From sequence record PZ151149.1: a stretch of DNA of 64,000 bases; one strand, given 5' to 3'. The DNA is from a phage. The notes beneath the pieces are model-generated. The model did no database searches. It was not told where the DNA came from and saw only the letters and a list, made by a program, of their open reading frames with translations. Of this stretch, positions 1 to 64,000 are shown in pieces. Positions within the stretch are counted from its first letter, which is position 1; each line of letters begins with the position of its first letter. The position numbers and the translations under genes were made by a program.

Positions 1-189
1 TTTCTTTTCAAGGTAGTCAATCACGCAATCTTCAACGCTATTAAATGGAAAACGTGACTCTTTCTGCCATCGTTCACATGACCGTACAAACTCGTGTGTA
101 TTCTTAGATGCCAGTGTCAGATCATGCACAGCGCACCCATTAAGCATAGCAACCAAAGCCGCAAGACCAATCAGTTTAATCATTTTCAT
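1..189 (-). CDS. putative lipoprotein, N-terminal part only (gene runs off window start)
   Basis: ATG at 189..187 overlaps stop of upstream gene (ATGA); N-terminus MKMIKLIGLAALVAMLNGC has signal peptide plus lipobox LNGC. Confidence 0.35.
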   Translation of the reverse strand, partial: MKMIKLIGLAALVAMLNGCAVHDLTLASKNTHEFVRSCERWQKESRFPFNSVEDCVIDYLEKK

Positions 190-1010
190 TTAGTCACCTC
201 ACCGAAAATTGTAAATTGTCTACGATTCTCATCGCCGAAAGATTCTACTACGTCGTTTACCTTGACGCAAGTCCCGCGCGGTAAAATTACTTCACATTCG
301 CAAGGGTTCCATGCAATTGACCCAACAACAAAACCTTTATGATCTTTTATGTCAATTACCCATGATACATTACAAGAATGTTGCATCTTTCCGGTCATTG
401 ATTCATATCGATTCTCACAATAAAGGCTAGTGCTGTTTGATAGCCATCCTCCAAAGATGATCGGTGTCATGCTGGTAGATACAAAGTTTTTAAAGGTAAA
501 CTCCTTATCTTCAATGATACGCTCTATTGTCTGAATGTCAAGATGTTGACCGCGATAAAGAGTACCGTTTAACTTTTCGGTTTTATCCATGACGCAATCC
601 ATCAAATCGACAATCTCTGATATCTCATCGGTCATGTCTTCTTCCCCTAAGAGAGCACCATTTACCCATTCGTATTGTTCAGACACATAATCACAGATTG
701 CATTATATTCTGCTGGGGTTATGTTGTTATGTTTGTAATGTTTGAATACATTATCTCCAAAGTCTTCGGAGTGTACTTCATACATCACATTAATGATTTT
801 CTTGACAAATCCATAATCTTGTGTCTCGCGCTCAAGGAAGCGGATAACCTTCACATAATCATCAAAGTTAATCTGATCGCTGATCATCTCAGTGATCATG
901 TAGCCATTAATCCCCTCAATGTCATATGTTTCGATGTAATTATCCATACGTTCCATCATTGATTCGCGTGATTCTTCTGAAAGACGAAAATCCTGTAATT
1001 GTTTGAACAT
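186..1010 (-). CDS. Alt-like ADP-ribosyltransferase paralog (274 aa)
   Basis: ORF with GGGAGG SD; R-S-ExE motifs (LYRG ... FVSTS ... ECEVILPRG) closely parallel those in the adjacent Alt protein. Confidence 0.6.
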   Translation of the reverse strand: MFKQLQDFRLSEESRESMMERMDNYIETYDIEGINGYMITEMISDQINFDDYVKVIRFLERETQDYGFVKKIINVMYEVHSEDFGDNVFKHYKHNNITPAEYNAICDYVSEQYEWVNGALLGEEDMTDEISEIVDLMDCVMDKTEKLNGTLYRGQHLDIQTIERIIEDKEFTFKNFVSTSMTPIIFGGWLSNSTSLYCENRYESMTGKMQHSCNVSWVIDIKDHKGFVVGSIAWNPCECEVILPRGTCVKVNDVVESFGDENRRQFTIFGEVTK

Positions 1011-1034
1011 TTTAAACCTCCCATATAACAGAAA

Positions 1035-1062
1035 ACGGGGCTAGTATAAAACTAGTCCCCGT
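1035..1062 (-). terminator. GC-rich hairpin terminator downstream of alt
   Basis: CGGGGCTAGT-ATAAA-ACTAGTCCCCG perfect stem followed on minus strand by U-rich run. Confidence 0.5.
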
Positions 1063-1088
1063 TTGAGTCAACCATTATTTCTTAAAAA

Positions 1089-3140
1089 TTACATTTTAAA
1101 TTTATCCGGCATTGCGTCTACAGATACCAGATCAGCGATAAGCTGACGTAGAGTTGCCTTATCTGCTTTCTTACGTTCGGTTTTAGCTTCGCTAATGAAG
1201 CTGGAGAAAGACAGGTCAGAAGCAGGTTTAACAACACCTTCACGGATGAATGCATCACCGTCCGCGATCATCTCGCCAGATTCTTGTAATGCTGCCAGTT
1301 CATTTTTGTTCATAATATGTGCCTCAATGTAATAAGTTTCTTGTGAATCCGTCGATGCCGTAGCACGAGTTACCGTATCAAAGGATAACACAACACCGCG
1401 AGGAAGTAAAATCTCGCATTCTTTGTAAGCAAATGCTTTGTTACCTACTGGCAATACAGGGATGTTTTCCGCGCCAGCAATGGAGAAAGCAACATTAGCG
1501 CCACCTTCACCGCGAGAGCCAGCCATAGAATCAACACCAGCAACGGCACTAGCCACGTTTGCATTCCAGCCGCCAAAAATGTTAGGTGCAAGGGAAGTGC
1601 TCACATAGTTTTTAAAGTAAAACGCTTTTTGCTTACGTGCAGTTTCCCACATTTGCGACCGGAAGTCCATACCACGATACAGAATAGTACCCGGATCAAG
1701 TTTAACGCCATAGTTGGAGAAGGCATTATCCAGTGCATCACACATCTTGACCAATTCTTCTGGATCTGCGATGCCTTCAAACTCTTCCAGCTTACGGTCG
1801 GTTAGGAAGTTGTTCATATTGATGTATGCTGCATCGGCATATTCGCTCAACACAAAACCTTCCGCGCCTGGCAGATCAAGATCAATATCTGCCATCATTT
1901 CACCCATGTTGCTAGCAATTGCTTCAAACATACCGGAAGCAACATTACGTAGGGCATCGGTTTTGATCTGGGTGATATGACTACGCAGCATTTCAGCTTT
2001 TACATCTGCTGGCATAGACTGGTCTACTCGATCCATTGCCAGGGCGGTGATCTTGTTTTCGAATACTTCCTCGCTCATGATTTCTTTTAAGCGTTTGATT
2101 GATGCTGCGATAACTTCCGCAGACAACGGATCATATTGATCCTGAACTTTTACCAGTTCGCTTACTGCGTATTTTGCATCGGCTTCGCTTTCAAAAATAG
2201 TACGCATGAAACCATAGCGAGTGATAATATCACTTGTCCAGTCATTCAGAGAACGGGCGGTTGAACGTTCTAAGGCTTGACGGTCAATCAGAGTATTAAA
2301 CTGTTTCTTAGGTTCTGCTTCGGTGATATCTTCTTCCGGTTTAAGATTAATTTTTTCTGGATGATTCACATAGTCGCTGTTATAGGTCGCTTGAGTTTTC
2401 AGCATTTCTTCTTTAGTCAAACGAGATTTAGCCGCTACGCGTTGTTCTGCTTCCGCGTTTCGTTCTTCTTCTGACACAAGACTAGCCGCATATGCTTCAT
2501 CTTTAGTCAGAGATTCGCCAGTAGCTTTAGATACCCAGCGATCACCTAAATCACTTTCTACTTTAGTGAACAAGGATTCATCAAGTTTAATCCCTTTAAT
2601 CTTATCAATCGCCATCCCGCGACGTTTGACAACAACTAAAGCGATCTTTTTGCTGGTCATTACTTCCTGCTGGAATACTTCAAACTTCGGTGTACGACGC
2701 ACCAAACGCTCTATAACGCGCTTAACCAGTTCGGTCTTACCTTTCATGCGGGATACGTTAAAACGGAACATAACAGCGTCTAATTGCGCTTTACGTGCTG
2801 TTTCCATAACCACATCAAAAGCACTTGCCATAACTGCAATCGGGTTATCGCCTAGACCATTTTTAAGCTGTACAATACGACCGCTTTTGTTCATTTCGCA
2901 CAGTACAACATGTGCGGTCTTGTCACCCATACGAATGATTTTAGGTGTTTTGTTGGTGAAGTTACAAAGACGGACAATCACATCTTTATCGCGTGTCTGT
3001 ACTGCAAAAAGCTGTTTAGGATTCTGCTTAGGCTTTAAGCACTGTACCGGGGCAATACTACCAAAGTTTTCTTCCTCTTCCGTCAACAGCCATTTCTCGA
3101 AAGATTCAATCATTAGATCGTCGATTTCTAAGTTAAACAT
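1089..3140 (-). CDS. alt: ADP-ribosyltransferase Alt (683 aa)
   Basis: Length matches T4 Alt (682 aa); ART signature YRG ... YVSTS ... ECEILLPRG; SD GAGGA before ATG. Confidence 0.8.
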   Translation of the reverse strand: MFNLEIDDLMIESFEKWLLTEEEENFGSIAPVQCLKPKQNPKQLFAVQTRDKDVIVRLCNFTNKTPKIIRMGDKTAHVVLCEMNKSGRIVQLKNGLGDNPIAVMASAFDVVMETARKAQLDAVMFRFNVSRMKGKTELVKRVIERLVRRTPKFEVFQQEVMTSKKIALVVVKRRGMAIDKIKGIKLDESLFTKVESDLGDRWVSKATGESLTKDEAYAASLVSEEERNAEAEQRVAAKSRLTKEEMLKTQATYNSDYVNHPEKINLKPEEDITEAEPKKQFNTLIDRQALERSTARSLNDWTSDIITRYGFMRTIFESEADAKYAVSELVKVQDQYDPLSAEVIAASIKRLKEIMSEEVFENKITALAMDRVDQSMPADVKAEMLRSHITQIKTDALRNVASGMFEAIASNMGEMMADIDLDLPGAEGFVLSEYADAAYINMNNFLTDRKLEEFEGIADPEELVKMCDALDNAFSNYGVKLDPGTILYRGMDFRSQMWETARKQKAFYFKNYVSTSLAPNIFGGWNANVASAVAGVDSMAGSRGEGGANVAFSIAGAENIPVLPVGNKAFAYKECEILLPRGVVLSFDTVTRATASTDSQETYYIEAHIMNKNELAALQESGEMIADGDAFIREGVVKPASDLSFSSFISEAKTERKKADKATLRQLIADLVSVDAMPDKFKM

Positions 3141-3186
3141 TTTATATCCTCTAGTTGATAACCTATAAACCTATATTTATGAAAAC

Positions 3187-3210
3187 GGGGCTTAACGCCC
3201 CCTTTTTATT
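3187..3210. terminator. hairpin GGGGC-TTAAC-GCCCC flanked by T-runs on both strands
   Basis: Palindromic GC stem with CTTTTTATT on plus and U-rich sequence on minus; sits between small-gene operon and alt. Confidence 0.4.
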
Positions 3211-3421
3211 ATAATGCACCATCGAGCAATTGCTCTAAGGTGTATCCTGAATAGTCTTTTTCAATCAGGATATATTTTCCTACTCGTTTAATACAACCGC
3301 GCATTTCAACGTATTCTGCGTAGTTGATGGTACGAGTTGTTCCATCTTCCAGTAATGCAGTACCGATTTCGTTAATGCGGTCATAAGTTACGTCGGTAAT
3401 GATGATTTCGATGTTAGCCAT
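3209..3421 (-). CDS. hypothetical small protein (70 aa)
   Basis: Internal ATG at 3421 preceded by AAGGAG SD and conserved promoter cassette; track ORF 3209..3514 starts upstream of the promoter. Confidence 0.5.
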   Translation of the reverse strand: MANIEIIITDVTYDRINEIGTALLEDGTTRTINYAEYVEMRGCIKRVGKYILIEKDYSGYTLEQLLDGAL

Positions 3422-3456
3422 TTGATACTCCTTAGTAGTTCGTTTCGGTATGGGTG

Positions 3457-3486
3457 TATTATGATATACACCCGATCTTATGTCAA
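3457..3486 (-). promoter_or_regulatory. sigma70-type early promoter cassette
   Basis: TTGACA (3486..3481), 17-18 nt spacer, CATAAT/ATAATA -10, then conserved UTR and AAGGAG SD. Confidence 0.6.
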
Positions 3487-3492
3487 CACTTT

Positions 3493-3771
3493 TTATAAAA
3501 TAATTTTTTGACATTTTTCTATGATGTTCGTGTAAGTCACATCAACCGCTAGCACCGTTGCTTCGAATCCACCGTTTAGCCAATGGCTATGATCTTTTTC
3601 GTCAAAGAAGCCGAGGCCAATACGAAGACCTTCCTTATATTCTGCGCGTACATTTAAATCATCGTCGATAAACAGATAAAACCATGAATTTTTACTAGGA
3701 TTGATGATACAACCTTTCAGATTAGGGAGAATATCACGACTAAGAATAAACTTATCACCTACTTTGAGCAT
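3493..3771 (-). CDS. small protein, HxHW/AVDV paralog family member A (93 aa)
   Basis: ATG at 3771 with GAGGAAA SD; C-terminal motif HSHWLNGGFEATVLAVDV shared with four neighbouring ORFs. Confidence 0.5.
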   Translation of the reverse strand: MLKVGDKFILSRDILPNLKGCIINPSKNSWFYLFIDDDLNVRAEYKEGLRIGLGFFDEKDHSHWLNGGFEATVLAVDVTYTNIIEKCQKIIL

Positions 3772-3785
3772 AATATTTTCCTCAC

Positions 3786-4094
3786 TTATAAAGTTTGACC
3801 GTTGTTTTTCGCGTAATGCTGAATGCGTGCTTGATCTGCTTCCGCTGGTGATAGATTCCATGCGATCACTACAACTTCTGACGCATCGTCATCCGTTTTT
3901 GATACCCAATGATTGTGATTCATACAATTGTTTGCTATCGCGTGAGCAAATGATCTCATTACCGGAGACGTATAATCATAGTAACGGATTTTCAGATTTT
4001 CATCAACGTACAAGTAGATCGTATACGGCTTATATTCAGTAACCAGTAACAGACAGTTACGCAATTCTGGGAAAATCTTTTTAGTTAATTTCAT
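3786..4094 (-). CDS. small protein, HxHW family member B (102 aa)
   Basis: ATG at 4094 with GAGGA SD directly after stop of upstream gene; motifs IYLYVDENLKIRYY and NHNHW. Confidence 0.5.
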   Translation of the reverse strand: MKLTKKIFPELRNCLLLVTEYKPYTIYLYVDENLKIRYYDYTSPVMRSFAHAIANNCMNHNHWVSKTDDDASEVVVIAWNLSPAEADQARIQHYAKNNGQTL

Positions 4095-4095
4095 T

Positions 4096-4314
4096 TTATA
4101 ATCCTCGGTCGCGGCTATAGTACACGGTACGCCATACAATTTCATGTTTCGTGTCGCTCCAGCACACGATCTCATTTACTCTTAAATCTTTGTTATCAAC
4201 AAAAGATGAACATTGTGACGCTTCTTTCATCATTTTATCTGCTGTTTTCTCATCAAATACAGCACAGATTTCTTTATACACTCGATAATCTTTGAATTGA
4301 CTCTGGATACCCAT
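4096..4314 (-). CDS. hypothetical small protein, FKDY/KMM paralog 1
   Basis: ORF in track; start uncertain (TTG 4335, ATG 4326 or ATG 4314); paralogous to 4274..4531. Confidence 0.4.
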   Translation of the reverse strand: MGIQSQFKDYRVYKEICAVFDEKTADKMMKEASQCSSFVDNKDLRVNEIVCWSDTKHEIVWRTVYYSRDRGL

Positions 4315-4531
4315 AATTAACACCATTCCAACCAATTGTTTTTGAGAAAACGTTTATCCACTGTTGAGTGTAACATGTTTCTTTCCATGATACAATACGA
4401 GTAGAATAATGGTTTTTGTTTCCAGAAAAGGACGGGCATTTTGATGCATCTTCCATCATCTTTTCGGCGAACTCTGGTTCGTATACTCGCAAGATCTGTT
4501 GATATGCTTTGTAGTCTTTAAATTTGCTCAT
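4274..4531 (-). CDS. hypothetical small protein, FKDY/KMM paralog 2 (85 aa)
   Basis: ATG at 4531; shares FKDYxxYxxI ... KMM(K/E)(E/D)AS(Q/K)C(S/P)SF with neighbour. Confidence 0.5.
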   Translation of the reverse strand: MSKFKDYKAYQQILRVYEPEFAEKMMEDASKCPSFSGNKNHYSTRIVSWKETCYTQQWINVFSKTIGWNGVNYGYPESIQRLSSV

Positions 4532-4796
4532 AATCGTTAACTACCTTATCAGCTTCTTTTATTGTTTTTACATCAACTGCGATAACTCGTAAAGGTTCGT
4601 CATGGTTCCACCAGTGGTCATGAATATCAGCTTGTGATTTATCACCAAAGGAATCACTAATATCATTTTTACATTTATAGCTAATATGGCCTTCATAGTC
4701 AACATAAAGGTAATTATCGAAAATCGGCGTTTTTAAGATCATACCGAAAAATCTTTCTTTGTGTGTCTTATCCAGTGTTGCAGTAATTCGCATCAT
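4518..4796 (-). CDS. small protein, HxHW family member C (92 aa)
   Basis: ATG at 4796 with AGAGGA SD; motifs NYLYVDYEG and HDHWWNHDEPLRVIAVDV. Confidence 0.55.
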   Translation of the reverse strand: MMRITATLDKTHKERFFGMILKTPIFDNYLYVDYEGHISYKCKNDISDSFGDKSQADIHDHWWNHDEPLRVIAVDVKTIKEADKVVNDYEQI

Positions 4797-4808
4797 AATA
4801 TATTCCTC

Positions 4809-4988
4809 TTAGAAAGGGATGGTCATTTCTTGAGCTTGTACATTCTCGTTAGGATTAAACTTCATCCAACCGATATTGTCTACCAGCATATGTACATTTT
4901 TATCATATCCTACGTGAGTAGTCAACACTAAATGTGCTTTACCTTCAACGATGATTTCCATGTACTTCTGAACTTCGATAGCTTTCAT
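4809..4988 (-). CDS. hypothetical small protein (59 aa)
   Basis: Below track cutoff; ATG at 4988 follows conserved promoter/UTR/GGAGAA SD cassette; hand translation MKAIEVQKYMEIIVEGK... Confidence 0.45.
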   Translation of the reverse strand: MKAIEVQKYMEIIVEGKAHLVLTTHVGYDKNVHMLVDNIGWMKFNPNENVQAQEMTIPF

Positions 4989-5020
4989 TTTGATTCTCCG
5001 TTTGTTGTCTTGATGGGAGT

Positions 5021-5049
5021 ATCTTACTACTCCCTTTAATCATTGTCAA
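5021..5049 (-). promoter_or_regulatory. sigma70-type early promoter cassette
   Basis: TTGACA (5049..5044), 17 nt spacer, TAAGAT -10 (5026..5021). Confidence 0.6.
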
Positions 5050-5052
5050 CGA

Positions 5053-5220
5053 TTATTTGTTAATTTCCGGTGCGTTGCTTGGATAGTAGCCTTCTTTAAC
5101 ACCAAGATATTTTGCAACCATTCCGGTGATCTTCTGTGCTACTACGATATCGAATTTCAGGTAGTCTTCACCGTGGTTTGCTACAATGTATGCTTCGCAT
5201 TCTGCTTTAGTCTGGAACAT
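5053..5220 (-). CDS. hypothetical small protein (55 aa)
   Basis: ATG at 5220 with AGGAGA SD downstream of promoter cassette; track ORF 5053..5307 extends upstream through the promoter. Confidence 0.45.
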   Translation of the reverse strand: MFQTKAECEAYIVANHGEDYLKFDIVVAQKITGMVAKYLGVKEGYYPSNAPEINK

Positions 5221-5254
5221 TTTTGATTCTCCTATATCTCGTTGGTATGTGTGT

Positions 5255-5283
5255 AGTATAGGGGATCGGTGATCCCCTGTCAA
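5255..5283 (-). promoter_or_regulatory. sigma70-type early promoter cassette
   Basis: TTGACA (5283..5278), 17 nt spacer, TATACT -10. Confidence 0.55.
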
Positions 5284-5290
5284 CAACTTT

Positions 5291-5806
5291 TTATTCTTCA
5301 TCTTCATTTTTATCTTTATATGCGTACTTCATAAATTTGTCTGCTACTTTGTCCGCGTTTTCAGGTTCTACGTCTGACGCTAGGACAACAGCTAGTTCGG
5401 TTTTGTCGTTTCCATCATACCAATGATTATGAGTGTCGTTTTCTTCGATATAAAACGAATCAGTTGGAGCTGTGCGACAATATACGTCTAAATTACCATC
5501 GATATAAAAGATCCAATCCGAATACAAAATGATTGTTTTAGCCAGATTTTTATTGTCTCTTACAAAAGGTTCCGCGACAAATAGCTTAGTTTGTTCCATA
5601 ATATTTTCCTCAAAATTATACAGCTTCGTAAACTTCCCAATGTCAACACCAGCACGCTTAACGAAAAGGTTTTCTTTGATGTTATTCATAAACGTCTGGA
5701 TGGATTTAATGCGGTTGGAAGGTTTCCAGTCTTCGTTAGCATTGCGACGATACATCATGACATTACCAGTTTGCTTATATTCAGCAACCATTTTAAGACC
5801 ACACAT
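5291..5806 (-). CDS. small protein, HxHW family member D with N-terminal extension (171 aa)
   Basis: ATG at 5806 with GAGGA SD; motifs DWIFYIDGNLDVY and HNHWYDGNDKTELAVVLASDV. Confidence 0.55.
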   Translation of the reverse strand: MCGLKMVAEYKQTGNVMMYRRNANEDWKPSNRIKSIQTFMNNIKENLFVKRAGVDIGKFTKLYNFEENIMEQTKLFVAEPFVRDNKNLAKTIILYSDWIFYIDGNLDVYCRTAPTDSFYIEENDTHNHWYDGNDKTELAVVLASDVEPENADKVADKFMKYAYKDKNEDEE

Positions 5807-5855
5807 AATATTATCCTCAATTTGTGGGAGAGTATTACCCCTCCCAATGATTGTT

Positions 5856-5884
5856 ATATTACATCACACAAAATGGCGTGTCAA
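5856..5884 (-). promoter_or_regulatory. possible early promoter
   Basis: TTGACA (5884..5879) with TAATAT-like -10 about 17 nt downstream; overlaps 3' end of upstream gene. Confidence 0.35.
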
Positions 5885-6196
5885 TGCTTCTTTTGCGGTT
5901 CCGCTAAGACTTTCGATCTCTCCTGGCATAACATCAACCGCCAGAACTTCTACAACATCCTCTGTTCCTAACCAGTGAGTATGACCTTTGTAGAACTTGA
6001 TGGCCATATTTCCTTCTTCGTCCCATTTAACGCCCCATTTAACGTTATCACTAGCCCACCACACATCACCGTCGATAAAGTTGATGTAAAGCACACTACG
6101 CCACATTGAATTAGTTACTTTCAATACTGCGCCTTTCATCTCTTCCACGGTGTGGTCTTCCATTTTGAAGACCTCGCCTACCTGAACTTTTGCCAT
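5864..6196 (-). CDS. small protein, HxHW family member E (110 aa)
   Basis: ATG at 6196 with GGAG SD right after stop of upstream gene; motifs LYINFIDGDV and HTHWLGTEDVVEVLAVDV. Confidence 0.55.
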   Translation of the reverse strand: MAKVQVGEVFKMEDHTVEEMKGAVLKVTNSMWRSVLYINFIDGDVWWASDNVKWGVKWDEEGNMAIKFYKGHTHWLGTEDVVEVLAVDVMPGEIESLSGTAKEALTRHFV

Positions 6197-6197
6197 G

Positions 6198-6464
6198 TTA
6201 CATGCTCCGAATATGTTTAGCTGCATCTTCCAGTTCGTCGATAGTGACACTGTGTGCCAGTAAGTGTACTGGTTGTGGTTCTTCGCCTTCCATAGTATTG
6301 ATCAGATGACCATTTCCTGGGTGGAATGTATCGTTGCCGTTCCAAATAGCATACACATCATCTTCTGTTACATAGATAATAAGTCCAATCGGTGATTCTG
6401 GTAATTGAAAAATTTTACCCACTGCATCTTTGCGATTGTCTACGATATCTTTTACTGTCTTCAT
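6198..6464 (-). CDS. hypothetical protein (88 aa)
   Basis: ATG at 6464 with GAGAGG SD; in operon downstream of promoter at 6698..6727. Confidence 0.5.
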   Translation of the reverse strand: MKTVKDIVDNRKDAVGKIFQLPESPIGLIIYVTEDDVYAIWNGNDTFHPGNGHLINTMEGEEPQPVHLLAHSVTIDELEDAAKHIRSM

Positions 6465-6483
6465 TTAGTTACCTCTCGTTAAA

Positions 6484-6663
6484 TTACATCACAATCACGC
6501 CAGCCGTAGAAAGTTGATGTTTCAACTGAGCATTTTCTGCTACCGTCAAATCAATGATTTCCTGTGACGCTGCAATCATATAGCCATTGGTGATATTGTT
6601 TTGCATCAGTTCAATGGTTTCTTCGTTGTAGCGGATTTTAGCGATGATTTCGTTGAAGTTCAT
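6484..6663 (-). CDS. hypothetical small protein (59 aa)
   Basis: Below track cutoff; ATG at 6663 follows promoter cassette and AGGAGA SD; hand translation MNFNEIIAKIRYNEETIELMQ... Confidence 0.45.
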   Translation of the reverse strand: MNFNEIIAKIRYNEETIELMQNNITNGYMIAASQEIIDLTVAENAQLKHQLSTAGVIVM

Positions 6664-6697
6664 GTTTGATTCTCCTAGTTCGTTTCGGTATGTGTGT

Positions 6698-6727
6698 ATT
6701 ATAGGGGAGTTTAACCTCCCCTGTCAA
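6698..6727 (-). promoter_or_regulatory. sigma70-type early promoter cassette
   Basis: TTGACA (6727..6722), 18 nt spacer, TATAAT (6703..6698). Confidence 0.6.
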
Positions 6728-6740
6728 CAACTTTTTTGAA

Positions 6741-7217
6741 TTATTTTTCTTGATGCTCGCGCTCGTACTTTTCGAAATAAAATTCTACTGGCTGATCGTG
6801 GATTGAAAGCAAGCCAAAGCGTTTAGCCGCACGTAATCCCATGTTACGTTGAATGTACTTCTGGAAGTTCTCGCGTATACACTTACGCCAGTATTCTAAG
6901 CCCATACAGCTTTTATAAAGATTGCATTGCACACACGCCGGATTCATGTTATCAAGTATATCATGTTCCGGTTTATGCATTCCTACAACCTTATACTTCC
7001 ACGATCCATCATCATTACGGGCAATTCGTCCATTTTCATCATAGACTACCTTTGAGCGTCGCAATACTGGTTTGATGTGGTCTGCGTGCCAGCGATCCCC
7101 TAGTTCCTCGCCACAATAGGCACAACGTCCACCATATTTCATTTTCAGGATCTGGCGTTGCTCTTTCTTTGACAATTTTTTAGGTTTAGGGGCTTTCGCC
7201 CCTTCATTATCACACAT
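6741..7217 (-). CDS. HNH endonuclease (158 aa)
   Basis: CAYCGEEL ... HADHIKP ... N ... CVQCN: His-Me finger with two CxxC pairs; overlaps ligase stop. Confidence 0.6.
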   Translation of the reverse strand: MCDNEGAKAPKPKKLSKKEQRQILKMKYGGRCAYCGEELGDRWHADHIKPVLRRSKVVYDENGRIARNDDGSWKYKVVGMHKPEHDILDNMNPACVQCNLYKSCMGLEYWRKCIRENFQKYIQRNMGLRAAKRFGLLSIHDQPVEFYFEKYEREHQEK

Positions 7218-8706
7218 CGAATACCTCTTTTACTGTATTTGCAGTGGTCTTGTCGTAGCGAATACGTTTGATGATCGGGAGAAATAAAGAGAACTCCGGT
7301 TCATCTTCTTTACGTGATTTGCTTCGAATGTACCCGTTGCATGTCATCTCAATGACTTTTCCAATCAGGTTATGACGGTCAGCCCATAACATTTCTCGGT
7401 CGAGTTCATTTCGACGATCGAACGGAATTACACGTTCAATACCATCATCACCTTTTTCGGTTGTGGTGTCGGTTAATCCCGATCCGGTGTTAGTCATCAT
7501 TCGTCCGCACGCACTACGGACAGTAAAACCGCCTACCTTATTAGGATCTTTACTATGCGGATATACATCAACAATTTCAGCGTCGAAGTCAATCACTTCT
7601 TTAAATTTAACCTGGTCTTTACTGCGACGATCTTCAAATACACCATGTAAATTTTTAAGGATAATACCTTCTAAGCCCATGTTTACATAGCGATGATATA
7701 CTTCGCGAGCTTCATCGATATTGTTAACTACAGTATTTTCGATTATCTGAACACGAGGATCGTTAAGTTCTTCAACAATCTGTTTTAGTTCTTCGAATCG
7801 ATCTTTATATTGCTTCGTGGCTTTCTCGTTTCCGTAATACACATCACGGTCGATAACATCCCAGACAGTATAAACAATACATTGGGCTTCTTCTTTTGGA
7901 ATAGTTCCTTTAAGTGATTTGTTGAGGATACCATTTCCGGTCTGACGGTCTGCAACAACGGATTCTTTTACTGCTTCCGCTACTGGCGTTAATGGCATTT
8001 CCTCTTCTTCAAATATCCATGACAGAGTACCATCATAAACGCTCTCAACGAAGTTCTGCGCTGGTGTTTGCGAAAGGGTAGGCATATATACCAATTCGCC
8101 ATCTAGAACAATTCCACGGCCTCGTAGACGCTCTAAAACCGCAAACAAATCATCAAGTCCCTGATAGGTATTACCTGAACGGGTATAGATTGCTAATGTT
8201 TCCCCGTCAATATCAGCCATACCACGAGCACCATCGCTTTTAAGTTGTGCATACGCCGGATACTTGATATTAGCAATAGTCTTATCAGAACATGACGATG
8301 CAAGGTGACACGGTTGCTGGGGGATCAGTTTCTTCCACACCTTGTTTGCAGTGGTAGCGGAACAACCACACTCCAGATCACGATTCAGGACCATCATTGC
8401 AACTTTAGCATCATCCTCTGACAAGCAAGTCAGAGTATCGGTAACTAGCTGTAATGCTGCATTACCAGTTATTTGACGCGTGGCAAGTTTATTTTTAAAG
8501 ACCTGTAATGCGCCAGATAAAGACAATACAGACGAATAGCGCGATGGTTTATCGTATTTCTTTACGCCGAACGTAACCTGTTTGCAATATGCCAGATAAA
8601 AGCATTCTTTAAGCGTTTCATTGCTTGCAGATTCTTTCAGGATCTTTTCTTTCAGCGATGTTTTGTCGGTCGCTGCAAGCTGGTTAATGATATTAAGAAT
8701 TGACAT
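7210..8706 (-). CDS. 30: ATP-dependent DNA ligase (T4 gene 30 type)
   Basis: About 498 aa; adenylation motif QLKSDGARG (KxDG); ATG at 8706 with GAGGTGA SD (track start 8712 is GTG). Confidence 0.85.
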   Translation of the reverse strand: MSILNIINQLAATDKTSLKEKILKESASNETLKECFYLAYCKQVTFGVKKYDKPSRYSSVLSLSGALQVFKNKLATRQITGNAALQLVTDTLTCLSEDDAKVAMMVLNRDLECGCSATTANKVWKKLIPQQPCHLASSCSDKTIANIKYPAYAQLKSDGARGMADIDGETLAIYTRSGNTYQGLDDLFAVLERLRGRGIVLDGELVYMPTLSQTPAQNFVESVYDGTLSWIFEEEEMPLTPVAEAVKESVVADRQTGNGILNKSLKGTIPKEEAQCIVYTVWDVIDRDVYYGNEKATKQYKDRFEELKQIVEELNDPRVQIIENTVVNNIDEAREVYHRYVNMGLEGIILKNLHGVFEDRRSKDQVKFKEVIDFDAEIVDVYPHSKDPNKVGGFTVRSACGRMMTNTGSGLTDTTTEKGDDGIERVIPFDRRNELDREMLWADRHNLIGKVIEMTCNGYIRSKSRKEDEPEFSLFLPIIKRIRYDKTTANTVKEVFDV

Positions 8707-9172
8707 TTTCACCTCGTTTTGTTAAACGTTCACGAATATCATTGAGGATACTACAAAATTCCGATTCAGTCAATATAGTCTTTAACGGATCAGTTCCACC
8801 TATGCTATGACGTAATTTCTTATTTCCTGTAGCGAGTAATGCTTTACAAAATTCTGGGTTATTCCGTGCCATCGTAACAAATGCCAGATGTACCAGTCTG
8901 TAATAATGCTCACTCATTCGATGAATCTGGCGACCCTGAAAATATAACATGTGATTCTCAATCTTTTCAGTTCTTCCGGTTCTTTTTGCTTTGCCACCGT
9001 GCATCAAAAAGATTTCTCTTTGTCTCTGAGGGTTCTTAAATCTTAGCCCCTGTAAAAATCCTTCTGTGCTGTTAATATCACAACCAAATAGACGGAATGG
9101 TCTTTTATTGAAATTGCTCAATTCACCCGATGGATAAGGTCCACCCGCATAGATATCAATTTCAGAAGTCAT
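8693..9172 (-). CDS. NADAR (YbiA/DUF1768)-like protein, putative ADP-ribose N-glycosidase (159 aa)
   Basis: GELSNFNKRPFRLFG ... STEGFLQGLRF ... ALLATG resembles recalled YbiA motifs GDFSNF ... SEHYFQAQKF ... ALLATA. Confidence 0.55.
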   Translation of the reverse strand: MTSEIDIYAGGPYPSGELSNFNKRPFRLFGCDINSTEGFLQGLRFKNPQRQREIFLMHGGKAKRTGRTEKIENHMLYFQGRQIHRMSEHYYRLVHLAFVTMARNNPEFCKALLATGNKKLRHSIGGTDPLKTILTESEFCSILNDIRERLTKRGENVNS

Positions 9173-9378
9173 TGAAACTAATCTCGCTAATCAGAGAGAA
9201 CGGATCATAATCGTCATTAGGAATATCGATAGTAATCGAATGAGGATTTACCCATACACCAAACTGGTCTTCATCGGTGAATACTTCGTTATGGATTTCG
9301 TGGATGTTTACATTCATAGTTTTCATAATAAAATTCCTTAATAATCAATAACTTACAAAATCATATAGCCAAAATATA

Positions 9379-9397
9379 GGCGGGATTATTTCCCGCC
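9379..9397 (-). terminator. hairpin terminator downstream of gene 31
   Basis: GGCGGGA-TTATT-TCCCGCC followed on minus strand by UAUAUUUUGG. Confidence 0.5.
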
Positions 9398-9408
9398 GTT
9401 TAAAATCA

Positions 9409-9732
9409 TTAACCGTAAACTACCACAATATTCTGTTTGTGTGTTACAGTCCATTTCAGGTCGATCTCTTCTTCCTTCTTAACGCCGTTAATAACGTCTG
9501 GGTGAGGAACTTTATTAAGTTTCCCATGAGGAAGCAATACAGTCTTACCCAGCAATTCTTTATCAACGTTATCACCGATATCAATAATCTTACCGACTAA
9601 AGGAATCTCTCCCATAGTTCGTTTTTGTTCGATGATAATACCAAAGTCGCTCTTTACTTCGGTCCCTGCGCTTTCCGCTTTAGCTTCAATGATCACATAG
9701 TCACCAAGTGCTTTAGGAGTTTTAACGGTCAT
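9409..9732 (-). CDS. 31: co-chaperonin GroES-like gp31 (107 aa)
   Basis: Size and position as T4 gp31; conserved NKVPHP-type motif; located between ligase and cd. Confidence 0.75.
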   Translation of the reverse strand: MTVKTPKALGDYVIIEAKAESAGTEVKSDFGIIIEQKRTMGEIPLVGKIIDIGDNVDKELLGKTVLLPHGKLNKVPHPDVINGVKKEEEIDLKWTVTHKQNIVVVYG

Positions 9733-9773
9733 AATTTTATTACCTCTTCAAATCAATACAGTTTAATGATGAA

Positions 9774-10088
9774 TTATTTATAAATTTCTACGATCTGCGC
9801 TGGAGTCAGCCCGTCTACATTAATCAGACTATCAAGCCCAAAACTACGGAAACCTTCAACTGCAATTTCATATACTGGCAAAGATGTTTCTGATTCTTTA
9901 CGCGGTTTTTCAACATTAGGAACTAACCACTTTTCGTATGTTTCGAAAGGCATCAGTGCCGGATCTCGCGTGGCGATCATCTCGCGGACAGTACCATCTT
10001 TCTTAGTAAACTGCAAAAAGTGAGTACCGACCGAAAACATTTTCTTTAGTGCTTCACGAAGTGCGATATTATCAACTTGTTCAGTCAT
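9774..10088 (-). CDS. hypothetical protein (104 aa)
   Basis: ATG at 10088 (track start 10094 is TTG) with GAAGGG SD; overlaps cd stop by 8 nt. Confidence 0.45.
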   Translation of the reverse strand: MTEQVDNIALREALKKMFSVGTHFLQFTKKDGTVREMIATRDPALMPFETYEKWLVPNVEKPRKESETSLPVYEIAVEGFRSFGLDSLINVDGLTPAQIVEIYK

Positions 10089-10587
10089 TATCAATACCCT
10101 TCAAATCAGTCAATAATGCTTTTGGAATACGCGTGATCGTAATATCTGCATTATTCAGAATATCAGCCCAATCACGCCCACCATTTCGATCATATGTGTC
10201 GCAATAGTATAAATGTTTAATTCCACTGTTTGCAATTGCTTTAGCGCAATCTGGACACGGTGAAGCAGTACACCACATACTAGCGCCTTCAATCGATACA
10301 CCGCTACGGGCAGCAAACAAAATAGCATTTAATTCAGCGTGGATCTCGTTTTTCTGTGACCATGCACTATGCTCTGGTCGCTTTTCAGGGATCATTTTAC
10401 CTTCATCATCCAGCCAACCGCTTTTATGTGCATGACAGCTACAGTTTTCTTGTCCTGCTGGAGTACCATTAAATCCAGTAGAAATGATTCGCCCGTCTTT
10501 TTCGATCAGTGCTCCTACCTTCCATGAAACACATTTAGAGTTCTTTGCGATCAGGTAGGCGATCTGCATGTAAGTTTGTGATAACAT
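10081..10587 (-). CDS. cd: dCMP deaminase
   Basis: Zinc deaminase motifs HAELNAI and PCPDCAKAI; synteny between 31 and pseT. Confidence 0.8.
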   Translation of the reverse strand: MLSQTYMQIAYLIAKNSKCVSWKVGALIEKDGRIISTGFNGTPAGQENCSCHAHKSGWLDDEGKMIPEKRPEHSAWSQKNEIHAELNAILFAARSGVSIEGASMWCTASPCPDCAKAIANSGIKHLYYCDTYDRNGGRDWADILNNADITITRIPKALLTDLKGIDND

Positions 10588-10608
10588 AATATAATCCTCA
10601 CATATTAA

Positions 10609-10812
10609 TTAACCGTATACGCGAAAGTATTCTACTGATCCGTCGCTATACTGTTTTACATTGAATGTATTCACACCATGATTATTTCTCATGATGACAT
10701 ATAAACTACGACGTTCATCGCTAAACGGCATAACTGGCGCTGGTTCAATATCAACACTAAAACCACGTTTAGCAAGTGCTTCGCCTAATTGCTTGATTTT
10801 ATCGGTAAACAT
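10609..10812 (-). CDS. hypothetical small protein (67 aa)
   Basis: ATG at 10812 overlapping pseT stop (TAATG). Confidence 0.4.
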   Translation of the reverse strand: MFTDKIKQLGEALAKRGFSVDIEPAPVMPFSDERRSLYVIMRNNHGVNTFNVKQYSDGSVEYFRVYG

Positions 10813-11690
10813 TAAAAGTCTCCGTAGTTAACCTGAAAACATTCTACACCAATTGAGCGGTACATGTCAACCACTTGATCACGATCATCTACTGCCAACA
10901 CAACATGATAACGCGGTGCAATTTCAGTGAAGAAAATCTCTTTCTTCACTTCATGATCAGGACGACGATCATTAGTTTCACGTTGAAAGTGATCACTCGG
11001 TTCAATACCCTGTTCACGCAACCATTGCAGAGTATCTTCTTCGCAAACATCCTCACGCCCTGAGCATGTAATGATACGATAACCATTATCACGATACAGT
11101 TTAAGCATTTCGATAACTTGCGGACGCGGTTTATCTTCTTTGACCTTTGTCCAGTCAAACGGATGACGACCGCCCTTATCCGCTAATGTTCCATCAATAT
11201 CAAAGATCACTGCCTTCGGCAGCATGGTATTCGGTTTGTATACTTCTTGACCCATATATTCCTGCATCAGATAAAATTGGTTACGCAAATGAGAAAGTGG
11301 AATTGCTTTCTCGCCGCGATAGAAATTACGTTTCTTTAGTGTCTCAAATGATTCATTGAACACTTGTTCAGTATACACCGCGTTAAATTCTTTTGCAAGT
11401 TCTTTGTAGAATACACGATGTTTTTCTTTCAGGTTAGTATCAGAGATAATGATACTTAATCCGCGTGATAGAGTCTCGCGAGCAATCATTCTCTGAATAG
11501 ACTCTACCAGCTTTTCCTTTTCCTTAGTATATTTGTATTTCAAAGGTGAGTCAACACCAAACAACATAAGACGAAGATCATCGCGATTCACATTACGATA
11601 ATTACTAAACCGTTTACATGTTTCCATCGCCCATGTAGTTTTACCGGACCCAGAACAACCAACGGTTAAAATCACTTCACATTTCGGCAT
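10812..11690 (-). CDS. pseT: polynucleotide 5'-kinase/3'-phosphatase
   Basis: N-terminal P-loop GCSGSGKTT plus HAD phosphatase motif VIFDIDGTLAD; 292 aa versus 301 aa in T4. Confidence 0.8.
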   Translation of the reverse strand: MPKCEVILTVGCSGSGKTTWAMETCKRFSNYRNVNRDDLRLMLFGVDSPLKYKYTKEKEKLVESIQRMIARETLSRGLSIIISDTNLKEKHRVFYKELAKEFNAVYTEQVFNESFETLKKRNFYRGEKAIPLSHLRNQFYLMQEYMGQEVYKPNTMLPKAVIFDIDGTLADKGGRHPFDWTKVKEDKPRPQVIEMLKLYRDNGYRIITCSGREDVCEEDTLQWLREQGIEPSDHFQRETNDRRPDHEVKKEIFFTEIAPRYHVVLAVDDRDQVVDMYRSIGVECFQVNYGDF

Positions 11691-12142
11691 TATTTCTCCT
11701 TCGGTTTACACCGTTCCTCATTGAGTTCTTTGCGATAATAACACAGGATCAACTTACTTTCAAGTGTATATCTCTTAATATCGGCCAACCAGACTCTAAA
11801 TTTTTGGGAGTCCTCCCACGACATAGAAACTCTAGGCTTACCGTCTATTGTATCCACATTCAGGTCAATGTCAACTTTTTCTATTGGTGCTGGTAGTGGA
11901 GGATGTAATTTCGGTTCCTGTGAATAGTGGTCCATTGTACACGAAGAAAGCGCAAATACAATAGGCACAGCGAAGACATGGATTATGGCGGTCTGAAAAT
12001 TCTTATGTTCTTTCTTAAACATCCAGTGTATCACGAAAATTGAAAACACCATCAGGATAATAATGCTTGCACCTATCCCCAGATAATCAACCAGATTAAA
12101 ATTGCTTATCTGCTCTTGCGTAGGCAATATTTCTATGCTCAT
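11690..12142 (-). CDS. putative o-spanin lipoprotein (start ambiguous: 12142 or 12022)
   Basis: Signal peptide plus lipobox FAVPIVFALSSC, proline-rich PPLPAP; ATG at 12142 has AAAGGAGG SD and ATGA overlap with upstream stop; ATG at 12022 would give 110 aa. Confidence 0.5.
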   Translation of the reverse strand: MSIEILPTQEQISNFNLVDYLGIGASIIILMVFSIFVIHWMFKKEHKNFQTAIIHVFAVPIVFALSSCTMDHYSQEPKLHPPLPAPIEKVDIDLNVDTIDGKPRVSMSWEDSQKFRVWLADIKRYTLESKLILCYYRKELNEERCKPKEK

Positions 12143-12462
12143 TTAGTAGCCTCCTTTAATTCTTCGGTAAACTCCTTAAATGAGTCATTAAGCTGTTTCT
12201 CTACCAACTTGGGTTTTTGTGCTACTACATAGCCTCGTGTAGCGTCTTTCATTGCTTTGTTTTGTTCTTCTGCAAACTTAGTTCTTATTCCGTACATCTC
12301 CTTTTGTAGTGAGTCTACAATCTTCATCTTCTCATCTGTCTTTTTCTTATACTCTGTAAATTCCTGATTCAGTCGATCTACCTCCTTTTTATTTTCCCAC
12401 CACATATTGCCACCTACCCCCAGCAACACAGATATGATAACAATGTATATCAGCTTTGACAT
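12139..12462 (-). CDS. putative i-spanin (Rz-like, 107 aa)
   Basis: ATG at 12462; N-terminal TMD LIYIVIISVLLGVGG then charged coiled-coil; adjacent to pseT as in T4 pseT.3/pseT.2. Confidence 0.5.
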   Translation of the reverse strand: MSKLIYIVIISVLLGVGGNMWWENKKEVDRLNQEFTEYKKKTDEKMKIVDSLQKEMYGIRTKFAEEQNKAMKDATRGYVVAQKPKLVEKQLNDSFKEFTEELKEATK

Positions 12463-12482
12463 ATTACCCCCAACGACAAAAG

Positions 12483-12500
12483 GCGGGGAACTAGCCCCGC
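12483..12500 (-). terminator. hairpin terminator downstream of RNA ligase gene
   Basis: GCGGGG-AACTAG-CCCCGC followed on minus strand by CUUUUGUCG. Confidence 0.5.
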
Positions 12501-12506
12501 TTATTA

Positions 12507-13676
12507 TTACCAATCAATCTTATCAGCCGGAATCAGTTTCTTATAATTCCGTAGATAGTAAGTTTTCATTGAATCCAGAATACGGTCATAATCAAGACCA
12601 TCAAATGCAATCATCAGACACATGAAAATATATGCTTGTGCATCACCATGTTTACGTGATTCGATAGTCGCATTTGATGCATATGTCTTTCTGTCTTCTC
12701 CCGCGTGTGCGTTATAAAATTCTGTTGCTGTCGTGAAGGCATTGCGAAGAATAGACCTGAATGCTTCCTCGAATAGCTCGATTCGTTCCAGTGCTTCCGG
12801 TTCGCCTTCATATGCAGCACGCAAATCATCGGTTTCGCTTTCTACGACATAGTAGATCAGGTTATTAGGAAACATCGATGTGTTTTTAATGTTATGCACA
12901 CCAATATACCATTCACTCTTCACTTTGAACAATTGACCGTCTTTAGTGCGTGCAACAATTCCTTCGATACCTTCTGCGGTCCGAACTTCATCAAGAATAT
13001 TGCTAAACCGCGCTGAATCAACTTGTAACGCATTTACCAGATGAGGACGTAGGATTGCATCAGCGAATAGTATTTGATGCGGTACATACTCTCCTGTGAC
13101 GTTATGGCGTACATTCAGAAGTGTTAGCGACGGTTCAGAATATTCTACAACAATTCGGTTGCTTGGTGCTGTATATTCAAAGTTGAAAGTATAATCAGAC
13201 CCAATATCAGAGATCTTAGCGCGTAGATCTGCATACTTCTCTGAATACAGAAGACCGTTTGCTCTCTCTGCCTGGCTTGAGTACAAGGCCGCTTTAGACT
13301 TCAACTGAACATAGCCGTTATCAATGTATGTGCTTACTAGACTACCGTCCATTTTGTCCATGACCATTTCCACATCTTCCGGCTTAAAGCGAGCGCGATC
13401 ATTCTCACCCAAATTAAAAAACTTCTCCATAGGACGAGATGCGATGCGGACCGGACGACCTTTATCGTCAATTTCAAACATGATCCCGCGACACTCTAAC
13501 GCATCTGGTTTATTCCACATTTCCGGTTTGCTCAAGTACAGATAACTAAAAATGCGCATACGGGTTTGCATCGCCGTAATTTCATCTTTGTAATAGAACG
13601 TATCAGATCCGTCACATAGTGCCATAAGATTTTTGAACAATGCTAAAACTTTTTTGTTGTTTTCTTTTGTTGACAT
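12507..13676 (-). CDS. ATP-dependent RNA ligase (Rnl1-like, 389 aa)
   Basis: Nucleotidyltransferase motif I DKMDGSL (KxDG) at about residue 107; size close to T4 Rnl1 (374 aa). Confidence 0.5.
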   Translation of the reverse strand: MSTKENNKKVLALFKNLMALCDGSDTFYYKDEITAMQTRMRIFSYLYLSKPEMWNKPDALECRGIMFEIDDKGRPVRIASRPMEKFFNLGENDRARFKPEDVEMVMDKMDGSLVSTYIDNGYVQLKSKAALYSSQAERANGLLYSEKYADLRAKISDIGSDYTFNFEYTAPSNRIVVEYSEPSLTLLNVRHNVTGEYVPHQILFADAILRPHLVNALQVDSARFSNILDEVRTAEGIEGIVARTKDGQLFKVKSEWYIGVHNIKNTSMFPNNLIYYVVESETDDLRAAYEGEPEALERIELFEEAFRSILRNAFTTATEFYNAHAGEDRKTYASNATIESRKHGDAQAYIFMCLMIAFDGLDYDRILDSMKTYYLRNYKKLIPADKIDW

Positions 13677-14073
13677 AATTTGTGTTCCATTCTGGTTTAA
13701 ATTTGGTGATCAAAACAGGTTCTTCGATATCGGCAGTGCTTATAATATCCTTACCCGTTGGATTCTCGATGTACAACTCAAAGCACTGGCGGTAATAGAA
13801 TGTTACTGTCTTACCTTCCTCTAGCGCCTTATGAATATTCTTACTCTTTCGAGTATCCGCCGTTGGTGTTTGTCTGTTAATGCTCGTCCGGTAATAATTG
13901 ATCCGCTTTCTGAGATTAACAGTCTGACCAATGTATACCAGTTCACCATCAACCGCAATAGCGTAAAGAACATTTAAACGGTTCTTCTGAGGCGGTAAAA
14001 TCACATCACCATCTTTACACTCTAAACATGAATATTTAACGAATCCATAGTTTTCTATTAGCTCATCAATCAT
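13612..14073 (-). CDS. GIY-YIG family endonuclease (Seg-like, 153 aa)
   Basis: VLYAIAVDGELVYIGQT ... RKRI ... E: GIY-YIG core; GAGGAAAGGA SD; 3' end overlaps RNA ligase start by 65 nt. Confidence 0.55.
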   Translation of the reverse strand: MIDELIENYGFVKYSCLECKDGDVILPPQKNRLNVLYAIAVDGELVYIGQTVNLRKRINYYRTSINRQTPTADTRKSKNIHKALEEGKTVTFYYRQCFELYIENPTGKDIISTADIEEPVLITKFKPEWNTNYVNKRKQQKSFSIVQKSYGTM

Positions 14074-14098
14074 TATCCTTTCCTCACGTCACAACAAA

Positions 14099-14116
14099 GG
14101 CGGGATTTCTCCCGCC
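14099..14116 (-). terminator. hairpin terminator
   Basis: GGCGGGA-TTTC-TCCCGCC followed on minus strand by UUUGUUGUG. Confidence 0.5.
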
Positions 14117-14123
14117 CACCTTA

Positions 14124-14522
14124 TTAACTTTCCAGAATATCGCGAGCTTCGTTACGCTCCTTGATGATTTTCAGGATAAATTCCAGTTTTTCTTTGTTCA
14201 GTGTCCCGTTTTCCATTGCCTCTTTGACGGTGAACACTCCGCCACCTTGCCCGTATACAGTGACAGTGATTTCACCTAACATCGTGGTATGAAAACCGCC
14301 AATTTTCGGTGATTCGAAAGAAACAATTACCTCGCGAACAGTATTACCGTCGTTGATTTCTGAGAGGGTAATGTCGTTTTTGTAGGCGGTTGCTTTAACC
14401 ATACGGATCAGCATAGTCTGATCTGGGGAGATGGTCATTTTGTCCATTGCATGTTGCAATGCAGCGTAACCGAAAACTTTAACGAAGTCCAGAACGTCTT
14501 TGCGAGTTTGAAATTTAATCAT
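14124..14522 (-). CDS. hypothetical protein (132 aa)
   Basis: ATG at 14522 preceded by AAGGAG SD and promoter cassette. Confidence 0.5.
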   Translation of the reverse strand: MIKFQTRKDVLDFVKVFGYAALQHAMDKMTISPDQTMLIRMVKATAYKNDITLSEINDGNTVREVIVSFESPKIGGFHTTMLGEITVTVYGQGGGVFTVKEAMENGTLNKEKLEFILKIIKERNEARDILES

Positions 14523-14555
14523 CTTGATACTCCTTAGTTGTTTTGGTATGGGAGT

Positions 14556-14584
14556 ATCTTACTACTCCCGTGATATGCTGTCAA
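14556..14584 (-). promoter_or_regulatory. sigma70-type early promoter cassette
   Basis: TTGACA (14584..14579), 17 nt spacer, TAAGAT (14561..14556). Confidence 0.65.
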
Positions 14585-14592
14585 CTGCTTTT

Positions 14593-14742
14593 TTATGCAA
14601 CCGCAAACATCAACATTTGAACATTCTTGGCTGTCTGGCTTTCAAAGTTCTGACATTCTTTGATAATGTCCTCTACTTTCTCGCCGGAGATCTCCGCGTA
14701 AGTTTCGATTGCCATTTTCAGTACCGCGTCAAAGTTGTTCAT
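14593..14742 (-). CDS. hypothetical small protein (49 aa)
   Basis: Below track cutoff; ATG at 14742 after AAGGAGAA SD and promoter; hand translation MNNFDAVLKMAIETYAEISGEK... Confidence 0.4.
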   Translation of the reverse strand: MNNFDAVLKMAIETYAEISGEKVEDIIKECQNFESQTAKNVQMLMFAVA

Positions 14743-14780
14743 TTGATTCTCCTTAAAGTGTATTTCGTTTCGATGGGGGT

Positions 14781-14809
14781 ATATTACTACCCCCGTTATT
14801 CACTGTCAA
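14781..14809 (-). promoter_or_regulatory. sigma70-type early promoter cassette
   Basis: TTGACA (14809..14804), 17 nt spacer, TAATAT -10. Confidence 0.6.
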
Positions 14810-15028
14810 CTACTTTTTAATGACAAGTTCGAATTTTGCTACCTTGCGTCCTCGTTTATTGAAAGCAACCCACGGACGGTTTTCAATGTAGAACAACTCT
14901 TCACCTATAATGAATACTGGCTGATTGTAAAGGCGACCCATCAGGTCACGCTGGCGAATGGTAGTAGATTCGTATACTTCGCCTACTACAAAGTGTTTGC
15001 TGATAGAGTCGGTGCAAGTAAATTTCAT
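14810..15028 (-). CDS. hypothetical protein (72 aa)
   Basis: ATG at 15028 after GGAGAA SD and promoter cassette. Confidence 0.5.
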   Translation of the reverse strand: MKFTCTDSISKHFVVGEVYESTTIRQRDLMGRLYNQPVFIIGEELFYIENRPWVAFNKRGRKVAKFELVIKK

Positions 15029-15061
15029 TTTGATTCTCCTTTGTTTCGTTTCGATGGGAGT

Positions 15062-15090
15062 ATCTTACTACCCCCGTTATTCAGTGTCAA
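15062..15090 (-). promoter_or_regulatory. sigma70-type early promoter cassette
   Basis: TTGACA (15090..15085), 17 nt spacer, TAAGAT (15067..15062). Confidence 0.65.
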
Positions 15091-15097
15091 CTACTTT

Positions 15098-15316
15098 TTA
15101 CTTGTTGTATTCATTCCACCATTGGGTGAGCTTATCAATTATTTTTGTGTTTCTATCCAACTTCTCCCACCGTTTTCTAGGGTTTATCAACCGGAATAGG
15201 TAAGGTGTACTTGTTAAGTGAACTTGGTCAATGTAGTGATTGATGTACTGTTTTTCGATTCTAAGTTTCATCTTTTTACGATGAAAATATGCAATGACTT
15301 GTTCTTCTGTTTCCAT
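15098..15316 (-). CDS. hypothetical protein (72 aa)
   Basis: ATG at 15316 after GGAGGA SD and promoter cassette. Confidence 0.5.
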   Translation of the reverse strand: METEEQVIAYFHRKKMKLRIEKQYINHYIDQVHLTSTPYLFRLINPRKRWEKLDRNTKIIDKLTQWWNEYNK

Positions 15317-15340
15317 ATGTTCCTCCGTTTCGATGGGTGC

Positions 15341-15369
15341 ATTATGCTATACCACGATCCGATTGTCAA
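15341..15369 (-). promoter_or_regulatory. sigma70-type early promoter cassette
   Basis: TTGACA (15369..15364), 17 nt spacer, CATAAT (15346..15341). Confidence 0.6.
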
Positions 15370-15384
15370 CACCCAATAACAAAA

Positions 15385-15406
15385 AAGTCGCCACTATGGG
15401 CGACTT
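15385..15406 (-). terminator. rho-independent terminator after HAD-like gene
   Basis: AAGTCGCC-ACTATG-GGCGACTT stem followed on minus strand by UUUUUUGUUAUU; immediately upstream of next promoter. Confidence 0.55.
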
Positions 15407-15416
15407 TGAACAAACA

Positions 15417-15893
15417 TTAATCATGACCGTGATTTGCAATATCCGCTCGCGTCTTATCTTTGTGATTTCCTACGTCAAAGACACGATAACCATTTTCACG
15501 CAAAACTTTAATCACTTCTGGGTTATCCTCAAAGACTCCGACAACTTCATCTTTATCAAAGGATTTAATTACCTCTAATTTGATGTGATAGTCTTTACGG
15601 GAATCGGTACGGCCTCTCATAAAGATTTTATCAAAACACACCCCGTTAGAAATTAACCAATCAATTGTTTCCATGTAAGCATGTGAACTTCGTCCGGTGA
15701 GGATGTAAATCAAATGCCCGTTGTCGGAAAGAGCATTAATAACACGAATTACATCGTAAATGGGGGAATCTCCCCCACATGCCTTGTTATATTCGATCCA
15801 CGACTCGACTTTATCAAGATTTTCGGTTGGCATCTTCGCTAGTCGATGTGTTGGATCTGTGATCGTAAAATCTAAATCGACAAAATATATCAT
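15417..15893 (-). CDS. HAD-superfamily phosphatase-like protein (158 aa)
   Basis: N-terminal DxDxT motif (FVDLDFTITD); downstream of nrdB. Confidence 0.45.
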   Translation of the reverse strand: MIYFVDLDFTITDPTHRLAKMPTENLDKVESWIEYNKACGGDSPIYDVIRVINALSDNGHLIYILTGRSSHAYMETIDWLISNGVCFDKIFMRGRTDSRKDYHIKLEVIKSFDKDEVVGVFEDNPEVIKVLRENGYRVFDVGNHKDKTRADIANHGHD

Positions 15894-17050
15894 AGATATT
15901 TCCCGAATCGGTTGTAGTCGTCGTCTGTTAAATCGGTATTAACCTGAGATACCAGATACATAATCTCTACTTCCTGCGCTGCATTCTGTACTTCGTCAGA
16001 GTTCAACCATTTACGCATCCACGGTAACGGATGACGACGAACACTAAACGGGCTTTTCAGTCCGGCAGCGCGCATACGGGAATCTGCCAGGTATTCTACA
16101 TAGGTTTTCAGAATTTCCGGTGACAGGTTGGGAATTGCTCCCATTGCGAATAGGTGGTCTACCCATTCTTTTTCTTGCTCGACAACATCCAGAAAGATTT
16201 TCGTTGCTTCGCCTTCAAGTTCTTCCGCAATCTGTTTCCACTCATCACCATCAACCCCCGTTTGCCATTGACGAATAATGTATTGTGTTCCTTTTAAGTG
16301 AAGTTGTTCATCACGCGCAATAAATTTCATGATCTTCGCGTTACCTTCCAGTAAACCACGTTCGGCAAAGCTGAAAGTACATGCAAAGGACACATAAAAA
16401 CGAATTGCTTCCAAAGCATTAACGCAGTGTGCACACAGATAAATCGAAGCCATCAGATCTCGTTTTGTATCTTCAAAAAATCTTCTTTCATCATCTAATG
16501 CTGTCTGGTCGTCTCGTTCTTCCCAATAGCGGAGATCTTCTTTTGCATTCTCGTACTTGCGAATCCAATAGAGAACATCATCATAATATTTCCCGATAGA
16601 TTCCGCTCGCTTCATGATAGCAGGGTTATCGATGATCTGGTCAAACTCACTAGCCGGATCAATGAAACAGTTACGCATAATGTGTGTATAGCTTCGGCTA
16701 TGAATCGTTTCGCTGAATGTCCATGTTTGTAACCATGTATCGAGAGTTGGATCAGATACAATTGGACCAAATACACGGGCTGGCGCTCTGCCTTGAATCG
16801 AATCTAGCAAAGTTTGATAACGTAAGTTCTCGGTGAAGAAACGCTTTTCAACATCGCTCATATTCAGATATTGAATGCGGTCAGTCGCTAGCGAGATCTC
16901 TTCTGGACGCCAGAAAAATGACAGAGATTTTTCAATTAATTCTTCAAATACTTGATGACGCTGAATATCATAACGAGCAATCCCTAAATCACTACCAAAA
17001 AACATCGGTTCAGTCATAATATCAACATGTTCACGATTAAATACGCTCAT
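15890..17050 (-). CDS. nrdB: ribonucleotide reductase small subunit
   Basis: About 386 aa, class I RNR beta-subunit size and ferritin-like sequence; directly downstream of nrdA as in T4; ATG at 17050 (track start is GTG). Confidence 0.9.
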   Translation of the reverse strand: MSVFNREHVDIMTEPMFFGSDLGIARYDIQRHQVFEELIEKSLSFFWRPEEISLATDRIQYLNMSDVEKRFFTENLRYQTLLDSIQGRAPARVFGPIVSDPTLDTWLQTWTFSETIHSRSYTHIMRNCFIDPASEFDQIIDNPAIMKRAESIGKYYDDVLYWIRKYENAKEDLRYWEERDDQTALDDERRFFEDTKRDLMASIYLCAHCVNALEAIRFYVSFACTFSFAERGLLEGNAKIMKFIARDEQLHLKGTQYIIRQWQTGVDGDEWKQIAEELEGEATKIFLDVVEQEKEWVDHLFAMGAIPNLSPEILKTYVEYLADSRMRAAGLKSPFSVRRHPLPWMRKWLNSDEVQNAAQEVEIMYLVSQVNTDLTDDDYNRFGKYL

Positions 17051-17052
17051 CA

Positions 17053-17592
17053 CTATTCTCCATCAATTTTGTTTATATTGTAGCCTACGTTGCCTTTTTC
17101 TATTTCTTTCAACGCAACCGAATTAAACGCTCTTGCCGCATCTTGTTCGCTATCAAATCTCCCTATATGAACACTCTTTCCTTGTATATTAATATGAACT
17201 AGCCATCTATTTGTGTACTTACACCAACTTACCCCGTTATATTTTGATGACGCACCTTTAAATTTAGTCCTGTTTCTGTTATTGACAGAATAATCAGTGC
17301 CTCGTAAATTTTCTATATGATTGTTCAGCTTGTTTCGGTCGATATGGTCTATAACTTTAGGCTTATGTCCATGAAACATATGATAAATCACATGATGTAT
17401 TAACTTCTTTCTATTGTCTACTGTTAGTTGAAGATATCCTCCGTTATGTGGACTTCCAACCTCATCACCAACTTTAACTTTATTGCTTGTTGAAACCTTT
17501 CTGAAAAGTTTACCGTCTTCGTATTTAAATAGATAGTGATACCTTTCGTAAAGTATTCGGTCCTCTTCCGTATAATGTATTACCTCATACAT
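17053..17592 (-). CDS. HNH-AP2 homing endonuclease (179 aa)
   Basis: HNH core DHIDRNKLNNHIENLR followed by AP2 DNA-binding domain YNGVSWCKYTNRWLVHINIQGKSVHIGRFDSEQDAARAFN; inserted between nrdA and nrdB. Confidence 0.7.
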   Translation of the reverse strand: MYEVIHYTEEDRILYERYHYLFKYEDGKLFRKVSTSNKVKVGDEVGSPHNGGYLQLTVDNRKKLIHHVIYHMFHGHKPKVIDHIDRNKLNNHIENLRGTDYSVNNRNRTKFKGASSKYNGVSWCKYTNRWLVHINIQGKSVHIGRFDSEQDAARAFNSVALKEIEKGNVGYNINKIDGE

Positions 17593-17602
17593 AATATTTT
17601 AC

Positions 17603-17770
17603 TCACTTTTTAACACAAAAGAACTTAGTATTTCTGTTAACTTCGCTATCCCGCTGCAATTCCTGCACAGCTTCAAAACAATTTTGATGTGATGAAAACT
17701 CTACGCTGGTAACAGTTCCTTTATTATATACGCCTACGCTAACGGAAAGCAATAACCATATTGTAGCCAT
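17603..17770 (-). CDS. tiny hydrophobic-N-terminus protein, tandem paralog 2 (55 aa)
   Basis: Below track cutoff; MATIWLLLSVSVGVYNKGTVTSVEF...; start overlaps stop of paralog 1 (TAATG). Confidence 0.4.
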   Translation of the reverse strand: MATIWLLLSVSVGVYNKGTVTSVEFSSHQNCFEAVQELQRDSEVNRNTKFFCVKK

Positions 17771-17943
17771 TAGTTCACCTTTTGTTTTTCAACGCAATAT
17801 AGATTCATAAAGCGTTTATTGTCTTCACGGATAACCTCGCGAGCTTTAACGCAATCCTGCTTTGTTGCAAACTCAATGCTTGACATATTTCCGTAATTAT
17901 ACATTGAATTGCTGATTGCAATCAATAACCATACAGTAGCCAT
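17770..17943 (-). CDS. tiny hydrophobic-N-terminus protein, tandem paralog 1 (57 aa)
   Basis: Below track cutoff; MATVWLLIAISNSMYNYGNMSSIEF...; start overlaps upstream stop (TAATG). Confidence 0.4.
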   Translation of the reverse strand: MATVWLLIAISNSMYNYGNMSSIEFATKQDCVKAREVIREDNKRFMNLYCVEKQKVN

Positions 17944-18110
17944 TATTCTACAACCTCAAAACATTTATCATCAGGAAGAATAGCCCATTCTATGCCGTAT
18001 TCATCCTCAACGTAGTAGCAAGTCCCGTCATGTCGAGCATCATATACATCACCAACAACAAAGCTATCAGCTAGCTCAAAATCTACAGCAACACATTTTA
18101 ATTTGGTCAT
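17943..18110 (-). CDS. hypothetical small protein (55 aa)
   Basis: Internal ATG at 18110 with GAGGA SD; track ORF 17943..18173 starts inside the upstream hairpin. Confidence 0.35.
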   Translation of the reverse strand: MTKLKCVAVDFELADSFVVGDVYDARHDGTCYYVEDEYGIEWAILPDDKCFEVVE

Positions 18111-18147
18111 AATAAAATCCTCACTTGTTTTTGATGGTTGTATTATA

Positions 18148-18165
18148 GCGGGGATTTCTCCCCGC
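18148..18165 (-). other. GC-rich stem-loop downstream of nrdA (no clear U-tract)
   Basis: GCGGGGA-TTTC-TCCCCGC. Confidence 0.3.
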
Positions 18166-18178
18166 GTCAACACTTATT

Positions 18179-20422
18179 TTACAGCTTGCAAGATGAGCAC
18201 TCGCTAGCGTCTTCCGTACCATCTGCACCATCACGCACGTTAGCGTAATACAGGGTTTTCAGACCGTAATATTGAGCAAACAGCATATCATCTAACACAT
18301 CAGCAATATCGACTTTACCAGTCTTATAAGTGCTTGGATCATAGGATGTATTGGAACTAATCGCCTGATCCACAAACTTCTGCATGATCGCTGCCAGTGT
18401 CAGATAAGGCTTGTTACCTTTCTTGATCAGTGTCCAAAGCAGGTCAATAACATCAGCATTATTCTCTACGTTCGGAATAACCTGATTAAATTGCCCTTCT
18501 TTCGATCCTTTAACCGATACAATCCCGCGAGGCGGTTCAATACCGTTTGTGCTGTTAGATACCTGAGAAGACGACTCACACGGCATCAGCGCCGAAAGTG
18601 TACTGTTACGAATGCCATATTTTTTCAGGTCTTCGCGCAGTTCTTCCCAATCCATCTCATACACCGGATCAACCAGTTCATCTACTGTCTTTTTGTACCA
18701 GTCGATAGGCAGTTCACCGCGACCATAACGTGTTTCGTGCATCAGTTCGCAAGCACCCTTCTCTTTTGCTAGTTGCACACTAGCCTTAATCAGAGCATAT
18801 TGCAAGCGTTCAAACGTTTTATGCGTAAACTCGTTAGCGTCTTCATATGTGAAGAAATTATCCGCGAGATACGATGCAAAGTTAGTCACGCCAACACCCA
18901 GAGAGCGACGTTTTTTGGCTGTCAGAGCTTGTTCTACTGGATAATCCTGGTAATCTAACAAGTTGTCAAGCGCACGCACCATAACCATAGCAATGCGTTC
19001 TACTTCTTCCATGTTTTCGATATCGAAATTACCTAAAACATATGCTGCCAAAGTGCATAGACTGATCTCTGAATCATCACGACCCATCGGTTTTGTCGGC
19101 AGAGCAATTTCACAACACAGGTTAGATTGTTTAATCGGTGCTACATTACGAATAAACGCCCCGTGATTGTTCATGTTGTCTGTGAACGCTGGATAGATTC
19201 GACCAGTGTTAAAACGTTCAATTGCCACCGCTAAAAACAGGTCTTCGGCTTTAACACGAGTTTTACGAACACTCGGATCTTTTTCCAGTTTTTCGTAAAG
19301 CTGGCGGAAACCTTCCTCATCTCGGAAGTACAGATCCCACAACAAGCCACCTGCAACATCTGGACTAAACAGAGTAATGTAATCCCGTTTAAGGAATCGC
19401 TCTACCATCAGGTTATTAATCTGTACGCCGTAATCAAGATGACGAATGCGGTTATCTTCCACCCCCTTATTGTTCTTCAACACAATAAGACTTTCAAACT
19501 CTAAATGCCACATTGGGTAATAGAGAGTCGCCGCCCCGCCACGAATACCGCCTTGCGAGCATGACTTAACGGCAGTCTGAAAATGTTTCCAGAATGGGAT
19601 AACGCCAGTATGACGAACTTCACCATGCCCGATCTTAGATCCTTCCGCGCGAATCATGCCAGCGTTGATACCGATACCAGCACGCTTGCTAATATACTTG
19701 ATGATTGCATTTGCTGTTTCGTTGATGCCCTGCAATGAGTCATCACTTTCAATCACCACACACGAACTAAATTGGCGTGTTGGGGTACGCACACCTGCCA
19801 TAATCGGAGTAGGCAGAGAGATTTGCTTATTCGCAACAGCATTATAAAAATCAATCACATGTTCAAGTCGATTTTCTGTCTCTTCTTGATGCAAGCACAT
19901 ACCGATCAGCATATACGCAAATTGCGGTGTTTCAATGATTTTCTTAGTGCTGCGATCCTGAACAAGATATTTCTCTTTTAACTGCATCGCACCAGCATAG
20001 GTCATTTTAAAATCAAGTTTATGGTCGATGAATTTCTCCAGATATTCCACTTCTTCACGGGAATACTTTTGCAGAATTTCACGATCATATTTTCCGGTTG
20101 CAATATTACGCTCAATATGGCTGTAAAAATCAATCGGTTGGAATTGACCGTATACTGATTTACGAAGCGCGAACATTGCAAGGTTACTTGCTACATATTG
20201 ATAATCAGGTGTTTCTACAGTAATGTTATCTGCTGCGACCTTAATCAATACTTTCTGGATATCATTGGTAGACATACCTTCTGTCAGAAGTGGTTCAACC
20301 ATATCAAACAATTCATATGGATCAACGTTATGACCTTCGGCTGCCGCTTCCAGAATTTTCATTACTTTTTCTTTTTCAAACGGAACAGTCAGACCGGAAG
20401 ACTTAACAACATTTTTAATCAT
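18179..20422 (-). CDS. nrdA: ribonucleotide reductase large subunit
   Basis: 747 aa; active-site NLCCEI; C-terminal redox tail ECSSCKL; GAGGT SD. Confidence 0.9.
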   Translation of the reverse strand: MIKNVVKSSGLTVPFEKEKVMKILEAAAEGHNVDPYELFDMVEPLLTEGMSTNDIQKVLIKVAADNITVETPDYQYVASNLAMFALRKSVYGQFQPIDFYSHIERNIATGKYDREILQKYSREEVEYLEKFIDHKLDFKMTYAGAMQLKEKYLVQDRSTKKIIETPQFAYMLIGMCLHQEETENRLEHVIDFYNAVANKQISLPTPIMAGVRTPTRQFSSCVVIESDDSLQGINETANAIIKYISKRAGIGINAGMIRAEGSKIGHGEVRHTGVIPFWKHFQTAVKSCSQGGIRGGAATLYYPMWHLEFESLIVLKNNKGVEDNRIRHLDYGVQINNLMVERFLKRDYITLFSPDVAGGLLWDLYFRDEEGFRQLYEKLEKDPSVRKTRVKAEDLFLAVAIERFNTGRIYPAFTDNMNNHGAFIRNVAPIKQSNLCCEIALPTKPMGRDDSEISLCTLAAYVLGNFDIENMEEVERIAMVMVRALDNLLDYQDYPVEQALTAKKRRSLGVGVTNFASYLADNFFTYEDANEFTHKTFERLQYALIKASVQLAKEKGACELMHETRYGRGELPIDWYKKTVDELVDPVYEMDWEELREDLKKYGIRNSTLSALMPCESSSQVSNSTNGIEPPRGIVSVKGSKEGQFNQVIPNVENNADVIDLLWTLIKKGNKPYLTLAAIMQKFVDQAISSNTSYDPSTYKTGKVDIADVLDDMLFAQYYGLKTLYYANVRDGADGTEDASECSSCKL

Positions 20423-20469
20423 ATTACCTCACTTCATATTTTAGCAGGAACAAGTTTATCCTCCATAAC

Positions 20470-20485
20470 GGGGGCTTTCGCCCCC
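20470..20485. other. palindromic hairpin GGGGGCTTTCGCCCCC between td and nrdA
   Basis: Perfect palindrome; identical element occurs again at 31955..31970. Confidence 0.3.
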
Positions 20486-20490
20486 TTTGT

Positions 20491-21711
20491 TTATACTGCC
20501 ATTTGAGCGGTGATTGCTGGATGGCTTTGATAGTTGTGAATTTTAAAGTCTTTCGGAGTCTTTGTCAATACCTCATCTAAAGATTTAAATTCCGGCAACT
20601 CAATTGTTGGTTTATCAAACGGAACACGGCTTAACTGTTCCATAACCTGATCAAAATGGTTTTTGTAAATGTGAGTATCTCCACCAGAGAAAATCAGTTC
20701 TCCTACCTCAAGATCACACATTTTCGCTATGATGTGAGTTAACAGCGCATAGCTGGCAACATTAAAGGGCAAGCCCAAAAAGCTGTCTACGCTTCGCTGA
20801 AACCACATACAAGACAATTTACCTTCATTGACATAGAATTGCACGAAAGGATGACATACACCTAATACAGCATTATGTGTTCCTTGTACGTTCCATGAGT
20901 CAATAATGATCCGGCGATCCGTTGGATTGTTTTTAATTTGTTCAATCACGTTTTGTAACTGGTCTTCCCAAATCTTCGGGCGATAGACATATTCTTCATC
21001 GTCTTTAGTGCTCGATGTGTCTACGTCCATACTAGCAAAGATCGTGGTATCCGGTGCTAAAATGTCACCGCCCAGATATTCATTATCAAGCAGATAACCG
21101 AAATAACCATCATCTACCCATTCCTGGAATCCCCATAAGCAATATGCATCATTAACAAAATTAGATTGAGTCTTCCAGTGGTCTGCTACCAGAATATAAT
21201 CAAACTCTTCATAACGCATACCACGCCAGATAGCACATAAACGGTCTTCTGTGTCATTGGTTGGTGTAAAGTCTTCTACCCACGGGTGCTTAAATGTATG
21301 TGTATATTTGCTCTTAACGCGCTTAATTTTGATTTCACCGTGTGGATGAATCGGTTTGCGTCGCCATGCCATGCCATACATATTTCCAACATTATAACCA
21401 TTGAATCTCAAAGGATTCTTTTCTTTCATATCAAGACAGTTGCCGCGCCAAATGTCGAAGGCTTCTTCGTCAAACTTACCGCGTGTAATTTCCTGTAAGC
21501 GACGGCGGTCAAGTGATCCCTCCATAAACCATAGCAATTCGCCAATTACAGAGGCTGTAGCCATCTTTTTAGTGGTAAGTAAGGGGAAACCCTTGCTTAA
21601 GTCAATTCGCATTTCTGCACCGAATTTAGAGAGCGTACCTACCCCCGTTCGGTCTTCACGAGGCCAGCCATTATCAAGAACATCACGCAACAGTTTCAAA
21701 TATTCTTTCAT
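20491..21711 (-). CDS. td: thymidylate synthase with large internal insertion (406 aa)
   Basis: Conserved ThyA blocks DRTGVGT, FPLLTTK, RRIIIDSWNV, LGVCHPFVQFYV, GLPFNVASYALL, GDTHIY; about 125 extra residues between the WRRKP and IWEDQ blocks. Confidence 0.85.
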   Translation of the reverse strand: MKEYLKLLRDVLDNGWPREDRTGVGTLSKFGAEMRIDLSKGFPLLTTKKMATASVIGELLWFMEGSLDRRRLQEITRGKFDEEAFDIWRGNCLDMKEKNPLRFNGYNVGNMYGMAWRRKPIHPHGEIKIKRVKSKYTHTFKHPWVEDFTPTNDTEDRLCAIWRGMRYEEFDYILVADHWKTQSNFVNDAYCLWGFQEWVDDGYFGYLLDNEYLGGDILAPDTTIFASMDVDTSSTKDDEEYVYRPKIWEDQLQNVIEQIKNNPTDRRIIIDSWNVQGTHNAVLGVCHPFVQFYVNEGKLSCMWFQRSVDSFLGLPFNVASYALLTHIIAKMCDLEVGELIFSGGDTHIYKNHFDQVMEQLSRVPFDKPTIELPEFKSLDEVLTKTPKDFKIHNYQSHPAITAQMAV

Positions 21712-21952
21712 CCCACATCACCTTTTTCTTGTTGATTGCTTTCTTACGCAGTTTTGCTACTGTCTCGTCAATATCGATAAAGACAACACCCGGATCGAAT
21801 ACAGTAACAGGTCTTGAAATATCGCTATTTTCTTGCACCGGAAGCCATGATGCTCTCGCTTCATCATAGAGATATTGTAAACCATAATAATCTACGGCTA
21901 CTGCGTAGTTTTCACTGGTAGCCGACCATAGTTGAATAATGGTTATTTTCAT
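21683..21952 (-). CDS. hypothetical protein (89 aa)
   Basis: ATG at 21952 with GGAAGGGA SD; overlaps td start by 29 nt. Confidence 0.4.
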   Translation of the reverse strand: MKITIIQLWSATSENYAVAVDYYGLQYLYDEARASWLPVQENSDISRPVTVFDPGVVFIDIDETVAKLRKKAINKKKVMWDERIFETVA

Positions 21953-22044
21953 TATTGTTCCCTTCCGCAATGTAAACACCGACTACCAGCAAACATCAAA
22001 GATTCACCACAATGTTTGCACTCATAATCTGTCAGAATTTTCAT
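21952..22044 (-). CDS. 30-aa zinc-ribbon peptide
   Basis: Below track cutoff; MKILTDYECKHCGESLMFAGSRCLHCGREQ has two CxxC pairs; TAATG coupling to downstream gene. Confidence 0.3.
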   Translation of the reverse strand: MKILTDYECKHCGESLMFAGSRCLHCGREQ

Positions 22045-22045
22045 G

Positions 22046-22627
22046 TTACGCCTTCTTACGTTCTAAAATTTGCTCACTGATCAGATAATTATCAAGGAAG
22101 TAATTATGTTCTTCTTTTGTTGCAAAATCAAAAGATAATTCCTGAATCATTTCCTTAGAGATGCCAACATCATATTCAAACGGATCATTAATTCCTGATC
22201 GTTGAACATACGTTAACACAATACGGTCCGCAAAGTCAACTGCTTTTTCAATCAGGGAAGGTCCGCCAATAACGCTTACCAAACCTTGCAATTTCTCTAT
22301 GACCTCTAATAATTCCTTCAATCCACCATCATTAGTAATCGCGGTATACACATCTGGTTGGTCGCCGTTTTTTGCTTTCGGTGTTGGCTTACTGGTATCG
22401 GTGCTAACAACCACATTCACACGACCTTCCAGTGCTTTAGGGAGACTTTCAAAGGTATTACGTCCCATTACAACCGCCGCAAGATCAACATCTCCCATAG
22501 TGCGCATTTTAAAGTTTTCCATGTCCTTTTTGATTGGACGACCCCACGGTAAACCGCCTTTAAAACCAAAAGCCCAATTTTCATCTGACATTTTAGTATC
22601 ACCAATCGCAAATACACATTGAATCAT
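22046..22627 (-). CDS. frd: dihydrofolate reductase
   Basis: 193 aa (same as T4 Frd); DHFR motifs GGLPWGRP and VVMGRNTFESL; upstream of td. Confidence 0.85.
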   Translation of the reverse strand: MIQCVFAIGDTKMSDENWAFGFKGGLPWGRPIKKDMENFKMRTMGDVDLAAVVMGRNTFESLPKALEGRVNVVVSTDTSKPTPKAKNGDQPDVYTAITNDGGLKELLEVIEKLQGLVSVIGGPSLIEKAVDFADRIVLTYVQRSGINDPFEYDVGISKEMIQELSFDFATKEEHNYFLDNYLISEQILERKKA

Positions 22628-22642
22628 AATATAAATCTCCCA

Positions 22643-22972
22643 TCAAATCAGTTTGAAATAGTTTTCGTTTACATTTTCTTCTGTGATTGCTGTCTTAAAT
22701 TCTTGACCGTTATCCGGTGTGATGAAATAACGGTCAGAATAATCACGAAAACGTTTTAAGTGAGATACCCCAACATTAACACCATGTTCCAAAAAACGAA
22801 AGGTAATCATTTTTGGTTCATATCGATAGTCGCTGGTTAACACAGTACCATCCCCGCGACGGGCTTCATAAACCGTAATACATTCACGATTAGCGGCTTT
22901 AAGGCATTCTTCAATAGTGCCGCACGAGATAATACTTACTTTTTCATCTACGATTTGTTCTACAGTCCACAT
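22643..22972 (-). CDS. hypothetical protein (109 aa)
   Basis: ATG at 22972 with GAGGA SD; possible promoter (GTTGCA, 17 nt, TATAAT) at 23005..23034. Confidence 0.5.
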   Translation of the reverse strand: MWTVEQIVDEKVSIISCGTIEECLKAANRECITVYEARRGDGTVLTSDYRYEPKMITFRFLEHGVNVGVSHLKRFRDYSDRYFITPDNGQEFKTAITEENVNENYFKLI

Positions 22973-23004
22973 AATATAATCCTCTCTTTATTTCGATATG
23001 TGCA

Positions 23005-23442
23005 TTATACTTTGATTCTTACAAACTTGCAACCTAATTCTTTTTCAATTTGTTTCTGGCGCTCTATGTCCTGAGTAATTTTGTATTTGTGTTCCGGTTC
23101 GTCGATTTCATAAGCAACGTTATTAACCGGATCATAACCATCAATTCTATACCCCAATATAGGGTATTGTCGTTTTAATTTTATATTCAAAAGCTGTTCT
23201 ATTGTGTCTAGTGCAATCTTTTCGGCAGCTGATAATCCAAAACGTATTCCAAAATATTGTTTCCTCACCGCTTCCGCAAGTTCTTCTGTTAAAATTATTT
23301 GCTTCTGTTTTCTACCATACACATCAAAATATTCACTATAATCATAACACAGACCTGTGTTTCTTGCAACCTTTTTTATGTCTCTAGTTACATTGGCATG
23401 ACGTTTATTAAATTCTTTCGCAATATCCAGTGAGCTAATCAT
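23005..23442 (-). CDS. Rha-like N-terminal domain fused to PD-(D/E)xK-type endonuclease-like C-terminus (145 aa)
   Basis: N-terminus SSLDIAKEFNKRHANVTRDIKK resembles phage Rha regulatory domain; C-terminus GYRIDGYDPVNNVAYEIDEPEH ... GCKFVRIK resembles DUF559-type nuclease fold. Confidence 0.5.
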   Translation of the reverse strand: MISSLDIAKEFNKRHANVTRDIKKVARNTGLCYDYSEYFDVYGRKQKQIILTEELAEAVRKQYFGIRFGLSAAEKIALDTIEQLLNIKLKRQYPILGYRIDGYDPVNNVAYEIDEPEHKYKITQDIERQKQIEKELGCKFVRIKV

Positions 23443-23469
23443 TTTATCCTCCGTTGCTTAGATGAGTGT

Positions 23470-23497
23470 ATTATACATTACCACATCATCATGTCAA
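23470..23497 (-). promoter_or_regulatory. probable early promoter
   Basis: TTGACA (23497..23492), 16 nt spacer, TATAAT; followed by GGAGGA SD and ATG at 23442. Confidence 0.45.
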
Positions 23498-23559
23498 CAC
23501 CTTTTTCATAAAATTTTAGGCAATAAAAAAGCCTCCCCGAAGGAAGGCTTTAAAATTCA

Positions 23560-24534
23560 TTACATCCCTAACAGAGCGTCAAGATCATCCAGATCAGAAG
23601 CGGAGGAAGTACCGCCACCCAGGTCCAGAGATGCCATCAGGTCATCAGCGGAAGAACTCGACGCTGCGATAGCTGCGGTAGAAACTGACGCGGCGATAGC
23701 TGAGGTAGTGCCAGCATCGAATGCATTCATCTGTGCGTCAAAATCGTCAAGCTGGCTGTTAATCGCTGCCGCAGCACTGGAAGCCGCAGCACCAGCTACC
23801 ATAGAAACGCCCATAGTTTTCTTAAATTTGGTTTCCAGTTCATCGAACGGTTTAAACTGGCTAGGCGCTACAATCTCACCCAGATCAACCATGTTTTCCA
23901 TCAGATATTTCTGATATGCTTCGTCTTCAATCTTCGGAAGCTGTGATTGCTGCATGAAACGAGAATCATCATAGTTCTGGTGTTTATCAACCTTCTTAGC
24001 TTTCAGGAGGAAGTTAGCACCGGAGAACACACAAGTTACATCTACCGGAACTTCGCCCATGTCGGTATTCACGTTCACCATTGCAACGATCTTATCATAA
24101 ATTTTCTGACCGAAGCGGAATTTGAATACCTTACCTTCGTTTTCTGGTGCTTGAGGATCTTTCAGTACCAGAATATTTGCGTAGTAAGAGGCTTTACGCT
24201 TAATCAGTTGCCATTCTGTTTTATCGGTATTGTACAGATCTTTTTCGTTAATATATTTGCACACAGGGCAAGAATCAAAATCACCGTGGGTGCTGGAGCA
24301 GTTTTCCCAATACCATTTGCCATTAACTTTGAAGGAATGGTTTACCAGTTTCACAATCGGCAGACCGTCTTCTGTCTTAGACGGCAGGAAGCGAATCAGG
24401 GCTTCACCGTTACCCGCTGCATCAGTCTTAATCTTCCACTCTTTCGGATCTTCTTTGGAGAAACCGTTGCCACCTTTCAGTGCGGCCAGTTGAGCTTGCA
24501 GTTTGGAGCTATCTTGACGACGGAACATGTTCAT
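23560..24534 (-). CDS. 32: single-stranded DNA-binding protein gp32
   Basis: 324 aa; zinc-binding H/C cluster CSSTHGDFDSCPVC; acidic C-terminal tail DLDDLDALLGM; synteny 59-32-frd. Confidence 0.85.
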   Translation of the reverse strand: MNMFRRQDSSKLQAQLAALKGGNGFSKEDPKEWKIKTDAAGNGEALIRFLPSKTEDGLPIVKLVNHSFKVNGKWYWENCSSTHGDFDSCPVCKYINEKDLYNTDKTEWQLIKRKASYYANILVLKDPQAPENEGKVFKFRFGQKIYDKIVAMVNVNTDMGEVPVDVTCVFSGANFLLKAKKVDKHQNYDDSRFMQQSQLPKIEDEAYQKYLMENMVDLGEIVAPSQFKPFDELETKFKKTMGVSMVAGAAASSAAAAINSQLDDFDAQMNAFDAGTTSAIAASVSTAAIAASSSSADDLMASLDLGGGTSSASDLDDLDALLGM

Positions 24535-24594
24535 AATTATACCTCTTTATACATTAACTATTGATTAATCTACGTTTTATACTATATCAGATAC

Positions 24595-25191
24595 TTAATT
24601 GCTTGTCAATATTTTATCAATTATATCTAACAGTTTTGGTTTTCTATTTTCAAATTCTAACATCTCTTCGGGAGAAATGTCAACTACTTCTGTTTTGTTG
24701 AAAAAGTTTGGGTCTATAGCATCAGCAACAAAGTTTCTCGCAAGTGCTGCCGCTTTCTCATGAACATATATTCCCAAATATATCAACTTCTTTCTTTCGA
24801 CCTGAATATTGGCAACATATTTACCATCTCGTTTATAAAGACTAACACCGATATATTCAGATGATCGACCTTTCTGTTTACCCATATTTCTTGAGTTCTG
24901 TTGCTCGTTCGCATCTCTCAAGTTTTCAATCCGATTATCTGTTATAATTCGGTTAATATGGTCAACGTATTTTGGCATGTATCCATGATGCATAAAGAAA
25001 ATTATTCTATGCTCTTTATGATGTTTACCATCGATACATACCAATCGGTATCCATGACTAGGATTAACTCCACCCGCTCTAGATCCGACTTTGTGCTTTC
25101 GGTTTGTCGATATCTTGCGAATCAGCTTACCGTTATCATATTTAAAGAGTTCATGACAACGAGCATACAATTCAGGATCATATGTTTTCAC
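24595..25191 (-). CDS. HNH-AP2 homing endonuclease (198 aa)
   Basis: Paralog of 17053..17592: HNH core DHINRIITDNRIENLR plus AP2 domain YIGVSLYKRDGKYVANIQ; GTG start; inserted between 59 and 32. Confidence 0.7.
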   Translation of the reverse strand: MKTYDPELYARCHELFKYDNGKLIRKISTNRKHKVGSRAGGVNPSHGYRLVCIDGKHHKEHRIIFFMHHGYMPKYVDHINRIITDNRIENLRDANEQQNSRNMGKQKGRSSEYIGVSLYKRDGKYVANIQVERKKLIYLGIYVHEKAAALARNFVADAIDPNFFNKTEVVDISPEEMLEFENRKPKLLDIIDKILTSN

Positions 25192-25855
25192 CTTTTAACC
25201 TCGATATTTCTTTACACTCTTTAACTACTTTAACAAATAATGCTCTTGCTTTTGCGGCGTCAATAACAAGTAGTTTCTTGTACGCCTTCATTTTAACACT
25301 ATAAGTTTGCCAAATCAAGTCTTTGGCTACCTTGTCGTGTTCGTCGATTATATTTAGAAAGCTATCTAACAACATAAACGACTCAAACGATATAATCCGA
25401 TTTTGCAGTAGCTTAAAGATACCGCTTGTTTCGGTTGCGGGATTGTATGTAATTAGCTCTTTAAGAGTAACCCCGCGTTTTTCGGAGAAATATACCAGAC
25501 TTTTAATGTCATCGTCAAACCTTGTTGCAGCATCAGTGATCTTACCGATATACTCCATGTAAAATCCGTATGCGTCAACATCAGTGATTTCACCTACCCA
25601 TGCATCGGTATTAGCTACCAGATTGCTTAGGAATAGGAAGTATAATTCTCTTAGATTGTACTTTTCCGCTAATTTAGCAAAATAATACTTATCTCTGCGT
25701 TTATTGAATGCGGCATCAGATAACCGCATCCTCCAATTATATTTTACGCAATCATAACGCCCGTTCATATGAGCTTTCATCATGCAATATAACATATACA
25801 CAGATTTAGCATTAATTCGCATATCTGGACCTGGAGGAAGACGGTTTCTGATCAT
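25178..25855 (-). CDS. 59: helicase loader gp59
   Basis: 225 aa; N-terminus MIRNRLPPGPDMRINAKSVYMLYCMMKAHMNGRYD resembles recalled T4 gp59 N-terminus; position upstream of 32. Confidence 0.65.
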   Translation of the reverse strand: MIRNRLPPGPDMRINAKSVYMLYCMMKAHMNGRYDCVKYNWRMRLSDAAFNKRRDKYYFAKLAEKYNLRELYFLFLSNLVANTDAWVGEITDVDAYGFYMEYIGKITDAATRFDDDIKSLVYFSEKRGVTLKELITYNPATETSGIFKLLQNRIISFESFMLLDSFLNIIDEHDKVAKDLIWQTYSVKMKAYKKLLVIDAAKARALFVKVVKECKEISRLKGENI

Positions 25856-25864
25856 ACATACCCC

Positions 25865-26134
25865 TTAAATATCGAGAGTGTTTGTCGGTTCGTCGATCAC
25901 TCCCTTCCTGAGCGTTCTATTTACTATACATTCTTGTGTGATCTTGTCAATAATGGACACCGGAATATACTTCTGATAGTGACCATATTCGATAGAGTTT
26001 TCCTCTACAAACTGAGTTGTTGCTTCAAGATAGGTCAATCCCTCTTCAACAACCAGTTTTTCGATTGCAAGACCGTTTGCTGTTTTATTCGCGGCTTTTA
26101 CCGCATGTTCATTAAGCATTGAACACCCGATCAT
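25865..26134 (-). CDS. hypothetical protein (89 aa) in the syntenic position of gp33
   Basis: Position between 59 and rnh where T4 has gene 33; no motif confirmation. Confidence 0.4.
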   Translation of the reverse strand: MIGCSMLNEHAVKAANKTANGLAIEKLVVEEGLTYLEATTQFVEENSIEYGHYQKYIPVSIIDKITQECIVNRTLRKGVIDEPTNTLDI

Positions 26135-26387
26135 AGAGTTCTACCGCCTCGTCTCGTTCTGCTTCGAAGGTTTCGCGCTGTTGCTGGTGATACAGTTTAA
26201 ACAGAATGCCCCACATTTTACCGTCTACGCCTAATTCTTCTTTAGCACGCTTTTTGATCTCTTTGATCTTATCGCCGTATGCTTCTTGAATGGTTTTCTG
26301 ATCGCTGGCTTCTTTAATCAGTTGTGCCAGGGTGTTTCCGTGTACTGCTTCGTCAAATACTACTTTTTCTTTTTTCTGTTCAGTCAT
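26112..26387 (-). CDS. hypothetical protein (91 aa) in the syntenic position of DsbA
   Basis: Size and position similar to T4 dsbA; highly charged, no motif confirmation. Confidence 0.4.
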   Translation of the reverse strand: MTEQKKEKVVFDEAVHGNTLAQLIKEASDQKTIQEAYGDKIKEIKKRAKEELGVDGKMWGILFKLYHQQQRETFEAERDEAVELYDRVFNA

Positions 26388-26391
26388 AATA

Positions 26392-26988
26392 TTAACCCTC
26401 TTTAGTCATTAATTGAAAACCACGTTCAGCTTTTGAGATTTCGCTATGACGTAAATCATCACCTACATATTCTAGCATCATTTCTTGGATAATGTCAAGT
26501 GCTTTTTCATCACCTGATTTTAACTCGAACTCAAGTTCATAGTGAGCCTCTCCCATTCTTTCGCCGACTTTACAATAATAGAAAGTGTCTTTGCACATTT
26601 CCACTATAGCACACTCAAGGTCAAGTGTCAATGACTTGCGGTATGTAATTACTTGCAATAAAGGAACGATAAGGTCGGAGTTTACGCCTAGACTATCAAC
26701 ATAGTGATAGAAATCATCCGTTGTTGAAAAAGTAATTTCTTCTCGGTTGAAGAGTCCAGATTCACTATCACCTATTTTGACCATGATCAATGATCTGTTA
26801 ACGTCAAGTCGAGCATAAATTCCTTTTTGACGCAGTGCATGATCTTCGGTATCATAATAAAATTCGTGTTTTAGAATGTTATCATGATCTACTAGATTGT
26901 ACCCGTCATACATTGCCACCCACAAATCACAGATGGTTTCGACGCCAATTTGTGAGTGTGCATAGTATTTTAATTCAAGTTCTTTCAT
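26392..26988 (-). CDS. hypothetical protein (198 aa)
   Basis: ORF with ATG at 26988, in operon with rnh. Confidence 0.5.
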   Translation of the reverse strand: MKELELKYYAHSQIGVETICDLWVAMYDGYNLVDHDNILKHEFYYDTEDHALRQKGIYARLDVNRSLIMVKIGDSESGLFNREEITFSTTDDFYHYVDSLGVNSDLIVPLLQVITYRKSLTLDLECAIVEMCKDTFYYCKVGERMGEAHYELEFELKSGDEKALDIIQEMMLEYVGDDLRHSEISKAERGFQLMTKEG

Positions 26989-26998
26989 ATGTCAACCC

Positions 26999-27946
26999 TT
27001 AGAACTCACCAATTTTCTGCAACATTTTAACTAACGCATTTGTTACAAAATAGTTATAAATTTTACCGCGTGGTGCTGGTTTAGATTTCTCCCATGCTAA
27101 CAAAATTTCATATTCGATGTTATCAGGAATAAATTCAAAATCAATAAGTTCGCGGTTTTCGTCAAATCGTCGTGCTTCTTCCTCTGTCATCAAAGACTTT
27201 GGGTCTTCGGCATCGAAAATTTGCTCTAACCATTTGGTTGCAACTGGTTTAGCTCGTTCCCCTTCCAGTCGAGAGATAATGAAATCACTACGACACTTGA
27301 CAGAAGCCACACCGTCTTTTGCGTCACCCTTAACACATTTTACCATAAGGTCTTTGTAAGGGCTACCATATTTGCATTTCTTCCATGCTTTCTGTACTGG
27401 CGCCCACTGTTTCACGTTTTTGTATTTGTGCAATTGTGTGTAGTCACCATCACCGGAGTTAATTAGCACCTGGCGACCTTCTACAGAAAACTTTTTAGTT
27501 AACACAGCGATTATATCATCCGCTTCAACTTTGTCAACCTTAATAACGTGATAAGGCATGTTCTCTTTAAACTCTTCGGTGATCTTATTGATCGCAGCAA
27601 AGATCATCTCCCAATCACGCGGATCTGCGTCTCGCTTTTCCTTTCGGTTGCGCTTGTAATAAGGTGCAATATCACGTCGCCAGTAACCTTTGCTTGAATC
27701 AAAAGCAAGTACCGTAATCGGGTATTGTTCTTTGAATTTTGTCATATTATAACGCATGGTGTCAAGGATAAGATGACGGATCATGCCTTCATTAATAGGA
27801 TCTTCCGGTTTAAAGGTATGCGAGATAGTAGCAATCATAAGCTGCGACATATCAATCAAATGCACACCTTCCGGCAATTTATCTTCTGGATCATCAAAAA
27901 AATCATTAAGTGTAGCGGTAGTTTTTGTAAACGGGTTATACGTCAT
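26999..27946 (-). CDS. rnh: RNase H / flap endonuclease (FEN family)
   Basis: 315 aa; acidic catalytic clusters including INSGDGDYTQL; adjacent to fibre gene 34 as in T4. Confidence 0.8.
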   Translation of the reverse strand: MTYNPFTKTTATLNDFFDDPEDKLPEGVHLIDMSQLMIATISHTFKPEDPINEGMIRHLILDTMRYNMTKFKEQYPITVLAFDSSKGYWRRDIAPYYKRNRKEKRDADPRDWEMIFAAINKITEEFKENMPYHVIKVDKVEADDIIAVLTKKFSVEGRQVLINSGDGDYTQLHKYKNVKQWAPVQKAWKKCKYGSPYKDLMVKCVKGDAKDGVASVKCRSDFIISRLEGERAKPVATKWLEQIFDAEDPKSLMTEEEARRFDENRELIDFEFIPDNIEYEILLAWEKSKPAPRGKIYNYFVTNALVKMLQKIGEF

Positions 27947-27948
27947 AA

Positions 27949-28134
27949 TTAAGTTCTCTCCACTCTCACAACAACAGACTCATCAAACGAGCTGGATACT
28001 TCACGGTCATACCCGTATTTCTCCATAACTCGCAGAATTGCATTGTTTAATTCGGCACGAAAATAAGTGTAATCCTTATCAGGGATTCTGTCAACTACCC
28101 ATTTTGCACCGTCTGATAAATCAACTTTAACCAT
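27949..28134 (-). CDS. hypothetical small protein (61 aa)
   Basis: ORF immediately downstream of rnh. Confidence 0.35.
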   Translation of the reverse strand: MVKVDLSDGAKWVVDRIPDKDYTYFRAELNNAILRVMEKYGYDREVSSSFDESVVVRVERT

Positions 28135-28172
28135 AGTATATCATCCTCTTTTGTTTCTATCAAGCCTCATTT

Positions 28173-28180
28173 TATAAATA
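28173..28180 (+). promoter_or_regulatory. T4-type late promoter TATAAATA for gene 34
   Basis: Exact TATAAATA 28 nt upstream of ATG, followed by AAAGGAG SD. Confidence 0.6.
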
Positions 28181-28208
28181 TGAACATACTATAAAAGGAG
28201 ACCCAATA

Positions 28209-31200
28209 ATGGCAGATTTTTCTCAACATTTCAAGGCCACATTTGGCTTTGACGCTGGTAATGAAAAGGTCGTCAATGTAGCATTGGCTGATAAGAATGT
28301 CAACACCGATGCGGTCAACGTTGAATTTTTCAATTACCATAATGGTATTACTCAGTATGACACAACTCGCGGTTATGATCAATATGGCACTACAATCTAT
28401 CAAAACCGCCCGTATTATGCAAAAGAAGATATCACAAAGCCAGCAGGTGATTTTGACCCGACTAAATGGCAAGCACTGCGCACGGACCCACGTTGGGATT
28501 ATGTTGCAGCAACTTCCGGTGATACTCCTTTAAAGTCCGGTGATTATATCGCAGCGGACTGTCAGTTTGCAAACTTGACATTCTCAATGCCTACTAATCC
28601 GGTAGATGGCGACACTATAACAGTAAAAGATATCGGTGGCAAGTGCGGTGTTAATGAGTTATCGTTCCTTTCGGTTGGTCATGAGTTCTATCATAACGGT
28701 GTGGTAAACAACCGCAAATGGTACTGTACTACCCCTTACGCTATGAACTACTTCATTTTTGTTCGCAACCGTTGGCACGTCTACCAGACCGGAACAGAGC
28801 CACGCGGGGTATATGCACAACCATCTATCGACCCGATCCAGATGCAAAACGGTGATCAGGTATTCCGTCGTAGTTCTTTAGGTAACATTGTTTTGATGCT
28901 TCCTAAGTTTGCTAATAACGGTGATATGATTCAGACTACCGATCTTGACGGATTAACCGCAACCAACCATGTTACAGTAAAAGTACATGAAGGTGCGCAA
29001 GAACAATCAATTGGCACTTTCGGGGTAAAAGAAATTGTTGGTAAGCGTAGCGGTCATGGTGTATTCATCTTTGACAAACCGGAAAACTTATGGCGTTTGT
29101 GGGATGGTGATCAGTCTGTTCGATTGAATCCTATCATTAGTGATACTCGATTATCCCCTAATAGCTATGTTGCAGTATTTGGTGATCGTGATGTTACCTT
29201 GACTTTACCGACCAACGTCGAGCATGGTGATCGTATTCAAGTTTCTATGCAGTATATGCACGGAAACCAGACTTGCCGAATCATTACCACAGAAGAGGAT
29301 ACAAAAATCCTCATGCAGAAAAACATGGTTCAGTTTCCTAAGCGTAGCGAGTATCCATTCAATGGGACCGATACATGGAAGGAAGTGTCTGAATTATCTT
29401 TTAATGCTGCCGATGATTATGTTCCTTATCTGGAGTTCTCTTATTCAGAAGGTGATGATGGTAAGAAACACTGGTTGGTAGCACATGCGCACCCGATTGT
29501 AGAACGAGTAGATCCGACTCGTAAAGATCGTGTTGGTGTTATTGCGCTTGCAACTCAGGAAGAAACCAACAAAAACCATGAAGATAATCCTAGCGACGAA
29601 GTTGCAGTAACGCCAAAAATGCTTGCCAATAAGACTGCCAACGAAACGCGTCGAGGTATTGCTAGAATCGCTACTCAAGAAGAAACGCACCAACATACAG
29701 GGGCAAATTTTCTTGATGATGTGATCGTAACTCCTAAAAAACTAAATGCGTGTGTTGCTTCCGAAGAACATCGAGGCGTGTTGGAGATTGCAACTCAGCT
29801 TGAAACCAACGAAGGTTTAGACGATACACGCGCAATCACCCCTAAGAAATTAGAGGAACGTCGCGCGTCCGAGGATCTTGCTGGTATCGCTGAAATTGTT
29901 CAGATGGGCGGTATCGCTGCCGAACGACGTGGCGAAGCTGGTACAGGGGTTTATAACATCAACGACCATGCTAAAATCGTTACTCCGCAAAACATCAATG
30001 AAGTTAAAGCTACTGAAACATCTCGCGGTGTTGGGTATCTGGCGACGGATGCGGAAGTTCAAGGGGCGACGGAATCAACCCCGCAAGATGCATTGCTGAT
30101 CACTACTCGCACGTTAACTAAGCGTACTGCTACCGAATCCCGTACTGGTATCGCTGAAATTGCTACGCAGGAAGAAACTAACTTAGGCCAAAGTGATAGC
30201 CATATCATCACGCCTAAAAAACTGCATACTCGCCGTGCAACTGAAACTTTACATGGTTTAGCAGAAATTGCAACTCAACCGGAATTTGACGCAGGTCGTG
30301 ACGATGCTCGCATTTCTACCCCATTGAAGATTAAAACCTTCTTTGAGAATGCACAGCGTTTGAGAGTAGACCCGACTCAGGGGCTTAACCTTACTGGCGA
30401 TCTATGGCAAGGTATCACGATCAGCGGTCTGGATGCAACCGAAGATACAAAAGGTGTCGCGAAAGTTGCCACCGCTCAGCTTACAGATGCGGGAGAAGAT
30501 GACGCCACGATCATTACTCCTAAAAAGCTGCAAGGCAAAAAGGCCACCGAAGGTAAAGAAGGTATCATCCGCGTTGGTACTCAAGCCGAAACCGTCGATG
30601 GTGCACTGGACAATGTAGCAATTTCTCCGAAGAACTTCAAATATGTTGTTCAGACAGAGGATACATGGAAAGCAACCGAAGCGCGTCGCGGATTCCTGAA
30701 AGTAGCAACACAAGAAAACTGTTTTGTTGGTGACAATCTGCAAGGTTCGACTCAAGAACTTGATGATTATCAACATGACGGAATTGCGGTAACTCCGAAA
30801 GGATTAAACTACGCTCTTGCTAATTTCTTACCTAAGATGGCAACCGCCCAGAATAGTTTGAAATTGGGTAACGTAGAGGCCGCTAAATGGGCGCGTAGAG
30901 ACATTGACCAGACTATCGAGAGCAATTACACCTTTAAGAAAAACGTCAACGTAGAGGGCGATTTAGAGTGCTTAAAATCAGGTTCTTTTGAAACTCTCTT
31001 TGTGACTAAGAACTCAACCGATGATCCGAGTAATGGTCATCTGGTATTGGGTGAGCGTGGCGTTGATGGTCACACCGGAATTACATTGCATGGCACTACC
31101 TTAGAACAGGGCGTTGAAAACTCATGGTCTATTATCGTTGGTGGTACTGGAACGGCACAAACAGTTAATAGTGATGCTATCGCTTTCTGTAAGATTGACG

Positions 31201-31949
31201 ATTCTGGATCTGTTGAGCACTACTCCTTTGCTATGGAACATGACGGCGATGCGTTAGCATATAGAGACTTCATAGCAGGTCGTAACCTGTATGCGAAACA
31301 AGGCGGTTTATATATTGTAGACCACTCTAATCCGGCAATGACTCGCTCTCCAGACGGTATGTTGAATATCGGTCATGGTGGAAGTGTTAACATCAAAGCA
31401 GGTTATCAGAATCTGACTACAGAGATCGCGGGGGAGAAGTATCAGATCGTCCACGCAGGAAACGCAGACGAAGTTCTCAACCGTCAGTTTGTCAAGAATG
31501 CTGGCGATACGATGACCGGAAAGCTGATTATGGACAATGCGCCTATTGTTTCTGTTAAGCATGAAGCTAGCGCGGCAACCGCTCCGGCAATCGGTAACAT
31601 CGGTTTCTGGAACATGCGAGTAACTACCCAAAACATCAAAGAAACCTATCCAGAAAAGAAAAATGGTACATTGATGCAATGGGGTACTGACGAGGACGGG
31701 CTTACTCAGATTTGGTCCCCTGATGGTACTCACAAGCATTATATCCGTTCCGGTACAGATGGTCAATGGACCGCATGGGGTGAGATTTACACCAAACAGA
31801 ACAAGCCTACCGCTCAGGAAATCGGGGCAGTGGTTGCAGATGGCGGTTTAATGAACTCTATGACGGTTCGTGACTGGATCAAGGTTGGTAATGTTAAAAT
31901 TGTTGCCAATAATCTGACTCGTACCGTAGATTTTATCTGGGAAGACTAA
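28209..31949 (+). CDS. 34: long tail fibre proximal subunit (gp34-like, 1246 aa)
   Basis: Size as T4 gp34; multiple about-30-aa fibre repeats (GIAEIATQEET ... ITPKKL) and GDTMTGKL motif; late promoter. Confidence 0.8.
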   Translation: MADFSQHFKATFGFDAGNEKVVNVALADKNVNTDAVNVEFFNYHNGITQYDTTRGYDQYGTTIYQNRPYYAKEDITKPAGDFDPTKWQALRTDPRWDYVAATSGDTPLKSGDYIAADCQFANLTFSMPTNPVDGDTITVKDIGGKCGVNELSFLSVGHEFYHNGVVNNRKWYCTTPYAMNYFIFVRNRWHVYQTGTEPRGVYAQPSIDPIQMQNGDQVFRRSSLGNIVLMLPKFANNGDMIQTTDLDGLTATNHVTVKVHEGAQEQSIGTFGVKEIVGKRSGHGVFIFDKPENLWRLWDGDQSVRLNPIISDTRLSPNSYVAVFGDRDVTLTLPTNVEHGDRIQVSMQYMHGNQTCRIITTEEDTKILMQKNMVQFPKRSEYPFNGTDTWKEVSELSFNAADDYVPYLEFSYSEGDDGKKHWLVAHAHPIVERVDPTRKDRVGVIALATQEETNKNHEDNPSDEVAVTPKMLANKTANETRRGIARIATQEETHQHTGANFLDDVIVTPKKLNACVASEEHRGVLEIATQLETNEGLDDTRAITPKKLEERRASEDLAGIAEIVQMGGIAAERRGEAGTGVYNINDHAKIVTPQNINEVKATETSRGVGYLATDAEVQGATESTPQDALLITTRTLTKRTATESRTGIAEIATQEETNLGQSDSHIITPKKLHTRRATETLHGLAEIATQPEFDAGRDDARISTPLKIKTFFENAQRLRVDPTQGLNLTGDLWQGITISGLDATEDTKGVAKVATAQLTDAGEDDATIITPKKLQGKKATEGKEGIIRVGTQAETVDGALDNVAISPKNFKYVVQTEDTWKATEARRGFLKVATQENCFVGDNLQGSTQELDDYQHDGIAVTPKGLNYALANFLPKMATAQNSLKLGNVEAAKWARRDIDQTIESNYTFKKNVNVEGDLECLKSGSFETLFVTKNSTDDPSNGHLVLGERGVDGHTGITLHGTTLEQGVENSWSIIVGGTGTAQTVNSDAIAFCKIDDSGSVEHYSFAMEHDGDALAYRDFIAGRNLYAKQGGLYIVDHSNPAMTRSPDGMLNIGHGGSVNIKAGYQNLTTEIAGEKYQIVHAGNADEVLNRQFVKNAGDTMTGKLIMDNAPIVSVKHEASAATAPAIGNIGFWNMRVTTQNIKETYPEKKNGTLMQWGTDEDGLTQIWSPDGTHKHYIRSGTDGQWTAWGEIYTKQNKPTAQEIGAVVADGGLMNSMTVRDWIKVGNVKIVANNLTRTVDFIWED

Positions 31950-31954
31950 TTAAA

Positions 31955-31970
31955 GGGGGCGAAAGCCCCC
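31955..31970. other. palindromic hairpin GGGGGCGAAAGCCCCC between genes 34 and 35
   Basis: Same 16-nt palindrome as at 20470..20485. Confidence 0.3.
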
Positions 31971-31982
31971 TATGGGGTTATT

Positions 31983-33122
31983 ATGACACAAGAGATAGAA
32001 TTACGCAATACTGGAATAAAATTTGCGCATTTCGATGAGGACTCCGCGACATTTACCAGCATTTCAGAAAACAACTCTGTGATGTATAAGCTGGAAGTGC
32101 GCGGGTCTAATGCGGATTCGACCAAACCAGCAAGGATTAGATTTAATGGAGTGGAGATCGTCGGGACTGGTTATGAAACTGGCCTAAACTTTAAAGTTCT
32201 TACTCCAACTGGACAATTGCACGAAGAAAAGGTATTCTATGGTCGTGGTGCTGTATTGGCAATGCGTGATTATCTTTCTTTGCTGAAAGGTGATTATATT
32301 ATTGCAATGGCATCACATGGAGAACTATTTGCAGATGTTATAAGTGATGACATCTTCGCAAAATTGGGTTCGGTGTCTTTCCCTAACCATATTTTGTTAC
32401 AGCAAATGCCTCGCGTATCATATGCCGCAATTTATTCTACTAAAATGGGTAAAATTGTTTGTGAGGGTATGCAAGCGACCCACGGGGAAGGACAAGATTC
32501 GTCTATACAAATTGAGAAGGTTTATGATACTATAGATGATCTTGCGATCACAGGAACACCACAACGATTTTTAGATTATCCGGTTGAGTATGTTAGCGAA
32601 GATGCCGAACATTTCGAGCTAATACAATGGCCTCATGATGAGATAAGCGCACCACTTGAAGATTTTAACATAAAGGCAGGTGACAAACTATCAATATCTT
32701 TTGAATTGTTCCGTGATAGTGCCGCAGCCGCAGCAAACGTAACAGCGCGATTCTTCCATAACTATTTTATGGAGGGGCAATATAAAACAGGTGTTCGTTA
32801 CAATGCCAGCCAGAAAGATCAATGGGAAAAGTTCGAAGCTGTTTATACTGTACCGGAAGGTGTCGATAGTGTAGTGACTGGTTGTATCAGATATCCGACC
32901 AACTCCAATGAAGGTGTTGTTAAGGTTAGAAACATACTAATAACGCCGATCAGTGGAGTAGTCAAAACTACTGGTCCTACTTCATTTGGTGTTAATGGTG
33001 TTAGAACAACTCACATTCAGGATAACGGTGATTTTACTAACCCTGTAATGAGTCTTCTTAAACTGCCTAGAGATAATAAACACATCACATCCAACAACTT
33101 TAAAGAGTTCGATGTTGATTAA
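31983..33122 (+). CDS. 35: tail fibre hinge protein (gp35-like, 379 aa)
   Basis: Size (T4 gp35 372 aa) and position between 34 and 36. Confidence 0.65.
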   Translation: MTQEIELRNTGIKFAHFDEDSATFTSISENNSVMYKLEVRGSNADSTKPARIRFNGVEIVGTGYETGLNFKVLTPTGQLHEEKVFYGRGAVLAMRDYLSLLKGDYIIAMASHGELFADVISDDIFAKLGSVSFPNHILLQQMPRVSYAAIYSTKMGKIVCEGMQATHGEGQDSSIQIEKVYDTIDDLAITGTPQRFLDYPVEYVSEDAEHFELIQWPHDEISAPLEDFNIKAGDKLSISFELFRDSAAAAANVTARFFHNYFMEGQYKTGVRYNASQKDQWEKFEAVYTVPEGVDSVVTGCIRYPTNSNEGVVKVRNILITPISGVVKTTGPTSFGVNGVRTTHIQDNGDFTNPVMSLLKLPRDNKHITSNNFKEFDVD

Positions 33123-33132
33123 CATTTTTAAC

Positions 33133-33163
33133 AAGCCGATCCTCGTGGTCGGCTTTATTTTTA
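33133..33163 (+). terminator. rho-independent terminator after gene 35
   Basis: AAGCCGA ... TCGGCTT stem followed by TATTTTTATA. Confidence 0.5.
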
Positions 33164-33283
33164 TACAGTTGGTTAAAACATAACCAAAACGAAGAAAGAT
33201 CTTTAGAATAATAGAAAATTTGTTTCGGTTAAAAAATAGTCAGTGCCTACGGCACGTCGCGAAGCGATATTTTGTTAACATTC

Positions 33284-33291
33284 TATAAATA
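33284..33291 (+). promoter_or_regulatory. T4-type late promoter TATAAATA for gene 36
   Basis: Exact TATAAATA 33 nt upstream of ATG, GAGG SD. Confidence 0.6.
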
Positions 33292-33324
33292 CTCGGAACT
33301 ATAACTAATTTTTGAGGTTACTTT

Positions 33325-34815
33325 ATGGCAGATTTGAAACATGGATCTACTGTAGGCGGATCTCCCATTTGGACGCAAGGAAACTTGACGATCCAGCCAG
33401 CGGGGGATCAGCTTTTCTACAAAGGTCATAAAATCTATACCGCTTTTGATAAACCTTCGGCTGCCGATTTTGATGCTGTTAGTGCTAAAGACGGTGGCAC
33501 ATTTCAAAAGCAGGTCCATTTTGAGGAAGGTTTAAGCGTCGGTAGTGCATCGGCTGGAGAAACCAAAAAGAACGGGATCTTTAAAGGAAATAGTGATGCG
33601 GCTAACTTTGATGGTGTAAGTTGGGGTTTGCATTCGTGGAAATCTATTGGTTTTGTTAATGCTCGTGATGATGTTATCATGGCTTATATTGACACTACCA
33701 CAGGTGATTTTAAAACTAAAGGGACTATCGAAGGGACAGCCATTAAAGACACAGGTCAACGCGTCTATAGCCCTGTTAATAAACCAACGAATAATGATTT
33801 AGATTTGGTGTCTCGTCGCGGTGATACCCTCACAGGAACATATAATTTAAACACTGTCACTGTTAAACTATCGGTTGATTCGAAATTAATTGCAAGGGAA
33901 CGTGATTTAATTAATTTTGATGCGACTAAGATCTATTATGGTAACGTTCTTGATACGTTGGTCTTCCGAAGTAAAGATGAGCCTACCATTTTTGTTAATG
34001 GTAAAGAAGGTCGTTTTTATCACACCAACAATAAACCAACTAAAGCCGATGTGGGACTAGGCAATGTCACCAATGATGCACAGGTTAAACGTGCTGGTGA
34101 TATTATGGAAGGTAACTTGCAAGCGCCTAGAATGTTGGCGACAAACGATCCGGCTGGACCTAATGAATTGGTTCGTTTGAGCTACTTTGAGAAAAAATCA
34201 ATGGTAGCAAATCCAACCATCATTGGAAACGTTGATTGGAACACTCTTATTAATCGCGGTATCTATCGTGTGGAAAATGCTGGGTCAGGTACTAATAAGC
34301 CGTCTGATAGCTATTATAACGGCGTTTTGATGGTATATCGCCCAGAAGATGCGGTCGGTACTCGTCGAATTGTTCAGGTGTATTATCCTGAATCTATTGA
34401 TCATCCGATGTGCTGGCGTTCGTGTTCTAATGAATCATGGACTGCATGGAACTATGTAGATCACCGTAAATTGGCTGATATTCGCTATGTTAACGTAACT
34501 GGCGATACCATGACAGGACCGTTAACTGTTCCGGCTGCAAACGGTGTTAGAACAGCTAGAGGTGCATATAATGGTGATAACTACTATGCTGGGTTAAATA
34601 GTGCCGATGGTACGGCTATGATTCACCGTATAAGCGATATTAAAGCCACCGAAAAATTGGGTATTACCCATGATTCTAAGGCTGTTTTCATCAAATCGCG
34701 TGGAAATACTCAGGACACCGACCGTTATGAACTTTATCACGAAGGGCATAAACCTACCCCTGCCGAAGTTGGCGCGGTTCCACTTAATGCGGTGATTGAT
34801 TTTGGTACTTTCTAA
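33325..34815 (+). CDS. 36: long tail fibre distal-half proximal subunit (gp36-like, enlarged, 496 aa)
   Basis: Fibre motifs NKPT ... DVG, GDIMEGNL, VTGDTMTGPL; position between 35 and 37. Confidence 0.65.
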   Translation: MADLKHGSTVGGSPIWTQGNLTIQPAGDQLFYKGHKIYTAFDKPSAADFDAVSAKDGGTFQKQVHFEEGLSVGSASAGETKKNGIFKGNSDAANFDGVSWGLHSWKSIGFVNARDDVIMAYIDTTTGDFKTKGTIEGTAIKDTGQRVYSPVNKPTNNDLDLVSRRGDTLTGTYNLNTVTVKLSVDSKLIARERDLINFDATKIYYGNVLDTLVFRSKDEPTIFVNGKEGRFYHTNNKPTKADVGLGNVTNDAQVKRAGDIMEGNLQAPRMLATNDPAGPNELVRLSYFEKKSMVANPTIIGNVDWNTLINRGIYRVENAGSGTNKPSDSYYNGVLMVYRPEDAVGTRRIVQVYYPESIDHPMCWRSCSNESWTAWNYVDHRKLADIRYVNVTGDTMTGPLTVPAANGVRTARGAYNGDNYYAGLNSADGTAMIHRISDIKATEKLGITHDSKAVFIKSRGNTQDTDRYELYHEGHKPTPAEVGAVPLNAVIDFGTF

Positions 34816-34821
34816 TTTTAT

Positions 34822-34845
34822 GCGGGGTTCTCTCCCCGCTTTTCT
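34822..34845 (+). terminator. rho-independent terminator after gene 36
   Basis: GCGGGG-TTCTCT-CCCCGC followed by TTTTCT. Confidence 0.55.
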
Positions 34846-34885
34846 AAATAATATTATTCTAATAACCGTTTAAGGATTTTATAAA

Positions 34886-37800
34886 ATGGCAGATTTAAGC
34901 AGAATCCAATTTAAACGCACTAGCACTAAAGGTCGTAAACCTGATGCTAGTACGATGTATCCGGGGGAATTAGCAATCAACCTTGCGGATCAATACATGT
35001 TTACTAAAAATGATTCGGGGACTCTCATCAATTTAAGTTGTCCTCCGGTGTATAACCGTGACGTTGTAATGGCGGGTAAGGTTAAAGGAAATGATTATAT
35101 TTTAAGCAAAACCGCTAATTATTTTGAAGACCAAACCGCGCGAGATCTTAATTATTTTGGTGCGTTTCGACCGAATAATGCTGATGGTTGGTCTAACTTG
35201 ATTCTGAACATTCCTCACCCCAGCGGTAAAGCACACGGTCGCGGGTTTGAATTTCAATATGGTTCTAGTTCCTCTCAGGTTAAAACCTATGGCTTTGATA
35301 AAGATGGTGCTAAGCGATTCAGCTTTCGCATGTATCATGAAGGTGATAAACCTACCCCATCGGAATTGAACGTTTACAGCAAACAAGAAGTTGATCGCAT
35401 GTTTGTTAAAAACGTTAAAATGTCAACTCCTAGCAGTGCAACAGGGTATTTCAAAATTGCTACCGCTATGATCCCACAGCAAGGAAAAATGGTATTTATT
35501 CGTATCTATGGTGGTAATGGATACAACGTTAACTCTCCGACTCAAGTTGATTTTGTAGAAATCGTGATTCTTGGTGGGAATGGAAATCCTAAAGGTGTTA
35601 CTGTTGCTGCATATCGAAGAAATTCTTTAAATCAACTTGAAGTGTTTGCTATTAATACATCCGGTGACAACTATGATATCTACGTAAAATATGGTCGGTA
35701 TACCGATAATGTTATTGTAGAATTTGGTAAAACGGTTGGTGTTAATTTAACTGTTCATGATGTTCCAGATTTTTCGGAAGCAAAACCTGCTGGTACTACC
35801 TTTGAAGGTCGTATTATTACCATGTTTAATACTGAAAATAAACGAGGTTCTTTGTATTTCGATCAAAACACGCAAGAGACTTATGATATTATCAGTTTGT
35901 GTGACTATTCAGGTACTGGCAAAAAATATATTCGTAAATTCCGCAGTGGACCAAGCTACGCAATCTGGCATGAAACTGTTCAAGACGACACATATCGTCT
36001 ATCAACTGGTACTACCGATTCTAACGAAGTTCTACGAATCACAGGTCGTACCATGTATACCGGAAAACTGGTAGTGGATGCAGGAAGTAATGCTATTCGT
36101 ATGCTGCGACCTACCGGACAAAGTAACTATCTGGAATATGTGGATAATCGCAACGGTGCTAGCAAGCGTCAAGGATGGATCGGTTTTGGTAGTATTGAAA
36201 ATGATAACTTCCAATGGTATAGCGACGTAGGTAAAAACTCATTACAGTTAGATACTACTGGTCAAATATCATTAACCACAGGTGCAACAAAAATTGTATA
36301 CGCTAATGGTCAATATGTATCGGCTAACTCTGATGCGTATCGTATGATCTACGGTAATTATGGTGCATTCTGGCGTAATGATGGTGCTAGCGTTTATCTT
36401 CTGTCTACTGCTGAAAATGACAAATTTGGTGCTTGGAATACCTACCGACCGTTTATCTATAATTTAGTATCTGGAGACGTTAAATTAGGTGGTACTAACA
36501 CCGCATGTTGTTTGTATCTGGGAATTGATGGTAGTACCCGTATCGAGGATAAATTAGTTTTCAGGGCGGGATCTCGTCAATCAATGGACTACTTAGAATT
36601 TGTTCATTGGGGGGCAAGCAATACAGGTCGAAATAACGTTTTAAGTCTTCGTGACTCAAAAGGATTTTTAGCAGAATTTGAGCGTAAAGGTGATAACACC
36701 ATTCAAAATACATTCTTCGGAAGATTTAAAGTCAATGGTGATTCTAACGCTATTACCATTAATGCTCCTACTGATTCTGATGCTGTTTATGTGAAAGGTA
36801 CTTGTAATGATGTAGATAACTGGTATATCGGTAAAGGTGGTGCTGGTAATGGATTAGTTTTTTGTAGTTATAAGACTAATGCGGCTGTTCATCTCACAGA
36901 TAATGGTGAGGTTTTATTAGCCCCACAAAACACCGCAATTGTTAACATCAATCGCGACCGTATACACATCAACGGTACACAGTGGGTGGCAAATCAGCCA
37001 CATGGCTGGGGTAATCAGTGGCTGTCCGAAGCTCCTATATTCGTTGATTTTGGTACTGGTGTTCCATATGATACCTATATGCCAATCATTAAAGCCCGTA
37101 GCCAAACTGCTGGCGGTTATGCAACTAAGGCCGATTTTGGTATATATCGTCGTGGTGCTGGTGATAATTGGGGTTGGGGTGATGCTGTTATTCGTGTCGG
37201 TTCTGCCGAAAGTGCCGATTCTTCACATCCAAATGCTAGATTCATGTTCCAAGCAAATGGAGATTTTAGAGCACCTGCTGGCCTCCGTGCTGGTGTTAAC
37301 TTGGGTGTTGGTACTGATCCTGCATTGGGTGGACATTCTATTGCTATCGGTGATAATGACACTGGCTTAATGTGGGGTGGTGATGGTCGTATTAACCTGC
37401 TTGCTAACGGACAGCATATTGCGTCATGGGGTGTTTTCCATCAAGAACATCCTGGGCTATGGTCTGTCGGTGCTGGGTTCTGGACAGAAGTCGATAAAGC
37501 GATTATTTCTCACGGTCACTTGATTCAGGCGAATGACAGCTATTCTACATATGTTCGTGACATTTATATCCGTTCGGATATTCGCGTGAAGAAAGACCTA
37601 GTTAAATTTGAAAATGCATCTAAGACACTTTCAAAAATTAACGGTTACAAATATCTTCAAAAGCGCGGGACCAATGAAGACGGTAGCGAACGTTGGGAAG
37701 AAAACGCTGGTTTGATTGCTCAGGAAGTTCAAGCTATTTTGCCGGAATTGGTTGAAGGCGATCCAGATAGCGAAAACCTTCTTCGTTTGAACTATAACGG

Positions 37801-37942
37801 TGTTGTTGGTTTAAATACTGCTGCGATCAACGAACACACCGAAGAAATTGCACTTCTTAAAGAAGAAAATAACCGTCTGAAAGAAGAAAATAAAATTCTT
37901 CATGATCGTCTTGCTGCAATTGAAGCAAAATTATTTGGTTAA
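34886..37942 (+). CDS. 37: long tail fibre distal subunit (gp37-like) with C-terminal intramolecular chaperone domain (1018 aa)
   Basis: N-terminus MADLSRIQFKRTS ... GELAINLADQ; C-terminal about 122 aa with SDIRVKKD motif, GLIAQEVQ and coiled coil typical of S74 self-cleaving chaperone domains. Confidence 0.8.
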   Translation: MADLSRIQFKRTSTKGRKPDASTMYPGELAINLADQYMFTKNDSGTLINLSCPPVYNRDVVMAGKVKGNDYILSKTANYFEDQTARDLNYFGAFRPNNADGWSNLILNIPHPSGKAHGRGFEFQYGSSSSQVKTYGFDKDGAKRFSFRMYHEGDKPTPSELNVYSKQEVDRMFVKNVKMSTPSSATGYFKIATAMIPQQGKMVFIRIYGGNGYNVNSPTQVDFVEIVILGGNGNPKGVTVAAYRRNSLNQLEVFAINTSGDNYDIYVKYGRYTDNVIVEFGKTVGVNLTVHDVPDFSEAKPAGTTFEGRIITMFNTENKRGSLYFDQNTQETYDIISLCDYSGTGKKYIRKFRSGPSYAIWHETVQDDTYRLSTGTTDSNEVLRITGRTMYTGKLVVDAGSNAIRMLRPTGQSNYLEYVDNRNGASKRQGWIGFGSIENDNFQWYSDVGKNSLQLDTTGQISLTTGATKIVYANGQYVSANSDAYRMIYGNYGAFWRNDGASVYLLSTAENDKFGAWNTYRPFIYNLVSGDVKLGGTNTACCLYLGIDGSTRIEDKLVFRAGSRQSMDYLEFVHWGASNTGRNNVLSLRDSKGFLAEFERKGDNTIQNTFFGRFKVNGDSNAITINAPTDSDAVYVKGTCNDVDNWYIGKGGAGNGLVFCSYKTNAAVHLTDNGEVLLAPQNTAIVNINRDRIHINGTQWVANQPHGWGNQWLSEAPIFVDFGTGVPYDTYMPIIKARSQTAGGYATKADFGIYRRGAGDNWGWGDAVIRVGSAESADSSHPNARFMFQANGDFRAPAGLRAGVNLGVGTDPALGGHSIAIGDNDTGLMWGGDGRINLLANGQHIASWGVFHQEHPGLWSVGAGFWTEVDKAIISHGHLIQANDSYSTYVRDIYIRSDIRVKKDLVKFENASKTLSKINGYKYLQKRGTNEDGSERWEENAGLIAQEVQAILPELVEGDPDSENLLRLNYNGVVGLNTAAINEHTEEIALLKEENNRLKEENKILHDRLAAIEAKLFG

Positions 37943-37950
37943 TTTAAATG

Positions 37951-37968
37951 GCGGGGAGAAATCCCCGC
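37951..37968 (+). other. stem-loop between gene 37 and first Gly-rich paralog
   Basis: GCGGGGA-GAAA-TCCCCGC, no U-tract; followed by AAGGA SD. Confidence 0.3.
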
Positions 37969-37980
37969 TAAGGATCTTAA

Positions 37981-38277
37981 ATGGGCTATTGGGTAAGTAA
38001 TGAACAAGGCACTAAAATAGATGCTGTAAAATGGCATGTTTTTGATATTCCTAATGGATATGTCCCCGGTCGTGCTGGTGTTGCCGTTTTGCGGCATACT
38101 GCTAATGATGTTTGGGGTGATATTCATATTTCCGTTGACGGTGTGGTCGCCGCGCGTCGTCGTGGTGGTGGGGATTGGGGATTTACGGTTAATGCGTTTG
38201 TTCCTGCTGGATGTACTGTCACCTTTGGTCATGGTGGTGGCGGTGGTATTGAATACTTTAAATTTATGGAGTTTTAA
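37981..38277 (+). CDS. glycine-rich small protein, paralog 1 (98 aa)
   Basis: MGYWV ... VFDIPNGYVPGRAGV ... RRGGGDWGFTV ... GHGGGGGIEYFKF; first of three tandem paralogs. Confidence 0.5.
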   Translation: MGYWVSNEQGTKIDAVKWHVFDIPNGYVPGRAGVAVLRHTANDVWGDIHISVDGVVAARRRGGGDWGFTVNAFVPAGCTVTFGHGGGGGIEYFKFMEF

Positions 38278-38279
38278 TT

Positions 38280-38585
38280 ATGGCTGGATGGGTTGCGGGA
38301 AGAATGGCTAATGCTATTAGCATTTATGCTAATGGTGGGTGGTTTGGTATCCCTAATGGTTGGGTGGCTGATTCATGCGGTATTGTGTCTGTTCATGCCG
38401 AAGCAGTTGGCGGTGGAGGTGACTTGGACGCCGAATTATATGTAAACGGTACTCTCGAATCAGGTCATCACGCTGGTAATGCCGGAAGTTGGGGAGCTAG
38501 TTCTTTAGTTGGTGTTGGCGCTACTGTCAGTTTTAGCATTGGTAAAGGAAGTTTACATCACTTCCAATTTAGGAGAATGCATTAA
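38280..38585 (+). CDS. glycine-rich small protein, paralog 2 (101 aa)
   Basis: WFGIPNGWVADSCGIV ... AVGGGGDLDAELYVNG; ATG 2 nt after previous stop. Confidence 0.5.
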   Translation: MAGWVAGRMANAISIYANGGWFGIPNGWVADSCGIVSVHAEAVGGGGDLDAELYVNGTLESGHHAGNAGSWGASSLVGVGATVSFSIGKGSLHHFQFRRMH

Positions 38586-38887
38586 TGGGATATTGGGTGT
38601 ATGGCGTTTTAGACAATAAAGCCGGTAAAGCGAATCAGGGATGGTTTGATATTCCTAACGGGTGGACGCCTGACGCTTTCGGTACGGTTTCATTTGGTGC
38701 TAGTTCTGCTGGTGGTGGCGGTGGTGACTCAGAATTGCTTTTGCATGGCTTTTGTGTGTCTGGAAGTCATAAGGGTCATGATTGGGGACAGATCCATTCT
38801 TGTATTGTGCCGCAGGGAGTAACGATCACGGTAACTACAAACAGGGGTATTTCCCATCTTCGTTATAGACGCTTGAGCAACCGTTAA
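38585..38887 (+). CDS. glycine-rich small protein, paralog 3 (100 aa)
   Basis: MGYWVYG ... WFDIPNGWTPDAFGTV ... SAGGGGGDSELLLHG; TAATG overlap with paralog 2. Confidence 0.5.
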   Translation: MGYWVYGVLDNKAGKANQGWFDIPNGWTPDAFGTVSFGASSAGGGGGDSELLLHGFCVSGSHKGHDWGQIHSCIVPQGVTITVTTNRGISHLRYRRLSNR

Positions 38888-38940
38888 AAAAAGAATTAAG
38901 GAAAACTCCCAGGGAAGGGAACTACTAAGGAGAAACGGCT

Positions 38941-39180
38941 ATGGTCTATAATATCGTCATGGGTGCTTTGTCTAATTTCGGAATGAAACTATTGTCAAAG
39001 TTAATTAGTGAAAAGATGCTCACTAAAATTTTCTTCTATTGCGCTCGTCGTCTTGCGGCTTATACTAATACGCCAATTGATGATCGTTTTGTGGAAGAAC
39101 TTTATAAGGAGTTTAATAAAGATCAGTCAGAAGATAGTAACGAGCAAGATAAACCTAGTGATAGTCAACTACCTAAATAA
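38941..39180 (+). CDS. hypothetical protein (79 aa)
   Basis: ATG with AAGGAG SD; hydrophobic N-terminus, acidic C-terminus. Confidence 0.4.
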   Translation: MVYNIVMGALSNFGMKLLSKLISEKMLTKIFFYCARRLAAYTNTPIDDRFVEELYKEFNKDQSEDSNEQDKPSDSQLPK

Positions 39181-39213
39181 GAGTACACTGTCATAGTTAT
39201 CTTAGGGCATTAT

Positions 39214-39870
39214 ATGCAAGTTTCTGAAAAAGGGAAAGACTTTGCTATCTCAAATGTCCTGCGCGCTATTTTCACAACTAAAAGCACGGAGTTGCTCGTA
39301 CTTCGTGTTTTTGCTGCCGTCGTGTTGTCTATATTAGCATTTGTCGTTTATAGTAAAAACGAGTTATTTGCGCTTTATAAAGAGACTCGTTATGAGACTT
39401 ATGCTCACGTTCTCCAGGTAGAGAAAGACCGCAATTTTGATAATGCAGCACAGGAGCAGTTACAGATAGTTCATGTGTCGGCTGATGCCGATTTTTCTGC
39501 TGTTTTTAGTTTTCGTCCGAAAAACCTAAACTATTTTGTTGATTTGGTGGCATATGAAGGAAAGCTACCGCATACAATCGATGAAAAAAATTTAGGCGGA
39601 TTCCCTATCAATAAAACGAGTGAAGAATATCGTAGGCATCTTTTAGGTAAATCCTATTTTACCGATAAAGATTTCCAGTATATTCCATCAAGAGAAAAGA
39701 AATTAGAGAGTATCGATATAGGGGTTATGTATTCTTGTCCTATATTCAATCTCGACAATGTCTATTCTGGTAGTATCTCCATTGCATGGAAGAATAAACC
39801 GGATATTGACATTGAGAATTTAGATACTCTTTGCAATCAATCTGCCAGAATCCTCGGAAGGATTAGATAA
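39214..39870 (+). CDS. t: holin T
   Basis: 218 aa (same as T4 T); single N-terminal TMD; long blocks matching recalled T4 T (LQIVHVSADADFSAVFSFRPKNLNYFVDLVAYEGKLP, YSCPIFNLDNVYSGSI, ARILGRIR). Confidence 0.85.
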   Translation: MQVSEKGKDFAISNVLRAIFTTKSTELLVLRVFAAVVLSILAFVVYSKNELFALYKETRYETYAHVLQVEKDRNFDNAAQEQLQIVHVSADADFSAVFSFRPKNLNYFVDLVAYEGKLPHTIDEKNLGGFPINKTSEEYRRHLLGKSYFTDKDFQYIPSREKKLESIDIGVMYSCPIFNLDNVYSGSISIAWKNKPDIDIENLDTLCNQSARILGRIR

Positions 39871-39876
39871 CTTAAA

Positions 39877-39908
39877 GGGGAAGCCTTTCGGCCTCCCCTT
39901 CTTTTTAT
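39877..39908. terminator. bidirectional terminator between convergent genes
   Basis: GGGGAAGCC-TTTC-GGCCTCCCC hairpin followed by TTCTTTTTAT on plus; minus-strand gene ends at 39905. Confidence 0.55.
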
Positions 39909-40153
39909 TGGCGCATAGAAGCCCCTGAATCGCATTTTGACGCTGTATGATGAAAACATGTAGCGTACCAGTCATCTGCTTGTTTGTCTTCGTCAGAAAA
40001 CGCGTAATTTCGTTGTACGCCGTTTTCTACTTTGACCAGTGCAATAGCTGTTTCTGGAAGATCAATCAATCGAACAAAATCACCATCTTCCCACTCTACA
40101 CGAGCAATATCATAACCCATCTCAAAATATACAATCGCTTGCTCTAATTTCAT
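39905..40153 (-). CDS. hypothetical protein (82 aa)
   Basis: ORF with ATG at 40153. Confidence 0.45.
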   Translation of the reverse strand: MKLEQAIVYFEMGYDIARVEWEDGDFVRLIDLPETAIALVKVENGVQRNYAFSDEDKQADDWYATCFHHTASKCDSGASMRQ

Positions 40154-40434
40154 TCTGGAAACTTCCCGTAAATGTTCTCTGCCAGCTTACGTGCATCGCT
40201 AATAATATCTTTCATGTGATGGTCGTATTGCTTTGCCATAATAAGAATACAATCAATGAAGAATGAATAACGTCTAGAATTTACTAAAAAGTTTTTACCT
40301 AGTGAATCAAACGGATCTGGATCATCAAGTTCGATAGATTCTCTAACTTTAGACAATTCTTTCATTACAAGGTTTACATCGTTTATAATATCTTTTGATT
40401 TATATGCGCCTTTCTTTAACAATGTGGCGGTCAA
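40150..40434 (-). CDS. hypothetical protein, ENIYG paralog 1 (94 aa, start uncertain)
   Basis: Track start is TTG with no SD; C-terminus DARKLAENIYG matches neighbour. Confidence 0.4.
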   Translation of the reverse strand: MTATLLKKGAYKSKDIINDVNLVMKELSKVRESIELDDPDPFDSLGKNFLVNSRRYSFFIDCILIMAKQYDHHMKDIISDARKLAENIYGKFPE

Positions 40435-40506
40435 TTCTGACGCAGTTTCTTGAAATTCTTTCTGATAAGCTGAGTTTACATCATCGATATTAAAAATAAT
40501 CGCCTC

Positions 40507-40839
40507 TCAAATATTGCCGTAAATGTTTTCGGTCATGGTTCTTGCTTCTTCCAGCATTTTGGTCATGCTCATAGTGTAGTTGTTATCTCGTACAGACTTA
40601 ATAACGACAAGCAAGGAATCTAGAAAAACTTTATAAGCTCTCCATTCTACTCCATTGCCGAACAGTTTTAGATCTTCCACTTTATCGATCAGATAACCTA
40701 AAACAGATAGCGCCTCGTTTACTTCTTCCGTTACTTTACTGCCACTAAACCAGATAGGGTAAAGCTGGATTGACAGCGACCGCGCTGCCTCTTTCAATTC
40801 GGTCGCTTTCCATGATTCATATTTGTCATAATTAAACAT
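40507..40839 (-). CDS. hypothetical protein, ENIYG paralog 2 (110 aa)
   Basis: ATG at 40839; C-terminus EARTMTENIYG. Confidence 0.45.
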   Translation of the reverse strand: MFNYDKYESWKATELKEAARSLSIQLYPIWFSGSKVTEEVNEALSVLGYLIDKVEDLKLFGNGVEWRAYKVFLDSLLVVIKSVRDNNYTMSMTKMLEEARTMTENIYGNI

Positions 40840-40851
40840 TGTATAATGTCC

Positions 40852-41184
40852 TTACAGATGAAAACCTGTTACAATCACCGCATCGATCATACCGCTAGGA
40901 ATAAACGGTTCACCCTCTTTTATTTCAACTTTGAATTGATGCCATTTCGCTAATACTTCTTCCGGTACACCCAGCGATTCGGCGTCTGCTTTAGTTTCAT
41001 CCATAATCCAACTAGGCTGCATGAGAGCATAGTTTACATAGTCCATTTCTGGGGTCATGTCATCAATGTTAATATATTTGCAGTTGACGCGTTTCAGAAT
41101 TTCAAATTCTTTATTGTCAACCTGTACCATGTATAATTCAGTAGTTTCTGGAATCAGTTCCCACACAATCAGTACATTTTTCAT
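40852..41184 (-). CDS. hypothetical protein (110 aa)
   Basis: ATG at 41184. Confidence 0.45.
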   Translation of the reverse strand: MKNVLIVWELIPETTELYMVQVDNKEFEILKRVNCKYINIDDMTPEMDYVNYALMQPSWIMDETKADAESLGVPEEVLAKWHQFKVEIKEGEPFIPSGMIDAVIVTGFHL

Positions 41185-41192
41185 AGTTCACC

Positions 41193-41561
41193 TCACTTAA
41201 CAAAGATTTTCTTTAATGCTTTCAGGATCGTTGCTTCCGGCGCTTCTTCCGGTGGAGGAAGCAATTCTACAACTTCCTCTTCCAACTCGATATAGTCTAC
41301 CAGATATTCTACATAGAATGCAAGTGCTTCCATGAAATTAGATGCTACATCCGATTCGCCACACGCGCCTACATGCATTGTATAAACATCACTGCGATCA
41401 AGTTTGTGAATACTCCCCAGATAGTTCCGGTTATACCAGACTTCCCACACTTTCAGCTTTCCGGTTTTGGTTGATGTTTTATAATCGGTTTCGTAATGAT
41501 GCAATTGACGTTGCAGATCATTGATAATAACACATTTTTCGTAATTGTTTTGAATTTCCAT
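41193..41561 (-). CDS. hypothetical protein (122 aa)
   Basis: ATG at 41561 with GAGGA SD. Confidence 0.5.
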   Translation of the reverse strand: MEIQNNYEKCVIINDLQRQLHHYETDYKTSTKTGKLKVWEVWYNRNYLGSIHKLDRSDVYTMHVGACGESDVASNFMEALAFYVEYLVDYIELEEEVVELLPPPEEAPEATILKALKKIFVK

Positions 41562-41571
41562 GATGTAATCC

Positions 41572-41763
41572 TCACTTATCGTTAAGAAGTTCTAAAACTT
41601 TCTGTCGTACTTTGTCAATATTAGTTGATTCAAAAACTGTACGGTATCCCCAGCTTTGACCGTATGATCGCGAGCAATCCCCATATCCCCATTGTTCAAC
41701 CTGATAGTATTCAAGGAATGGGTGTTGCCGAACTATGATACCATCGCGATTAAAAATTACCAT
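41572..41763 (-). CDS. hypothetical protein (63 aa)
   Basis: ATG at 41763 with GAGGA SD. Confidence 0.45.
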   Translation of the reverse strand: MVIFNRDGIIVRQHPFLEYYQVEQWGYGDCSRSYGQSWGYRTVFESTNIDKVRQKVLELLNDK

Positions 41764-41786
41764 AATATAATCCTCACGTCAACAAA

Positions 41787-42065
41787 CTATTTTCGGTTAT
41801 ACTTCTGCCACTTTCGGTAATACTGCTTGTAATATTGTTTAATGTTTGGTGGTTCGTCACTATACATGTTATCGACCATCATGTCAATAAGACCTTCCGG
41901 TGTTTGATAATTACCCGCTCTGATAAGTTCTTTAATCAAAAGATCTTGTGGTTCTTTGTATTTGACAATAACAACTGTCGTTTCTGCCTTTCCAATTCCG
42001 ATCCTGTCGTTAGCTCTCATCGCGTCCCACCAGTCTTTTGTAATCTTCATGTTATTGAATTGCAT
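41787..42065 (-). CDS. hypothetical protein (92 aa)
   Basis: ATG at 42065; basic C-terminus. Confidence 0.45.
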   Translation of the reverse strand: MQFNNMKITKDWWDAMRANDRIGIGKAETTVVIVKYKEPQDLLIKELIRAGNYQTPEGLIDMMVDNMYSDEPPNIKQYYKQYYRKWQKYNRK

Positions 42066-42068
42066 AAT

Positions 42069-42869
42069 TTAACCCTTCTTATATTCGCAAACATATTGAG
42101 TACCATAATCATAGCTAATGCGGCCTTTCTCGATGACCTCAAAGCGGATTTCATCGTTTTCCCCTACCCACATTTTGTACTCGTTGAAGTATCCTGCTAC
42201 ATCCGGTTTGCTCATACCAACAACCATATTTTTATATTGTTTGCTGCGTGTCAGATTTGATTTAAACACTTCGCGCTCATCAACATATACGAAAGAAGAC
42301 AATTCACCTTCGGTCATGGTCATTTTCAGCTTGCCGCCCTTGTTACCATAAGTAGAGTTGCCATACAATGGATCTTTGCGGCTGTCTGTTTCAATACCAT
42401 CAATGATTTTCCATGTAAATTTTGCAATGCACTGATAAGTGATAGATCCAGAGATTTTCTCTTCTTTCTTCTGTTCTTCCACCACTTTTTCTTCCTGTTT
42501 CGGTTGTTCTTCTTCAACCTTCGCAGAAGTCTCTGAATCGCTTTCTGACTCGGTTTCTTCTTTAGGTAATACATTCATCAAGTTTTGGATTTGAGCGTTG
42601 TATACAGCCTCCAGTGGCTGAATCTGCCCGATATTGATCATTGTATCACGAACAGTTTTATTCCAGTTGCGTTGCTCTTGTTTCAGAGACGGATCAATCT
42701 TAACAGCTTGAACATATACTTCATGAAGTTTAGAATCCAGTGCGGAGATAGACTCATTAGCACAAATAAACTTCTCTGATTTGGTAGTGGCTTTAGCGCA
42801 ATCAAAGGACGCAGCGTTAGCACCGAAAGCAGTAGCAGAAAGAACGATAGCAGCGATAATGTTTTTCAT
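42069..42869 (-). CDS. secreted LprI/DUF1311-like protein (266 aa)
   Basis: Signal peptide MKNIIAAIVLSATAFGANA; then FDCAKATTKSEKFICANESISALDSKLHEVY resembling the lysozyme-inhibitor LprI N-terminal domain; acidic linker; own promoter. Confidence 0.55.
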   Translation of the reverse strand: MKNIIAAIVLSATAFGANAASFDCAKATTKSEKFICANESISALDSKLHEVYVQAVKIDPSLKQEQRNWNKTVRDTMINIGQIQPLEAVYNAQIQNLMNVLPKEETESESDSETSAKVEEEQPKQEEKVVEEQKKEEKISGSITYQCIAKFTWKIIDGIETDSRKDPLYGNSTYGNKGGKLKMTMTEGELSSFVYVDEREVFKSNLTRSKQYKNMVVGMSKPDVAGYFNEYKMWVGENDEIRFEVIEKGRISYDYGTQYVCEYKKG

Positions 42870-42902
42870 AATATATTCCTCAATGTTTTTCTTGATGGGA
42901 GT

Positions 42903-42931
42903 ATCTTACTACTCCCTTAATCCGGTGTCAA
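42903..42931 (-). promoter_or_regulatory. sigma70-type early promoter cassette
   Basis: TTGACA (42931..42926), 17 nt spacer, TAAGAT (42908..42903). Confidence 0.65.
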
Positions 42932-42938
42932 CTACTTT

Positions 42939-43151
42939 TTAATTTTTACCCGCTCGTGCATTAATACGCATTTTCTGCATAGCCATGATCTGGTTTACTG
43001 CTTCTTCTTTACGTTCTTGCGTGATAACGTGACCAGATTCCGCAAACTCTCCAGAGACCTCTTCCACGATCTCGCGAACTTGAGAACGTCCAAAGATGCG
43101 GTTTCCTTCGTAGCTCATAAACTCTGTTACTACTTGCTCGATAGATTTCAT
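42939..43151 (-). CDS. hypothetical protein (70 aa)
   Basis: ATG at 43151 after GGAGAA SD and promoter cassette. Confidence 0.5.
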   Translation of the reverse strand: MKSIEQVVTEFMSYEGNRIFGRSQVREIVEEVSGEFAESGHVITQERKEEAVNQIMAMQKMRINARAGKN

Positions 43152-43180
43152 GTGATTCTCCTTTCGTTTGGTATGGGAGT

Positions 43181-43209
43181 ATCTTACTACTCCCGTTTCT
43201 TTACGTCAA
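43181..43209 (-). promoter_or_regulatory. sigma70-type early promoter cassette
   Basis: TTGACG (43209..43204), 17 nt spacer, TAAGAT (43186..43181). Confidence 0.6.
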
Positions 43210-43216
43210 CTGGTTT

Positions 43217-43732
43217 TTAGAAATTTTTCGCTTCTTCTTCGGTCATCATAACCGCGCATTCGTGCATAACTTTGAAAACCGGATCAATCATGTCGAATGC
43301 TTCGCGAGACAGTTTACGAGAAGCGATTTTGATTGCTTCAACGTCTTCTACTACAGGAACAAAAACAGTTTTCAGTTCATCGAGCACGGCAGCTTCTTTT
43401 TCATTCAGGAAGATTCCAGCGTCGTACAGTGCAACTTCGATAACATTAACTTTAACCATTTTTATTTCCTCCAGTTCGTTTCGGTATGGGAGTATAATAC
43501 TACCGATGACCTTTGGCGTCAACTGCTTTTTATTATTTTCGTGAAAATTTTTCGTTGCCTCTAGGTTCTTTTCGACCTTCATCCATTCCGCGTATTCTTG
43601 CGCGGCTACTTTCGGATTTAGTCCGTCTTCGTACATTGCTTCAAGTAATTCTTCGTCGGTGGGCTTATACCCTAAATAAGCCTCCACCTGATTTTTCCAA
43701 ATTTTATACCAGTTCATATTATCACCAATCAA
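43217..43732 (-). CDS. hypothetical ORF (171 aa) containing an internal promoter; C-terminal 81 aa probably also made separately from ATG 43459
   Basis: Continuous ORF; promoter/UTR/GGAGGAAATAAAA SD cassette lies in-frame at 43465..43522 just before internal ATG (MVKVNVIEVALYDAG...). Confidence 0.4.
   Translation of the reverse strand: MIGDNMNWYKIWKNQVEAYLGYKPTDEELLEAMYEDGLNPKVAAQEYAEWMKVEKNLEATKNFHENNKKQLTPKVIGSIILPYRNELEEIKMVKVNVIEVALYDAGIFLNEKEAAVLDELKTVFVPVVEDVEAIKIASRKLSREAFDMIDPVFKVMHECAVMMTEEEAKNF
43494..43522 (-). promoter_or_regulatory. sigma70-type early promoter cassette inside ORF 43217..43732
   Basis: TTGACG (43522..43517), 17 nt spacer, TATTAT -10. Confidence 0.55.
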
Positions 43733-43994
43733 GAGCGCGTGTCTCTGCGTCTTCCCATGCTTGATTCATAACAGCATTGAAAACATATTCTAAAGTATCA
43801 TCTTTAGAGAATCCGAAGATTTTAGACGGAATATCTTCAATTGCTACTCCCGCAACTTCTGCATTACGTGCTTGGCAATAATGCAACTCTAAGTTATCGA
43901 GATAGCGACCGCCTAATTTCTCCATATCATCCCAGCATTTCCAGTAACCTACTTTATTTGCAATTGCTAACACTTTGCTGTTTTCGTTGCTCAT
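43722..43994 (-). CDS. hypothetical protein (90 aa)
   Basis: ATG at 43994 after GGAGAA SD and promoter cassette. Confidence 0.5.
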   Translation of the reverse strand: MSNENSKVLAIANKVGYWKCWDDMEKLGGRYLDNLELHYCQARNAEVAGVAIEDIPSKIFGFSKDDTLEYVFNAVMNQAWEDAETRALDW

Positions 43995-44026
43995 CTTTGA
44001 TTCTCCTGTTGTTTCGGTATGGGAGT

Positions 44027-44055
44027 ATTATGCGGTGCTGGATTATGGAAGTCAA
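44027..44055 (-). promoter_or_regulatory. sigma70-type early promoter cassette
   Basis: TTGACT (44055..44050), 17 nt spacer, CATAAT. Confidence 0.55.
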
Positions 44056-44104
44056 CAACTTTTTAAAATAAAAAGCCGACCACAAGGATCGGCTTAATAA
44101 TCAG

Positions 44105-44500
44105 TTACTTACTAAATTTCTTTTTGGCTTCGTCTACTGCATGAGATGCTAGTACCGCTGCCGCATGTGCACTTTTATCTGTGTTGCAGAGAACACCCAG
44201 ATAAACATCACGCCAAAGTTTAATCATCTCATAGATCATATCAATATCATTTTCTTGTTTGTTGGTGATGCTATTCGTTGTTATCTGGTAAGGTAACGGC
44301 TTAATCTGTACTGGTTCCGCCATCGGGCTACTCGGTTTCGGATCAGTCATAATAGGTGCTGTTGTGTGTGGTGTTTTCCATACGCCATTATTCCACGGTT
44401 TAATCGTTGTATCGTAAAGTTTATAAGGATTTTTGTCTGGGTCAACCATCCATGCATGATGAGTACCCAAACCATTTGAAGTGATGCGTCGTTCAGTCAT
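44105..44500 (-). CDS. hypothetical protein (131 aa)
   Basis: ATG at 44500; proline-rich middle. Confidence 0.5.
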   Translation of the reverse strand: MTERRITSNGLGTHHAWMVDPDKNPYKLYDTTIKPWNNGVWKTPHTTAPIMTDPKPSSPMAEPVQIKPLPYQITTNSITNKQENDIDMIYEMIKLWRDVYLGVLCNTDKSAHAAAVLASHAVDEAKKKFSK

Positions 44501-44503
44501 AAT

Positions 44504-44701
44504 TTATTTCCTCTCTGAAAATTCTTTCATCAAGCTGTCGATCTTTGCTCTGTGTTCTGGCGTGTTTGTCATCTCTGCTAATTTACTCAGAGATTCACTG
44601 GTGATCCGGTTGGATTCTTCCAGTGTTTCAACGACAATTGGCACAATCTTTTTATTGTTGTACAGAAATGCAATATAACCGCCTTCTGGATATTCTTTCA
44701 T
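44504..44701 (-). CDS. hypothetical small protein (65 aa)
   Basis: ATG at 44701 (track start is TTG) directly after gene 52 stop. Confidence 0.4.
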   Translation of the reverse strand: MKEYPEGGYIAFLYNNKKIVPIVVETLEESNRITSESLSKLAEMTNTPEHRAKIDSLMKEFSERK

Positions 44702-44703
44702 AA

Positions 44704-46050
44704 TCAACCCTTCTTAAGTTCTTTAAGATCTTTCTTATATTCCTTCATTGCGGTCGTCTTTGTCCAATACTCATATTCACTATGATGTTTATCGGCATCT
44801 TTGACCAGTCGATCATACTCTTCTTGAGTAACGCTATACAATGGCATAGAAACTAGCTTATCGGCGTATGGACGCAGTTTTTCATGTCCATTGATGGATT
44901 GCATTACCTCGGCCTTTTTCTTTCCCTGTAGCTCGATTTCGCCCTTAATTACGCGATCGATAAATTCGGCTTTAGCCATTGCATAATTGTATGCTTCCAG
45001 CGTTTCCGCTTGCATCAATTCAATGCGTTTATCGACATACCCTAATCGGATTTCGACGAATCGACGGATCAGATCGCTCGCTTTCTCGAATACTTCTACT
45101 AAACCACGTTCGTTAACTACTACGATATTCTGGGCTACTAACTGCGTTAGTTTAAAATCCTTCATTATTTGCTCATGTCGAGCGGATTCATCTTCGCTTT
45201 TGAAATAATCGCGTTTCAGTGTTACTTCAAATCTGAATCCGTCCTTAGAGCAACGATCATTATATGAGACAATCAGATCTTTTTCTTCCAGTGCATCCAG
45301 TACCGCTACATATTCTTCACGGTCGAACTTATAAGGAACTTCTGATATTGTCAGTTTAGTCTTGCCGTTTAGTTCATATGTACCCTCAAGAATCACACCA
45401 TCGCGATCATCTCGCGGGATAACTTTACCAGTGAATTTTGGGAATTGAACACTAGGTTCTTTATCCAGTTTTCCGGCAAGTGCTAGCTCTGTGCATTCAA
45501 TAAGGCTTTCCAGTGAATGCGGTAAAATGTCAGTTTTATACCCTGTAGCAATACCACTAATACCATTAGCCAATACCATTGGCACAACCGGCAAGTAGAA
45601 CGCTGGCGGGATGTGTTCCAGATCTTCGTGCTTAGGTGCGCAATTCATATCTTTATAGATTTTAAAGAAGTTTTCATGCACACGAGCAAAGATATAACGT
45701 GCCGCACCTGCTTTCTGGACTAAACGCGATCCGAAGTTACCTTGACCGTCAAGCAGTGGAGTATTATTGCTCCATGTATTCGCCATGAGTGATCCGGCTT
45801 CTACGGCATTAGTTTCCCCGTGGTGATAACCCAACTCAGCGACACCAGATCCAATATCTGCCATCTTACGGAATTTCTTACGGTCGCCTTTACTCTTTTG
45901 CAAAGCACATTCCATAACAAAGCGTTGCACTGGTTTAAGTCCATCCACCAATTGAGGAATCCCGCGTTCCTCGGCAGAATAGATCGCATATTCCTTAGCT
46001 TCATTATGTACAATGCTTTCAAGGCTACGGTAAGTAACTGATTTATTCAT
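44704..46050 (-). CDS. 52: DNA topoisomerase II medium subunit (GyrA-like)
   Basis: About 448 aa (T4 gp52 442 aa); GyrA-type breakage-reunion sequence; ATG at 46050 with GAGGTGA SD (track start is GTG). Confidence 0.85.
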   Translation of the reverse strand: MNKSVTYRSLESIVHNEAKEYAIYSAEERGIPQLVDGLKPVQRFVMECALQKSKGDRKKFRKMADIGSGVAELGYHHGETNAVEAGSLMANTWSNNTPLLDGQGNFGSRLVQKAGAARYIFARVHENFFKIYKDMNCAPKHEDLEHIPPAFYLPVVPMVLANGISGIATGYKTDILPHSLESLIECTELALAGKLDKEPSVQFPKFTGKVIPRDDRDGVILEGTYELNGKTKLTISEVPYKFDREEYVAVLDALEEKDLIVSYNDRCSKDGFRFEVTLKRDYFKSEDESARHEQIMKDFKLTQLVAQNIVVVNERGLVEVFEKASDLIRRFVEIRLGYVDKRIELMQAETLEAYNYAMAKAEFIDRVIKGEIELQGKKKAEVMQSINGHEKLRPYADKLVSMPLYSVTQEEYDRLVKDADKHHSEYEYWTKTTAMKEYKKDLKELKKG

Positions 46051-46057
46051 CTTCACC

Positions 46058-46420
46058 TCATACACGCTTACAAATCACATTCTTTACTTTATCAGATTTA
46101 TCAGCCCAATCCAATAGCCATTTTAACGGAAGGATTGAAACAATAAACGGGGCAGCAATCAAAGCAAACATGATACACCGGATAATCAGGAAAGCGCAAG
46201 TAACAAAGCTAGCGATCGTGATCCCGACAAAACAAAATACCATAGAAAACAGAGTAATGATATAGAAAGGCCAGAATACCCACTCCCGCATCTTAACGCC
46301 TTTGTATTCTCTGAATTGCTTAAAATCTACAAACAACTCTCGGATAGACGCATACAGGACCGAAAAATCATCTTTCATTGCTCTGAATGAGCAATCTTCT
46401 ATTTTAGAATGACCTAGCAT
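46058..46420 (-). CDS. membrane protein (120 aa)
   Basis: Two long hydrophobic segments (WVFWPFYIITLFSMVFCFVGITIASFV, IMFALIAAPFIVSILPL). Confidence 0.5.
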   Translation of the reverse strand: MLGHSKIEDCSFRAMKDDFSVLYASIRELFVDFKQFREYKGVKMREWVFWPFYIITLFSMVFCFVGITIASFVTCAFLIIRCIMFALIAAPFIVSILPLKWLLDWADKSDKVKNVICKRV

Positions 46421-46422
46421 TA

Positions 46423-46716
46423 TTAACCGCCTTTCATCATTGATACTGGAATTGTTTTCTGATTTGTGTATAATTGTCCTACTTCAATTTTTTCTTGAAT
46501 CACCACGACGTTACAATATCCACTGTCTTTAAGTTTTCTGATAATGACTCGCTTTTGTTCGTCGGTGATAGGATTGACTGTTCTCACCAATTCACCGCAA
46601 ATAATAGCACCATCTTTACAATTACCAGTAACTTTCATGCTACGACCGTGAACAACAACCACATCACCGTAAATCACATTTTCGTCGTCGTATTTGGTAA
46701 TAACCGTGACCGTCAT
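46423..46716 (-). CDS. hypothetical protein (97 aa)
   Basis: ATG at 46716 with GAGGGA SD. Confidence 0.5.
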   Translation of the reverse strand: MTVTVITKYDDENVIYGDVVVVHGRSMKVTGNCKDGAIICGELVRTVNPITDEQKRVIIRKLKDSGYCNVVVIQEKIEVGQLYTNQKTIPVSMMKGG

Positions 46717-46736
46717 AATATATTCCCTCTAAGAAA

Positions 46737-46753
46737 GGCCGCGCAAAGCGGCC
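46737..46753 (-). terminator. possible hairpin terminator/attenuator
   Basis: GGCCGC-GCAAA-GCGGCC followed on minus strand by UUUCUUAGAG. Confidence 0.35.
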
Positions 46754-46761
46754 TATGTTGA

Positions 46762-47079
46762 TTATTGTTCTACAGTATAACCGTTGTTTTCAAGCCATGC
46801 AATAACAATCTTTTCGCCAATTTCATCGAGCATTTCATCAGCGCCATATTCTTTAATGAAAGTCGATGGATCATTATTGCTTACTACATGCTGAATAACA
46901 ACATGTTCAGGGATTGCATCTAACAGTTCATCATGGTCATACTCGTTAGCAATATCTTCAACGGTAACATTATTAGCCAGATCCACCTCGTCTAAAGTCA
47001 CCGTAACGCGTCGAGTTGGATATGATCCCTGTTCTACTTCAACCTGTGCACTTTCGCAAGTAACCTTCATATCAATCAT
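46762..47079 (-). CDS. hypothetical acidic protein (105 aa)
   Basis: ATG at 47079 with AGAGGA SD (track start is TTG). Confidence 0.45.
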   Translation of the reverse strand: MIDMKVTCESAQVEVEQGSYPTRRVTVTLDEVDLANNVTVEDIANEYDHDELLDAIPEHVVIQHVVSNNDPSTFIKEYGADEMLDEIGEKIVIAWLENNGYTVEQ

Positions 47080-47093
47080 AATCAATTCCTCTG

Positions 47094-48086
47094 TTAGTAA
47101 TGGCTAAAACCTTCGGTTACATCTTCAACCACATAGTAACGATGACAGCGCATTTTAGCATTCGCATAATCTTTCGGGATACTTACAACGTGACGCGGAT
47201 CAACTTTGCATTTAATGATTCGGCCTCGTCCACCGCCATAGTGCGGAATGTAGTGTTTCGCTGCAACGTGGAGGCCATTAGAGCAAGTGCGATCATCATC
47301 TGGGTCCACGTCTTTACGTTTCATTTTAACCGTGCGCCCTGGGCTATTATCAAATGTATGCGTAAAGAAATCTTTATAATCAACATCAACACGTTTCCAT
47401 GCATAGAAACAACCATCTTCCCCGATCTCAATGTCGTTGTGCTCTAAGAAGTCAAACAGACGATCTACCGCCTTACGGCTAGGGTTTTTCTTGCACTTCT
47501 CAAAGAAGTTCAGATAGTGCGTATATGGCTTATTCTCTTTAATCGATTCCACAACTCGGCGAGTCAGATTATTATCAAGAACAATATTATGATAATACAC
47601 AATACCATTTTCGATACGGAAAGCGCCGTGATAATATACTTCAACCGCTTTCTTAATGTCAATCAGCGTAATAGCTTTGATGAAATCATTATGTTTAATC
47701 GCTTCCAGTGCTTCATTAAAGTTAACATGCGACGGATCAGCAGTATAAACAATGTCACCACATGTAATAGTAATAAACTTAGTTGAGGCTATTGCTACGA
47801 TTTTTGAGGAAGTAGTCACGGGCTTTTTTGCGCGTTCACCGCCTTTTCCTTTACTGGTTTTACGGCGTGCTTTACGTTTTTCTAGTGCCTTGCGACCTTC
47901 CGCTACTGCGTCTTTCTGAATCAGTAATACACGGGAGGCAGTGCGACGAGATACACCAAATGCTGCCGCAAGTGCTTCGCGGGTAGTAAACTTACCTTCG
48001 CCCCACTGTTTAGCCAGTTTGATTTGTTTTTCAGAATCCAGGCATTGAACGTTACGGTCAGAGACGGTGATTTTTGCTTTAGTCAT
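47094..48086 (-). CDS. rIIB: rIIB protein
   Basis: Immediately downstream of rIIA; C-terminal blocks RLFDFLEHNDIEIGEDGCFYAWK, FDNSPGRTVKM, GLHVAAKHYIPH, VVSIPKDYANAKMR, VVEDVTEGF match recalled T4 rIIB; N-terminal HTH. Confidence 0.65.
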   Translation of the reverse strand: MTKAKITVSDRNVQCLDSEKQIKLAKQWGEGKFTTREALAAAFGVSRRTASRVLLIQKDAVAEGRKALEKRKARRKTSKGKGGERAKKPVTTSSKIVAIASTKFITITCGDIVYTADPSHVNFNEALEAIKHNDFIKAITLIDIKKAVEVYYHGAFRIENGIVYYHNIVLDNNLTRRVVESIKENKPYTHYLNFFEKCKKNPSRKAVDRLFDFLEHNDIEIGEDGCFYAWKRVDVDYKDFFTHTFDNSPGRTVKMKRKDVDPDDDRTCSNGLHVAAKHYIPHYGGGRGRIIKCKVDPRHVVSIPKDYANAKMRCHRYYVVEDVTEGFSHY

Positions 48087-48148
48087 AGTATTCATTCCTC
48101 TATTAGTTGGGCGACTATCGCCGCCCGATTCACATCATTATACCAGAA

Positions 48149-48280
48149 TTATTTTGCTTCTACAACCTTGCGGATTGTGCGGTCTGATACATTATAGATT
48201 CGTGCCAGTTCGCCTTTAGTCAAGCCGCGAGCGTATTGTTTACGGATGGTTTCTTTCTGGATAGCGGTCAGTTTAGTCAT
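48149..48280 (-). CDS. 43-aa helix-turn-helix mini-protein between rIIA and rIIB
   Basis: Below track cutoff; MTKLTAIQKETIRKQYARGLTKGELARIYNVSDRTIRKVVEAK; AGAGGTGA SD; resembles rIIB N-terminal HTH. Confidence 0.4.
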   Translation of the reverse strand: MTKLTAIQKETIRKQYARGLTKGELARIYNVSDRTIRKVVEAK

Positions 48281-48291
48281 AATATCACCTC

Positions 48292-50400
48292 TTAAAATTT
48301 AACATTCTTAACCAGTTTCATAAAGTCTTGTGCGCGTTTGTCGTTATGCAGAATACGATACCAGTTATCTACAATATCATACAGTAACGGGCTATTCTCT
48401 TTAAACTTCGCACAAACTGCTTTAATTCGTTCGTTTGCTGCCGTGAATTTTTCATCACAGATCTTTTTAGTTTCTTCGTCCATAATCCAACGAGTACGAA
48501 GGAGTAACTTGGAAACCTCTTTATTATAATGACGACCGTACAGTCTGTCAATAAATTCTGGAACACAGCGTTCTAGTTCATCGTCATGAAACAACATAGT
48601 GATCACACCCAGATATTCGCCATACCCCAGATGATTGGTCTTAACCTTCTTAGCCAGACCAGCCAGCTTACCGCGAACAAATTCTAGCGCACATTCCAAT
48701 TGTTCGTCAACGAGATATTTTTGTGTCTCGTTACGGGTAATAATATACTTTGTTACCCCGAAGTAGTCAAGCGCCGTGTGTAATGTATTTTCACTATGGA
48801 TCGATTTACGACTACGGCTTTCGAATGCATCACCTACGCGGAACATGTGCAAGCCTGATAACTCGCGAATCTCTGCCGCTTTCATGTGATGGCTGGTTTT
48901 ATGCCAACTGTCACCAATCTTTTCCATGATATACACGTTAGGCAGCTTAGGAGTCGCTTCACGTTGTGTACGCTCGGTCTTCTCCGGTTTAACTGCTTTA
49001 GCACGCAGATCATCGGCCTCAGACACTTTAATCACGGTCATTTCAGAATCATCATAATACTGTTTGATGTACTCGAAAGTCTCCATATGTTTTTCGTTGC
49101 GCTGACGGAACACAAGTACCTTTTTATTGATTCCGTATTCCTGGACCATGCCGTTAAGAGTCAGTGCACGCAGTTTCGGTTTATCGGTATCATCAATTAC
49201 ACACAGAATATCTTCTTTATGCATCCATACAAAATGCGTAATGTTGTATTGACTGCTAACGAAAGCAGGGCGCAATTTACTGATTGTGTGACGAGTACGA
49301 CACAGAGTATACACCTGACCTTCTACGTCATTAGGCGAATCTTTACCCGCATTCACAAACTTATTATAGATTGCTACCGGATCATCCCATTGTCCGATCT
49401 TACCCATCTTGCTAATAATATTGCGTTGAGTCGATGAATACTCGCTCATAAATTGCGCAAGTTTACGCTCTGTTTTAATGTTGGCGATCTTTTCTTTAAC
49501 CTTTTCCAACATCATTTCATTGATTTCTGCAATGCGTTTTTCGATGTTCGCTTTAGTCTCAATTGACAAGTGAACTTCTTCACGCGATGGCATCAGGTCC
49601 AGATCACCCAACTCAAAATTAATGTAAATGGTCTGGCGCTGGCGGTTTACAGCTTCTAACCATGTTCCGCGAACATATTCATACGGGATCGGATACTGGA
49701 TCTTACCCATGATTGCATATACTACATAGGAATCGTTATCACGCCCATTACAAACATAATAATTATCAAAGCTAGGGAAATAATTAATTTCGATTGCATT
49801 GATATTAGGTTTGTGTTCCCCAAAATGACGCAGTACAAATTGCGCTTCTCGATGCCATGTCTGAATGTCTTTTTCTTTCACCGGAATAGTGATTTTCAGA
49901 CCATTGTCTTCATAGGTCGGTTCGTCGAAAATCTGCACCATTTTCGGCATAGAGTTTTGCACGAATGCAGTAAATCCATAAGCGCGACCATTGTAATAGT
50001 TTACGATTGTAAAGGTGTCGGTATAGCTATAAGCAGACTTCGCACCTAAACCAAAAGATCCGATATAGTCATTAGTCTGGTCTTTTGTTGATTCAAAGTA
50101 AACCGTAAACAGTTGTTCTAATTCTTTCTTAGACGGAATACCCGTACCATAATCACGCACAGAAAAATACGGTTCGATTGCAGTCGGTAAATGAATATCA
50201 AACGGACGGTCTAAGGTTCCGGCTTCTTTGTGAGTGTCGGTAGCATTGCACGAATACTCACGGACGCAAGCACGCTCACAATATTGATAGGTATTCTTAG
50301 AAAGCACCATAAAAGCCTTGCTACTTGCTTTCAGTGAAAAATCAACCGCACCGCTCAGATCACTACCAAATACTTCTTCATTATCGATATGCATTTTCAT
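48292..50400 (-). CDS. rIIA: rIIA protein
   Basis: 702 aa (T4 rIIA about 725 aa); GHKL/Bergerat ATPase-like motifs (DYGTGIP ... GSFGLGAKSAY); followed by rIIB. Confidence 0.8.
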   Translation of the reverse strand: MKMHIDNEEVFGSDLSGAVDFSLKASSKAFMVLSKNTYQYCERACVREYSCNATDTHKEAGTLDRPFDIHLPTAIEPYFSVRDYGTGIPSKKELEQLFTVYFESTKDQTNDYIGSFGLGAKSAYSYTDTFTIVNYYNGRAYGFTAFVQNSMPKMVQIFDEPTYEDNGLKITIPVKEKDIQTWHREAQFVLRHFGEHKPNINAIEINYFPSFDNYYVCNGRDNDSYVVYAIMGKIQYPIPYEYVRGTWLEAVNRQRQTIYINFELGDLDLMPSREEVHLSIETKANIEKRIAEINEMMLEKVKEKIANIKTERKLAQFMSEYSSTQRNIISKMGKIGQWDDPVAIYNKFVNAGKDSPNDVEGQVYTLCRTRHTISKLRPAFVSSQYNITHFVWMHKEDILCVIDDTDKPKLRALTLNGMVQEYGINKKVLVFRQRNEKHMETFEYIKQYYDDSEMTVIKVSEADDLRAKAVKPEKTERTQREATPKLPNVYIMEKIGDSWHKTSHHMKAAEIRELSGLHMFRVGDAFESRSRKSIHSENTLHTALDYFGVTKYIITRNETQKYLVDEQLECALEFVRGKLAGLAKKVKTNHLGYGEYLGVITMLFHDDELERCVPEFIDRLYGRHYNKEVSKLLLRTRWIMDEETKKICDEKFTAANERIKAVCAKFKENSPLLYDIVDNWYRILHNDKRAQDFMKLVKNVKF

Positions 50401-50414
50401 AATATAATCCTCAA

Positions 50415-50672
50415 TTAACCTTCTACATCGCCTATGTCAGTTTCTGCGTAGATTACATACCACGCCCATAAATCAATAAACGCATTATATGTCACGGTGC
50501 AATCGTTGTCAATCACTTCTTTCGCATATTTCTTGATGTTTTCGTAGGAAACTTGCGAATCAATTTTGTGTTTCCGTAGGTGTGCATATTCATACCTCAA
50601 ACATTTCATAAACAGATCAATCGATTTCTTGTCTGTTCCCACCGAAGAAATATAATCAAACAATAGACTCAT
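50415..50672 (-). CDS. hypothetical protein (85 aa)
   Basis: ORF upstream of rIIA. Confidence 0.45.
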   Translation of the reverse strand: MSLLFDYISSVGTDKKSIDLFMKCLRYEYAHLRKHKIDSQVSYENIKKYAKEVIDNDCTVTYNAFIDLWAWYVIYAETDIGDVEG

Positions 50673-50683
50673 TTTTCTACTCC

Positions 50684-50878
50684 TTATACATTTTCAATCA
50701 ACCATTGCAGGTGGGCTTCTTCGGCAACCAGTTCAGCGCGGCTTTTCTCTAAGCACTTGCTATATTCTTTACGTTCCCAGTCAGCAATTTCGTTTTTCAG
50801 GACTTCTTCATAGTAAGCAATTACGCCTTTCAGGTCTGAAACTTTACGGCTTGTCAGTTCGATGTAATGGTTACGCAT
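50684..50878 (-). CDS. hypothetical protein (64 aa)
   Basis: ATG at 50878 overlapping stop of a 27-codon upstream leader ORF. Confidence 0.45.
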   Translation of the reverse strand: MRNHYIELTSRKVSDLKGVIAYYEEVLKNEIADWERKEYSKCLEKSRAELVAEEAHLQWLIENV

Positions 50879-51096
50879 TTTGATTCTCCTTTGTTACTAG
50901 ATAACGAATTTGGTCTTGCATTGCAATCAGTTCCCAGCGTGCTACTTTCATCATGGAAACTGTCTCTTTGAACATAATATTAGCCCTTTCCTTCTCTCCT
51001 GTCAAGTAGATTTCTGCAATTTTTTTCACAAAATTTTTGGGTTTCTTCATTCTTAAACGGTTTCATATAAGTCAACCTTTTGTTTTCGATGGGGAT

Positions 51097-51125
51097 ATTA
51101 TGCTATATCCCCGATCTGGTGTCAA
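51097..51125 (-). promoter_or_regulatory. sigma70-type early promoter cassette
   Basis: TTGACA (51125..51120), 17 nt spacer, CATAAT; a second TTGACA at 51005..51000. Confidence 0.5.
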
Positions 51126-51134
51126 TAACTTTTT

Positions 51135-51434
51135 TTAATCTTTTTTCAGTGCATCCATTACTCGCTCTGCGATCAGTTCTCTTAAGCACTGATAACCATG
51201 ATATTTGATGGCAATGTCACGCAGATCATTAACCAGTTCCCGTACTTCATGGTCTTTCAAATCGTCTCTGTATTTCGATTTAACCGTGTCTTTAGGTGGA
51301 TTGCGGATAACCTGAAAACCTTGTTCTGCAATCACTGCGGCTTCTCGCTGACGTTCATGCTGTACGGTGTTTTTGATCAGGTCCGCTTCCATGAACTTTG
51401 CCATGCTCATCATCATGTTATTCTTTTTGCTCAT
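51135..51434 (-). CDS. hypothetical protein (99 aa)
   Basis: ATG at 51434 with GAGGA SD (track ORF begins at 51470). Confidence 0.45.
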   Translation of the reverse strand: MSKKNNMMMSMAKFMEADLIKNTVQHERQREAAVIAEQGFQVIRNPPKDTVKSKYRDDLKDHEVRELVNDLRDIAIKYHGYQCLRELIAERVMDALKKD

Positions 51435-51501
51435 TATTAAATCCTCATAAAAGAAAAGGGAGACTCCCATTATAGAGAATCTCCCTTGTATGTCAAGTGT
51501 T

Positions 51502-53325
51502 TTAGCTACACATCCACTCTTTACGGCGGTCTGAATCTTCGCTATAGAGCAAATCGAATAGCTCTTTATAGTTTTCTGGTAACGTGATGATCTCCATTAC
51601 AGGATCGTTGATAACGCGATGATAATCTGATTCTGTAAGCGATGCTAACCCTTTAATATATCGAATGTTATAACCTTTGATATTATCTCGATCGTTCTCG
51701 AAATCTTCTAGGTCATAATACCATCGAACATCATCACCTTTCTTTGGTTCCGCAATGATAATAGGTGTTTTGATAAACCGGATTCGTCCATCTTCGAACA
51801 ATTCAGGCCAACGTGCAAAGAAAGAGATCAGACTAGGTTTAATAGACCCGATCCCGTCGGTATCCGCGTCGGTCATAATCGCAATATTTTTGTATTGCAT
51901 AACTTCCAATGCATCAACACCAAATTGCAAGCCAGTGATCGCCATGATGTTAAAAATTTCGGCGTTCTTAACGATCTTTGCCTCCGGTTGTTCCCACGTT
52001 GTAAGAGTTTTGCCTCGCAACGGGAAACCTCCATGTAAATCTTGATCACGTACAGAGATCAGATAGTTGATCGCGGAATCACCTTCCGTCAAAAACAGGG
52101 TAGTTTCTGCGTCAGTTCCAATAAGGTTAGCTTTAACGTGTTTTGCTACCTTAGCCCGTTTTGCTGCCTTTGCTGCCTTAGTCGCTGCCGCTTTATCTGC
52201 TGCCTCTTTGCGTGCCAGGACTACAGCAATAATAGGCATGATAATGTTTTCTTTCTTCGCAATGACTTTAGCCAGCTTTTTAAAATCAAGATCAATATGA
52301 CGCTTGATATCACCAGTTGGATTAGTCAATCGTTCTTTTGTCTGTGAATCAAAACGAAGGTTAGGCAATTCACGAACAATAAGAATACAGGTCAATCCAG
52401 ACTTAACCGCAGCTTTAGTAACATCAACCTTATATTCTTTCTTGATTCGTTTTACAATCTCTTCACAAAGATCATCTGTCACGTAGTCTACGTGGGTTCC
52501 CCCGTTTTTGGTAAACAGACCATTAGCAAAGGATACTGATTTAAAACCTTCACCCTCAACCGCAGGAACTAGAGCAAGTGAAAAGTTTTTATCTTCGATG
52601 ACAAACGGATCATCATTGTATAGTTTAGCATAGTCCTTGAACTTGCTGGTTATCTTTTTGCCATTAAACTTAAACGTGATCTTAGGAAAGATTACACTTA
52701 AGGAATACATACGGTCACAAATTACATCTGAAATTTCTTGTGACATGATCATGCCTTCAAAATGATCGAAATCAGGGCAGAATGTAACCTTAGTCCCTTT
52801 CAGCTTTGATGGTTTAGATGACCAACTAATATTTTCAGCACCATTGGTGCATTGTACGGTCAATTCATTCTCACCATCGCATGTCACACCAGTAAACCAC
52901 GATGAGAAAAATGATGTGAGAGCGCTTCCTATCCCATTCATCCCCATAGTGACACGATTTGTATCATCAAAGTTAGATCCTGCTTTAGCTCGTGTCCATG
53001 CAGCCACTGGTTGGGGAATCTGTTTCCCTTCTGGTGTAGTGACTATATGTTGTGGAATGCCGCGACCGTTATCTGTTACCGACACAATGTTATCTTTGAT
53101 ATCTACGCTAATAACATTAGCGTATTCAAAATTAGTGCGGATCGCTTCGTCTACCGAGTTGTCGATAATCTCATCAATAATTTTAACTAGACCTGGAACA
53201 TATGATACTTTGGTCCATTTTCCAAAAAGGAAACGATTATGTGATTCATAAGTCGTTGACCCGATGTACATTGAAGGTCTTTTAAGACAGTGAGCGCGAT
53301 CATCTAACAGCAAAAATTCACTCAT
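51502..53325 (-). CDS. 39: DNA topoisomerase II large subunit (GyrB-like), unsplit
   Basis: 607 aa single ORF; GHKL ATPase motifs (DNGRGIP, GMNGIGSAL) and TOPRIM LTEGDSA. Confidence 0.85.
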   Translation of the reverse strand: MSEFLLLDDRAHCLKRPSMYIGSTTYESHNRFLFGKWTKVSYVPGLVKIIDEIIDNSVDEAIRTNFEYANVISVDIKDNIVSVTDNGRGIPQHIVTTPEGKQIPQPVAAWTRAKAGSNFDDTNRVTMGMNGIGSALTSFFSSWFTGVTCDGENELTVQCTNGAENISWSSKPSKLKGTKVTFCPDFDHFEGMIMSQEISDVICDRMYSLSVIFPKITFKFNGKKITSKFKDYAKLYNDDPFVIEDKNFSLALVPAVEGEGFKSVSFANGLFTKNGGTHVDYVTDDLCEEIVKRIKKEYKVDVTKAAVKSGLTCILIVRELPNLRFDSQTKERLTNPTGDIKRHIDLDFKKLAKVIAKKENIIMPIIAVVLARKEAADKAAATKAAKAAKRAKVAKHVKANLIGTDAETTLFLTEGDSAINYLISVRDQDLHGGFPLRGKTLTTWEQPEAKIVKNAEIFNIMAITGLQFGVDALEVMQYKNIAIMTDADTDGIGSIKPSLISFFARWPELFEDGRIRFIKTPIIIAEPKKGDDVRWYYDLEDFENDRDNIKGYNIRYIKGLASLTESDYHRVINDPVMEIITLPENYKELFDLLYSEDSDRRKEWMCS

Positions 53326-53424
53326 TATTAAACCTCTTCATAACATAACCATAACTTACTGCAACCGCCACAAAGACGGCTGCAACAATCATATTAAAAA
53401 TTGAGTGATTGTCAAGTATATGAC

Positions 53425-53598
53425 TCATGACACGCGCACATTTTTATCATAATACCCGCCATTAATCCCGCGCGGGGCAGTTAATCCCTGTTTACATTCT
53501 TTCCCACATTCAGGACATTCTGCCTTTTCACGCTCGGAAATTTTGCGGATTTTCTGAAATTGACCGTGTTCTTCACAAGAATAATCATATAATGGCAT
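53425..53598 (-). CDS. FmdB-type zinc-ribbon protein (57 aa)
   Basis: MPLYDYSCEEHGQF ... CPECG: CxxC-type ribbon; ATG at 53598 overlapping dexA stop. Confidence 0.45.
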   Translation of the reverse strand: MPLYDYSCEEHGQFQKIRKISEREKAECPECGKECKQGLTAPRGINGGYYDKNVRVS

Positions 53599-53599
53599 A

Positions 53600-54268
53600 T
53601 TATCCCCTTTGTTTCTTAACTGAATTTGGATCTGGATTTTCTGGCAAGTCTTCCAGACCCATAGCATAACGTTGTGCATAGATTAGCATAAGAATATCGC
53701 GAGCGCAATCATGAATTGCATCATGCGCTATAAATCCGTCTAGCGTACCCATTGGTAACGGGCATTCACACATACCGCGATGCATCAATGTACGCTCAAT
53801 GGCGGTACGAACATCTCGGATGTTCCAGAATCGCACAGGTTCAAGATTGAACGTCTCACGGGTATTATGAGCACGTCGAATCATATCAACCAGCAACGGA
53901 ATATCAAACGCATTACCGCGTGACCACATTACTGATTTAACCGGATCTACTCCTACAGATTCACAGAATGCGTTAAAACGCGCTAAACCTTCTTTAGTTG
54001 ATACTTCCGTACCATTTGTGATTAATTGCTTTCTCATGCCTTCTGAGGCGGTATTCTTCCACCATTCAACCACACCATGATCAAACACCCTTACACCTTT
54101 CTGGGAAGGAATATCAAATTTTACCAGAAAGGAATTGTCAACCAGTTCTTTAAATGTAGGTGGATTGTGCGGATCTTCTTTAAATCCGATTGCCGCCATA
54201 TTGATCACCGCCCCATCAGGCGGATAACCTAAACTTTCAAAGTCAATCATTAAATCCACTGGAAGCAT
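53600..54268 (-). CDS. dexA: 3'-5' exonuclease (DexA-like, DnaQ fold)
   Basis: Exo motifs IDFESLG and HDAIHDCARD; ATG at 54268 with GGAGGA SD; position between dda and gene 39 as in T4. Confidence 0.7.
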   Translation of the reverse strand: MLPVDLMIDFESLGYPPDGAVINMAAIGFKEDPHNPPTFKELVDNSFLVKFDIPSQKGVRVFDHGVVEWWKNTASEGMRKQLITNGTEVSTKEGLARFNAFCESVGVDPVKSVMWSRGNAFDIPLLVDMIRRAHNTRETFNLEPVRFWNIRDVRTAIERTLMHRGMCECPLPMGTLDGFIAHDAIHDCARDILMLIYAQRYAMGLEDLPENPDPNSVKKQRG

Positions 54269-54269
54269 T

Positions 54270-54512
54270 TTAAATATCCTCCGCGATATGCCGGAACAAA
54301 TCCAGATCGTTTTTATCCAGAATGAAACCGCTACAATCAATAATCCCGTTACCGTAATTATCGGTTAACAGTCGGTCCGTTGCCATGTATGCGCGTACTT
54401 TGTTGTTAAAATTAATTACATGTTGTGCATAGTCACAATGAATCTTTTGACGGTTCCACGCGACAATTGATTGTAGATGTATTACATTAGCAATATTATT
54501 AATAACAACCAT
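54270..54512 (-). CDS. hypothetical protein (80 aa)
   Basis: ATG at 54512; follows a 55-aa gene. Confidence 0.45.
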   Translation of the reverse strand: MVVINNIANVIHLQSIVAWNRQKIHCDYAQHVINFNNKVRAYMATDRLLTDNYGNGIIDCSGFILDKNDLDLFRHIAEDI

Positions 54513-54513
54513 A

Positions 54514-54681
54514 TCAAAAACCTCGCTTAGTGAAATGCTCGATCATTTTATTGATACATGCAGCTTCACTATCGCCGGACACGTTCCAGCCGTATAGACC
54601 CCATCTAAAGCACATGGTAACAGTTCCATTGTGACGGCTTACCGTCACATCATTAAATTCTGGGATACTTCGCATAATCAT
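54514..54681 (-). CDS. hypothetical small protein (55 aa)
   Basis: Below track cutoff; MIMRSIPEFNDVTVSRHNGTVTMCFRWGLYGW...; GAGGA SD. Confidence 0.35.
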   Translation of the reverse strand: MIMRSIPEFNDVTVSRHNGTVTMCFRWGLYGWNVSGDSEAACINKMIEHFTKRGF

Positions 54682-54691
54682 AATAATTTCC

Positions 54692-56083
54692 TCAAATATA
54701 GTCTACTCGATACCTCGCACGGGTAACACCCACATATAATAACTGCATTGCCAATTCAAAGTCAACATTGTCTGTACACATGCAAGGAGTATACAGGAAC
54801 ACGCGGTCTACGCTGATCCCTTGTGACTTATGAATGGTGCAAGCTGGTAATGCTTTTACATTCAAGAACATACGCTTCATCGTCCAGAATGAATCCCAAT
54901 CTGGTTTAAATTTTGGATTCTCTTTCTTCATTTCGCGATATTGTCCGGCGACCGTATTCAGATAGATAGAGAAAATGTTCTTCTGACGTTGTTCTGTCAG
55001 AATGTTGATTTCTACTAAATCCGGTTTATCTGTAGTGATTCCGACTGCATCTAAACCGACTTTCTGATTTAGGATTTCTTTGTCTTCGTCATCATCGACG
55101 CTTTCCACTTTCAGAGTATAGCCTAAAACTGGTTGCGGATCGACCCCCGTGCAACGTAATATAAATTCACGCGGGATGACCTCTTTAACTCGGATCATCT
55201 CACCATTGTTAAAAATAACATTGGGAATCTTCTTCCCGCGTTCATCTCGCAGATATTCGATCAATGGTTCCTGAGTAACCAGAATTTCATCTACAATCAC
55301 TGGTTCATCGGTGTTATAAACGCGCTTACGTACAATTTCATTGAGTTTTTCGACGCTCTTGTTAGTGTAGGCCAGAATACGGTTTTCTAGAAGGTCTTCC
55401 GGCGTTTTAACGGTTTCGAAATAATGCTTCATAAATTCCGGCAGAGTTGAGCTATGGAATACACCCTCGTTACCGCACTGCTTTTCGAATACCCATTTAC
55501 CGTTACGGACAGCGGTCGCCACATCAATGATCGGTGCATTAGATCGTTTAATTTCTGTCAACTCCACGTTTTGAAAATTTTCATCCGTGAAGAAAGGAGA
55601 AATTGACGTTGCACCGCTCGGATCAACTGGTCGTAACTGGTGCGGATCGCCAACTGCAATAACAACAATTCGACCGTTGATACTCTTCATGAGAATATCA
55701 AATAACTTCTTATCGACCATACTCGCTTCATCAACAATGATGATCTGAACATCATCTAGCTTAGGAGTATCTTTTTGCTCAAATACTTGAGTATCTTCAT
55801 AGTTGGTCGGGTTTAGTCGCAGTAGTGCATGTAAAGTAAATGCTTGACGACCTACCGCTTTACTCAAAACTTTTTTAGCTTGGTGGGTAGGCGTTGCCAA
55901 AACCACACCAGTTACACCACGGCGGACCATTTCCTGAACAATGAATTTCATCATTGCGGTTTTACCAGTACCCGCCGCACCACGGACAGTTGTATGCTTC
56001 TTTTGTTCAATGCGTTTCATTAGAACATCAAAAGCATGTTTTTGCCCGTCTGTCAACATATCGAAAGTTAATACTCTGCTCAT
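54692..56083 (-). CDS. dda: Dda-type SF1 DNA helicase
   Basis: 463 aa; Walker A GAAGTGKT, Walker B IIVDEASM; position next to dexA. Confidence 0.8.
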   Translation of the reverse strand: MSRVLTFDMLTDGQKHAFDVLMKRIEQKKHTTVRGAAGTGKTAMMKFIVQEMVRRGVTGVVLATPTHQAKKVLSKAVGRQAFTLHALLRLNPTNYEDTQVFEQKDTPKLDDVQIIIVDEASMVDKKLFDILMKSINGRIVVIAVGDPHQLRPVDPSGATSISPFFTDENFQNVELTEIKRSNAPIIDVATAVRNGKWVFEKQCGNEGVFHSSTLPEFMKHYFETVKTPEDLLENRILAYTNKSVEKLNEIVRKRVYNTDEPVIVDEILVTQEPLIEYLRDERGKKIPNVIFNNGEMIRVKEVIPREFILRCTGVDPQPVLGYTLKVESVDDDEDKEILNQKVGLDAVGITTDKPDLVEINILTEQRQKNIFSIYLNTVAGQYREMKKENPKFKPDWDSFWTMKRMFLNVKALPACTIHKSQGISVDRVFLYTPCMCTDNVDFELAMQLLYVGVTRARYRVDYI

Positions 56084-56397
56084 TATCCTAAAATCCTCAC
56101 CTTGCGAACACAGATAGTATTGAGTTCTCGCCGTACCCGTTCTTTTTCATATTCAGGAATTTTATATTCGATACCATCCCGAACAATTTCAGAAGACCGG
56201 ATTATGCCAAATTTTCGTTTAGGTACAACCTTGTATTTCGGTTCACCTGCCAATAGACTCTCACAATAATCTATCTGATCACACATTGACGCTAACGCAG
56301 CATCATGTGTTTCGCAAGTTAGGACGCGACCTTTCGCGTCCACTGAGTATTGAAAGAATCCGTCTTTATCACGATAACATACAGCAAATACATGCAT
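56083..56397 (-). CDS. hypothetical protein (104 aa)
   Basis: ATG at 56397, stop overlaps dda start. Confidence 0.45.
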   Translation of the reverse strand: MHVFAVCYRDKDGFFQYSVDAKGRVLTCETHDAALASMCDQIDYCESLLAGEPKYKVVPKRKFGIIRSSEIVRDGIEYKIPEYEKERVRRELNTICVRKVRILG

Positions 56398-57152
56398 TAT
56401 AAACCTACCTTCGCTTTCATCAATTCAATCCACGACGCATCAATCGGAAGCCCGTATTTCACGCGTTCTTTTTGTGCTGGCGTTAAGTTCTCATACTTAG
56501 AAAGAGATTCAATCAAAACGCTGGTATATTTTAGCACGATTTCGGTATTGTTTGCAATAGCCTTAAGTTTTTCTTCTTTCTTGTTGATTTCGCTAAGGGC
56601 TTGCTTGAGATCTGCAATTTTCTGATAACGTTCTTCCATACGGAAGAGAGTATTTTTAATCGCTCTCTCGGCTGCCTCTGCTTTCTCCGGTTCGTTGTGC
56701 TTTTTGTGGCGCTCGATTGCTAATTTCTTTTCTTCGATTGCCATTTCCTGATTTTTGATGCGATTCTCGTTAAGTTCGATCCACTCGATGTACTTCGCAC
56801 GTAGGGCAATTTCATCATCAGAAAGTTTACCGTTAGTTCCTAGTTCCTGGATCTCTTTAAGAGATTCGATAGTGTGATTACCACGGAAAGAATTGTATTT
56901 CAGTTTAACTGGAATCACATTGCCATCAACATATCCCAGATTGCAATCAATACGCTCTAAGGAGAGTCCATCATCACCTTCACCAAACTCCTCACCTGAA
57001 TATGCGCAATGAGTCTGGCGATAGATGTTACGCACAGTGACTAAGCTCATAGAGAAGTCTTTGTTACGACGAGAAGCGCCAGCCATGATAGAGTTCAGAC
57101 GGAAAACAACCAGCGCCAATTCTTCGTTAGATTTAAAAGCAAACAGTTTCAT
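56397..57152 (-). CDS. hypothetical protein with C-terminal coiled coil (251 aa)
   Basis: ATG at 57152 after GGAGAA SD and promoter; C-terminal heptad-rich region. Confidence 0.5.
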   Translation of the reverse strand: MKLFAFKSNEELALVVFRLNSIMAGASRRNKDFSMSLVTVRNIYRQTHCAYSGEEFGEGDDGLSLERIDCNLGYVDGNVIPVKLKYNSFRGNHTIESLKEIQELGTNGKLSDDEIALRAKYIEWIELNENRIKNQEMAIEEKKLAIERHKKHNEPEKAEAAERAIKNTLFRMEERYQKIADLKQALSEINKKEEKLKAIANNTEIVLKYTSVLIESLSKYENLTPAQKERVKYGLPIDASWIELMKAKVGL

Positions 57153-57180
57153 AATTGATTCTCCTTAGTTGGTATGTGTG

Positions 57181-57210
57181 TATTATTGTCTATCTGGTTT
57201 GTGTTGTCAA
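57181..57210 (-). promoter_or_regulatory. sigma70-type early promoter cassette
   Basis: TTGACA (57210..57205), 17-18 nt spacer, AATAAT/ATAATA -10. Confidence 0.55.
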
Positions 57211-57213
57211 CAC

Positions 57214-57717
57214 TTAAATTAAAGAAAATTTGTAAATCTCTATCAGGTCGCCATTGCACGCGTAAACTTCCTCAATCTCATCAAGGATCATGGTCGTCCC
57301 TGTCTTGTATATGCACTCGCGCTCATCCGCCAACATAGCATACAAAGACAGTCGAGTAGTCGGATTGTCATATTCTTTAGACACCACTCGGTCAATAGCA
57401 TGTTCGTAATAATTCATGCAAGGCTTGGTGGGTTTTATTGCAATAATCTTTCCTGTTGCATAAACATCGGTTGCAAAGTCCTCTGCTGTTGATTGCAGTG
57501 GCGTAAAGCTCATAGGACGCTCTACAACGAAAGAATCGCCTACAATTAAGGTATCCAGCTTACGACCTTCTCTTTTGCTCACACCGCGATACAAGGCTTC
57601 GTGATGCACTAACCGCTCAGTCTTTTCAATCAATCCATTAAGGATCGACATATCGATATTTTCTTTAGAGTTCATCACTTCATCAATGATGTTAAGTTCT
57701 TCTGGTGTGAATTGCAT
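57214..57717 (-). CDS. Mod-like ADP-ribosyltransferase candidate (167 aa)
   Basis: R-S-ExE-like pattern (ALYRG ... LQSTAED ... ADERECIY); located in the dda-to-61 region where T4 carries modA/modB. Confidence 0.45.
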   Translation of the reverse strand: MQFTPEELNIIDEVMNSKENIDMSILNGLIEKTERLVHHEALYRGVSKREGRKLDTLIVGDSFVVERPMSFTPLQSTAEDFATDVYATGKIIAIKPTKPCMNYYEHAIDRVVSKEYDNPTTRLSLYAMLADERECIYKTGTTMILDEIEEVYACNGDLIEIYKFSLI

Positions 57718-57726
57718 AATAAAAAA

Positions 57727-57750
57727 GCCTCCAATCTTTCGACGGGAGGC
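57727..57750 (-). terminator. possible terminator (hairpin plus U6)
   Basis: GCCTCC ... GGAGGC stem with long loop, followed on minus strand by UUUUUU. Confidence 0.3.
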
Positions 57751-57798
57751 ATAATAAAACCATGATAGAGTAGTGTCAACTATAAAGTGTATGTGATC

Positions 57799-57806
57799 TA
57801 TAAATA
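57799..57806 (+). promoter_or_regulatory. T4-type late promoter TATAAATA for plus-strand HNH gene
   Basis: Exact TATAAATA 30 nt upstream of ATG 57837, AAAGGAG SD. Confidence 0.55.
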
Positions 57807-57836
57807 AGTTTGTCAGAACTAAAAGGAGATCACAAA

Positions 57837-58766
57837 ATGAACTATAAACGTATTTATGATAACCTGATTGAACGTGCTAAGACTAGAACTATCGACGGAT
57901 ATACAGAAAAGCATCACATCATACCACGTTGTATGAATGGAAGCGATGATGATAGCAATCTAGTTAGACTCACCCCAGAGGAACATTACATTGCTCACCT
58001 TCTGTTAGTTAAGATTTACCCAGATAACAGTAAATTGGTTTATGCTGCAAATATGATGTGCGTTTCTTCTGATTCACATAATGGAGAAAGACAGTCAAAT
58101 AAACGTCATGGTTGGTTGCGTAGAAAAATGGCTGAGGCACATAGTAAAAGAATCCGCGATAGAATGGAGAACGATCCTGAATATAGAGCTAAGGTTTCGG
58201 AATGGGCTAGAAAAATGGGTAAAGCCATGAAAGGAGTTAAGCGAGGACCGGAATTTAGCAGAAAGTTGGCAGAAAGAAACAGAAATACCGTGATGAAAGA
58301 AGAAACTAAACGTAAAATCGGGGAAGCCAACAAAGGAAGGAAACGTACAGAAGAATATAAAAGAAAACATAGTGAGCGGTATAAGGGTGAAGGTAATCCG
58401 ATGTATGGTAAACGAGGAAAGGACCATCCGGCATATGGTACTAAACCGTGGAACAACCAAACATCATTTGTTGAGCAGAAAGCATGGTGGCGGTTCGCTG
58501 GCATGTTCTATGACTGGTATCAGATGGATATTGACCGTGGGAAACATAAACGCCACGGTCATAAAAGAATGCTTGATGAATTGGGTTTTGTTGGTTGGCG
58601 AGAAAAAGAGCCAGCCGCAGCAAGACGATCAATTGAAATGTTTGCTAAAGGCTGGAATCCTTATGAAGACCAAGAATGGTTAGATTATATTAATACCCGC
58701 TTTCCAAACGACGATAGTTTTCCGCGTTCTTCAACATATACAAAACAAACAAATCCTTTGCAGTAA
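57837..58766 (+). CDS. HNH homing endonuclease (309 aa) on opposite strand
   Basis: KHHIIPRCMNGSDDDSNLVRLTPEEHYIAH: HNH core; lysine/arginine-rich C-terminal half; only plus-strand gene in a minus-strand block. Confidence 0.7.
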   Translation: MNYKRIYDNLIERAKTRTIDGYTEKHHIIPRCMNGSDDDSNLVRLTPEEHYIAHLLLVKIYPDNSKLVYAANMMCVSSDSHNGERQSNKRHGWLRRKMAEAHSKRIRDRMENDPEYRAKVSEWARKMGKAMKGVKRGPEFSRKLAERNRNTVMKEETKRKIGEANKGRKRTEEYKRKHSERYKGEGNPMYGKRGKDHPAYGTKPWNNQTSFVEQKAWWRFAGMFYDWYQMDIDRGKHKRHGHKRMLDELGFVGWREKEPAAARRSIEMFAKGWNPYEDQEWLDYINTRFPNDDSFPRSSTYTKQTNPLQ

Positions 58767-59208
58767 GACCTAATGCTAGGAATTTACACATAATAAAATG
58801 GAGTTGGTCCACCGCCTCTAGGTATGTTTCTAGACGATCCGCCTCTGGCAAATCACTAAAGAGGCGGTTTCGTGCTTCCATGTGATTTGCTTTCCAGTGT
58901 TTCCATACCGCGCTCGCGTCCTTCCCGTTAGACATTCCACCTAATGAAGTATACAATTCTCGTGTTTCGTCGTCAAGAGCATTATCATTCGCTCGAATAA
59001 AATCTAAAATTTCTCCACACGTTTTCAATTCGTCAATTTTTGCCACCCACGGACGGTCCTTAGACACCTGATCCTGTAACGCTTTTTGCATATTCATCAT
59101 GTGTTGGAACGGGTTATCACCGTTGGCGATGATTTCTTTATATTTTTCTTCTGCAAAATTCAGAGTTTCCGCATTTACTAAGTGTGCACAAGAATTAAAT
59201 TCTGACAT
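58690..59208 (-). CDS. MazG-like nucleotide pyrophosphohydrolase, probable dCTPase (172 aa)
   Basis: Size and position next to primase as T4 gene 56; all-helical sequence; ATG at 59208 with GAGGTGA SD. Confidence 0.45.
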   Translation of the reverse strand: MSEFNSCAHLVNAETLNFAEEKYKEIIANGDNPFQHMMNMQKALQDQVSKDRPWVAKIDELKTCGEILDFIRANDNALDDETRELYTSLGGMSNGKDASAVWKHWKANHMEARNRLFSDLPEADRLETYLEAVDQLHFIMCKFLALGLTAKDLFVLYMLKNAENYRRLESGY

Positions 59209-59222
59209 ATTCACCTCATTAA

Positions 59223-60251
59223 TTAAAATTTACAATATTTCATAAACCGCATTTTAGCCATCAGACCTTGTACGGTGTTTTCTTTGATGTATTCCATGAT
59301 CTGGTCGCGTGTAGCTCCCTCGTCCTGAATCATGGCGTTAACGTCTTTAGAATGCCACGGGCAACGGTCCCACAAAACAATCTTTTCCCCTGCATTGATA
59401 AACTTTTCCAGTCGGTGCATTGTATCGGCAGACCGTGGTTCGGCGTCAAGTACAAACACTCGCTGGTCTGGGAAAGGGATTTCATCTAATCCCAAAGTAC
59501 CGCCAGTAATTGCACACCCGTTATCAATAAACAATGAATCGATCGGACCTTCTAAGAAATACACTGGTTTACTCGGATCAGCACGTTCAAGACCGTAGAC
59601 CTTACTCGCTAACTCATGAGTTTTAATCGTCATATATTTGGTCTTTCCGTAATCCTTTCTCAACGCTCGCCCCTGAATGGATTCTATCTTGTTCTCGCGG
59701 TTAAAGATAGGAATCACTAAACGCGGTTCAGGTTGTGGATTCTTGAAGGTATCAGCTTTAATGTGATTTGCTACCTTTTGCCATTCTCTCGTGAAATACA
59801 GAAGATCCCATTTATCGTGAGGGATGCAACGATCACTGACATACTTTATTATAGGATGATTAGCCGGAAGAGTATCTAATCTCTCGCAGAAAGGCAATGT
59901 TTGCACTTTCTTAATCTCCGGCTTTTCTACCTTTTTCAGTGGCTTAAACGTGGTGTTCTTGTGGTCGCCTTGTTCCTTCCGTCGTTCCATAAGCCATTCC
60001 CTGAATAGGTCCGGCTTATATTGTTTAAGAAATTCACCTAACGGCTGATTGTAGTTACAGTTGAAACAACCACAACGCAAACTATCTTTGTAGGTATAGA
60101 TACGGAATCGCGCTTGAGTATGATTTTTCTTTGAGTCACCGCAGATCGGACAACTACAGACCAGCGTAAATGAGCTAGTATGCAACCGTTTAAAATTTCG
60201 TTCGCCGTATATGGCTTTTTCCGCTATTTCATAATCTGCGTAGTAAATCAT
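59223..60251 (-). CDS. 61: DNA primase
   Basis: 342 aa (same as T4 gp61); N-terminal zinc ribbon CSCPICGDS ... CGCFNCNY; TOPRIM-like core. Confidence 0.8.
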   Translation of the reverse strand: MIYYADYEIAEKAIYGERNFKRLHTSSFTLVCSCPICGDSKKNHTQARFRIYTYKDSLRCGCFNCNYNQPLGEFLKQYKPDLFREWLMERRKEQGDHKNTTFKPLKKVEKPEIKKVQTLPFCERLDTLPANHPIIKYVSDRCIPHDKWDLLYFTREWQKVANHIKADTFKNPQPEPRLVIPIFNRENKIESIQGRALRKDYGKTKYMTIKTHELASKVYGLERADPSKPVYFLEGPIDSLFIDNGCAITGGTLGLDEIPFPDQRVFVLDAEPRSADTMHRLEKFINAGEKIVLWDRCPWHSKDVNAMIQDEGATRDQIMEYIKENTVQGLMAKMRFMKYCKF

Positions 60252-60260
60252 AATAACCTC

Positions 60261-60464
60261 TTATAGCTCAAATTTCATGAAAGTTCCAACACTTTCATTT
60301 TCATTCTCTCCGTTTTCATCTAAGCCAAATTTGTAGACACTACCATCTGGCGATGTGTAAGAGAATACACGAAAACGGCCTACCGGATCAAGTTCTGTAA
60401 ATTCATATTCTTTTCCGGCTTCAAAAAGTGCATATGTGCTTTTAAGACATTTCATCGTAATCAT
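60261..60464 (-). CDS. hypothetical protein (67 aa)
   Basis: ATG at 60464 overlapping stop of upstream membrane peptide (ATGA). Confidence 0.45.
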   Translation of the reverse strand: MITMKCLKSTYALFEAGKEYEFTELDPVGRFRVFSYTSPDGSVYKFGLDENGENENESVGTFMKFEL

Positions 60465-60604
60465 TTAATCGCCACCGATAACAGAATGAGAACTACACCA
60501 ACATACATTGTGATCTCGGATAACTTTTCTGTTTTTGTTTTGTGTCCAGATAATCCGAAAACAACAACACCGATAATAGCGGACAGCAAGCCAACGATAA
60601 ACAT
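60461..60604 (-). CDS. small two-TMD membrane peptide (47 aa)
   Basis: Below track cutoff; MFIVGLLSAIIGVVVFGLSGHKTKTEKLSEITMYVGVVLILLSVAIK. Confidence 0.3.
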   Translation of the reverse strand: MFIVGLLSAIIGVVVFGLSGHKTKTEKLSEITMYVGVVLILLSVAIK

Positions 60605-60611
60605 GATGATA

Positions 60612-60788
60612 CTAAGCACCGTCTTTCTCCTTCTTGCGTTTTTCTTTACCCACTACGCTAGGTCCACGATTGGTAATAGATCCGCTCGTTTCCCCTGCTG
60701 CGATCTTCTCAGGATTGCCGCCAGCATCGCCAGCGGTCATATCTTCTTTGAGTTTATTTTCTTCAACAAACTGTTTAAAGCCAATCAT
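60612..60788 (-). CDS. hypothetical small protein (58 aa)
   Basis: Below track cutoff; ATG at 60788 overlapping stop of upstream gene; glycine- and lysine-rich. Confidence 0.3.
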   Translation of the reverse strand: MIGFKQFVEENKLKEDMTAGDAGGNPEKIAAGETSGSITNRGPSVVGKEKRKKEKDGA

Positions 60789-61162
60789 AGAATAATCTCT
60801 TTCAGTAGGTCAACAATCTGGTCTTTCGTCAGTTTATCCTGATTCTCTACAATCTTGATAACACAAGCATTAACATCTTTTCGAGTAACGCGGGAGATCG
60901 TTTTAATACGATGAAACGGTTCGTAGAAATATACTGCTTCATTATAGAGCGCAGCAATTTTTCGACGCATTTGATCTTTATCTGACAAGAAAACAAGTGC
61001 TGTTTTATGACCTTCTACACCCGCCACGTTATATAGTTCAGCAACACCCCAGCGACCTTCCGGTTCAATCATTCCGGCGTGTTTACCGTCGATAAAAATA
61101 AGAATATCTCCGTTGAATGCGGTTTTGAATGCTACATCTTCCGGCGTAATCATATTTTTCAT
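60785..61162 (-). CDS. hypothetical protein (125 aa)
   Basis: ORF between helicase 41 and primase 61 (61.x region). Confidence 0.5.
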   Translation of the reverse strand: MKNMITPEDVAFKTAFNGDILIFIDGKHAGMIEPEGRWGVAELYNVAGVEGHKTALVFLSDKDQMRRKIAALYNEAVYFYEPFHRIKTISRVTRKDVNACVIKIVENQDKLTKDQIVDLLKEIIL

Positions 61163-61192
61163 AATATAGTCTCCTTAGAGTTTCATTATAGA

Positions 61193-61828
61193 TCAAGCGA
61201 ATGTAGAAAGCAAATGTTTTGTTTCTTTCAGTTGTCGTTCAAGATCTTTGCGTTTCTCTTTAAGTTGCATTTTAGCATTATTTCGCTGTTTTTCAACATC
61301 TTTATCAATACTCTTATTCCAGTTATCAATATCAGAATAAGTTGGCATACCCAATTCTAGACCTAATGCGGTTGGATACAAGGTAACAGTCCATAAACCG
61401 CTAATCTTCTTAAATAGGTCGGGGTGTAGTGTACTATCTACATCTTCCGGTGTCAACTCTTTTTCTTCTTTCAGTGGTGGGATCTCGTCATATGGTTCCA
61501 GTGCATTTACTTTAATGTCAGATACCTCATCAAAGAATCCGCGTACATCCGCAGGAAATACACAAGCAATTTCCCAACCGTGATCACGCAGAGAAGTAAT
61601 ATTTTTCACTCCCCCACCATGTGTGATGATTGATGTGACATTGCCATCAAGGTCCACCGAATTTACGAGAAATGGCTTATCGTCTGTCAGATCATTATAA
61701 AACTGTGCTTCGGCTGTAGTCATCTCCAGAAACAGATCTCGGATCGGACGACCATCAGGTGCGTTACCTTCCTTGAGAGTATAAAAGCGACTTACGATCC
61801 ATTTTGGCGGTAAAGCATTAGCGATCAT
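61193..61828 (-). CDS. hypothetical protein (211 aa)
   Basis: ATG at 61828 with AGGAGA SD; C-terminal coiled coil; 61.x region. Confidence 0.5.
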   Translation of the reverse strand: MIANALPPKWIVSRFYTLKEGNAPDGRPIRDLFLEMTTAEAQFYNDLTDDKPFLVNSVDLDGNVTSIITHGGGVKNITSLRDHGWEIACVFPADVRGFFDEVSDIKVNALEPYDEIPPLKEEKELTPEDVDSTLHPDLFKKISGLWTVTLYPTALGLELGMPTYSDIDNWNKSIDKDVEKQRNNAKMQLKEKRKDLERQLKETKHLLSTFA

Positions 61829-61878
61829 GTTATATCTCCTATCAAATCATTCACCAGCGCCCCGCAGGGCGCATTTTA

Positions 61879-63291
61879 TTAGAAAGTCATGTTATTTGCT
61901 AGCTCGTCGAGTTTTTCTCTTTTCTCGGCTTGCTGTGCGCTTTGTGGTTTAACTTGTGCATTCTCCTGATCTGCGATCTGGTTTGGTACTTCATACCAAC
62001 GCTGATTGCCTTTCTTCACACCAACGTTAAACCGTGAATAATAGTTCTTATCACCGTAACGAGACTTGATCTGCTTCATGAGTTGGACGCCCATTTTAGC
62101 CAGGTCTTCGGTTTCGATAACACCCAACATAAAGTCGGCAGTAGCCGGAAGACCTGCTGATTCAGCGGTATCACTCATGTTAAGGTCGGAAGCATCCCAA
62201 CCCGCGCGGGTAGTCTGTGCCGCAGTCCAACCAACAACATCCCACTTAACAAAAAATCCTCGCAGTTCTTCCGCAATCGCCTTAACTAGTGTGTAACTAT
62301 TTTCAGAGTATACACGCAAGCGAGACGATGCGCAAATCCCCAGATAGTCAACAATCACAACATCAGGTTTAAACTGTTTCTTGAGTCGCAATTCATTCAT
62401 TAACGCCTCAAAGTGATTGGAGTTTGCGCCACCCGTCGGATACTGCTTGATCATCAATTTTCCAACCGGACGATCTCCGATCTTCTTATTCTTAACACGC
62501 TTCATACGTGCGGAATATTCCGCAAAAGAAACATTACCATTATCCAATTCATCTAATGTAATGTCAAGCAAGTTTGCGTCGATACGTTTGGCTACGACAT
62601 GCTCTGCCATCTCCATTGAGATATACAATACATCATAACCACATTCCATATAATCCGCAGCAAGAGAACACAAGCCCAATGATTTGCCAACGTTTACACC
62701 AGCAAGCAACACATTTAGCGTTTTTCTTTCCGCACCTCCTTTCGTGATTTTATTCAACATCGGCAGCTTAAACGGGATCTTATTCGCCTTAGTCTGATAT
62801 AGCAAGAATCGTTTTTCAAAGTCATTAAACCAGTCATGACCTACATCAGAATCAAACGTAATGGATAGTGCTTCCTGCATGATCTCAGGAATAGCACCCT
62901 CACTCGGCAATTTCTTATTCTGTTTCTCTTTTGGTAGTTGTGCGTTCGCCTGAATCTCTAGCGCCCGTGACATTGCATTATACATAGCGCGGTCACGAAT
63001 AAATTTTTCGGTTTCCTTCATTAACCAATCAAGGTCTTCCGGCGTATTCTCCAGCGAATCGAGAAGAGTTTTAGCCCCTTCATATGTTGTCTGATTGCCT
63101 CTCTCCTTGTCTAAAGCAATCTGTAATGCAGTTGGCGTAGGAATATTGGAATATTCGTCTACGTGCTTTTTAATCAGCTTATAAATCAGTTTTTCTTCGT
63201 CTTCGGTGAAGTAGTCCGCTTTAAGATGAGGCCATACATTCGTAAAGAATGCGCCATTGTAAATCAACTGTGAAAAGATAGTTTTAATCAT
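61879..63291 (-). CDS. 41: replicative DnaB-like helicase
   Basis: 470 aa (T4 gp41 475 aa); Walker A GVNVGKS; RecA-like core. Confidence 0.85.
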   Translation of the reverse strand: MIKTIFSQLIYNGAFFTNVWPHLKADYFTEDEEKLIYKLIKKHVDEYSNIPTPTALQIALDKERGNQTTYEGAKTLLDSLENTPEDLDWLMKETEKFIRDRAMYNAMSRALEIQANAQLPKEKQNKKLPSEGAIPEIMQEALSITFDSDVGHDWFNDFEKRFLLYQTKANKIPFKLPMLNKITKGGAERKTLNVLLAGVNVGKSLGLCSLAADYMECGYDVLYISMEMAEHVVAKRIDANLLDITLDELDNGNVSFAEYSARMKRVKNKKIGDRPVGKLMIKQYPTGGANSNHFEALMNELRLKKQFKPDVVIVDYLGICASSRLRVYSENSYTLVKAIAEELRGFFVKWDVVGWTAAQTTRAGWDASDLNMSDTAESAGLPATADFMLGVIETEDLAKMGVQLMKQIKSRYGDKNYYSRFNVGVKKGNQRWYEVPNQIADQENAQVKPQSAQQAEKREKLDELANNMTF

Positions 63292-63605
63292 ACATAGCCC
63301 CCGACTACACGCATAACAAAGGTCTTGAGTTTATACCAGAAAGTTTCCTTTTTCAACTTTTCTTCTGCTTCTTTGATCTGCGCGGTTAACGCCTTAATGA
63401 CGTGAGGATATACCACATCACGATCTGACGGCGTGGAGTAGTCGACCACAATACCTTTAGTGTCTGGATCGTATTCAACATTATGAATATAGACAATATG
63501 ATGCTCTCCCTCTTCATCAACAATTATCAATTCCTGAATAACTGTCTTCATTGCTTCTTGAATCAAGCTGTGTGCTTCTTCTAAACTTGTTGGTTTCTTA
63601 TCCAT
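63288..63605 (-). CDS. hypothetical protein (105 aa) in the syntenic position of gene 40
   Basis: Between uvsX and 41; hydrophobic C-terminus; ATGA overlap with 41. Confidence 0.45.
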   Translation of the reverse strand: MDKKPTSLEEAHSLIQEAMKTVIQELIIVDEEGEHHIVYIHNVEYDPDTKGIVVDYSTPSDRDVVYPHVIKALTAQIKEAEEKLKKETFWYKLKTFVMRVVGGYV

Positions 63606-63660
63606 AATATAATCCTCTCTAGATATGAAAAAGGGGCACGTAGCCCCTTTACTACCATTG

Positions 63661-64000
63661 TTATGCTAACATATCTTCGATTTCTTTGTCAACTGCTTCG
63701 TCGCTGATCACTTGCCCCAGCTTATAATGATCGTTGATTGCTTCGTTGAACTTATCGTTTGTCAGAAGTGGTTTCCAGAACTCAATGCTATTGGTTTCTT
63801 TAGCACGGAACTTGCGTTCTTCGGTTTCCATCTCTCCGGTCTCAATATTCAGGATTGAACGAGAATACCAGCCGTTTGACGGTTTCACTACCCAACCTAA
63901 CTCTACAGCCAATTCCAGCAAGCCAGAATAAGGATCGATACCACCGCTAAATGTTACGCTAATCGGGAACTTAGATTTTTCTTTAACGGTTCGTGATTTT
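63661..64000 (-). CDS. uvsX: RecA-like recombinase UvsX, C-terminal part only (runs off window end)
   Basis: Frame open to the window edge; C-terminal GWYSRS motif like RecA G(A)WYSY; position upstream of 40/41; track start at 63921 is an internal TTG. Confidence 0.5.
   Translation of the reverse strand, partial: KSRTVKEKSKFPISVTFSGGIDPYSGLLELAVELGWVVKPSNGWYSRSILNIETGEMETEERKFRAKETNSIEFWKPLLTNDKFNEAINDHYKLGQVISDEAVDKEIEDMLA

Follow-up and report, generated by a model that had tools for sequence, protein, structure and literature searches.

The 64-kb stretch of DNA analysed here (the window) comes from a Krischvirus, an RB49-like T4-type coliphage with 92–97% identity to published genomes, including those of RB49 and JSE. 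The module of about 70–90 nt that recurs on its minus strand is very probably the promoter-early stem-loop (PeSL) of this phage group. The PeSL is a known, previously published element, for which earlier work showed activity both as promoter and as terminator, along with mini-circles and indels bounded by PeSLs (PMC2839356; PMC4122927). An earlier note had described 15 copies as a cassette of early promoter, 5′ untranslated region and Shine–Dalgarno (SD) sequence. All 15 are present, and the sigma-70-type reading fits the sequence and agrees with experiments on RB49 and phi1 PeSLs (PMC2839356). The note's further suggestion, that the repeats are a recombination substrate for shuffling small genes, is the published PeSL model, and is backed here by breakpoint enrichment and chimeric copies.

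Sixteen PeSLs on one strand

The reported coordinates of all 15 copies fall, to within 1 nt, on the end of a minus-strand −10 hexamer. A profile HMM built from these copies and run on both strands of the window recovered each of them (E 1e-10 to 1e-17, all minus strand), added a sixteenth (E 9e-6) and found nothing comparable on the plus strand. About five looser sites also combine a promoter with a hairpin (−35 at 1071, 5884, 51496, 53415 and 57779). The copies, a remnant and three of the looser sites are as follows.

3419..3495, minus strand: PeSL; stop TAA 3493–3495, −35 3481–3486, 8-bp hairpin GGGTGTAT/ATACACCC across −10 CATAAT (3458–3463), predicted +1 at 3451, SD GGAGTATCAAA, ATG 3419–3421, 70-aa ORF
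4986..5055, minus strand: PeSL; −35 5049, hairpin GGGAGTA/TACTCCC across TAAGAT (z −4.8), SD GGAGAATCAAA, 59-aa ORF
5218..5293, minus strand: PeSL; −35 5283, spacer hairpin GGGGATC/GATCCCC (z −3.6), −10 TATACT, 55-aa ORF
6661..6743, minus strand: PeSL; −35 6727, 18-nt spacer with hairpin GGGGAG/CTCCCC, −10 TATAAT, 59-aa ORF
14520..14595, minus strand: PeSL; −35 14584, hairpin GGGAGTA/TACTCCC, SD GGAGTATCAAG, 132-aa ORF
14740..14812, minus strand: PeSL; −35 14809, hairpin GGGGGTA/TACCCCC, 49-aa ORF (14593–14742)
15026..15100, minus strand: PeSL; −35 15090, hairpin GGGGGTA/TACTCCC with one G.U pair, 72-aa ORF
15314..15419, minus strand: PeSL of the upstream-hairpin subclass; terminator-like AAAGTCGCC..GGCGACTTTTTT at 15384–15407, −35 15369, −10 CATAAT, 72-aa ORF
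18103–18181, minus strand: sixteenth PeSL, absent from the earlier note; −35 TTGACG 18170, spacer hairpin GCGGGGA/TCCCCGC (z −5.4), −10 TATAAT, SD GAGGATTTTATT, 55-aa ORF downstream of nrdA
22990..23010, minus strand: PeSL remnant; −10 and leader only, GTATAATGCACATATCGAAAT
23440..23562, minus strand: PeSL; upstream hairpin plus T-run (GCCTTCC..GGGAGGCTTTTTT), −35 23497, 16-nt spacer, −10 TATAAT, SD GGAGGATAAAA, 145-aa ORF
42867..42941, minus strand: PeSL; −35 42931, hairpin GGGAGTA/TACTCCC, SD GAGGAATATATT, 266-aa ORF
43149..43219, minus strand: PeSL; −35 TTGACG 43209, hairpin GGGAGTA/TACTCCC, 70-aa ORF
43457..43535, minus strand: PeSL; −35 TTGACG 43522, 5′ hairpin arm decayed, −10 TATTAT, exact leader CCCATACCGAAACGAA, 80-aa ORF
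43992..44107, minus strand: PeSL; upstream hairpin plus T-run (AGCCGATC..GGTCGGCTTTTT), −35 TTGACT 44055, −10 CATAAT, 90-aa ORF
51048..51137, minus strand: PeSL; −35 51125, 8-bp hairpin GGGGATAT/ATATCCCC across CATAAT (z −4.0), weak SD, small ORF starting at 51063 or 51050
57150..57216, minus strand: PeSL without hairpin; −35 57210, −10 AATAAT, SD GGAGAATCAAT, preceding the Srd-like anti-sigma factor gene 56397–57152
1008..1091, minus strand: looser site; TTGACT (17 nt) TATACT, hairpin GGGGCTAG..CTAGCCCC, then GTTTTC
51428..51501, minus strand: looser site; TTGACA (16 nt) TATAAT, stem GGGAGA/TCTCCC around −10, then TTTTCTTTT
57715..57785, minus strand: looser site; TTGACA (17 nt) TATTAT, hairpin GCCTCC..GGAGGC, then TTTTTT

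Each unit runs from the stop codon of the preceding gene to the start codon of the next. Read 5′ to 3′, it comprises a stop codon within an A-tract, GTTGACA, a 17-nt spacer, CATAAT, TATAAT or TAAGAT, AC.C.CAT, the leader, GGAGAATCAAA and ATG. The promoter layout in the earlier note, with a TTGAC(A/G) −35 and a 17-nt spacer, was borne out: every copy has TTGAC(A/G/T), 14 of the 16 have the 17-nt spacer (the copies at 6727 and 23497 have 18 and 16 nt), and the −10 is TAAGAT, CATAAT, TATAAT, TATACT, TAATAT, TATTAT or AATAAT. An A/C-rich leader, SD and ATG follow in each copy as described, with the ATG 53–67 nt past the −35. In 13 of 16 copies, 3–16 nt separate the upstream stop codon (12 TAA, one TAG) from the −35. 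Across the window and loci of nine relatives, 123 copies were counted, every one on the transcribed strand; 109 are distinct, and 91 of these have a 17-nt spacer. The most conserved alignment columns are the −35, −10 and SD; conservation beyond the consensus extends to the G that precedes TTGACA and an upstream AAAAAG, to AC.C.CAT behind the −10, to the leader variants and to the AATCAAA that follows GGAG. A search with one 90-nt copy returned 554 places in 59 records, exclusively from Krischvirus-type phages. Public records label such sites as promoter, −35 and −10 (GEC-3S) or as terminator plus RBS (Makalu).

The conserved leader proposed earlier survives as a shared family rather than one fixed string, because the 16-mer CCCATACCGAAACGAA, with up to three mismatches, was found six times (0.46 expected); its variants are ATACCGAAACGAAC, ATCGAAACGAAA, ATCAAGACAAC and ATACCAAC. 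Minimum free energy (MFE) folding of the window copies predicted no structure in the leader (0 to −3.4 kcal/mol, z-scores mostly positive). The genes that follow are, as had been noted, mostly tiny and of unknown function: 12 of 16 downstream ORFs have at most 90 aa, 13 match solely PHROG families of unknown function and one further ORF has no PHROG match. The exceptions are the Srd-like gene and the 145-aa ORF, which has a weak Ant/Rha-like N terminus.

A variable hairpin with conserved pairing

A GC-rich inverted repeat of 6–8 bp lies inside the promoter, in the spacer or across the −10, in 11 of the 16 window copies, and a hairpin plus T-run lies just upstream of the promoter in three; the copies with −35 at 43522 and 57210 lack a hairpin altogether. 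The hairpin, a defining part of the PeSL, was overlooked in the earlier note. MFE z-scores range from −2.1 to −5.4 in 11 of the 16 copies. A perfect stem of at least 6 bp between −35 and +10 occurs in 60 of 92 distinct copies (65%), compared with 5% of shuffles. Stem sequence, loop length (3–6 nt) and placement relative to the promoter vary while pairing is kept, with at least seven stem variants in which both arms have changed among the distinct copies of the window and its relatives. The embedded hairpins are followed by 0–3 T in the next 8 nt, that is, by no T-run, and a terminator scan did not flag them; the case for termination by the window hairpins therefore draws on a single lacZ assay in the literature, made on another copy, in which a PeSL hairpin alone reduced downstream expression (PMC2839356). 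By that analogy, the window hairpins may act as terminators.

PeSLs as sites of exchange

We took the ends of homology (HSPs) between the window and the nine relatives' loci as breakpoints and grouped them into 41 clusters. Ten of these fall within the 16 PeSLs, which cover 2.2% of the window (binomial P ~2e-8, with clusters taken as independent and the whole window, not intergenic DNA alone, as the null). At four places (3440–3495, 6679–6754, 42929–42949 and 43991–44028), one window PeSL corresponds to two PeSLs flanking extra DNA in relatives; the comparison is unpolarised, so each indel may be an insertion or a deletion. HSP ends overlap at 42929–42949, where relatives have 209–493 bp of additional DNA, and at 43991–44028, where LF73P4 and SSG23 have 237 bp more.

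Three PeSLs can be resolved base by base as chimeras of the two cassette-flanking copies of another phage: the copy with −35 at 3486, which combines the distal and proximal PeSLs of pEJ01, RB49 and MIZ4; the copy with −35 at 6727, with a crossover within AAAAAGTTGTTGACAGGGGA, where relatives hold an additional cassette of ~320–400 bp (~750 bp in JSE); and JSE's single copy. The cassette that JSE lacks is the 49-aa ORF 14593–14742, with the PeSL at 14520..14595 as its right border. At site 23497, four phages have four different contents, and the remnant at 22990..23010 marks the downstream border of the cassette that carries the 145-aa ORF. Further breakpoints lie at 5052, in the PeSL 4986..5055, and at 51496, in a looser site; the looser site 57715..57785 forms the left edge of a window-specific insertion (57782–59186). 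Homing-endonuclease insertions, not PeSL events, account for other indels in the window. Comparison of the window with its relatives shows unequal exchange between PeSLs. Mini-circles were demonstrated experimentally by Arbiol et al. 2010, with crossovers between the −10 and the SD or ATG (PMC2839356); this zone is the leader that the earlier note had singled out.

These data bear on two other explanations of the repeats. Independent strong promoters might each have converged on the sigma-70 consensus and so come to look alike, with neither common origin nor a role in recombination. The best-conserved columns are indeed those expected of any strong early promoter and ribosome-binding site, but convergence does not account for the conserved non-consensus positions listed above or for the confinement of the 90-nt copy's matches to Krischvirus-type phages. 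Moreover, chimeric copies and overlapping homology ends represent real exchange between copies, and the chimeric junctions already contradict this explanation, which we regard as highly implausible. Alternatively, the inverted repeat could be a DNA operator, rather than an RNA hairpin, at which a dimeric phage or host protein shuts off early promoters or recombines them. The repeat fills the spacer or overlaps the −10, the usual repressor position; most stems share GGGG...CCCC; no T-run, as an intrinsic terminator would have, follows the hairpin; and the 2010 authors speculated about a specific binding protein (PMC2839356). However, variation in stem, loop and position with pairing kept is more in keeping with a structure than with a fixed recognition sequence, all five internal non-Watson–Crick pairs found are G.T rather than A.C when read on the sense strand (at two loci only), and the lacZ effect of the hairpin alone also speaks for RNA. 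We therefore consider an operator unlikely.

A model for PeSL function

Under the PeSL model, host sigma-70 RNA polymerase would initiate early transcripts 7 nt past the −10, on the A of the conserved CAT, a start predicted from the motif. Promoter activity is experimental for two RB49/phi1 PeSLs (PMC2839356), and the window copies have −35 and −10 hexamers near consensus; a literature search found no transcript or 5′-end data for any Krischvirus. The A/C-rich leader of 18–40 nt, with no predicted structure, would then expose the GGAG SD so that the small gene is translated efficiently. Because the hairpin sits upstream of the cassette's own start site, only read-through RNA would contain it, ~25 nt after the stop codon of the preceding gene, and there it may attenuate or terminate that transcript and, we propose, thereby insulate the cassettes. 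Finally, the 70–100 nt common to many copies in the same orientation could serve the phage homologous-recombination machinery as patches for unequal exchange, by which units of leader, ORF and stop would be deleted, inserted or swapped, leaving a chimeric PeSL behind.

As a complement to this model, not a replacement, the SD box GGAGAATCAAA might also be a target of the RegB endoribonuclease acting with ribosomal protein S1, a possibility to which we give slightly less than even chances. If so, expression of every cassette gene would cease once the early period ends. The earlier note had offered a shared regulatory target as another possible role of the leader, and in that regard the SD box resembles a RegB/S1 site, although the leader is predicted to have no structure. 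In T4, RegB/S1 sites are single-stranded and read GGAGRAYARAA, and RB49 cleavage sites follow the same pattern (PMC1702504); RB49 regB has diverged, and its own SD is cleaved in vivo (PMC3014915). Like the T4 sites, the PeSL box is GGAG plus seven A-rich nucleotides in intergenic RNA before an early-gene AUG, in leaders predicted to be unstructured. Ten of its 11 positions agree with the T4 consensus, and 53 of 109 distinct copies have precisely this PeSL 11-mer. At least nine consensus positions are present in 12 of 16 PeSL-led genes compared with 5 of 84 other genes in the window, although these statistics overstate independence because the copies share ancestry. RegB homologues are encoded in the Krischviruses ECD7 (42% identity, E 4e-25) and AV108 (41%, E 1e-24). 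However, position 8 is C in the PeSL box, whereas the A there is among the most conserved in T4 sites; an A-rich spacer after GGAG simply favours translation initiation too; regB is absent from the 64-kb window; and RB49 RegB specificity is known from few sites. A text search of Arbiol et al. 2010 (PMC2839356) found no mention there of RegB, the AC.C.CAT start region or the leader variants.

Comparison with known systems

The RB49/phi1 PeSLs (PMC2839356; PMC4122927) share genus and layout with the window copies: an upstream stop codon lies in an AT-rich stretch ahead of a promoter with consensus −35 and −10 hexamers, a GC-rich stem-loop (GGGG..CCCC) sits in the spacer, over the −10 or further upstream, and the SD and start codon complete the unit. 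They likewise cluster before ORFans in hyperplastic regions and bound indels between relatives, at a comparable density (51–52 per ~164-kb genome; 16 strict and ~5 loose per 64 kb in the window). There is no essential difference; the window represents a further Krischvirus isolate with its own cassette set. PeSL-like elements of T4/PST and KVP40/nt-1 and the T-even internal-protein-locus repeats (Repoila 1994, as cited in PMC2839356) are also promoter and stem-loop linkers that border variable small genes and are proposed to guide modular exchange. Unlike PeSLs, they have T4-type early promoters and weaker, AT-rich stems, and the 2010 authors regarded them as analogues, not homologues (PMC2839356).

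The same authors drew a parallel with integron gene cassettes (attC, circular intermediates; PMC2839356), which, like PeSL units, are small single-gene units that move as circles and insert at conserved sites. Unlike integrons, PeSLs have no known integrase or other site-specific recombinase, and each unit carries its own promoter. PeSL exchange appears to proceed by general homologous recombination on patches of ~50–100 bp. Morons have no conserved flanking linkers and are thought to arrive via illegitimate recombination. These elements of lambdoid phages, reportedly treated by Hendrix et al. in 2000, resemble PeSL cassettes in that an accessory gene that brings a promoter and terminator of its own sits between resident genes; unlike morons, PeSLs have a regulatory sequence that doubles as the recombination site.

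A known promoter element fills minus-strand intergenic gaps

The module that recurs on the minus strand is the promoter-early stem-loop (PeSL) of phages RB49 and phi1, an element already known from the literature and from database annotation. In the published description, a PeSL opens with a stop codon that lies within an AT-rich tract, and its σ70 boxes match the consensus (Arbiol et al. 2010, PMC2839356). Its stem-loop, often polyG/polyC, takes any of five positions: most commonly the spacer or a site overlapping the −10, and otherwise overlapping the −35, upstream, or directly past the −10. The element ends with a Shine–Dalgarno (SD) sequence and start codon (PMC2839356). RB49 and phi1 carry 51–52 PeSLs per genome, mostly before ORFans in hyperplastic regions, and promoter activity was measured for two copies (PMC2839356). 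The concept was later extended to the T4/PST and KVP40/nt-1 pairs (2014 paper, PMC4122927). Public records already mark PeSL sites, as promoter, −35 and −10 in GEC-3S and as terminator plus ribosome-binding site (RBS) in Makalu. At blastn sensitivity, the family is confined to 59 Krischvirus-type records, with 7–12 places each among the records listed.

The setting agrees with this assignment. Megablast of three stretches of the window against a phage collection matched around 59 Krischvirus genomes, including RB49, JSE, ECD7, the Makalu phages and pEJ01, at 92–97% over most of the length, and found no record in that collection identical to the window. Gene order runs through alt, DNA ligase, nrdAB, td, gene 32 and the tail-fibre genes (plus strand, 28–40 kb) to rIIA/B, topoisomerase, dda, srd, primase and helicase; the minus strand carries all early and middle genes, in agreement with the GC skew.

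All 15 coordinates listed in the earlier note show the module on the minus strand, each marking the final base of the −10 hexamer to within 1 nt. A profile HMM built from these copies recovered each of them (E 1e-10 to 1e-17), revealed a sixteenth at 18103–18181 (E 9e-6) and gave no match on the plus strand, so that the window holds 16 strict copies together with about five looser promoter-plus-hairpin sites. Across the window and nine loci from relatives (RB49, JSE, pEJ01, FL04, MIZ4, LF73P4, Skers and SSG23), the profile identified 123 copies, 109 of them distinct, all on the transcribed strand. Their consensus reads aAAAAgttGTTGACa, a 17-nt spacer (91 of 109 distinct copies), tAtaAT and then ACaCcCAT.

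Within the window, the promoter anatomy proposed from the sequence holds: TTGAC(A/G/T) is present in 16/16 copies, the spacer is 16–18 nt long (17 nt in 14/16), the −10 hexamer has A at position 2 and T at position 6 in every copy, and AAAAAG lies upstream in most. A low-stringency generic promoter scan did not rise above chance (66 sites versus 57 ± 7 in shuffles), and the sole class that stood out comprised high-scoring 17-nt-spacer sites on the minus strand. The leader recurs (a 16-mer with at most 3 mismatches occurs 6 times versus 0.46 expected), in the form of a few related variants and not of one sequence. In 13/16 copies the stop codon of the upstream gene lies 3–16 nt before the −35, and the SD and ATG follow 53–67 nt past it; the PeSL therefore fills the entire intergenic gap of 61–84 nt. 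Twelve copies fall in three clusters:

3.4–6.7 kb, minus strand, four PeSLs
14.5–15.4 kb, minus strand, four PeSLs
42.9–44.1 kb, minus strand, four PeSLs

The downstream genes are tiny and of unknown function, as had been noticed, with 12/16 ORFs no longer than 90 aa and 13/16 matching only unknown-function PHROGs (one matches none). An Rfam scan of the whole window gave no match at gathering score; the lack of a PeSL family in Rfam is expected, because the PeSL is a DNA/promoter element. Taken together, these data support the early promoter, 5′UTR and SD reading, the element being the same as the published one.

Most copies carry a GC-rich hairpin

A GC-rich inverted repeat of 6–8 bp, overlooked in the earlier note, is present in 11/16 copies, as in these examples:

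Across the −10: GGGAGTA-gtaaga-TACTCCC; GGGTGTAT-atcata-ATACACCC
Within the spacer: GGGGATC-acc-GATCCCC; GCGGGGA-gaaa-TCCCCGC

Minimum free energies of these embedded hairpins lie between −11 and −19 kcal/mol; the z-score ranges from −2.1 to −5.4 for ten of them and is −1.4 for copy 15090 (copies are named by their −35 coordinate). Three copies (15369, 23497 and 44055) instead have a hairpin and T-run directly upstream, and two (43522 and 57210) have no hairpin.

15384–15407, hairpin with T-run upstream of copy 15369
about 23520–23545, hairpin with T-run upstream of copy 23497
about 44065–44090, hairpin with T-run upstream of copy 44055

A perfect stem of at least 6 bp lies between the −35 and +10 in 60 of 92 distinct copies, drawn from the window and from six loci of relatives, versus 5% of shuffles; shuffles served as the control because the registers differ and an alignment selected for pairing would be circular. 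At least seven stem variants have both arms changed.

A terminator role for the embedded copies in the window is one that we infer from a single published assay of another copy, in which the hairpin lowered downstream lacZ as strongly as rrnB T1 (PMC2839356). Here, the embedded hairpins have 0–3 T in the next 8 nt, short of a canonical intrinsic terminator, and a terminator scan did not flag them. G·U pairing fails as a sign of a sense-strand hairpin acting at the RNA level, because stems counting terminal wobble pairs are longer on the antisense strand in 49 cases and on the sense strand in 7; internal mismatches favour the sense strand (5 G·T versus 0 A·C), at two loci only and in numbers too few to weigh.

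Six further minus-strand gaps contain GC-rich hairpins:

3141–3208, minus strand, hairpin gap
9327–9408, minus strand, hairpin gap
20423–20490, minus strand, hairpin gap
46717–46761, minus strand, hairpin gap
61829–61878, minus strand, hairpin gap
63606–63660, minus strand, hairpin gap

Their stems include GGGGC..GCCCC, GGCGGGA..TCCCGCC and GGGGGC..GCCCCC. Given that most have a T-rich tail and none of the six has a σ70 promoter, they resemble simple terminators, or relatives of the PeSL that have only the hairpin. Separately, a 274-bp minus-strand stretch at 53326–53599 holds a small CxxC...CxxC ORF, an FmdB-like regulator according to the SSG23 annotation, followed by a promoter-like TTGACA at 53415, then TATGAT, and a hairpin, GCAGCCGTC..GGCGGTTGC.

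PeSLs bound the exchange of small-gene cassettes

The proposal that the repeated leader serves as a recombination substrate gains support from both breakpoint positions and chimeric copies. Homology between the window and the nine relatives' loci ends in 41 clusters, 10 of which lie inside the 16 PeSLs, although these occupy just 2.2% of the window (binomial P ~2e-8, indicative only, because the clusters depend partly on one another and the null covers all of the window instead of intergenic DNA alone). Two further clusters fall at looser promoter-plus-hairpin sites. At four PeSLs, neighbouring high-scoring segment pairs overlap in the window, indicating that one copy here matches two copies that flank extra DNA in the relative:

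3440–3495, overlap; relatives carry ~1.9–4.3 kb extra
6679–6754, overlap; relatives carry ~320–750 bp extra
42929–42949, overlap; relatives carry 209–493 bp extra
43991–44028, overlap; relatives carry 237 bp extra

Copy 3486 is a fusion whose left half corresponds to the distal PeSL of the relatives and whose right half corresponds to their proximal one; it crosses over between the −10 and the leader, at ...ACACCCAT|ACC. Copy 6727 is a chimera too, the crossover lying in AAAAAGTTGTTGACAGGGGA. The single copy in JSE (JSE 19569) combines the left half of window copy 14809 with the right half of window copy 14584, which makes the 49-aa ORF at 14593–14742 a cassette that is present in the window and absent from JSE. 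The 23497 locus is polymorphic, four phages having four contents: nothing, a 145-aa ORF, an endonuclease and another ORF. At its downstream junction lies an orphan fragment:

22990–23010, minus strand, −10 and leader only (GTATAATGCACATATCGAAAT), at the end of the 145-aa ORF

MIZ4 has a full PeSL at this position, whose matching part is identical to the fragment.

These observations extend earlier work, in which the ORFans that differ between RB49 and phi1 were PeSL-flanked (PMC2839356). Mini-circles were also detected by inverse PCR from RB49/phi1 copies, with crossovers in the stretch from the −10 to the SD or ATG (PMC2839356), the interval that the earlier note called the leader. Mobility of the module itself, as a MITE or transposon, was considered and rejected: the copies have no terminal inverted repeats or target duplications, share one orientation and all lie exactly between genes.

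Homing endonucleases are a second, unrelated source of variation, accounting for three indels relative to the other phages that are not PeSL-bounded:

17053–17592, minus strand, homing/HNH endonuclease ORF
24595–25191, minus strand, homing/HNH endonuclease ORF
57837–58766, plus strand, homing/HNH endonuclease ORF

The last, on the opposite strand, lies within window-specific DNA (57782–59186) between a modB-like gene and a dCTPase gene; none of the four right-side relatives examined has it.

Three other places show irregularities. The minus-strand stretch 43460–43721 (262 bp) has no convincing ORF, with breakpoints at 43558–43574, just upstream of PeSL 43522; four relatives carry ~160 bp more here, annotated with small genes, so the window probably has a deletion that truncates a gene. 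The minus-strand gene 50684–50878 has a PeSL-type RBS, GGAGAATCAAAATG, with neither promoter nor hairpin upstream, and may be what is left of an earlier cassette boundary within the operon that PeSL 51125 leads. Finally, the small ORFs at 40509–42099, downstream of the holin gene, show 87–91% identity to relatives versus 95–98% in the flanks and are bordered by non-homologous gaps (40221–40509 and 42099–42468), which points to a further hyperplastic segment, one not bordered by strict PeSLs.

Predicted transcripts and a putative RegB/S1 site

Given that a CAT is conserved in 16/16 copies and its A is the seventh base past a near-consensus −10, transcription is predicted to start at this A, at minus-strand positions 3451, 5014, 5248, 6691, 14549, 14774, 15055, 15334, 18135, 23463, 42896, 43174, 43487, 44020, 51090 and 57175; a search of the literature on transcription-start mapping in Krischvirus gave no relevant result. 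σ70-dependent initiation there would yield an A/C-rich leader of 18–40 nt. Folded together with the opening 12 nt of the ORF, leaders reach 0 to −3.4 kcal/mol, in most cases less stably than shuffles, which leaves no RNA motif to model and would leave the SD exposed. The predicted start lies past the hairpin, which would therefore be transcribed only in read-through RNA from upstream, where it could act as an attenuator or terminator, in agreement with its published role.

The SD box and its spacer, GGAGAATCAAA, may carry a built-in cleavage site for RegB, the phage endoribonuclease that cuts early-gene SDs with ribosomal protein S1, a tentative reading of the sequence to which we give slightly less than an even chance. 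The T4 target is single-stranded GGAGRAYARAA (PMC1702504). The box is GGAGAATCAAA in 53/109 distinct copies, and 10 of 11 consensus positions match in these 53 and in 6/16 window copies; the exception is position 8, which is C in the PeSL box, whereas T4 sites prefer A. At least 9 of 11 positions match at 12/16 PeSL-led genes versus 5/84 others in the window, and GGAG is present in 13/16 SDs versus 22/84, ratios that overstate independence because PeSL copies share ancestry. The leaders that hold the candidate site are predicted to be unstructured. RegB homologues occur in Krischvirus ECD7 (42%, E 4e-25) and AV108 (41%, E 1e-24), and none is present in the 64-kb window. The regB of RB49 has diverged, and its own SD is cut in vivo (PMC3014915). 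The text of the 2010 PeSL paper (PMC2839356) mentions neither RegB nor 'leader' or 'UTR'.

Many non-PeSL genes have a second class of RBS, GAGGATTATATTATG, with the box GAGGAT(T/A)ATATTATG and no GGAG (gene starts 10587, 22972, 41763, 50400, 63605, 5806, 18110 and others). The two classes may set PeSL-led early genes apart from the rest. If the RegB reading is true, genes in PeSL slots would inherit an early-on, early-off programme, with immediate σ70 transcription followed by endoribonuclease inactivation.

Discussion

Botstein and Campbell are said to have proposed 'linker' sequences for modular phage evolution. PeSLs are among the clearest examples, a regulatory element that doubles as a swap site for accessory genes. 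For Krischvirus annotation, they mark early transcription units, and they explain differences in small-ORF regions between otherwise near-identical therapeutic phages. They are also relevant to engineering, being natural insertion slots with strong promoters. These promoters are probably toxic when cloned. In the published promoter assays, PeSL clones mostly had −35 or −10 down-mutations, and one wild-type clone gave ~13,000 Miller units (PMC2839356).

Compared with the PeSLs of RB49 and phi1, the copies described here have the same σ70 boxes, AT-rich tract, stem-loop and stop-to-start layout, and the same hyperplastic clustering before ORFans, PeSL-bounded indels and chimeras. The nine newer loci extend the 2010 two-genome observation and indicate that the shuffling mechanism is still operating. 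The RegB reading, if true, would be a modest addition rather than a new kind of system. The established picture of the PeSL is thus unchanged, and what we add to it is multi-genome confirmation of PeSL-bounded shuffling, together with the RegB lead.

Follow-up and report, generated by a model that had tools for sequence, protein, structure and literature searches.

Six free-standing nuclease genes in an RB49/JSE-like phage: two fixed residents and, probably, four sporadic cassettes of the homing type

Overall division of the nuclease genes

The six small nuclease genes of the window, i.e., the whole stretch of 64,000 nucleotides (record PZ151149.1), very probably divide into two fixed residents and four sporadic, intronless cassettes of the homing type. 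The source phage is a Krischvirus, an RB49/JSE-like T4-type coliphage. The phenomenon as a whole is known; the one unusual member is the Rha-DUF559 cassette, the only one that is unclassified.

We compared the window with 59 close Krischvirus database records; these include about six GenBank/RefSeq duplicates, so all counts refer to records and not to independent genomes. All six open reading frames are present where a sequence-only reading had placed them, and the domain searches agree with the nuclease type assigned to each. The same reading had regarded all six as mobile. For four of them, most of the 59 records show a clean empty site, whereas denA and the HNH gene behind the ligase gene occupy the same position in every relative examined. 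The proposed match to T-even homing sites holds for three cassettes, with nrdA/nrdB corresponding to the mobE position, 59/32 to segG, and gene 56 to segF. Overlaps with neighbours were likewise found for ligase/HNH, denA/rnlA, the end of gene 59, and the end of gene 56. The 1-nt overlap with nrdB is an artefact of the ORF caller, as the conserved nrdB ATG lies at 17050, two bases past the TAG of the HNH-AP2 gene.

All cassettes are intact and have dN/dS values of 0.03–0.12, while their dS (0.29–0.73) exceeds that of the backbone (0.11–0.15). At base level, the cassette junctions are precise and intergenic, and the Shine-Dalgarno (SD) and promoter signals of the downstream genes are preserved.

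Cassettes at positions of T4 homing endonucleases

nrdA/nrdB site:
17051–17602, minus strand: HNH-AP2 cassette, 552 bp, junctions mapped (ORF 17053–17592, 179 aa)
16773–17013, minus strand: HEG-linked polymorphic tract at the nrdB 5' end (nt 38–278 from the ATG at 17050), fixed differences

This cassette takes the place of the 15 nt that otherwise separate a small ORF from nrdB and is present in three of the 59 records (G5211, G2494, and G37-3 only). Its protein matches HNH_3 (E=1e-9), AP2 (31.0 bits, just below the Pfam cut-off of 33.3 bits), and phrog_99 (about 1e-50), and its dN/dS is 0.03–0.04. The suggestion that the two HNH-AP2 genes of the window are paralogous proved correct, the proteins being 42% identical over 152 aa (E=1e-33). 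The gene lacks its own promoter and would be expressed by read-through from the nrdA operon; the 3' end of the cassette (GGAGAATAG) provides the Shine-Dalgarno sequence of nrdB. When three carriers were aligned with three non-carriers, all 32 fixed differences in nrdB fell within nt 38–278, and the other ~880 nt contained none. A 401-nt patch is 95–96% identical to the three carrier records and 85–90% identical to the 56 non-carrier records. The polymorphic tract flanks the FFWRPEE-coding segment (16898–16918). From this distribution, we infer that nt 38–278 are the target and co-conversion zone of the nuclease, which would thus attack the first ~280 nt of nrdB.

59/32 site:
24534–25202, minus strand: HNH-AP2 cassette, junctions mapped (ORF 24595–25191, 198 aa, GTG start)
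24581–24609, minus strand: promoter-like TTGACA-N17-TATAGT, straddling the HNH-AP2 stop codon
24502–24528, minus strand: start of gene 32 (~27 nt), where substitutions linked to the cassette are scattered in patches (alignment of five carriers and four non-carriers)

Here, the cassette stands in place of the final ~8 codons of gene 59, the spacer between 59 and 32, and the 5'UTR of gene 32, with the GTG start inside the last gene 59 codons. The site is occupied in 12 of the 59 records; where it is empty, it is 586 bp shorter. In all five carriers examined (window, pEJ01, ELT4, MIZ4, and 011D4), the gene is intact, with a dN/dS of 0.07–0.12. The protein matches HNH_3 (E=5e-12), AP2 (23.4 bits, again just below the 33.3-bit Pfam cut-off), phrog_99 (about 1e-50), and the AP2 domain of plant WRI1 (E=0.0018). 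The cassette displaces the native early promoter of gene 32 (TTGACA-N16-TATAAT, annotated in RB49), for which TTGACA-N17-TATAGT is a putative replacement; because the cassette carries this replacement, its loss would be costly. The start of gene 32 reads CGT CGT ... AGC in the five carriers and AAA CGC ... TCT in the four non-carriers, and this stretch is probably a short conversion tract with variable endpoints. The target would be the 59/32 spacer together with the 5' end of gene 32. The cassette has almost no divergent flank, which counts against homing.

Gene 56 site:
57783–59185, no strand assigned: replacement block relative to RB49, 1403 bp, with the Mob-like HNH/NUMOD3 gene and a divergent gene 56 allele
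57799–57806, plus strand: T4-type late promoter motif TATAAATA, 30 nt 5' of the ATG at 57837
57837–58766, plus strand: Mob-like HNH/NUMOD3 gene (NUMOD3, weak HNH match, phrog_655 'homing endonuclease' E=4e-78)
58690–59214, minus strand: gene 56 (dCTPase), divergent allele, in the replacement block

Homology to RB49 stops at 57782 and restarts at 59186. The Mob-like gene and gene 56 converge, their 3' ends overlapping by 77 nt, and the Mob-like protein has an intact EKHHIIP...N...H motif. Three of the 59 records contain the gene (only G37-3 and JSE). The window gp56 shares 97–98% identity with the gp56 of the carriers and no more than 57.5% with any of the other 56 records. In JSE, the mob-like gene beside gene 56 is a 92%-identical homolog, and the closest homologs in Klebsiella phages (43–44%) also adjoin the dCTPase gene. 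The late promoter proposed for this opposite-strand gene is matched by the motif, which, like an SD sequence (AAGGAG at 57823–57828), precedes the ATG. On the plus strand, the motif occurs only once in the two regions examined (5000–26500 and 56000–60500); it lies inside the inserted block and is conserved in JSE but missing from RB49. The nuclease would target gene 56 and be inherited with a foreign, presumably resistant gp56 allele.

In the homing mechanism that we propose, the nuclease would, during mixed infection, nick or cut a conserved essential gene beside the empty site of a cassette-less relative. Recombinational repair would then copy the cassette and a flanking donor stretch into the cut genome, and silent polymorphisms in its own target copy would protect the carrier. 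Cleavage, target identity, immunity, and super-Mendelian inheritance are predicted from sequence comparison, and the candidate target genes are placed solely by the positions of linked polymorphisms.

The Rha-DUF559 cassette

23005–23442, minus strand: Rha-N + DUF559 (Vsr-like PD-(D/E)xK) fusion gene, 145 aa (N-terminal part of Phage_pRha E=3e-8, DUF559 E=5e-5)
22970–23010, minus strand: imperfect direct repeat flanking the insert, downstream copy (-10 box, 5'UTR, SD, and ATG)
23440–23476, minus strand: imperfect direct repeat flanking the insert, upstream copy
23470–23551, minus strand: terminator hairpin (23525–23551) and sigma-70-type early promoter (TTGACA 23492–23497, TATAAT 23470–23475), PeSL-type cassette

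The insert (~23011–23440) has gene 32 on one side and the ORF upstream of frd on the other. This is a known hot-spot for HEGs, and RB49, MIZ4, and Skers have other endonucleases there. The insert occurs in one of the 59 records, that of pEJ01, the closest overall relative. Because only this relative shares it, its association with a divergent 3' end in gene 32 may reflect shared ancestry. The terminator and early promoter stand upstream of the gene. The empty site of JSE has the same promoter once, driving the next ORF, and a single copy of the direct repeat. PeSL-like repeats are abundant near the gene, and the reported PeSL crossover zone extends from the -10 box to the ATG (PMC2839356). Judging from the junctions, the insertion probably arose by recombination between PeSL-type promoter/5'UTR repeats; these favour PeSL shuffling over double-strand-break repair. 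The DUF559 domain resembles the catalytic domain of I-Bth0305I in fold, while sequence homology to I-Bth0305I or Vsr was not detectable, profile search included. The reading as a Rha/PD-(D/E)xK fusion therefore stands at the level of fold; nuclease-driven homing is not established because the junctions look like PeSL promoter-cassette recombination.

It is possible, if somewhat doubtful, that Rha-DUF559 serves mainly as a regulator or weapon instead of as a homing enzyme; it would then be an early DNA-binding nuclease directed against DNA of the host, of prophages, or of competing phages. Its N-terminal domain comes from the Rha regulator family, and it has an early sigma-70 promoter, a type used by no T4 homing endonuclease (PMC2988022). 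Its 276 homologs are mostly from prophages and metagenomes, and in E. coli prophages the homologous gene is located behind a full-length Rha gene, not far from terminase. This role is at odds with the I-Bth0305I-like fold and with the extremely sporadic occurrence in a HEG hot-spot.

The repeats around Rha-DUF559, which span the -10 box through the ATG and thus coincide exactly with the PeSL crossover location, also raise the question of whether all four sporadic genes are accessory cargo that spreads by homologous or PeSL recombination, the nuclease taking no part. The linked divergent flanks could then be no more than mosaic segments, exchanged by ordinary recombination and containing a nuclease gene by chance. 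The abundant PeSL-like repeats nearby are consistent with this, as are non-nuclease genes (e.g., DNA methyltransferases and small ORFs) in the same gaps of other relatives. We nevertheless consider it unlikely: three of the four cassettes have no PeSL flanks and occupy sites where T4 HEGs have been proven experimentally, the nrdB tract lies on one side only and does not extend beyond the region attacked by MobE, a related HEG family stays associated with gene 56 across genera, and the catalytic motifs are complete, with purifying selection acting on them.

The two fixed residents

6741–7217, minus strand: post-ligase HNH gene, 158 aa (HNH PF01844 E=5e-6, phrog_2118 E=8e-55)
13612–14073, minus strand: denA, GIY-YIG gene and Endonuclease II ortholog by homology, 153 aa (PF01541 E=1e-4, phrog_1111 E=5e-52)

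Post-ligase HNH: This gene is present in all 59 Krischvirus records with 97.5–100% amino acid identity, and an empty site was found in none of them. Against five relatives, it has no nonsynonymous and 9–14 synonymous differences; it is under very strong purifying selection across the genus. Hence, it appears to be a fixed resident and not a demonstrable homing endonuclease. Its ATG overlaps the TGA of gene 30 (ligase) by 8 nt (ATGTGTGA), and it would be translationally coupled to DNA ligase. It may have a role in DNA metabolism. An assignment as EndoVII was rejected (Pfam 13.3 bits, below the cut-off of 23.6; no PDB match).

denA: Early in infection, Endonuclease II nicks and cuts host DNA. 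The window protein matches the T4 EndoII structure (PDB 2WSH) over residues 4–134 (phmmer, E=8e-38), and the gene is collinear in all five relatives aligned. In RB49 and JSE, a gene annotated as denA has the same position and overlaps rnlA; in the window, the overlap is 65 nt or 14 nt, depending on the choice of rnlA start. By homology, the gene thus encodes a full-length T4 Endonuclease II ortholog, a resident enzyme predicted to degrade host DNA, and it was rejected as a mobile gene. The window copy has four private amino acid changes.

That all six genes are free-standing homing endonucleases is very improbable: a nuclease domain in every protein, the GIY-YIG superfamily shared by EndoII and the Seg enzymes, and the one 'other HNH' putative HEG that a 2010 review counts in RB49 and Phi1 (which may be the post-ligase gene) are outweighed by the fixed post-ligase gene and contradicted by denA.

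Comparison with known systems

Putative HEGs with the domain architectures seen here occur in RB49, JSE, RB16, and RB43, which belong to the same phage group. One HNH-AP2 and one other HNH gene were listed for RB49, and two mob-like, two HNH-AP2, and two other HNH genes for JSE (PMC2993671 Table 5). HNH-AP2 and mob-like genes in RB49/JSE were already tabulated in 2010. The 59/32 site of the window is empty in both phages, and the nrdA/nrdB site has no HEG in RB49 and a different one in JSE.

T4 MobE: Promoterless mobE lies at nrdB/nrdA, and its product targets nrdB and nicks the 5' region; the recombination point is within the first 189 nt, and polymorphic nt 114–131 adjoin the FFWRPEE codons (PMC2790892). 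The nrd HNH-AP2 gene shares the intergenic position, the lack of a promoter, co-transcription with nrdA, and the nrdB 5' region. The families differ, as the window protein is HNH_3 plus AP2 and has neither a Mob-type N-terminus nor NUMOD.

T4 SegG: The segG gene at 32/59 targets gene 32, whose promoters are embedded in segG (PMC2988022). The HNH-AP2 cassette occupies the same gap upstream of gene 32 and likewise contains a candidate gene 32 promoter. SegG, however, is a GIY-YIG enzyme, and the putative conversion tract in the window is very short (≤27 nt).

T4 SegF: The segF gene at soc/56 targets gene 56 (PMC2988022 Table 1). Both systems have a free-standing endonuclease by gene 56, linked to the donor allele. 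The window enzyme differs as a Mob-like HNH protein with NUMOD3; its gene lies between modB and 56 in the opposite orientation, with a late-promoter motif and a 77-nt antisense overlap of the gene 56 3' end. Moreover, the whole of gene 56 is swapped for an allele 57% identical in protein.

T4 Endonuclease II (DenA): Nothing notable sets the window copy apart.

EDxHD/Vsr-like homing endonucleases (I-Bth0305I; phage Hef): These have NUMOD/HTH, whereas Rha-DUF559 has a Rha N-terminal domain and is a free-standing, early-promoter gene outside an intron or intein.

PeSL cassettes of RB49 and Phi1: As at the Rha-DUF559 locus, a terminator hairpin and a strong sigma-70 promoter precede a variable ORF, and the bracketing repeats extend from the -10 box as far as the ATG. 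PeSL cargo usually consists of ORFans, whereas here a putative nuclease is carried, and the surroundings are a block of conserved replication genes instead of a hyperplastic region.

Nuclease genes of the window and their occurrence in Krischvirus

Free-standing homing endonuclease genes (HEGs) are textbook material in T4-type phages. The sequence-only reading had listed six nuclease genes in the window as homing-type. We found all six ORFs in their places, and the types assigned to their nuclease domains are upheld by Pfam and phrog matches. None of the six proteins has an NCBIfam match above cut-off.

6741–7217: HNH gene following the ligase gene (post-ligase HNH)
13612–14073: GIY-YIG ORF (denA)
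17053–17592: HNH-AP2 gene between nrdA and nrdB (cassette 1), besides the window only in G5211, G2494, and G37-3
23005–23442: Rha-N + DUF559 gene (cassette 4), common only to the window and pEJ01 (99%)
24595–25191: HNH-AP2 gene between 59 and 32 (cassette 2), empty sites 586 bp shorter
57837–58766, plus strand: Mob-like HNH/NUMOD3 gene by gene 56 (cassette 3), besides the window only in G37-3 (98%) and JSE (92%)

Megablast of 5000–26000 and 54000–62000 gave 59 Krischvirus records (RB49, JSE, Phi1, GEC-3S, and others) with about 95–97% identity to the window, of which about 6 are GenBank/RefSeq duplicates. Following the RB49 and JSE annotation, the gene content is ligase, cd, pseT, rnlA, denA, nrdB, nrdA, td, frd, 32, 59, and dsbA and, further on, modB, 56, 61, and 41. 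Checked by empty sites, four genes are sporadic, as homing-type genes would be, and denA and the post-ligase HNH are not. Cassettes 1, 2, 4, and 3 have clean empty sites in close relatives and are occupied in 3/59, 12/59, 1/59, and 3/59 records, respectively. Several genes had also been described as overlapping the coding ends of their neighbors; all of these overlaps but one are real. The apparent overlap of HNH-AP2 with nrdB arose because a GTG start had been called; the conserved nrdB ATG is at 17050.

Apart from a tail-fiber mosaic and small ORFs, no further gene-sized block absent from RB49 was found in 5884–64000, and Pfam detected no nuclease domain in ten extra ORFs, which include most larger ORFs of 1–5883. 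A 2.4-kb segment without RB49 homolog (36494–38887) lies in the distal tail-fiber/adhesin region and is probably host-range mosaicism. Small segments missing from RB49 (6197–6461, 40275–40506, 42100–42467, and 43211–43565) hold short ORFs, with no Pfam match where tested, and are typical hyperplastic-region turnover. Between 31 and 31.1, pEJ01 (compared as L003, 5426–6037) and G37-3 (compared as L005, 5740–6344) have an extra gene, a NUMOD4-motif protein per the G37-3 annotation, which is absent from the window (~9732–9774). This gap is another sporadic endonuclease-like site.

Resident nuclease genes

denA: Residues 4–134 of the GIY-YIG ORF align to the sequence of the T4 Endonuclease II structure 2WSH (E = 8e-38). 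RB49 and JSE annotate the ORF as denA at the same position, and 5/5 relatives aligned are collinear here. Judged by these matches, it is denA, the full-length T4 Endonuclease II ortholog, and is resident, not mobile. DenA of the window carries 4 nonsynonymous substitutions against each of five relatives compared; as they recur in every comparison, they appear private to this phage.

Post-ligase HNH: The gene is present in 59/59 records with a protein identity of 97.5–100%. Compared with five relatives, it shows 9–14 synonymous and 0 nonsynonymous differences, and the constraint equals that on ligase or primase. This gene, too, is resident and not mobile. The catalytic residues of the nuclease domain are intact here, as in DenA. 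Outside the genus, its relatives share at most 44% identity with it and are small HNH proteins from temperate and sipho-type phages. The location of several siphovirus homologs close to the ends of their records had suggested a terminase-associated packaging HNH, which is ruled out by the two contexts inspected (HK225 and Bcep176), as these are early replication or nin regions. T4 Endonuclease VII (gp49) is rejected, as the Pfam Endonuclease_7 score of 13.3 bits is under the cut-off of 23.6 and no EndoVII chain is among the PDB matches at E ≤ 10.

At 5007–5058, 5218–5265, 6661–6708, and 14516–15100 are families of repeated intergenic elements, in which a stem-loop (GGGAGT...ACTCCC) separates a TTGACA-like box from a −10 box. 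They fit the description of promoter/stem-loop (PeSL) cassettes, and one lies directly downstream of the post-ligase HNH.

Cassettes at nrdB, gene 32, and gene 56

With 42% identity (E = 1e-33), the two HNH-AP2 proteins agree with their description as paralogs. HNH_3 is matched with 38.2 and 45.6 bits (cut-off 24.8) and AP2 with 31.0 and 23.4 bits, slightly under the cut-off of 33.3; for the second one, the AP2 part has a match in plant WRI1 (E = 0.0018). Both match phrog_99 (1e-48 to 1e-51). On these profile matches, both are putative HNH-AP2 endonucleases, in which an HNH_3 catalytic domain is followed by an AP2 DNA-binding domain.

Cassette 1: A 552-bp block stands in place of the 15-nt spacer TAGTGAGGTGAATTA of RB49, and its 3' end provides a new Shine-Dalgarno sequence for nrdB. 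When three carriers are compared with three non-carriers, 32/32 differences in nrdB fall within nt 38–278, most of them synonymous, and 0 in the other ~880 nt. A 401-nt probe of this nrdB patch shares 95–96% identity with the three carrier records and 85–90% with all 56 others. Compared with the window and RB49 (387 aa), nrdB of pEJ01 and G5211 (396 aa) is longer by an insertion of 27 nt (9 codons) at window ~16400–16700, which is independent of HEG status. In other relatives, the nrdA/nrdB gap is filled by different endonucleases or by a DNA methyltransferase. The matched nrdB-nrdA region is longer in Delraymugoa, Aragogtheria, and KMB43, where the annotation gives a DNA (cytosine) methyltransferase and no endonuclease; in LF73P4, it is equally long and unannotated.

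Cassette 2: The cassette joins gene 59 within its final ~8 codons, after GAAATATC. It displaces the native 59/32 spacer together with the early promoter that RB49 has for gene 32 by annotation, and its own TTGACA-N17-TATAGT spans the stop codon of the HNH-AP2 gene. In carriers, gene 32 shows patchy substitutions over its initial 27 nt, the endpoints of which vary among the window, pEJ01, and 011D4.

Cassette 3: The protein has an N-terminal HNH motif (EKHHIIPRCMNGSDDDSNLVRLTPEEHYIAH) and, C-terminally, matches NUMOD3 in two stretches (E = 1e-6) and phrog_655 (E = 4e-78). Motif, domain, and phrog matches together suggest a Mob-like HNH endonuclease; no PDB relatives were found. A putative late promoter of its own, as had been proposed, is indicated by the motif TATAAATA at 57799–57806 upstream, and an AAGGAG Shine-Dalgarno sequence precedes the gene. 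RB49 homology ends at 57782, just past the RB49 gene 56 stop, and restarts at 59186; hence, the replaced block takes in almost all of gene 56. The gp56 of the window shares 97–98% identity with the carrier versions, and those in the remaining 56 Krischvirus records reach 57.5% at most. A tblastn search of 50,697 phage records for a donor of this foreign allele gave nothing above 57.5% outside the three carriers. The closest HEG homologs (43–44%; Klebsiella phages and phT4A) likewise overlap a dCTPase gene. Between the window and JSE, dS reaches 0.29 in the HEG and 0.60 in gp56, above the 0.11–0.15 of the backbone; the cassette pool is therefore of greater age and breadth than the host genomes. 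In phiS (compared as L008, 4517–5080; window ~59214–59223), a different HNH endonuclease lies between genes 56 and 61, likewise in KMB43 and ELT3 by annotation, so HEG sites occur on both sides of gene 56 within the genus.

Both HNH-AP2 proteins and the Mob-like protein retain intact HNH motifs, and dN/dS of the cassettes is 0.03–0.12. Donor polymorphisms in the flanking genes are co-inherited: nrdB nt 38–278, the gp56 allele, and the short patchy gene 32 tract. Cleavage, immunity, and drive are inferred steps of the mechanism.

The Rha-N + DUF559 cassette

The N-terminal domain of the cassette 4 protein is Phage_pRha, not NUMOD/HTH, and modeling predicts a Vsr-like nuclease fold. Searches with phmmer (single sequence) and a 32-sequence profile gave no sequence link to I-Bth0305I or Vsr and no PDB relative; the protein is tied to them only by the predicted fold and the Pfam DUF559 match. 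We collected 276 full-length homologs, nearly all of which bear the label "Rha family transcriptional regulators"; the prophage context of such homologs gave no information on mobility. D101, E112, D114, E115, H118, D125, R128, and R142 are invariant in 32 homologs, and E74/E82 are likewise invariant in the DUF559 family alignment. The EDxHD motif of I-Bth0305I consists of E170-D196-N208-H213-D222 (PMC3239194); E74/E82-D101-E112/D114-H118-D125 has a similar spacing. In the metagenomic homolog P0007, the C-terminal DUF559 half is identical to the window protein and the N-terminal Rha half is different, which suggests domain-level shuffling within the family.

The following elements adjoin the gene:

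23525–23551: terminator hairpin upstream
23470–23497: TTGACA-N16-TATAAT upstream, with GGAGG
23440–23476 and 22970–23010: imperfect repeats, −10 box to ATG, bracketing the insert

The JSE empty site has a single copy of the repeat. In the PeSL cassettes of RB49 and Phi1, a stem-loop terminator and a sigma-70-like early promoter lie by a variable ORF, and crossovers fall between −10 box and ATG (PMC2839356). From its sequence elements, the insert is a putative PeSL regulatory cassette. As the repeats are located at the PeSL crossover zone, the insertion is best explained by promoter-cassette recombination. A divergent gene 32 3' end is common to the window and pEJ01, the only other carrier, and may reflect their close kinship.

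In RB49, MIZ4, and Skers, the 32/frd gap is occupied by other endonucleases, and it is a multi-cargo hot-spot. RB49 has a 485-aa "endonuclease" there (RB49p240; compared as L002, 17079–18536; window 23011–23440); Skers has a GIY-YIG nuclease family protein by annotation, and other relatives have smaller ORFs or nothing.

We put forward tentatively, as a possibility with the odds against it, that small Rha-N + DUF559 proteins are an unrecognized family of free-standing homing-type or genome-targeting endonucleases. They would combine a Rha DNA-recognition module with an EDxHD-type Vsr-like fold and, in T4-type phages, travel on early-promoter (PeSL) cassettes, a mode not seen in T4 homing endonucleases. 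If active and site-specific, the protein would be a new DNA-recognition/catalytic combination among homing endonucleases, and hundreds of prophage "Rha regulators" would need re-annotation.

Comparison with known homing endonucleases

HNH-AP2 and mob-like genes of RB49 and JSE were already tabulated in 2010 (PMC2993671, Table 5). New here are the site-by-site evidence for convergence on the mobE, segG, and segF neighborhoods, the foreign alleles linked to the cassettes, the Rha + Vsr-like nuclease cassette, which is unclassified and possibly the one new element, and the correction of two over-calls (denA and the fixed HNH gene). The cassettes show clearly how endonuclease families unrelated to each other converge in nature on the same small set of essential phage genes (nrdB, 32, and 56). 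With them, foreign alleles of essential genes pass from phage to phage, here a complete gp56 allele and ~240 nt of nrdB, which bears on mosaicism in therapeutic RB49-like coliphages and on the choice of phylogenetic markers.

T4 MobE is promoterless and nicks the 5' region of T2 nrdB (PMC2790892). Cassette 1 resembles it in occupying the same nrdA/nrdB gap, in being promoterless, and in its linked nrdB 5' tract, with nicking shown for MobE (PMC2790892). T4 segG, which targets gene 32 and has promoters of that gene within it, lies in the 32/59 gap (PMC2988022). Cassette 2 is like segG, as it occupies the same gap and has promoter sequence ahead of gene 32 within the cassette. T4 segF, located at soc/56 and targeting gene 56 (reviewed in PMC2988022), is the classical analog of cassette 3, an endonuclease gene adjoining gene 56.

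Follow-up and report, generated by a model that had tools for sequence, protein, structure and literature searches.

Background

The product of T4 gene 30.3, AdfN, is a DNA ADP-ribosylglycohydrolase with specificity for guanine, both necessary and sufficient against DarTG1 (PMC11825919, PMC11125620). It strips ADP-ribose from DarT1-modified DNA, and host DarT1 alone accounts for the phenotype of T4 lacking adfN (PMC11825919). In vitro, the T4 protein hydrolyses guanosine-ADPr (G-ADPr) on both DNA and RNA (PMC11125620, PMC11833690, PMC12945103). It does not counter the thymidine-modifying DarT2 and is absent from the listed enzymes that reverse cytidine-ADPr (PMC11825919, PMC12945103, PMC11833690). 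Full activity of AdfN(T4) depends on a T-even factor (PMC11825919). The C-terminal helix is required as well: the RB69 allele carries a frameshift, the helix is missing and this AdfN is non-functional (PMC11825919).

The gp30.3 proteins are known as the 'phage NADAR' family (PMC11125620, PMC12945103). Their clade is defined by a His at the position where YbiA has Glu and DarG1 has Asp (PMC11543638, PMC11125620, PMC11825919). YbiA itself is the product of a host gene of the LexA regulon and is not a DarT1 antitoxin (PMC11125620). AdfN(Bas32) and AdfN(Bas60) work without a phage cofactor. They were acquired independently and are members of other NADAR branches (archaeal-like; non-DarT bacterial), whereas the protein described here belongs to the T4/gp30.3 branch (PF08010).

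Gene 30.3 of the window

The window, i.e. the whole stretch of 64,000 nucleotides of phage DNA that was analysed, contains the RB49-type (Krischvirus) copy of T4 gene 30.3 (Table 1). A preliminary description had placed this ORF in the NADAR/YbiA family on account of three motifs. Its coordinates are exact and all three motifs are present in the translation (GELSNF, residues 16–21; STEGFLQGLRF, 35–45; ALLATG, 111–116). The match to PF08010 (Phage_30_3) is far beyond chance (E=6.5e-38, 130.1 bits with a cut-off of 36) and spans positions 2–138 of the 138 profile positions. phrog_652 is matched with E=2.5e-45, and T4 gp30.3 aligns end to end with 38% identity (E=8e-29). The observation is correct, yet its explanation is already published; the only feature that goes beyond it is a natural Lys-to-Arg change in the active site.

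Table 1. Positions of the features discussed, in the numbering of the window.
Feature	Coordinates	Strand	Basis or remark
Alt-like paralogue of the Alt catalytic domain, 274 aa	186..1010	minus	PF03496 E=4.5e-16; phrog_15144
Alt orthologue, 683 aa, R-S-ExE ADP-ribosyltransferase	1089..3140	minus	collinear with T4 Alt, 665 residues, E=2e-61
Gene 30, ATP-dependent DNA ligase	7210..8706	minus	start codon ATG at 8706; 14-nt overlap with the end of 30.3
Gene 30.3 orthologue, phage-type NADAR (AdfN-like)	8693..9172	minus	ATG start to stop, 159 aa
C-terminal α-helix of the NADAR, residues 136–157	8702..8767	minus	DSSP on the AF2 model; intact
His122, codon CAT, in place of the third catalytic acid	8807..8809	minus	alignments
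Arg44, codon AGA, at the site of the phosphate-coordinating Lys	9041..9043	minus	alignments
Glu37, codon GAA, counterpart of catalytic T4 AdfN E36	9062..9064	minus	alignments
54-aa ORF, no assigned function	9162..9326	minus	directly upstream of 30.3, overlaps its start by 11 nt
Terminator-like hairpin and T-run	9379..9397	minus	separates gene 31 from the block of 54-aa ORF, 30.3 and ligase; consensus match only
ModB-like ADP-ribosyltransferase candidate, 167 aa	57214..57717	minus	phrog_832 'RNA polymerase ADP-ribosylase' E=1e-20; adjoins srd

The general NADAR profile PF08719 scores below threshold (16.7 bits with a gathering score of 35.1, E=0.0089), and at the level of sequence profiles the proposed family came close to failing. 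Other PF08010 members reach 27 bits at most with this profile. The NCBIfam model 'NADAR family anti-phage protein' is far below threshold (14.5 bits, cut-off 240), and PADLOC gave no match for four proteins of the window (the NADAR, the two small ADP-ribosyltransferases and the 54-aa ORF). Because the match to PF08719 is weak, membership of the NADAR superfamily rests on the fold and on the literature.

Among the near-identical Krischvirus records listed, the gene is labelled 'hypothetical protein'. The genus stands outside the subfamily Tevenvirinae.

Predicted structure

An AF2 model of the protein, calculated from an alignment of 12 sequences, has a pLDDT of 93.6 and a pTM of 0.88. In a Foldseek search of the PDB with this model, three solved NADARs are the only significant matches and the next-best chain has E>2. 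YbiA ranks first (2b3w; E=1.4e-6, TM 0.66, identity 18%), followed by the Phytophthora NADAR with ADP-ribose (8bau; E=7.6e-4, TM 0.63) and the Geobacter DarG1-type NADAR (8bat; E=1.1e-2, TM 0.60, identity 13%), each with a probability of 1.00. Among PDB sequences, the family profile reaches YbiA alone (E=0.0057). This alignment pairs the two Glu residues, places position 44 opposite the lysine of QAQK and matches the GxxSNF and sxE...Q..K motifs. Judging from the model, the protein adopts the NADAR fold. Together with the published status of gp30.3 as a 'phage NADAR' (PMC11125620, PMC12945103), the fold match settles superfamily membership, and the family assignment of the preliminary description survives the weak PF08719 score because the match holds at the level of structure.

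The protein is a core-only NADAR, as is T4 gp30.3. Its domain begins at residue 4, and the alignment with T4 gp30.3 extends to the C-terminal end of the T4 protein. The two proteins also share PF08010, collinearity over the full length, Glu, His and the C-terminal helix; they differ in that K43 of T4 is Arg44 in the window copy. DarG1 (E. coli C7; Geobacter/Trichlorobacter lovleyi, 8BAT) has the same fold and the same E...7 residues...K/R spacing of the ribose- and phosphate-binding residues. By analogy, the chemistry is presumed to be the same, i.e. hydrolysis of guanine-N2-ADP-ribose. Unlike DarG1, the window NADAR lacks the N-terminal extension (159 compared with about 230 aa) and has His in place of the catalytic Asp (D171 in E. 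coli C7). YbiA from E. coli (2B3W) is the closest structural relative and its motifs can be aligned, but its Glu in the last strand is replaced by His122.

Active site and sequence conservation

Glu37 corresponds to E43 of the Phytophthora NADAR and E88 of the E. coli C7 NADAR, residues with a catalytic role (PMC11825919, PMC11543638). It is invariant in alignment A1, and of 167 homologous domains that were aligned, 161 have Glu at this site. His122 is likewise invariant in alignment A1 (His in 159/167 domains), and the surrounding segment KLRHSIGG aligns with VLKHSIAS of T4. At position 44, 153 of the 167 domains have Lys and 9 have Arg, which is thus a minority variant. Its counterparts in the alignments are K43 of T4, the QAQK lysine of YbiA and K95 of E. 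coli C7. At least three separate lineages combine Arg44 with an intact Glu and His. In Krischvirus this form is fixed, and two or more further gp30.3 lineages have it as well.

The replacement of Lys by Arg at this position is chemically conservative for phosphate binding. The K95R mutant of the E. coli C7 NADAR was still capable of hydrolysis in vitro, yet it no longer rescued cells from DarT1 in vivo (PMC11543638). In T4 AdfN, both E36A and K43A weakened activity (PMC11825919). Partial rescue remains with K43A (PMC11825919), so that proteins of the phage clade do not depend on the Lys in an all-or-none manner.

The syntenic relative P0002/L005 encodes a NADAR with 69% identity that retains E37, R44 and H122. 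Comparison of the two genes gives a pN of 0.18 and a pS of 0.69, and the adjacent ligase gene is similar; as dS is saturated in this pair, dN/dS is qualitative only. By these values the gene is under purifying selection. Arg44, which is kept across the pair under this selection, is accordingly a maintained state. Furthermore, the gene is intact in 60 phage records with at least 95% identity, and coverage of the query is 80% or more in 1502 of the 1510 phage matches. The Krischvirus UPWr_E1 encodes a protein with 100% identity.

Gene order

The order of genes in the window is cd-31.1-31-orf54-30.3-30; as in T4, 30.3 has its place between genes 31 and 30. In T4, 30.1 and 30.2 stand between 30.3 and 30, whereas in the window 30.3 abuts the ligase gene. 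The near-identical phage KFS-EC is annotated with the same overlap of ligase and 30.3. No match to T4 30.1, 30.2 or 30.4 was found anywhere in the window. There is no DarT gene beside 30.3, which is flanked by the 54-aa ORF and the DNA ligase gene; the NADAR is therefore an orphan, unlike DarG1.

The 54-aa ORF matches phrog_15277 (E=3e-40) and is kept at the same position in L005 with 45% amino-acid identity. It is likely co-translated with 30.3. T4 gp30.4, the occupant of this position in T4, was considered as its counterpart and no alignment was found. The scan with the terminator consensus yielded two sites in comparison with 1.6 expected in shuffles. A promoter scan around 30.3 was no better than chance (10 sites, 8.5 expected in shuffled sequence), and the window gave no hits when scanned for tRNA genes and Rfam families.

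AdfA (61.2) is the other known anti-DarT factor of T4. A tblastn search of the whole window with this protein gave no match. The 61-41 interval, which is covered by the window, differs from T4 in having no AdfA homologue, and the ORF found in its place (61193..61828, 211 aa) has no similarity to AdfA.

Proposed role

Counter-defence against DarT-type systems had been one of two explanations offered for the gene, and it is supported: exactly this role was demonstrated by experiment for the T4 orthologue AdfN (PMC11825919). The product of the window gene, the orthologue of AdfN and a minimal single-domain NADAR, probably acts as an anti-DarT1 'orphan antitoxin'. This reading is founded on the family, the orthology and synteny with T4 30.3, the NADAR fold, the retained Glu, His and C-terminal helix, and the purifying selection. 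Enzymatic activity, guanine specificity and the role against DarTG1 would be those of the T4 protein, from whose literature they are carried over. By the same analogy, the Arg44 allele presumably performs the function of the T4 protein.

According to the proposed mechanism, 30.3 would be made during infection from the compact block of 54-aa ORF, 30.3 and ligase gene. A host toxin of the DarT1 type would ADP-ribosylate the N2 of guanine in replicating phage DNA. The NADAR would bind the diphosphate of the ADP-ribose via Arg44, in place of the usual Lys, and the distal ribose via Glu37 and His122. Cleavage of the N-glycosidic bond would restore unmodified guanine, so that phage replication could proceed.

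Several observations count against this role. The protein shares only 38% identity with its tested T4 counterpart, and AdfN(T4) needs a T-even factor for full activity, while Krischvirus lies outside Tevenvirinae. K95R of E. coli C7 lost the rescue from DarT1 in vivo, and the T4 neighbours 30.1, 30.2 and 30.4 are absent. Additionally, the NADAR match at sequence level is below threshold and PADLOC found no match. A literature search for Krischvirus together with DarTG found nothing.

The value of the assignment lies chiefly in annotation, as the 'hypothetical protein' of the Krischvirus records becomes an AdfN-like phage NADAR; the current picture of phage-host conflicts over ADP-ribosylation is unchanged. 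The name bears on predicting how therapeutic or typing Krischvirus phages plate on E. coli carrying DarTG1. A homologue from outside Tevenvirinae could aid the search for the helper factor of AdfN(T4), and the natural Lys-to-Arg allele bears on the question why the bacterial K95R protein works in vitro and not in cells.

Instead of a silent variant, the Arg44 form may represent a distinct functional subtype that acts on another linkage or toxin, such as RNA guanosine-ADPr, or is independent of a helper or served by another one. This is unlikely. One possibility within it, by analogy with E. coli C7 K95R, is that efficacy against DarT1 in vivo has been lost. Another is that the protein may be independent of the phage helper factor or may use a different one, for which the 54-aa ORF would be a candidate. 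If the subtype existed, sensitivity to DarTG1 would differ between Krischvirus and T-even phages despite an intact adfN.

It is also quite improbable that the Arg44 NADAR has been tuned to a different ADP-ribose linkage or toxin (e.g. RNA guanosine-ADPr, or a further ART defence directed at guanine or another base) and is ineffective against DarT1 in vivo. The behaviour of K95R (PMC11543638), the maintenance of Arg44 across the 69%-identical pair under purifying selection and the recurrence of Arg at this position in several lineages are consistent with such a shift. NADARs also hydrolyse RNA G-ADPr and some act on C-ADPr (PMC12945103, PMC11833690), and the authors of the T4 study speculate that some phage NADARs counter defences that ADP-ribosylate RNA (PMC11825919). 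However, exchange of Lys for Arg preserves the chemistry of phosphate binding, every other active-site marker is unchanged and partial rescue persists in T4 even with K43A (PMC11825919). Positive evidence for another substrate is nil.

ADP-ribosyltransferases of the window

Three ADP-ribosyltransferases (ARTs) had been named in the preliminary description as possible partners of the NADAR, and all three are real according to their Pfam, phrog and T4 matches. Alt matches PF03496 and phrog_802 (E=7e-180). The Alt-like paralogue carries LYRG, STS and ECE motifs and has 37% identity to residues 487–593 of the Alt of the window. The third ART is the sole Mod match in the window. It has 33% identity to T4 ModB (E=8e-11) and is also similar to T4 ModA (E=2e-6), in an alignment that pairs the ExE motifs (DERE/DEQE); a Pfam search with this ORF gave no match. 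Its position next to srd mirrors that of modA/modB in T4. These three genes are regarded as context only.

The preliminary description took the ARTs and the NADAR for a writer/eraser pair. Guanine is the target of gp30.3-type NADARs, while the R-S-ExE enzymes are similar to ARTs that modify arginine in proteins; the idea of a pair is therefore unsupported, and self-protection, the other explanation offered for the gene, is without supporting evidence. That the NADAR reverses or limits the marks set by the phage's own Alt, Alt-like and Mod enzymes, for self-protection or reversibility, is very unlikely, even with three ART genes in the same 64-kb window. The R-S-E class does include guanine modifiers (pierisin, ScARP, Scabin; PMC12945103), and a DNA-directed activity of the 274-aa Alt-like paralogue is therefore formally possible. 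Its nearest solved relatives, which are weak matches, are the arginine-specific protein ARTs Tre1, SpvB and Vis, and T4 Alt, ModA and ModB are annotated as acting on proteins (RNA polymerase alpha, S1, EF-Tu). The activity of phage NADARs, on the other hand, has been demonstrated on guanosine-ADPr in nucleic acids only, and the T4 phenotype is explained by host DarT1 (PMC11825919). Furthermore, the ART genes belong to other transcription units and none adjoins 30.3; the distance is about 5.5 kb or more for the two Alt-type genes and about 48 kb for the Mod-like one. In metagenomic homologues, gp30.3-type NADARs are fused to Metallophos, alpha/beta-hydrolase, LRR, a tandem NADAR or unannotated domains, and to no recognisable ART.

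Other possible functions

An N-glycosidase for metabolite repair, with a small-molecule ribosylamine instead of nucleic acid as its substrate, like some YbiA/COG3236 NADARs (hydrolysis of riboflavin intermediates), would agree with YbiA as the best structural match and with the roles of some NADARs in riboflavin synthesis (PMC12945103, PMC11825919), but is extremely improbable: His replaces the Glu of the last strand that defines YbiA, the T4 orthologue acts on DNA with a clear anti-DarT1 phenotype (PMC11825919), and the neighbours of 30.3 are ligase, gp31, cd and pseT, with riboflavin genes absent nearby. Just as implausible is an inactive or decaying remnant comparable to the frameshifted AdfN of RB69; dead alleles do occur in T4-like phages (PMC11825919) and of the two positions probed by mutation in T4 AdfN, one differs here (K to R), but the ORF has its full length and its C-terminal helix, the fold is predicted with confidence, the comparison with the diverged relative gives a pN far lower than pS, and the gene is intact in the 60 near-identical phage genomes and covered to 80% or more in nearly all phage matches.

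Assignment of the 30.3 gene product

The preliminary description had located a NADAR-like ORF, which lies on the minus strand. Its coordinates are exact and the motifs are found in the translation (GELSNF, residues 16–21; STEGFLQGLRF, 35–45; ALLATG, 111–116). The Pfam family PF08010 (Phage_30_3, 'bacteriophage protein GP30.3') matches the product over the entire profile (E=6.5e-38) and phrog_652 matches with E=2.5e-45; thus, the ORF is no chance reading frame. T4 gp30.3 (152 aa) aligns end to end with 38% identity (E=8e-29), as does the T2 counterpart. By tblastn the family is present in 1510 phage records, with at least 80% query coverage in 1502 of them, and an exhaustive search of representatives yielded 975 clusters at E≤1e-3.

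The NADAR profile PF08719, the check suggested in the preliminary description, scores only 16.7 bits (gathering score 35.1, E=0.0089), and neither the NCBIfam NADAR anti-phage model nor PADLOC returned anything useful for the protein. Judged by sequence profiles alone, the NADAR assignment would be no more than a hint. A 12-sequence alignment gave a confident AlphaFold2 model (mean pLDDT 93.6, pTM 0.88). Foldseek against the PDB returned YbiA as best match (2b3w, E=1.4e-6, TM 0.66), followed by the Phytophthora NADAR with ADP-ribose (8bau, E=7.6e-4, TM 0.63) and the DarT1-associated NADAR of Geobacter lovleyi (8bat, E=1.1e-2, TM 0.60), each with probability 1.00; all other chains had E>2. The family profile also reaches YbiA at the sequence level (E=0.0057); in that alignment the two Glu residues coincide and position 44 falls on the lysine of the YbiA motif QAQK. 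Together, these matches establish membership of the NADAR superfamily at the level of the modelled fold. The proposed assignment, sub-threshold by PF08719, is therefore borne out by the match of the model to the solved NADAR structures. The identification is correct, and the gene is of an already characterised kind.

The gp30.3 proteins form the recognised 'phage NADAR' family, whose hallmark is a His in place of the YbiA Glu or DarG1 Asp (PMC11543638, PMC11125620, PMC12945103). In the work of Johannesman et al. (Nat Commun 2025), T4/T2 gene 30.3 turned out to encode AdfN, a protein both necessary and sufficient for DarTG1 resistance, which in vitro frees DarT1-modified DNA of ADP-ribose (PMC11825919). 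E36A, K43A or loss of the C-terminal helix weakens AdfN, and the natural RB69 allele is truncated and lacks this helix. AdfN neither binds DarT1 nor counters the thymidine-modifying DarT2, and it is fully active only during Tevenvirinae infection, which implies a helper factor (PMC11825919). Guanosine-ADPr on RNA is likewise a substrate of T4 phage NADAR (PMC11833690), which is absent from the list of cytidine-ADPr-reversing enzymes (PMC12945103). The counter-defence against DarT-type systems suggested in the preliminary description thus equals the published function of the T4 orthologue (PMC11825919). The window protein is probably an AdfN-type orphan NADAR, which would de-ADP-ribosylate guanines in phage DNA and thereby overcome DarT1.

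Active site

The residue counts cover 167 aligned domains, taken from 150 diverse representatives and close relatives. Glu37, equivalent to T4 E36, is Glu in 161 of the 167 domains and His122 is His in 159. The C-terminal helix (residues 136–157) is intact in the model. Compared with the 69%-identical protein of the syntenic relative L005, pN is 0.18 and pS 0.69, comparable to the adjacent ligase gene; since synonymous sites are saturated, this comparison is qualitative only. By most markers the window copy would be functional.

The sole departure is Arg44, which replaces the phosphate-coordinating Lys (K43 in T4, K50 in Phytophthora, K95 in E. coli C7). This position is Lys in 153 domains and Arg in nine. 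Arg44 is kept in the L005 relative, and among Glu/His-intact sequences Arg has at least three separate occurrences, each in a group whose closest relatives otherwise have Lys. The substitution matters because the same change in E. coli C7 NADAR, K95R (Schuller et al.), retained guanine-ADPr hydrolysis in vitro yet lost the ability to rescue cells from DarT1 (PMC11543638). On the other side, partial rescue remains with T4 K43A (PMC11825919), and selection clearly maintains the Arg state. The Arg44 allele is taken to be active, its predicted potency against DarT1 in vivo being the main uncertainty.

Genomic context

The 4-kb neighbourhood is 97–98% identical to about 60 Krischvirus phages (RB49 group) of Escherichia and Shigella; this genus lies within Straboviridae but outside the subfamily Tevenvirinae. 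The 30.3 protein is 100% identical in UPWr_E1 and 98.7% in KFS-EC. Between 31.1 and 31, KFS-EC has an extra HNH gene, which is missing here; this explains why neighbourhood matches split in two pieces.

The minus-strand order is cd, 31.1-like (WYL_2/SH3), gene 31, a terminator-like hairpin, a 54-aa ORF, 30.3 and gene 30 (DNA ligase). Overlaps of 11 nt between the 54-aa ORF and the start of 30.3, and of 14 nt between the end of 30.3 and the ligase gene, which begins with the ATG at 8706, make these three genes a compact block. Transcripts may end or be attenuated at the hairpin, ahead of the block, and downstream of it there is no convincing sigma-70-type promoter. T4 shares the overall gene order but has three further genes, 30.4 upstream of 30.3 and the pair 30.2 and 30.1 separating 30.3 from gene 30; none of the three has a match anywhere in the window. 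The 54-aa ORF occupies the position of T4 30.4 without similarity to it, and is kept in place in L005 (4847..5011, 45% amino-acid identity). Its product is, speculatively, a candidate NADAR partner.

Features of the 30.3, ADP-ribosyltransferase (ART) and primase-helicase regions
Feature	Position	Strand	Remarks
Alt-like paralogue, 274 aa	186..1010	minus	catalytic domain only; LYRG, STS, ECE motifs intact
Alt	1089..3140	minus	collinear with T4 Alt, E=2e-61
HNH endonuclease ORF, 158 aa	6741..7217	minus	directly downstream of ligase gene, overlapping its end
30.3 orthologue, 159 aa	8693..9172	minus	ATG-initiated ORF
Arg44 codon, AGA	9041..9043	minus	site of phosphate-coordinating Lys
54-aa ORF, phrog_15277	9162..9326	minus	overlaps 30.3 start
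Terminator-like hairpin	9379..9397	minus	G+C-rich, then T-run; directly after gene 31
ModB-like ART, 167 aa	57214..57717	minus	phrog_832 1e-20, ModB 8e-11, ModA 2e-6
Homing endonuclease ORF, phrog_655	57810..58766	plus	between ModB-like ORF and gene 56 homologue
Primase	59223..60251		flanks interval 60621..61828 (-)
T4 61.1 homologue	60788..60621	minus	
125-aa ORF, phrog_16174	60785..61162	minus	
211-aa ORF, phrog_16187	61193..61828	minus	
Helicase gp41	61879..63291		flanks interval 60621..61828 (-)

ADP-ribosyltransferases

All three ARTs of the preliminary description are real, as judged by collinearity with T4 Alt, the Alt catalytic domain of the paralogue and the phrog_832, ModB and ModA matches. 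The paralogue is free-standing just downstream of alt, where T4 has no more than small N-terminal pieces of alt (alt.-1 to alt.-3). The ModB-like ORF adjoins srd, like modA/modB in T4. It has no Pfam match, but alignments with ModA and ModB give LYRG, MSFT and DERE as candidates for the R-S-ExE motifs. The window has no second Mod-like match, whereas T4 has two such genes; the ORF is also shorter than T4 ModA and ModB (200 and 207 aa).

A functional writer/eraser pairing of the NADAR with these ARTs finds no support. The ARTs are homologues of enzymes annotated as protein-modifying, and the nearest solved relatives of the Alt-like paralogue, though weak matches, are arginine-specific, whereas phage NADAR activity was shown on guanosine in nucleic acids. 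Moreover, no ART gene adjoins 30.3, and none of the recognisable fusion partners of gp30.3-type NADARs elsewhere is an ART. In metagenomic homologues the recognisable partners comprise BspA-type LRRs, an alpha/beta hydrolase (UPF0227), a calcineurin-like phosphoesterase and further NADAR copies; a recurrent N-terminal domain of ~310 aa is unannotated, and in the tandem NADAR repeats one copy has lost the catalytic Glu or His (fusion and tandem homologues: P0017, P0019, P0021, P0038, P0052, P0059, P0063, P0070, P0078, P0130). NADAR and ARTs occur together simply as parts of the standard T4-like gene set.

The primase-gp41 interval

No homologue of T4 61.2 (AdfA), sp or dmd is present in the primase-gp41 interval; the known second anti-DarT factor, AdfA, is hence missing from its usual slot. 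The remaining interest of the window 30.3 gene is narrow: a genus that does not belong to Tevenvirinae naturally carries an active-site allele with Arg for Lys, the genes that neighbour 30.3 in T4 are absent, and the covered 61-41 interval has no AdfA homologue. Such an allele could inform on potency, specificity or the helper factor.

The 'T4 phage NADAR (gp30.3)' construct of a 2024 in vitro study is given as residues 1–208 (PMC11125620), whereas RefSeq gp30.3 of T4 (L003, 8308..8766) has 152 aa; T4 gp61.2 coincidentally has 208 aa.
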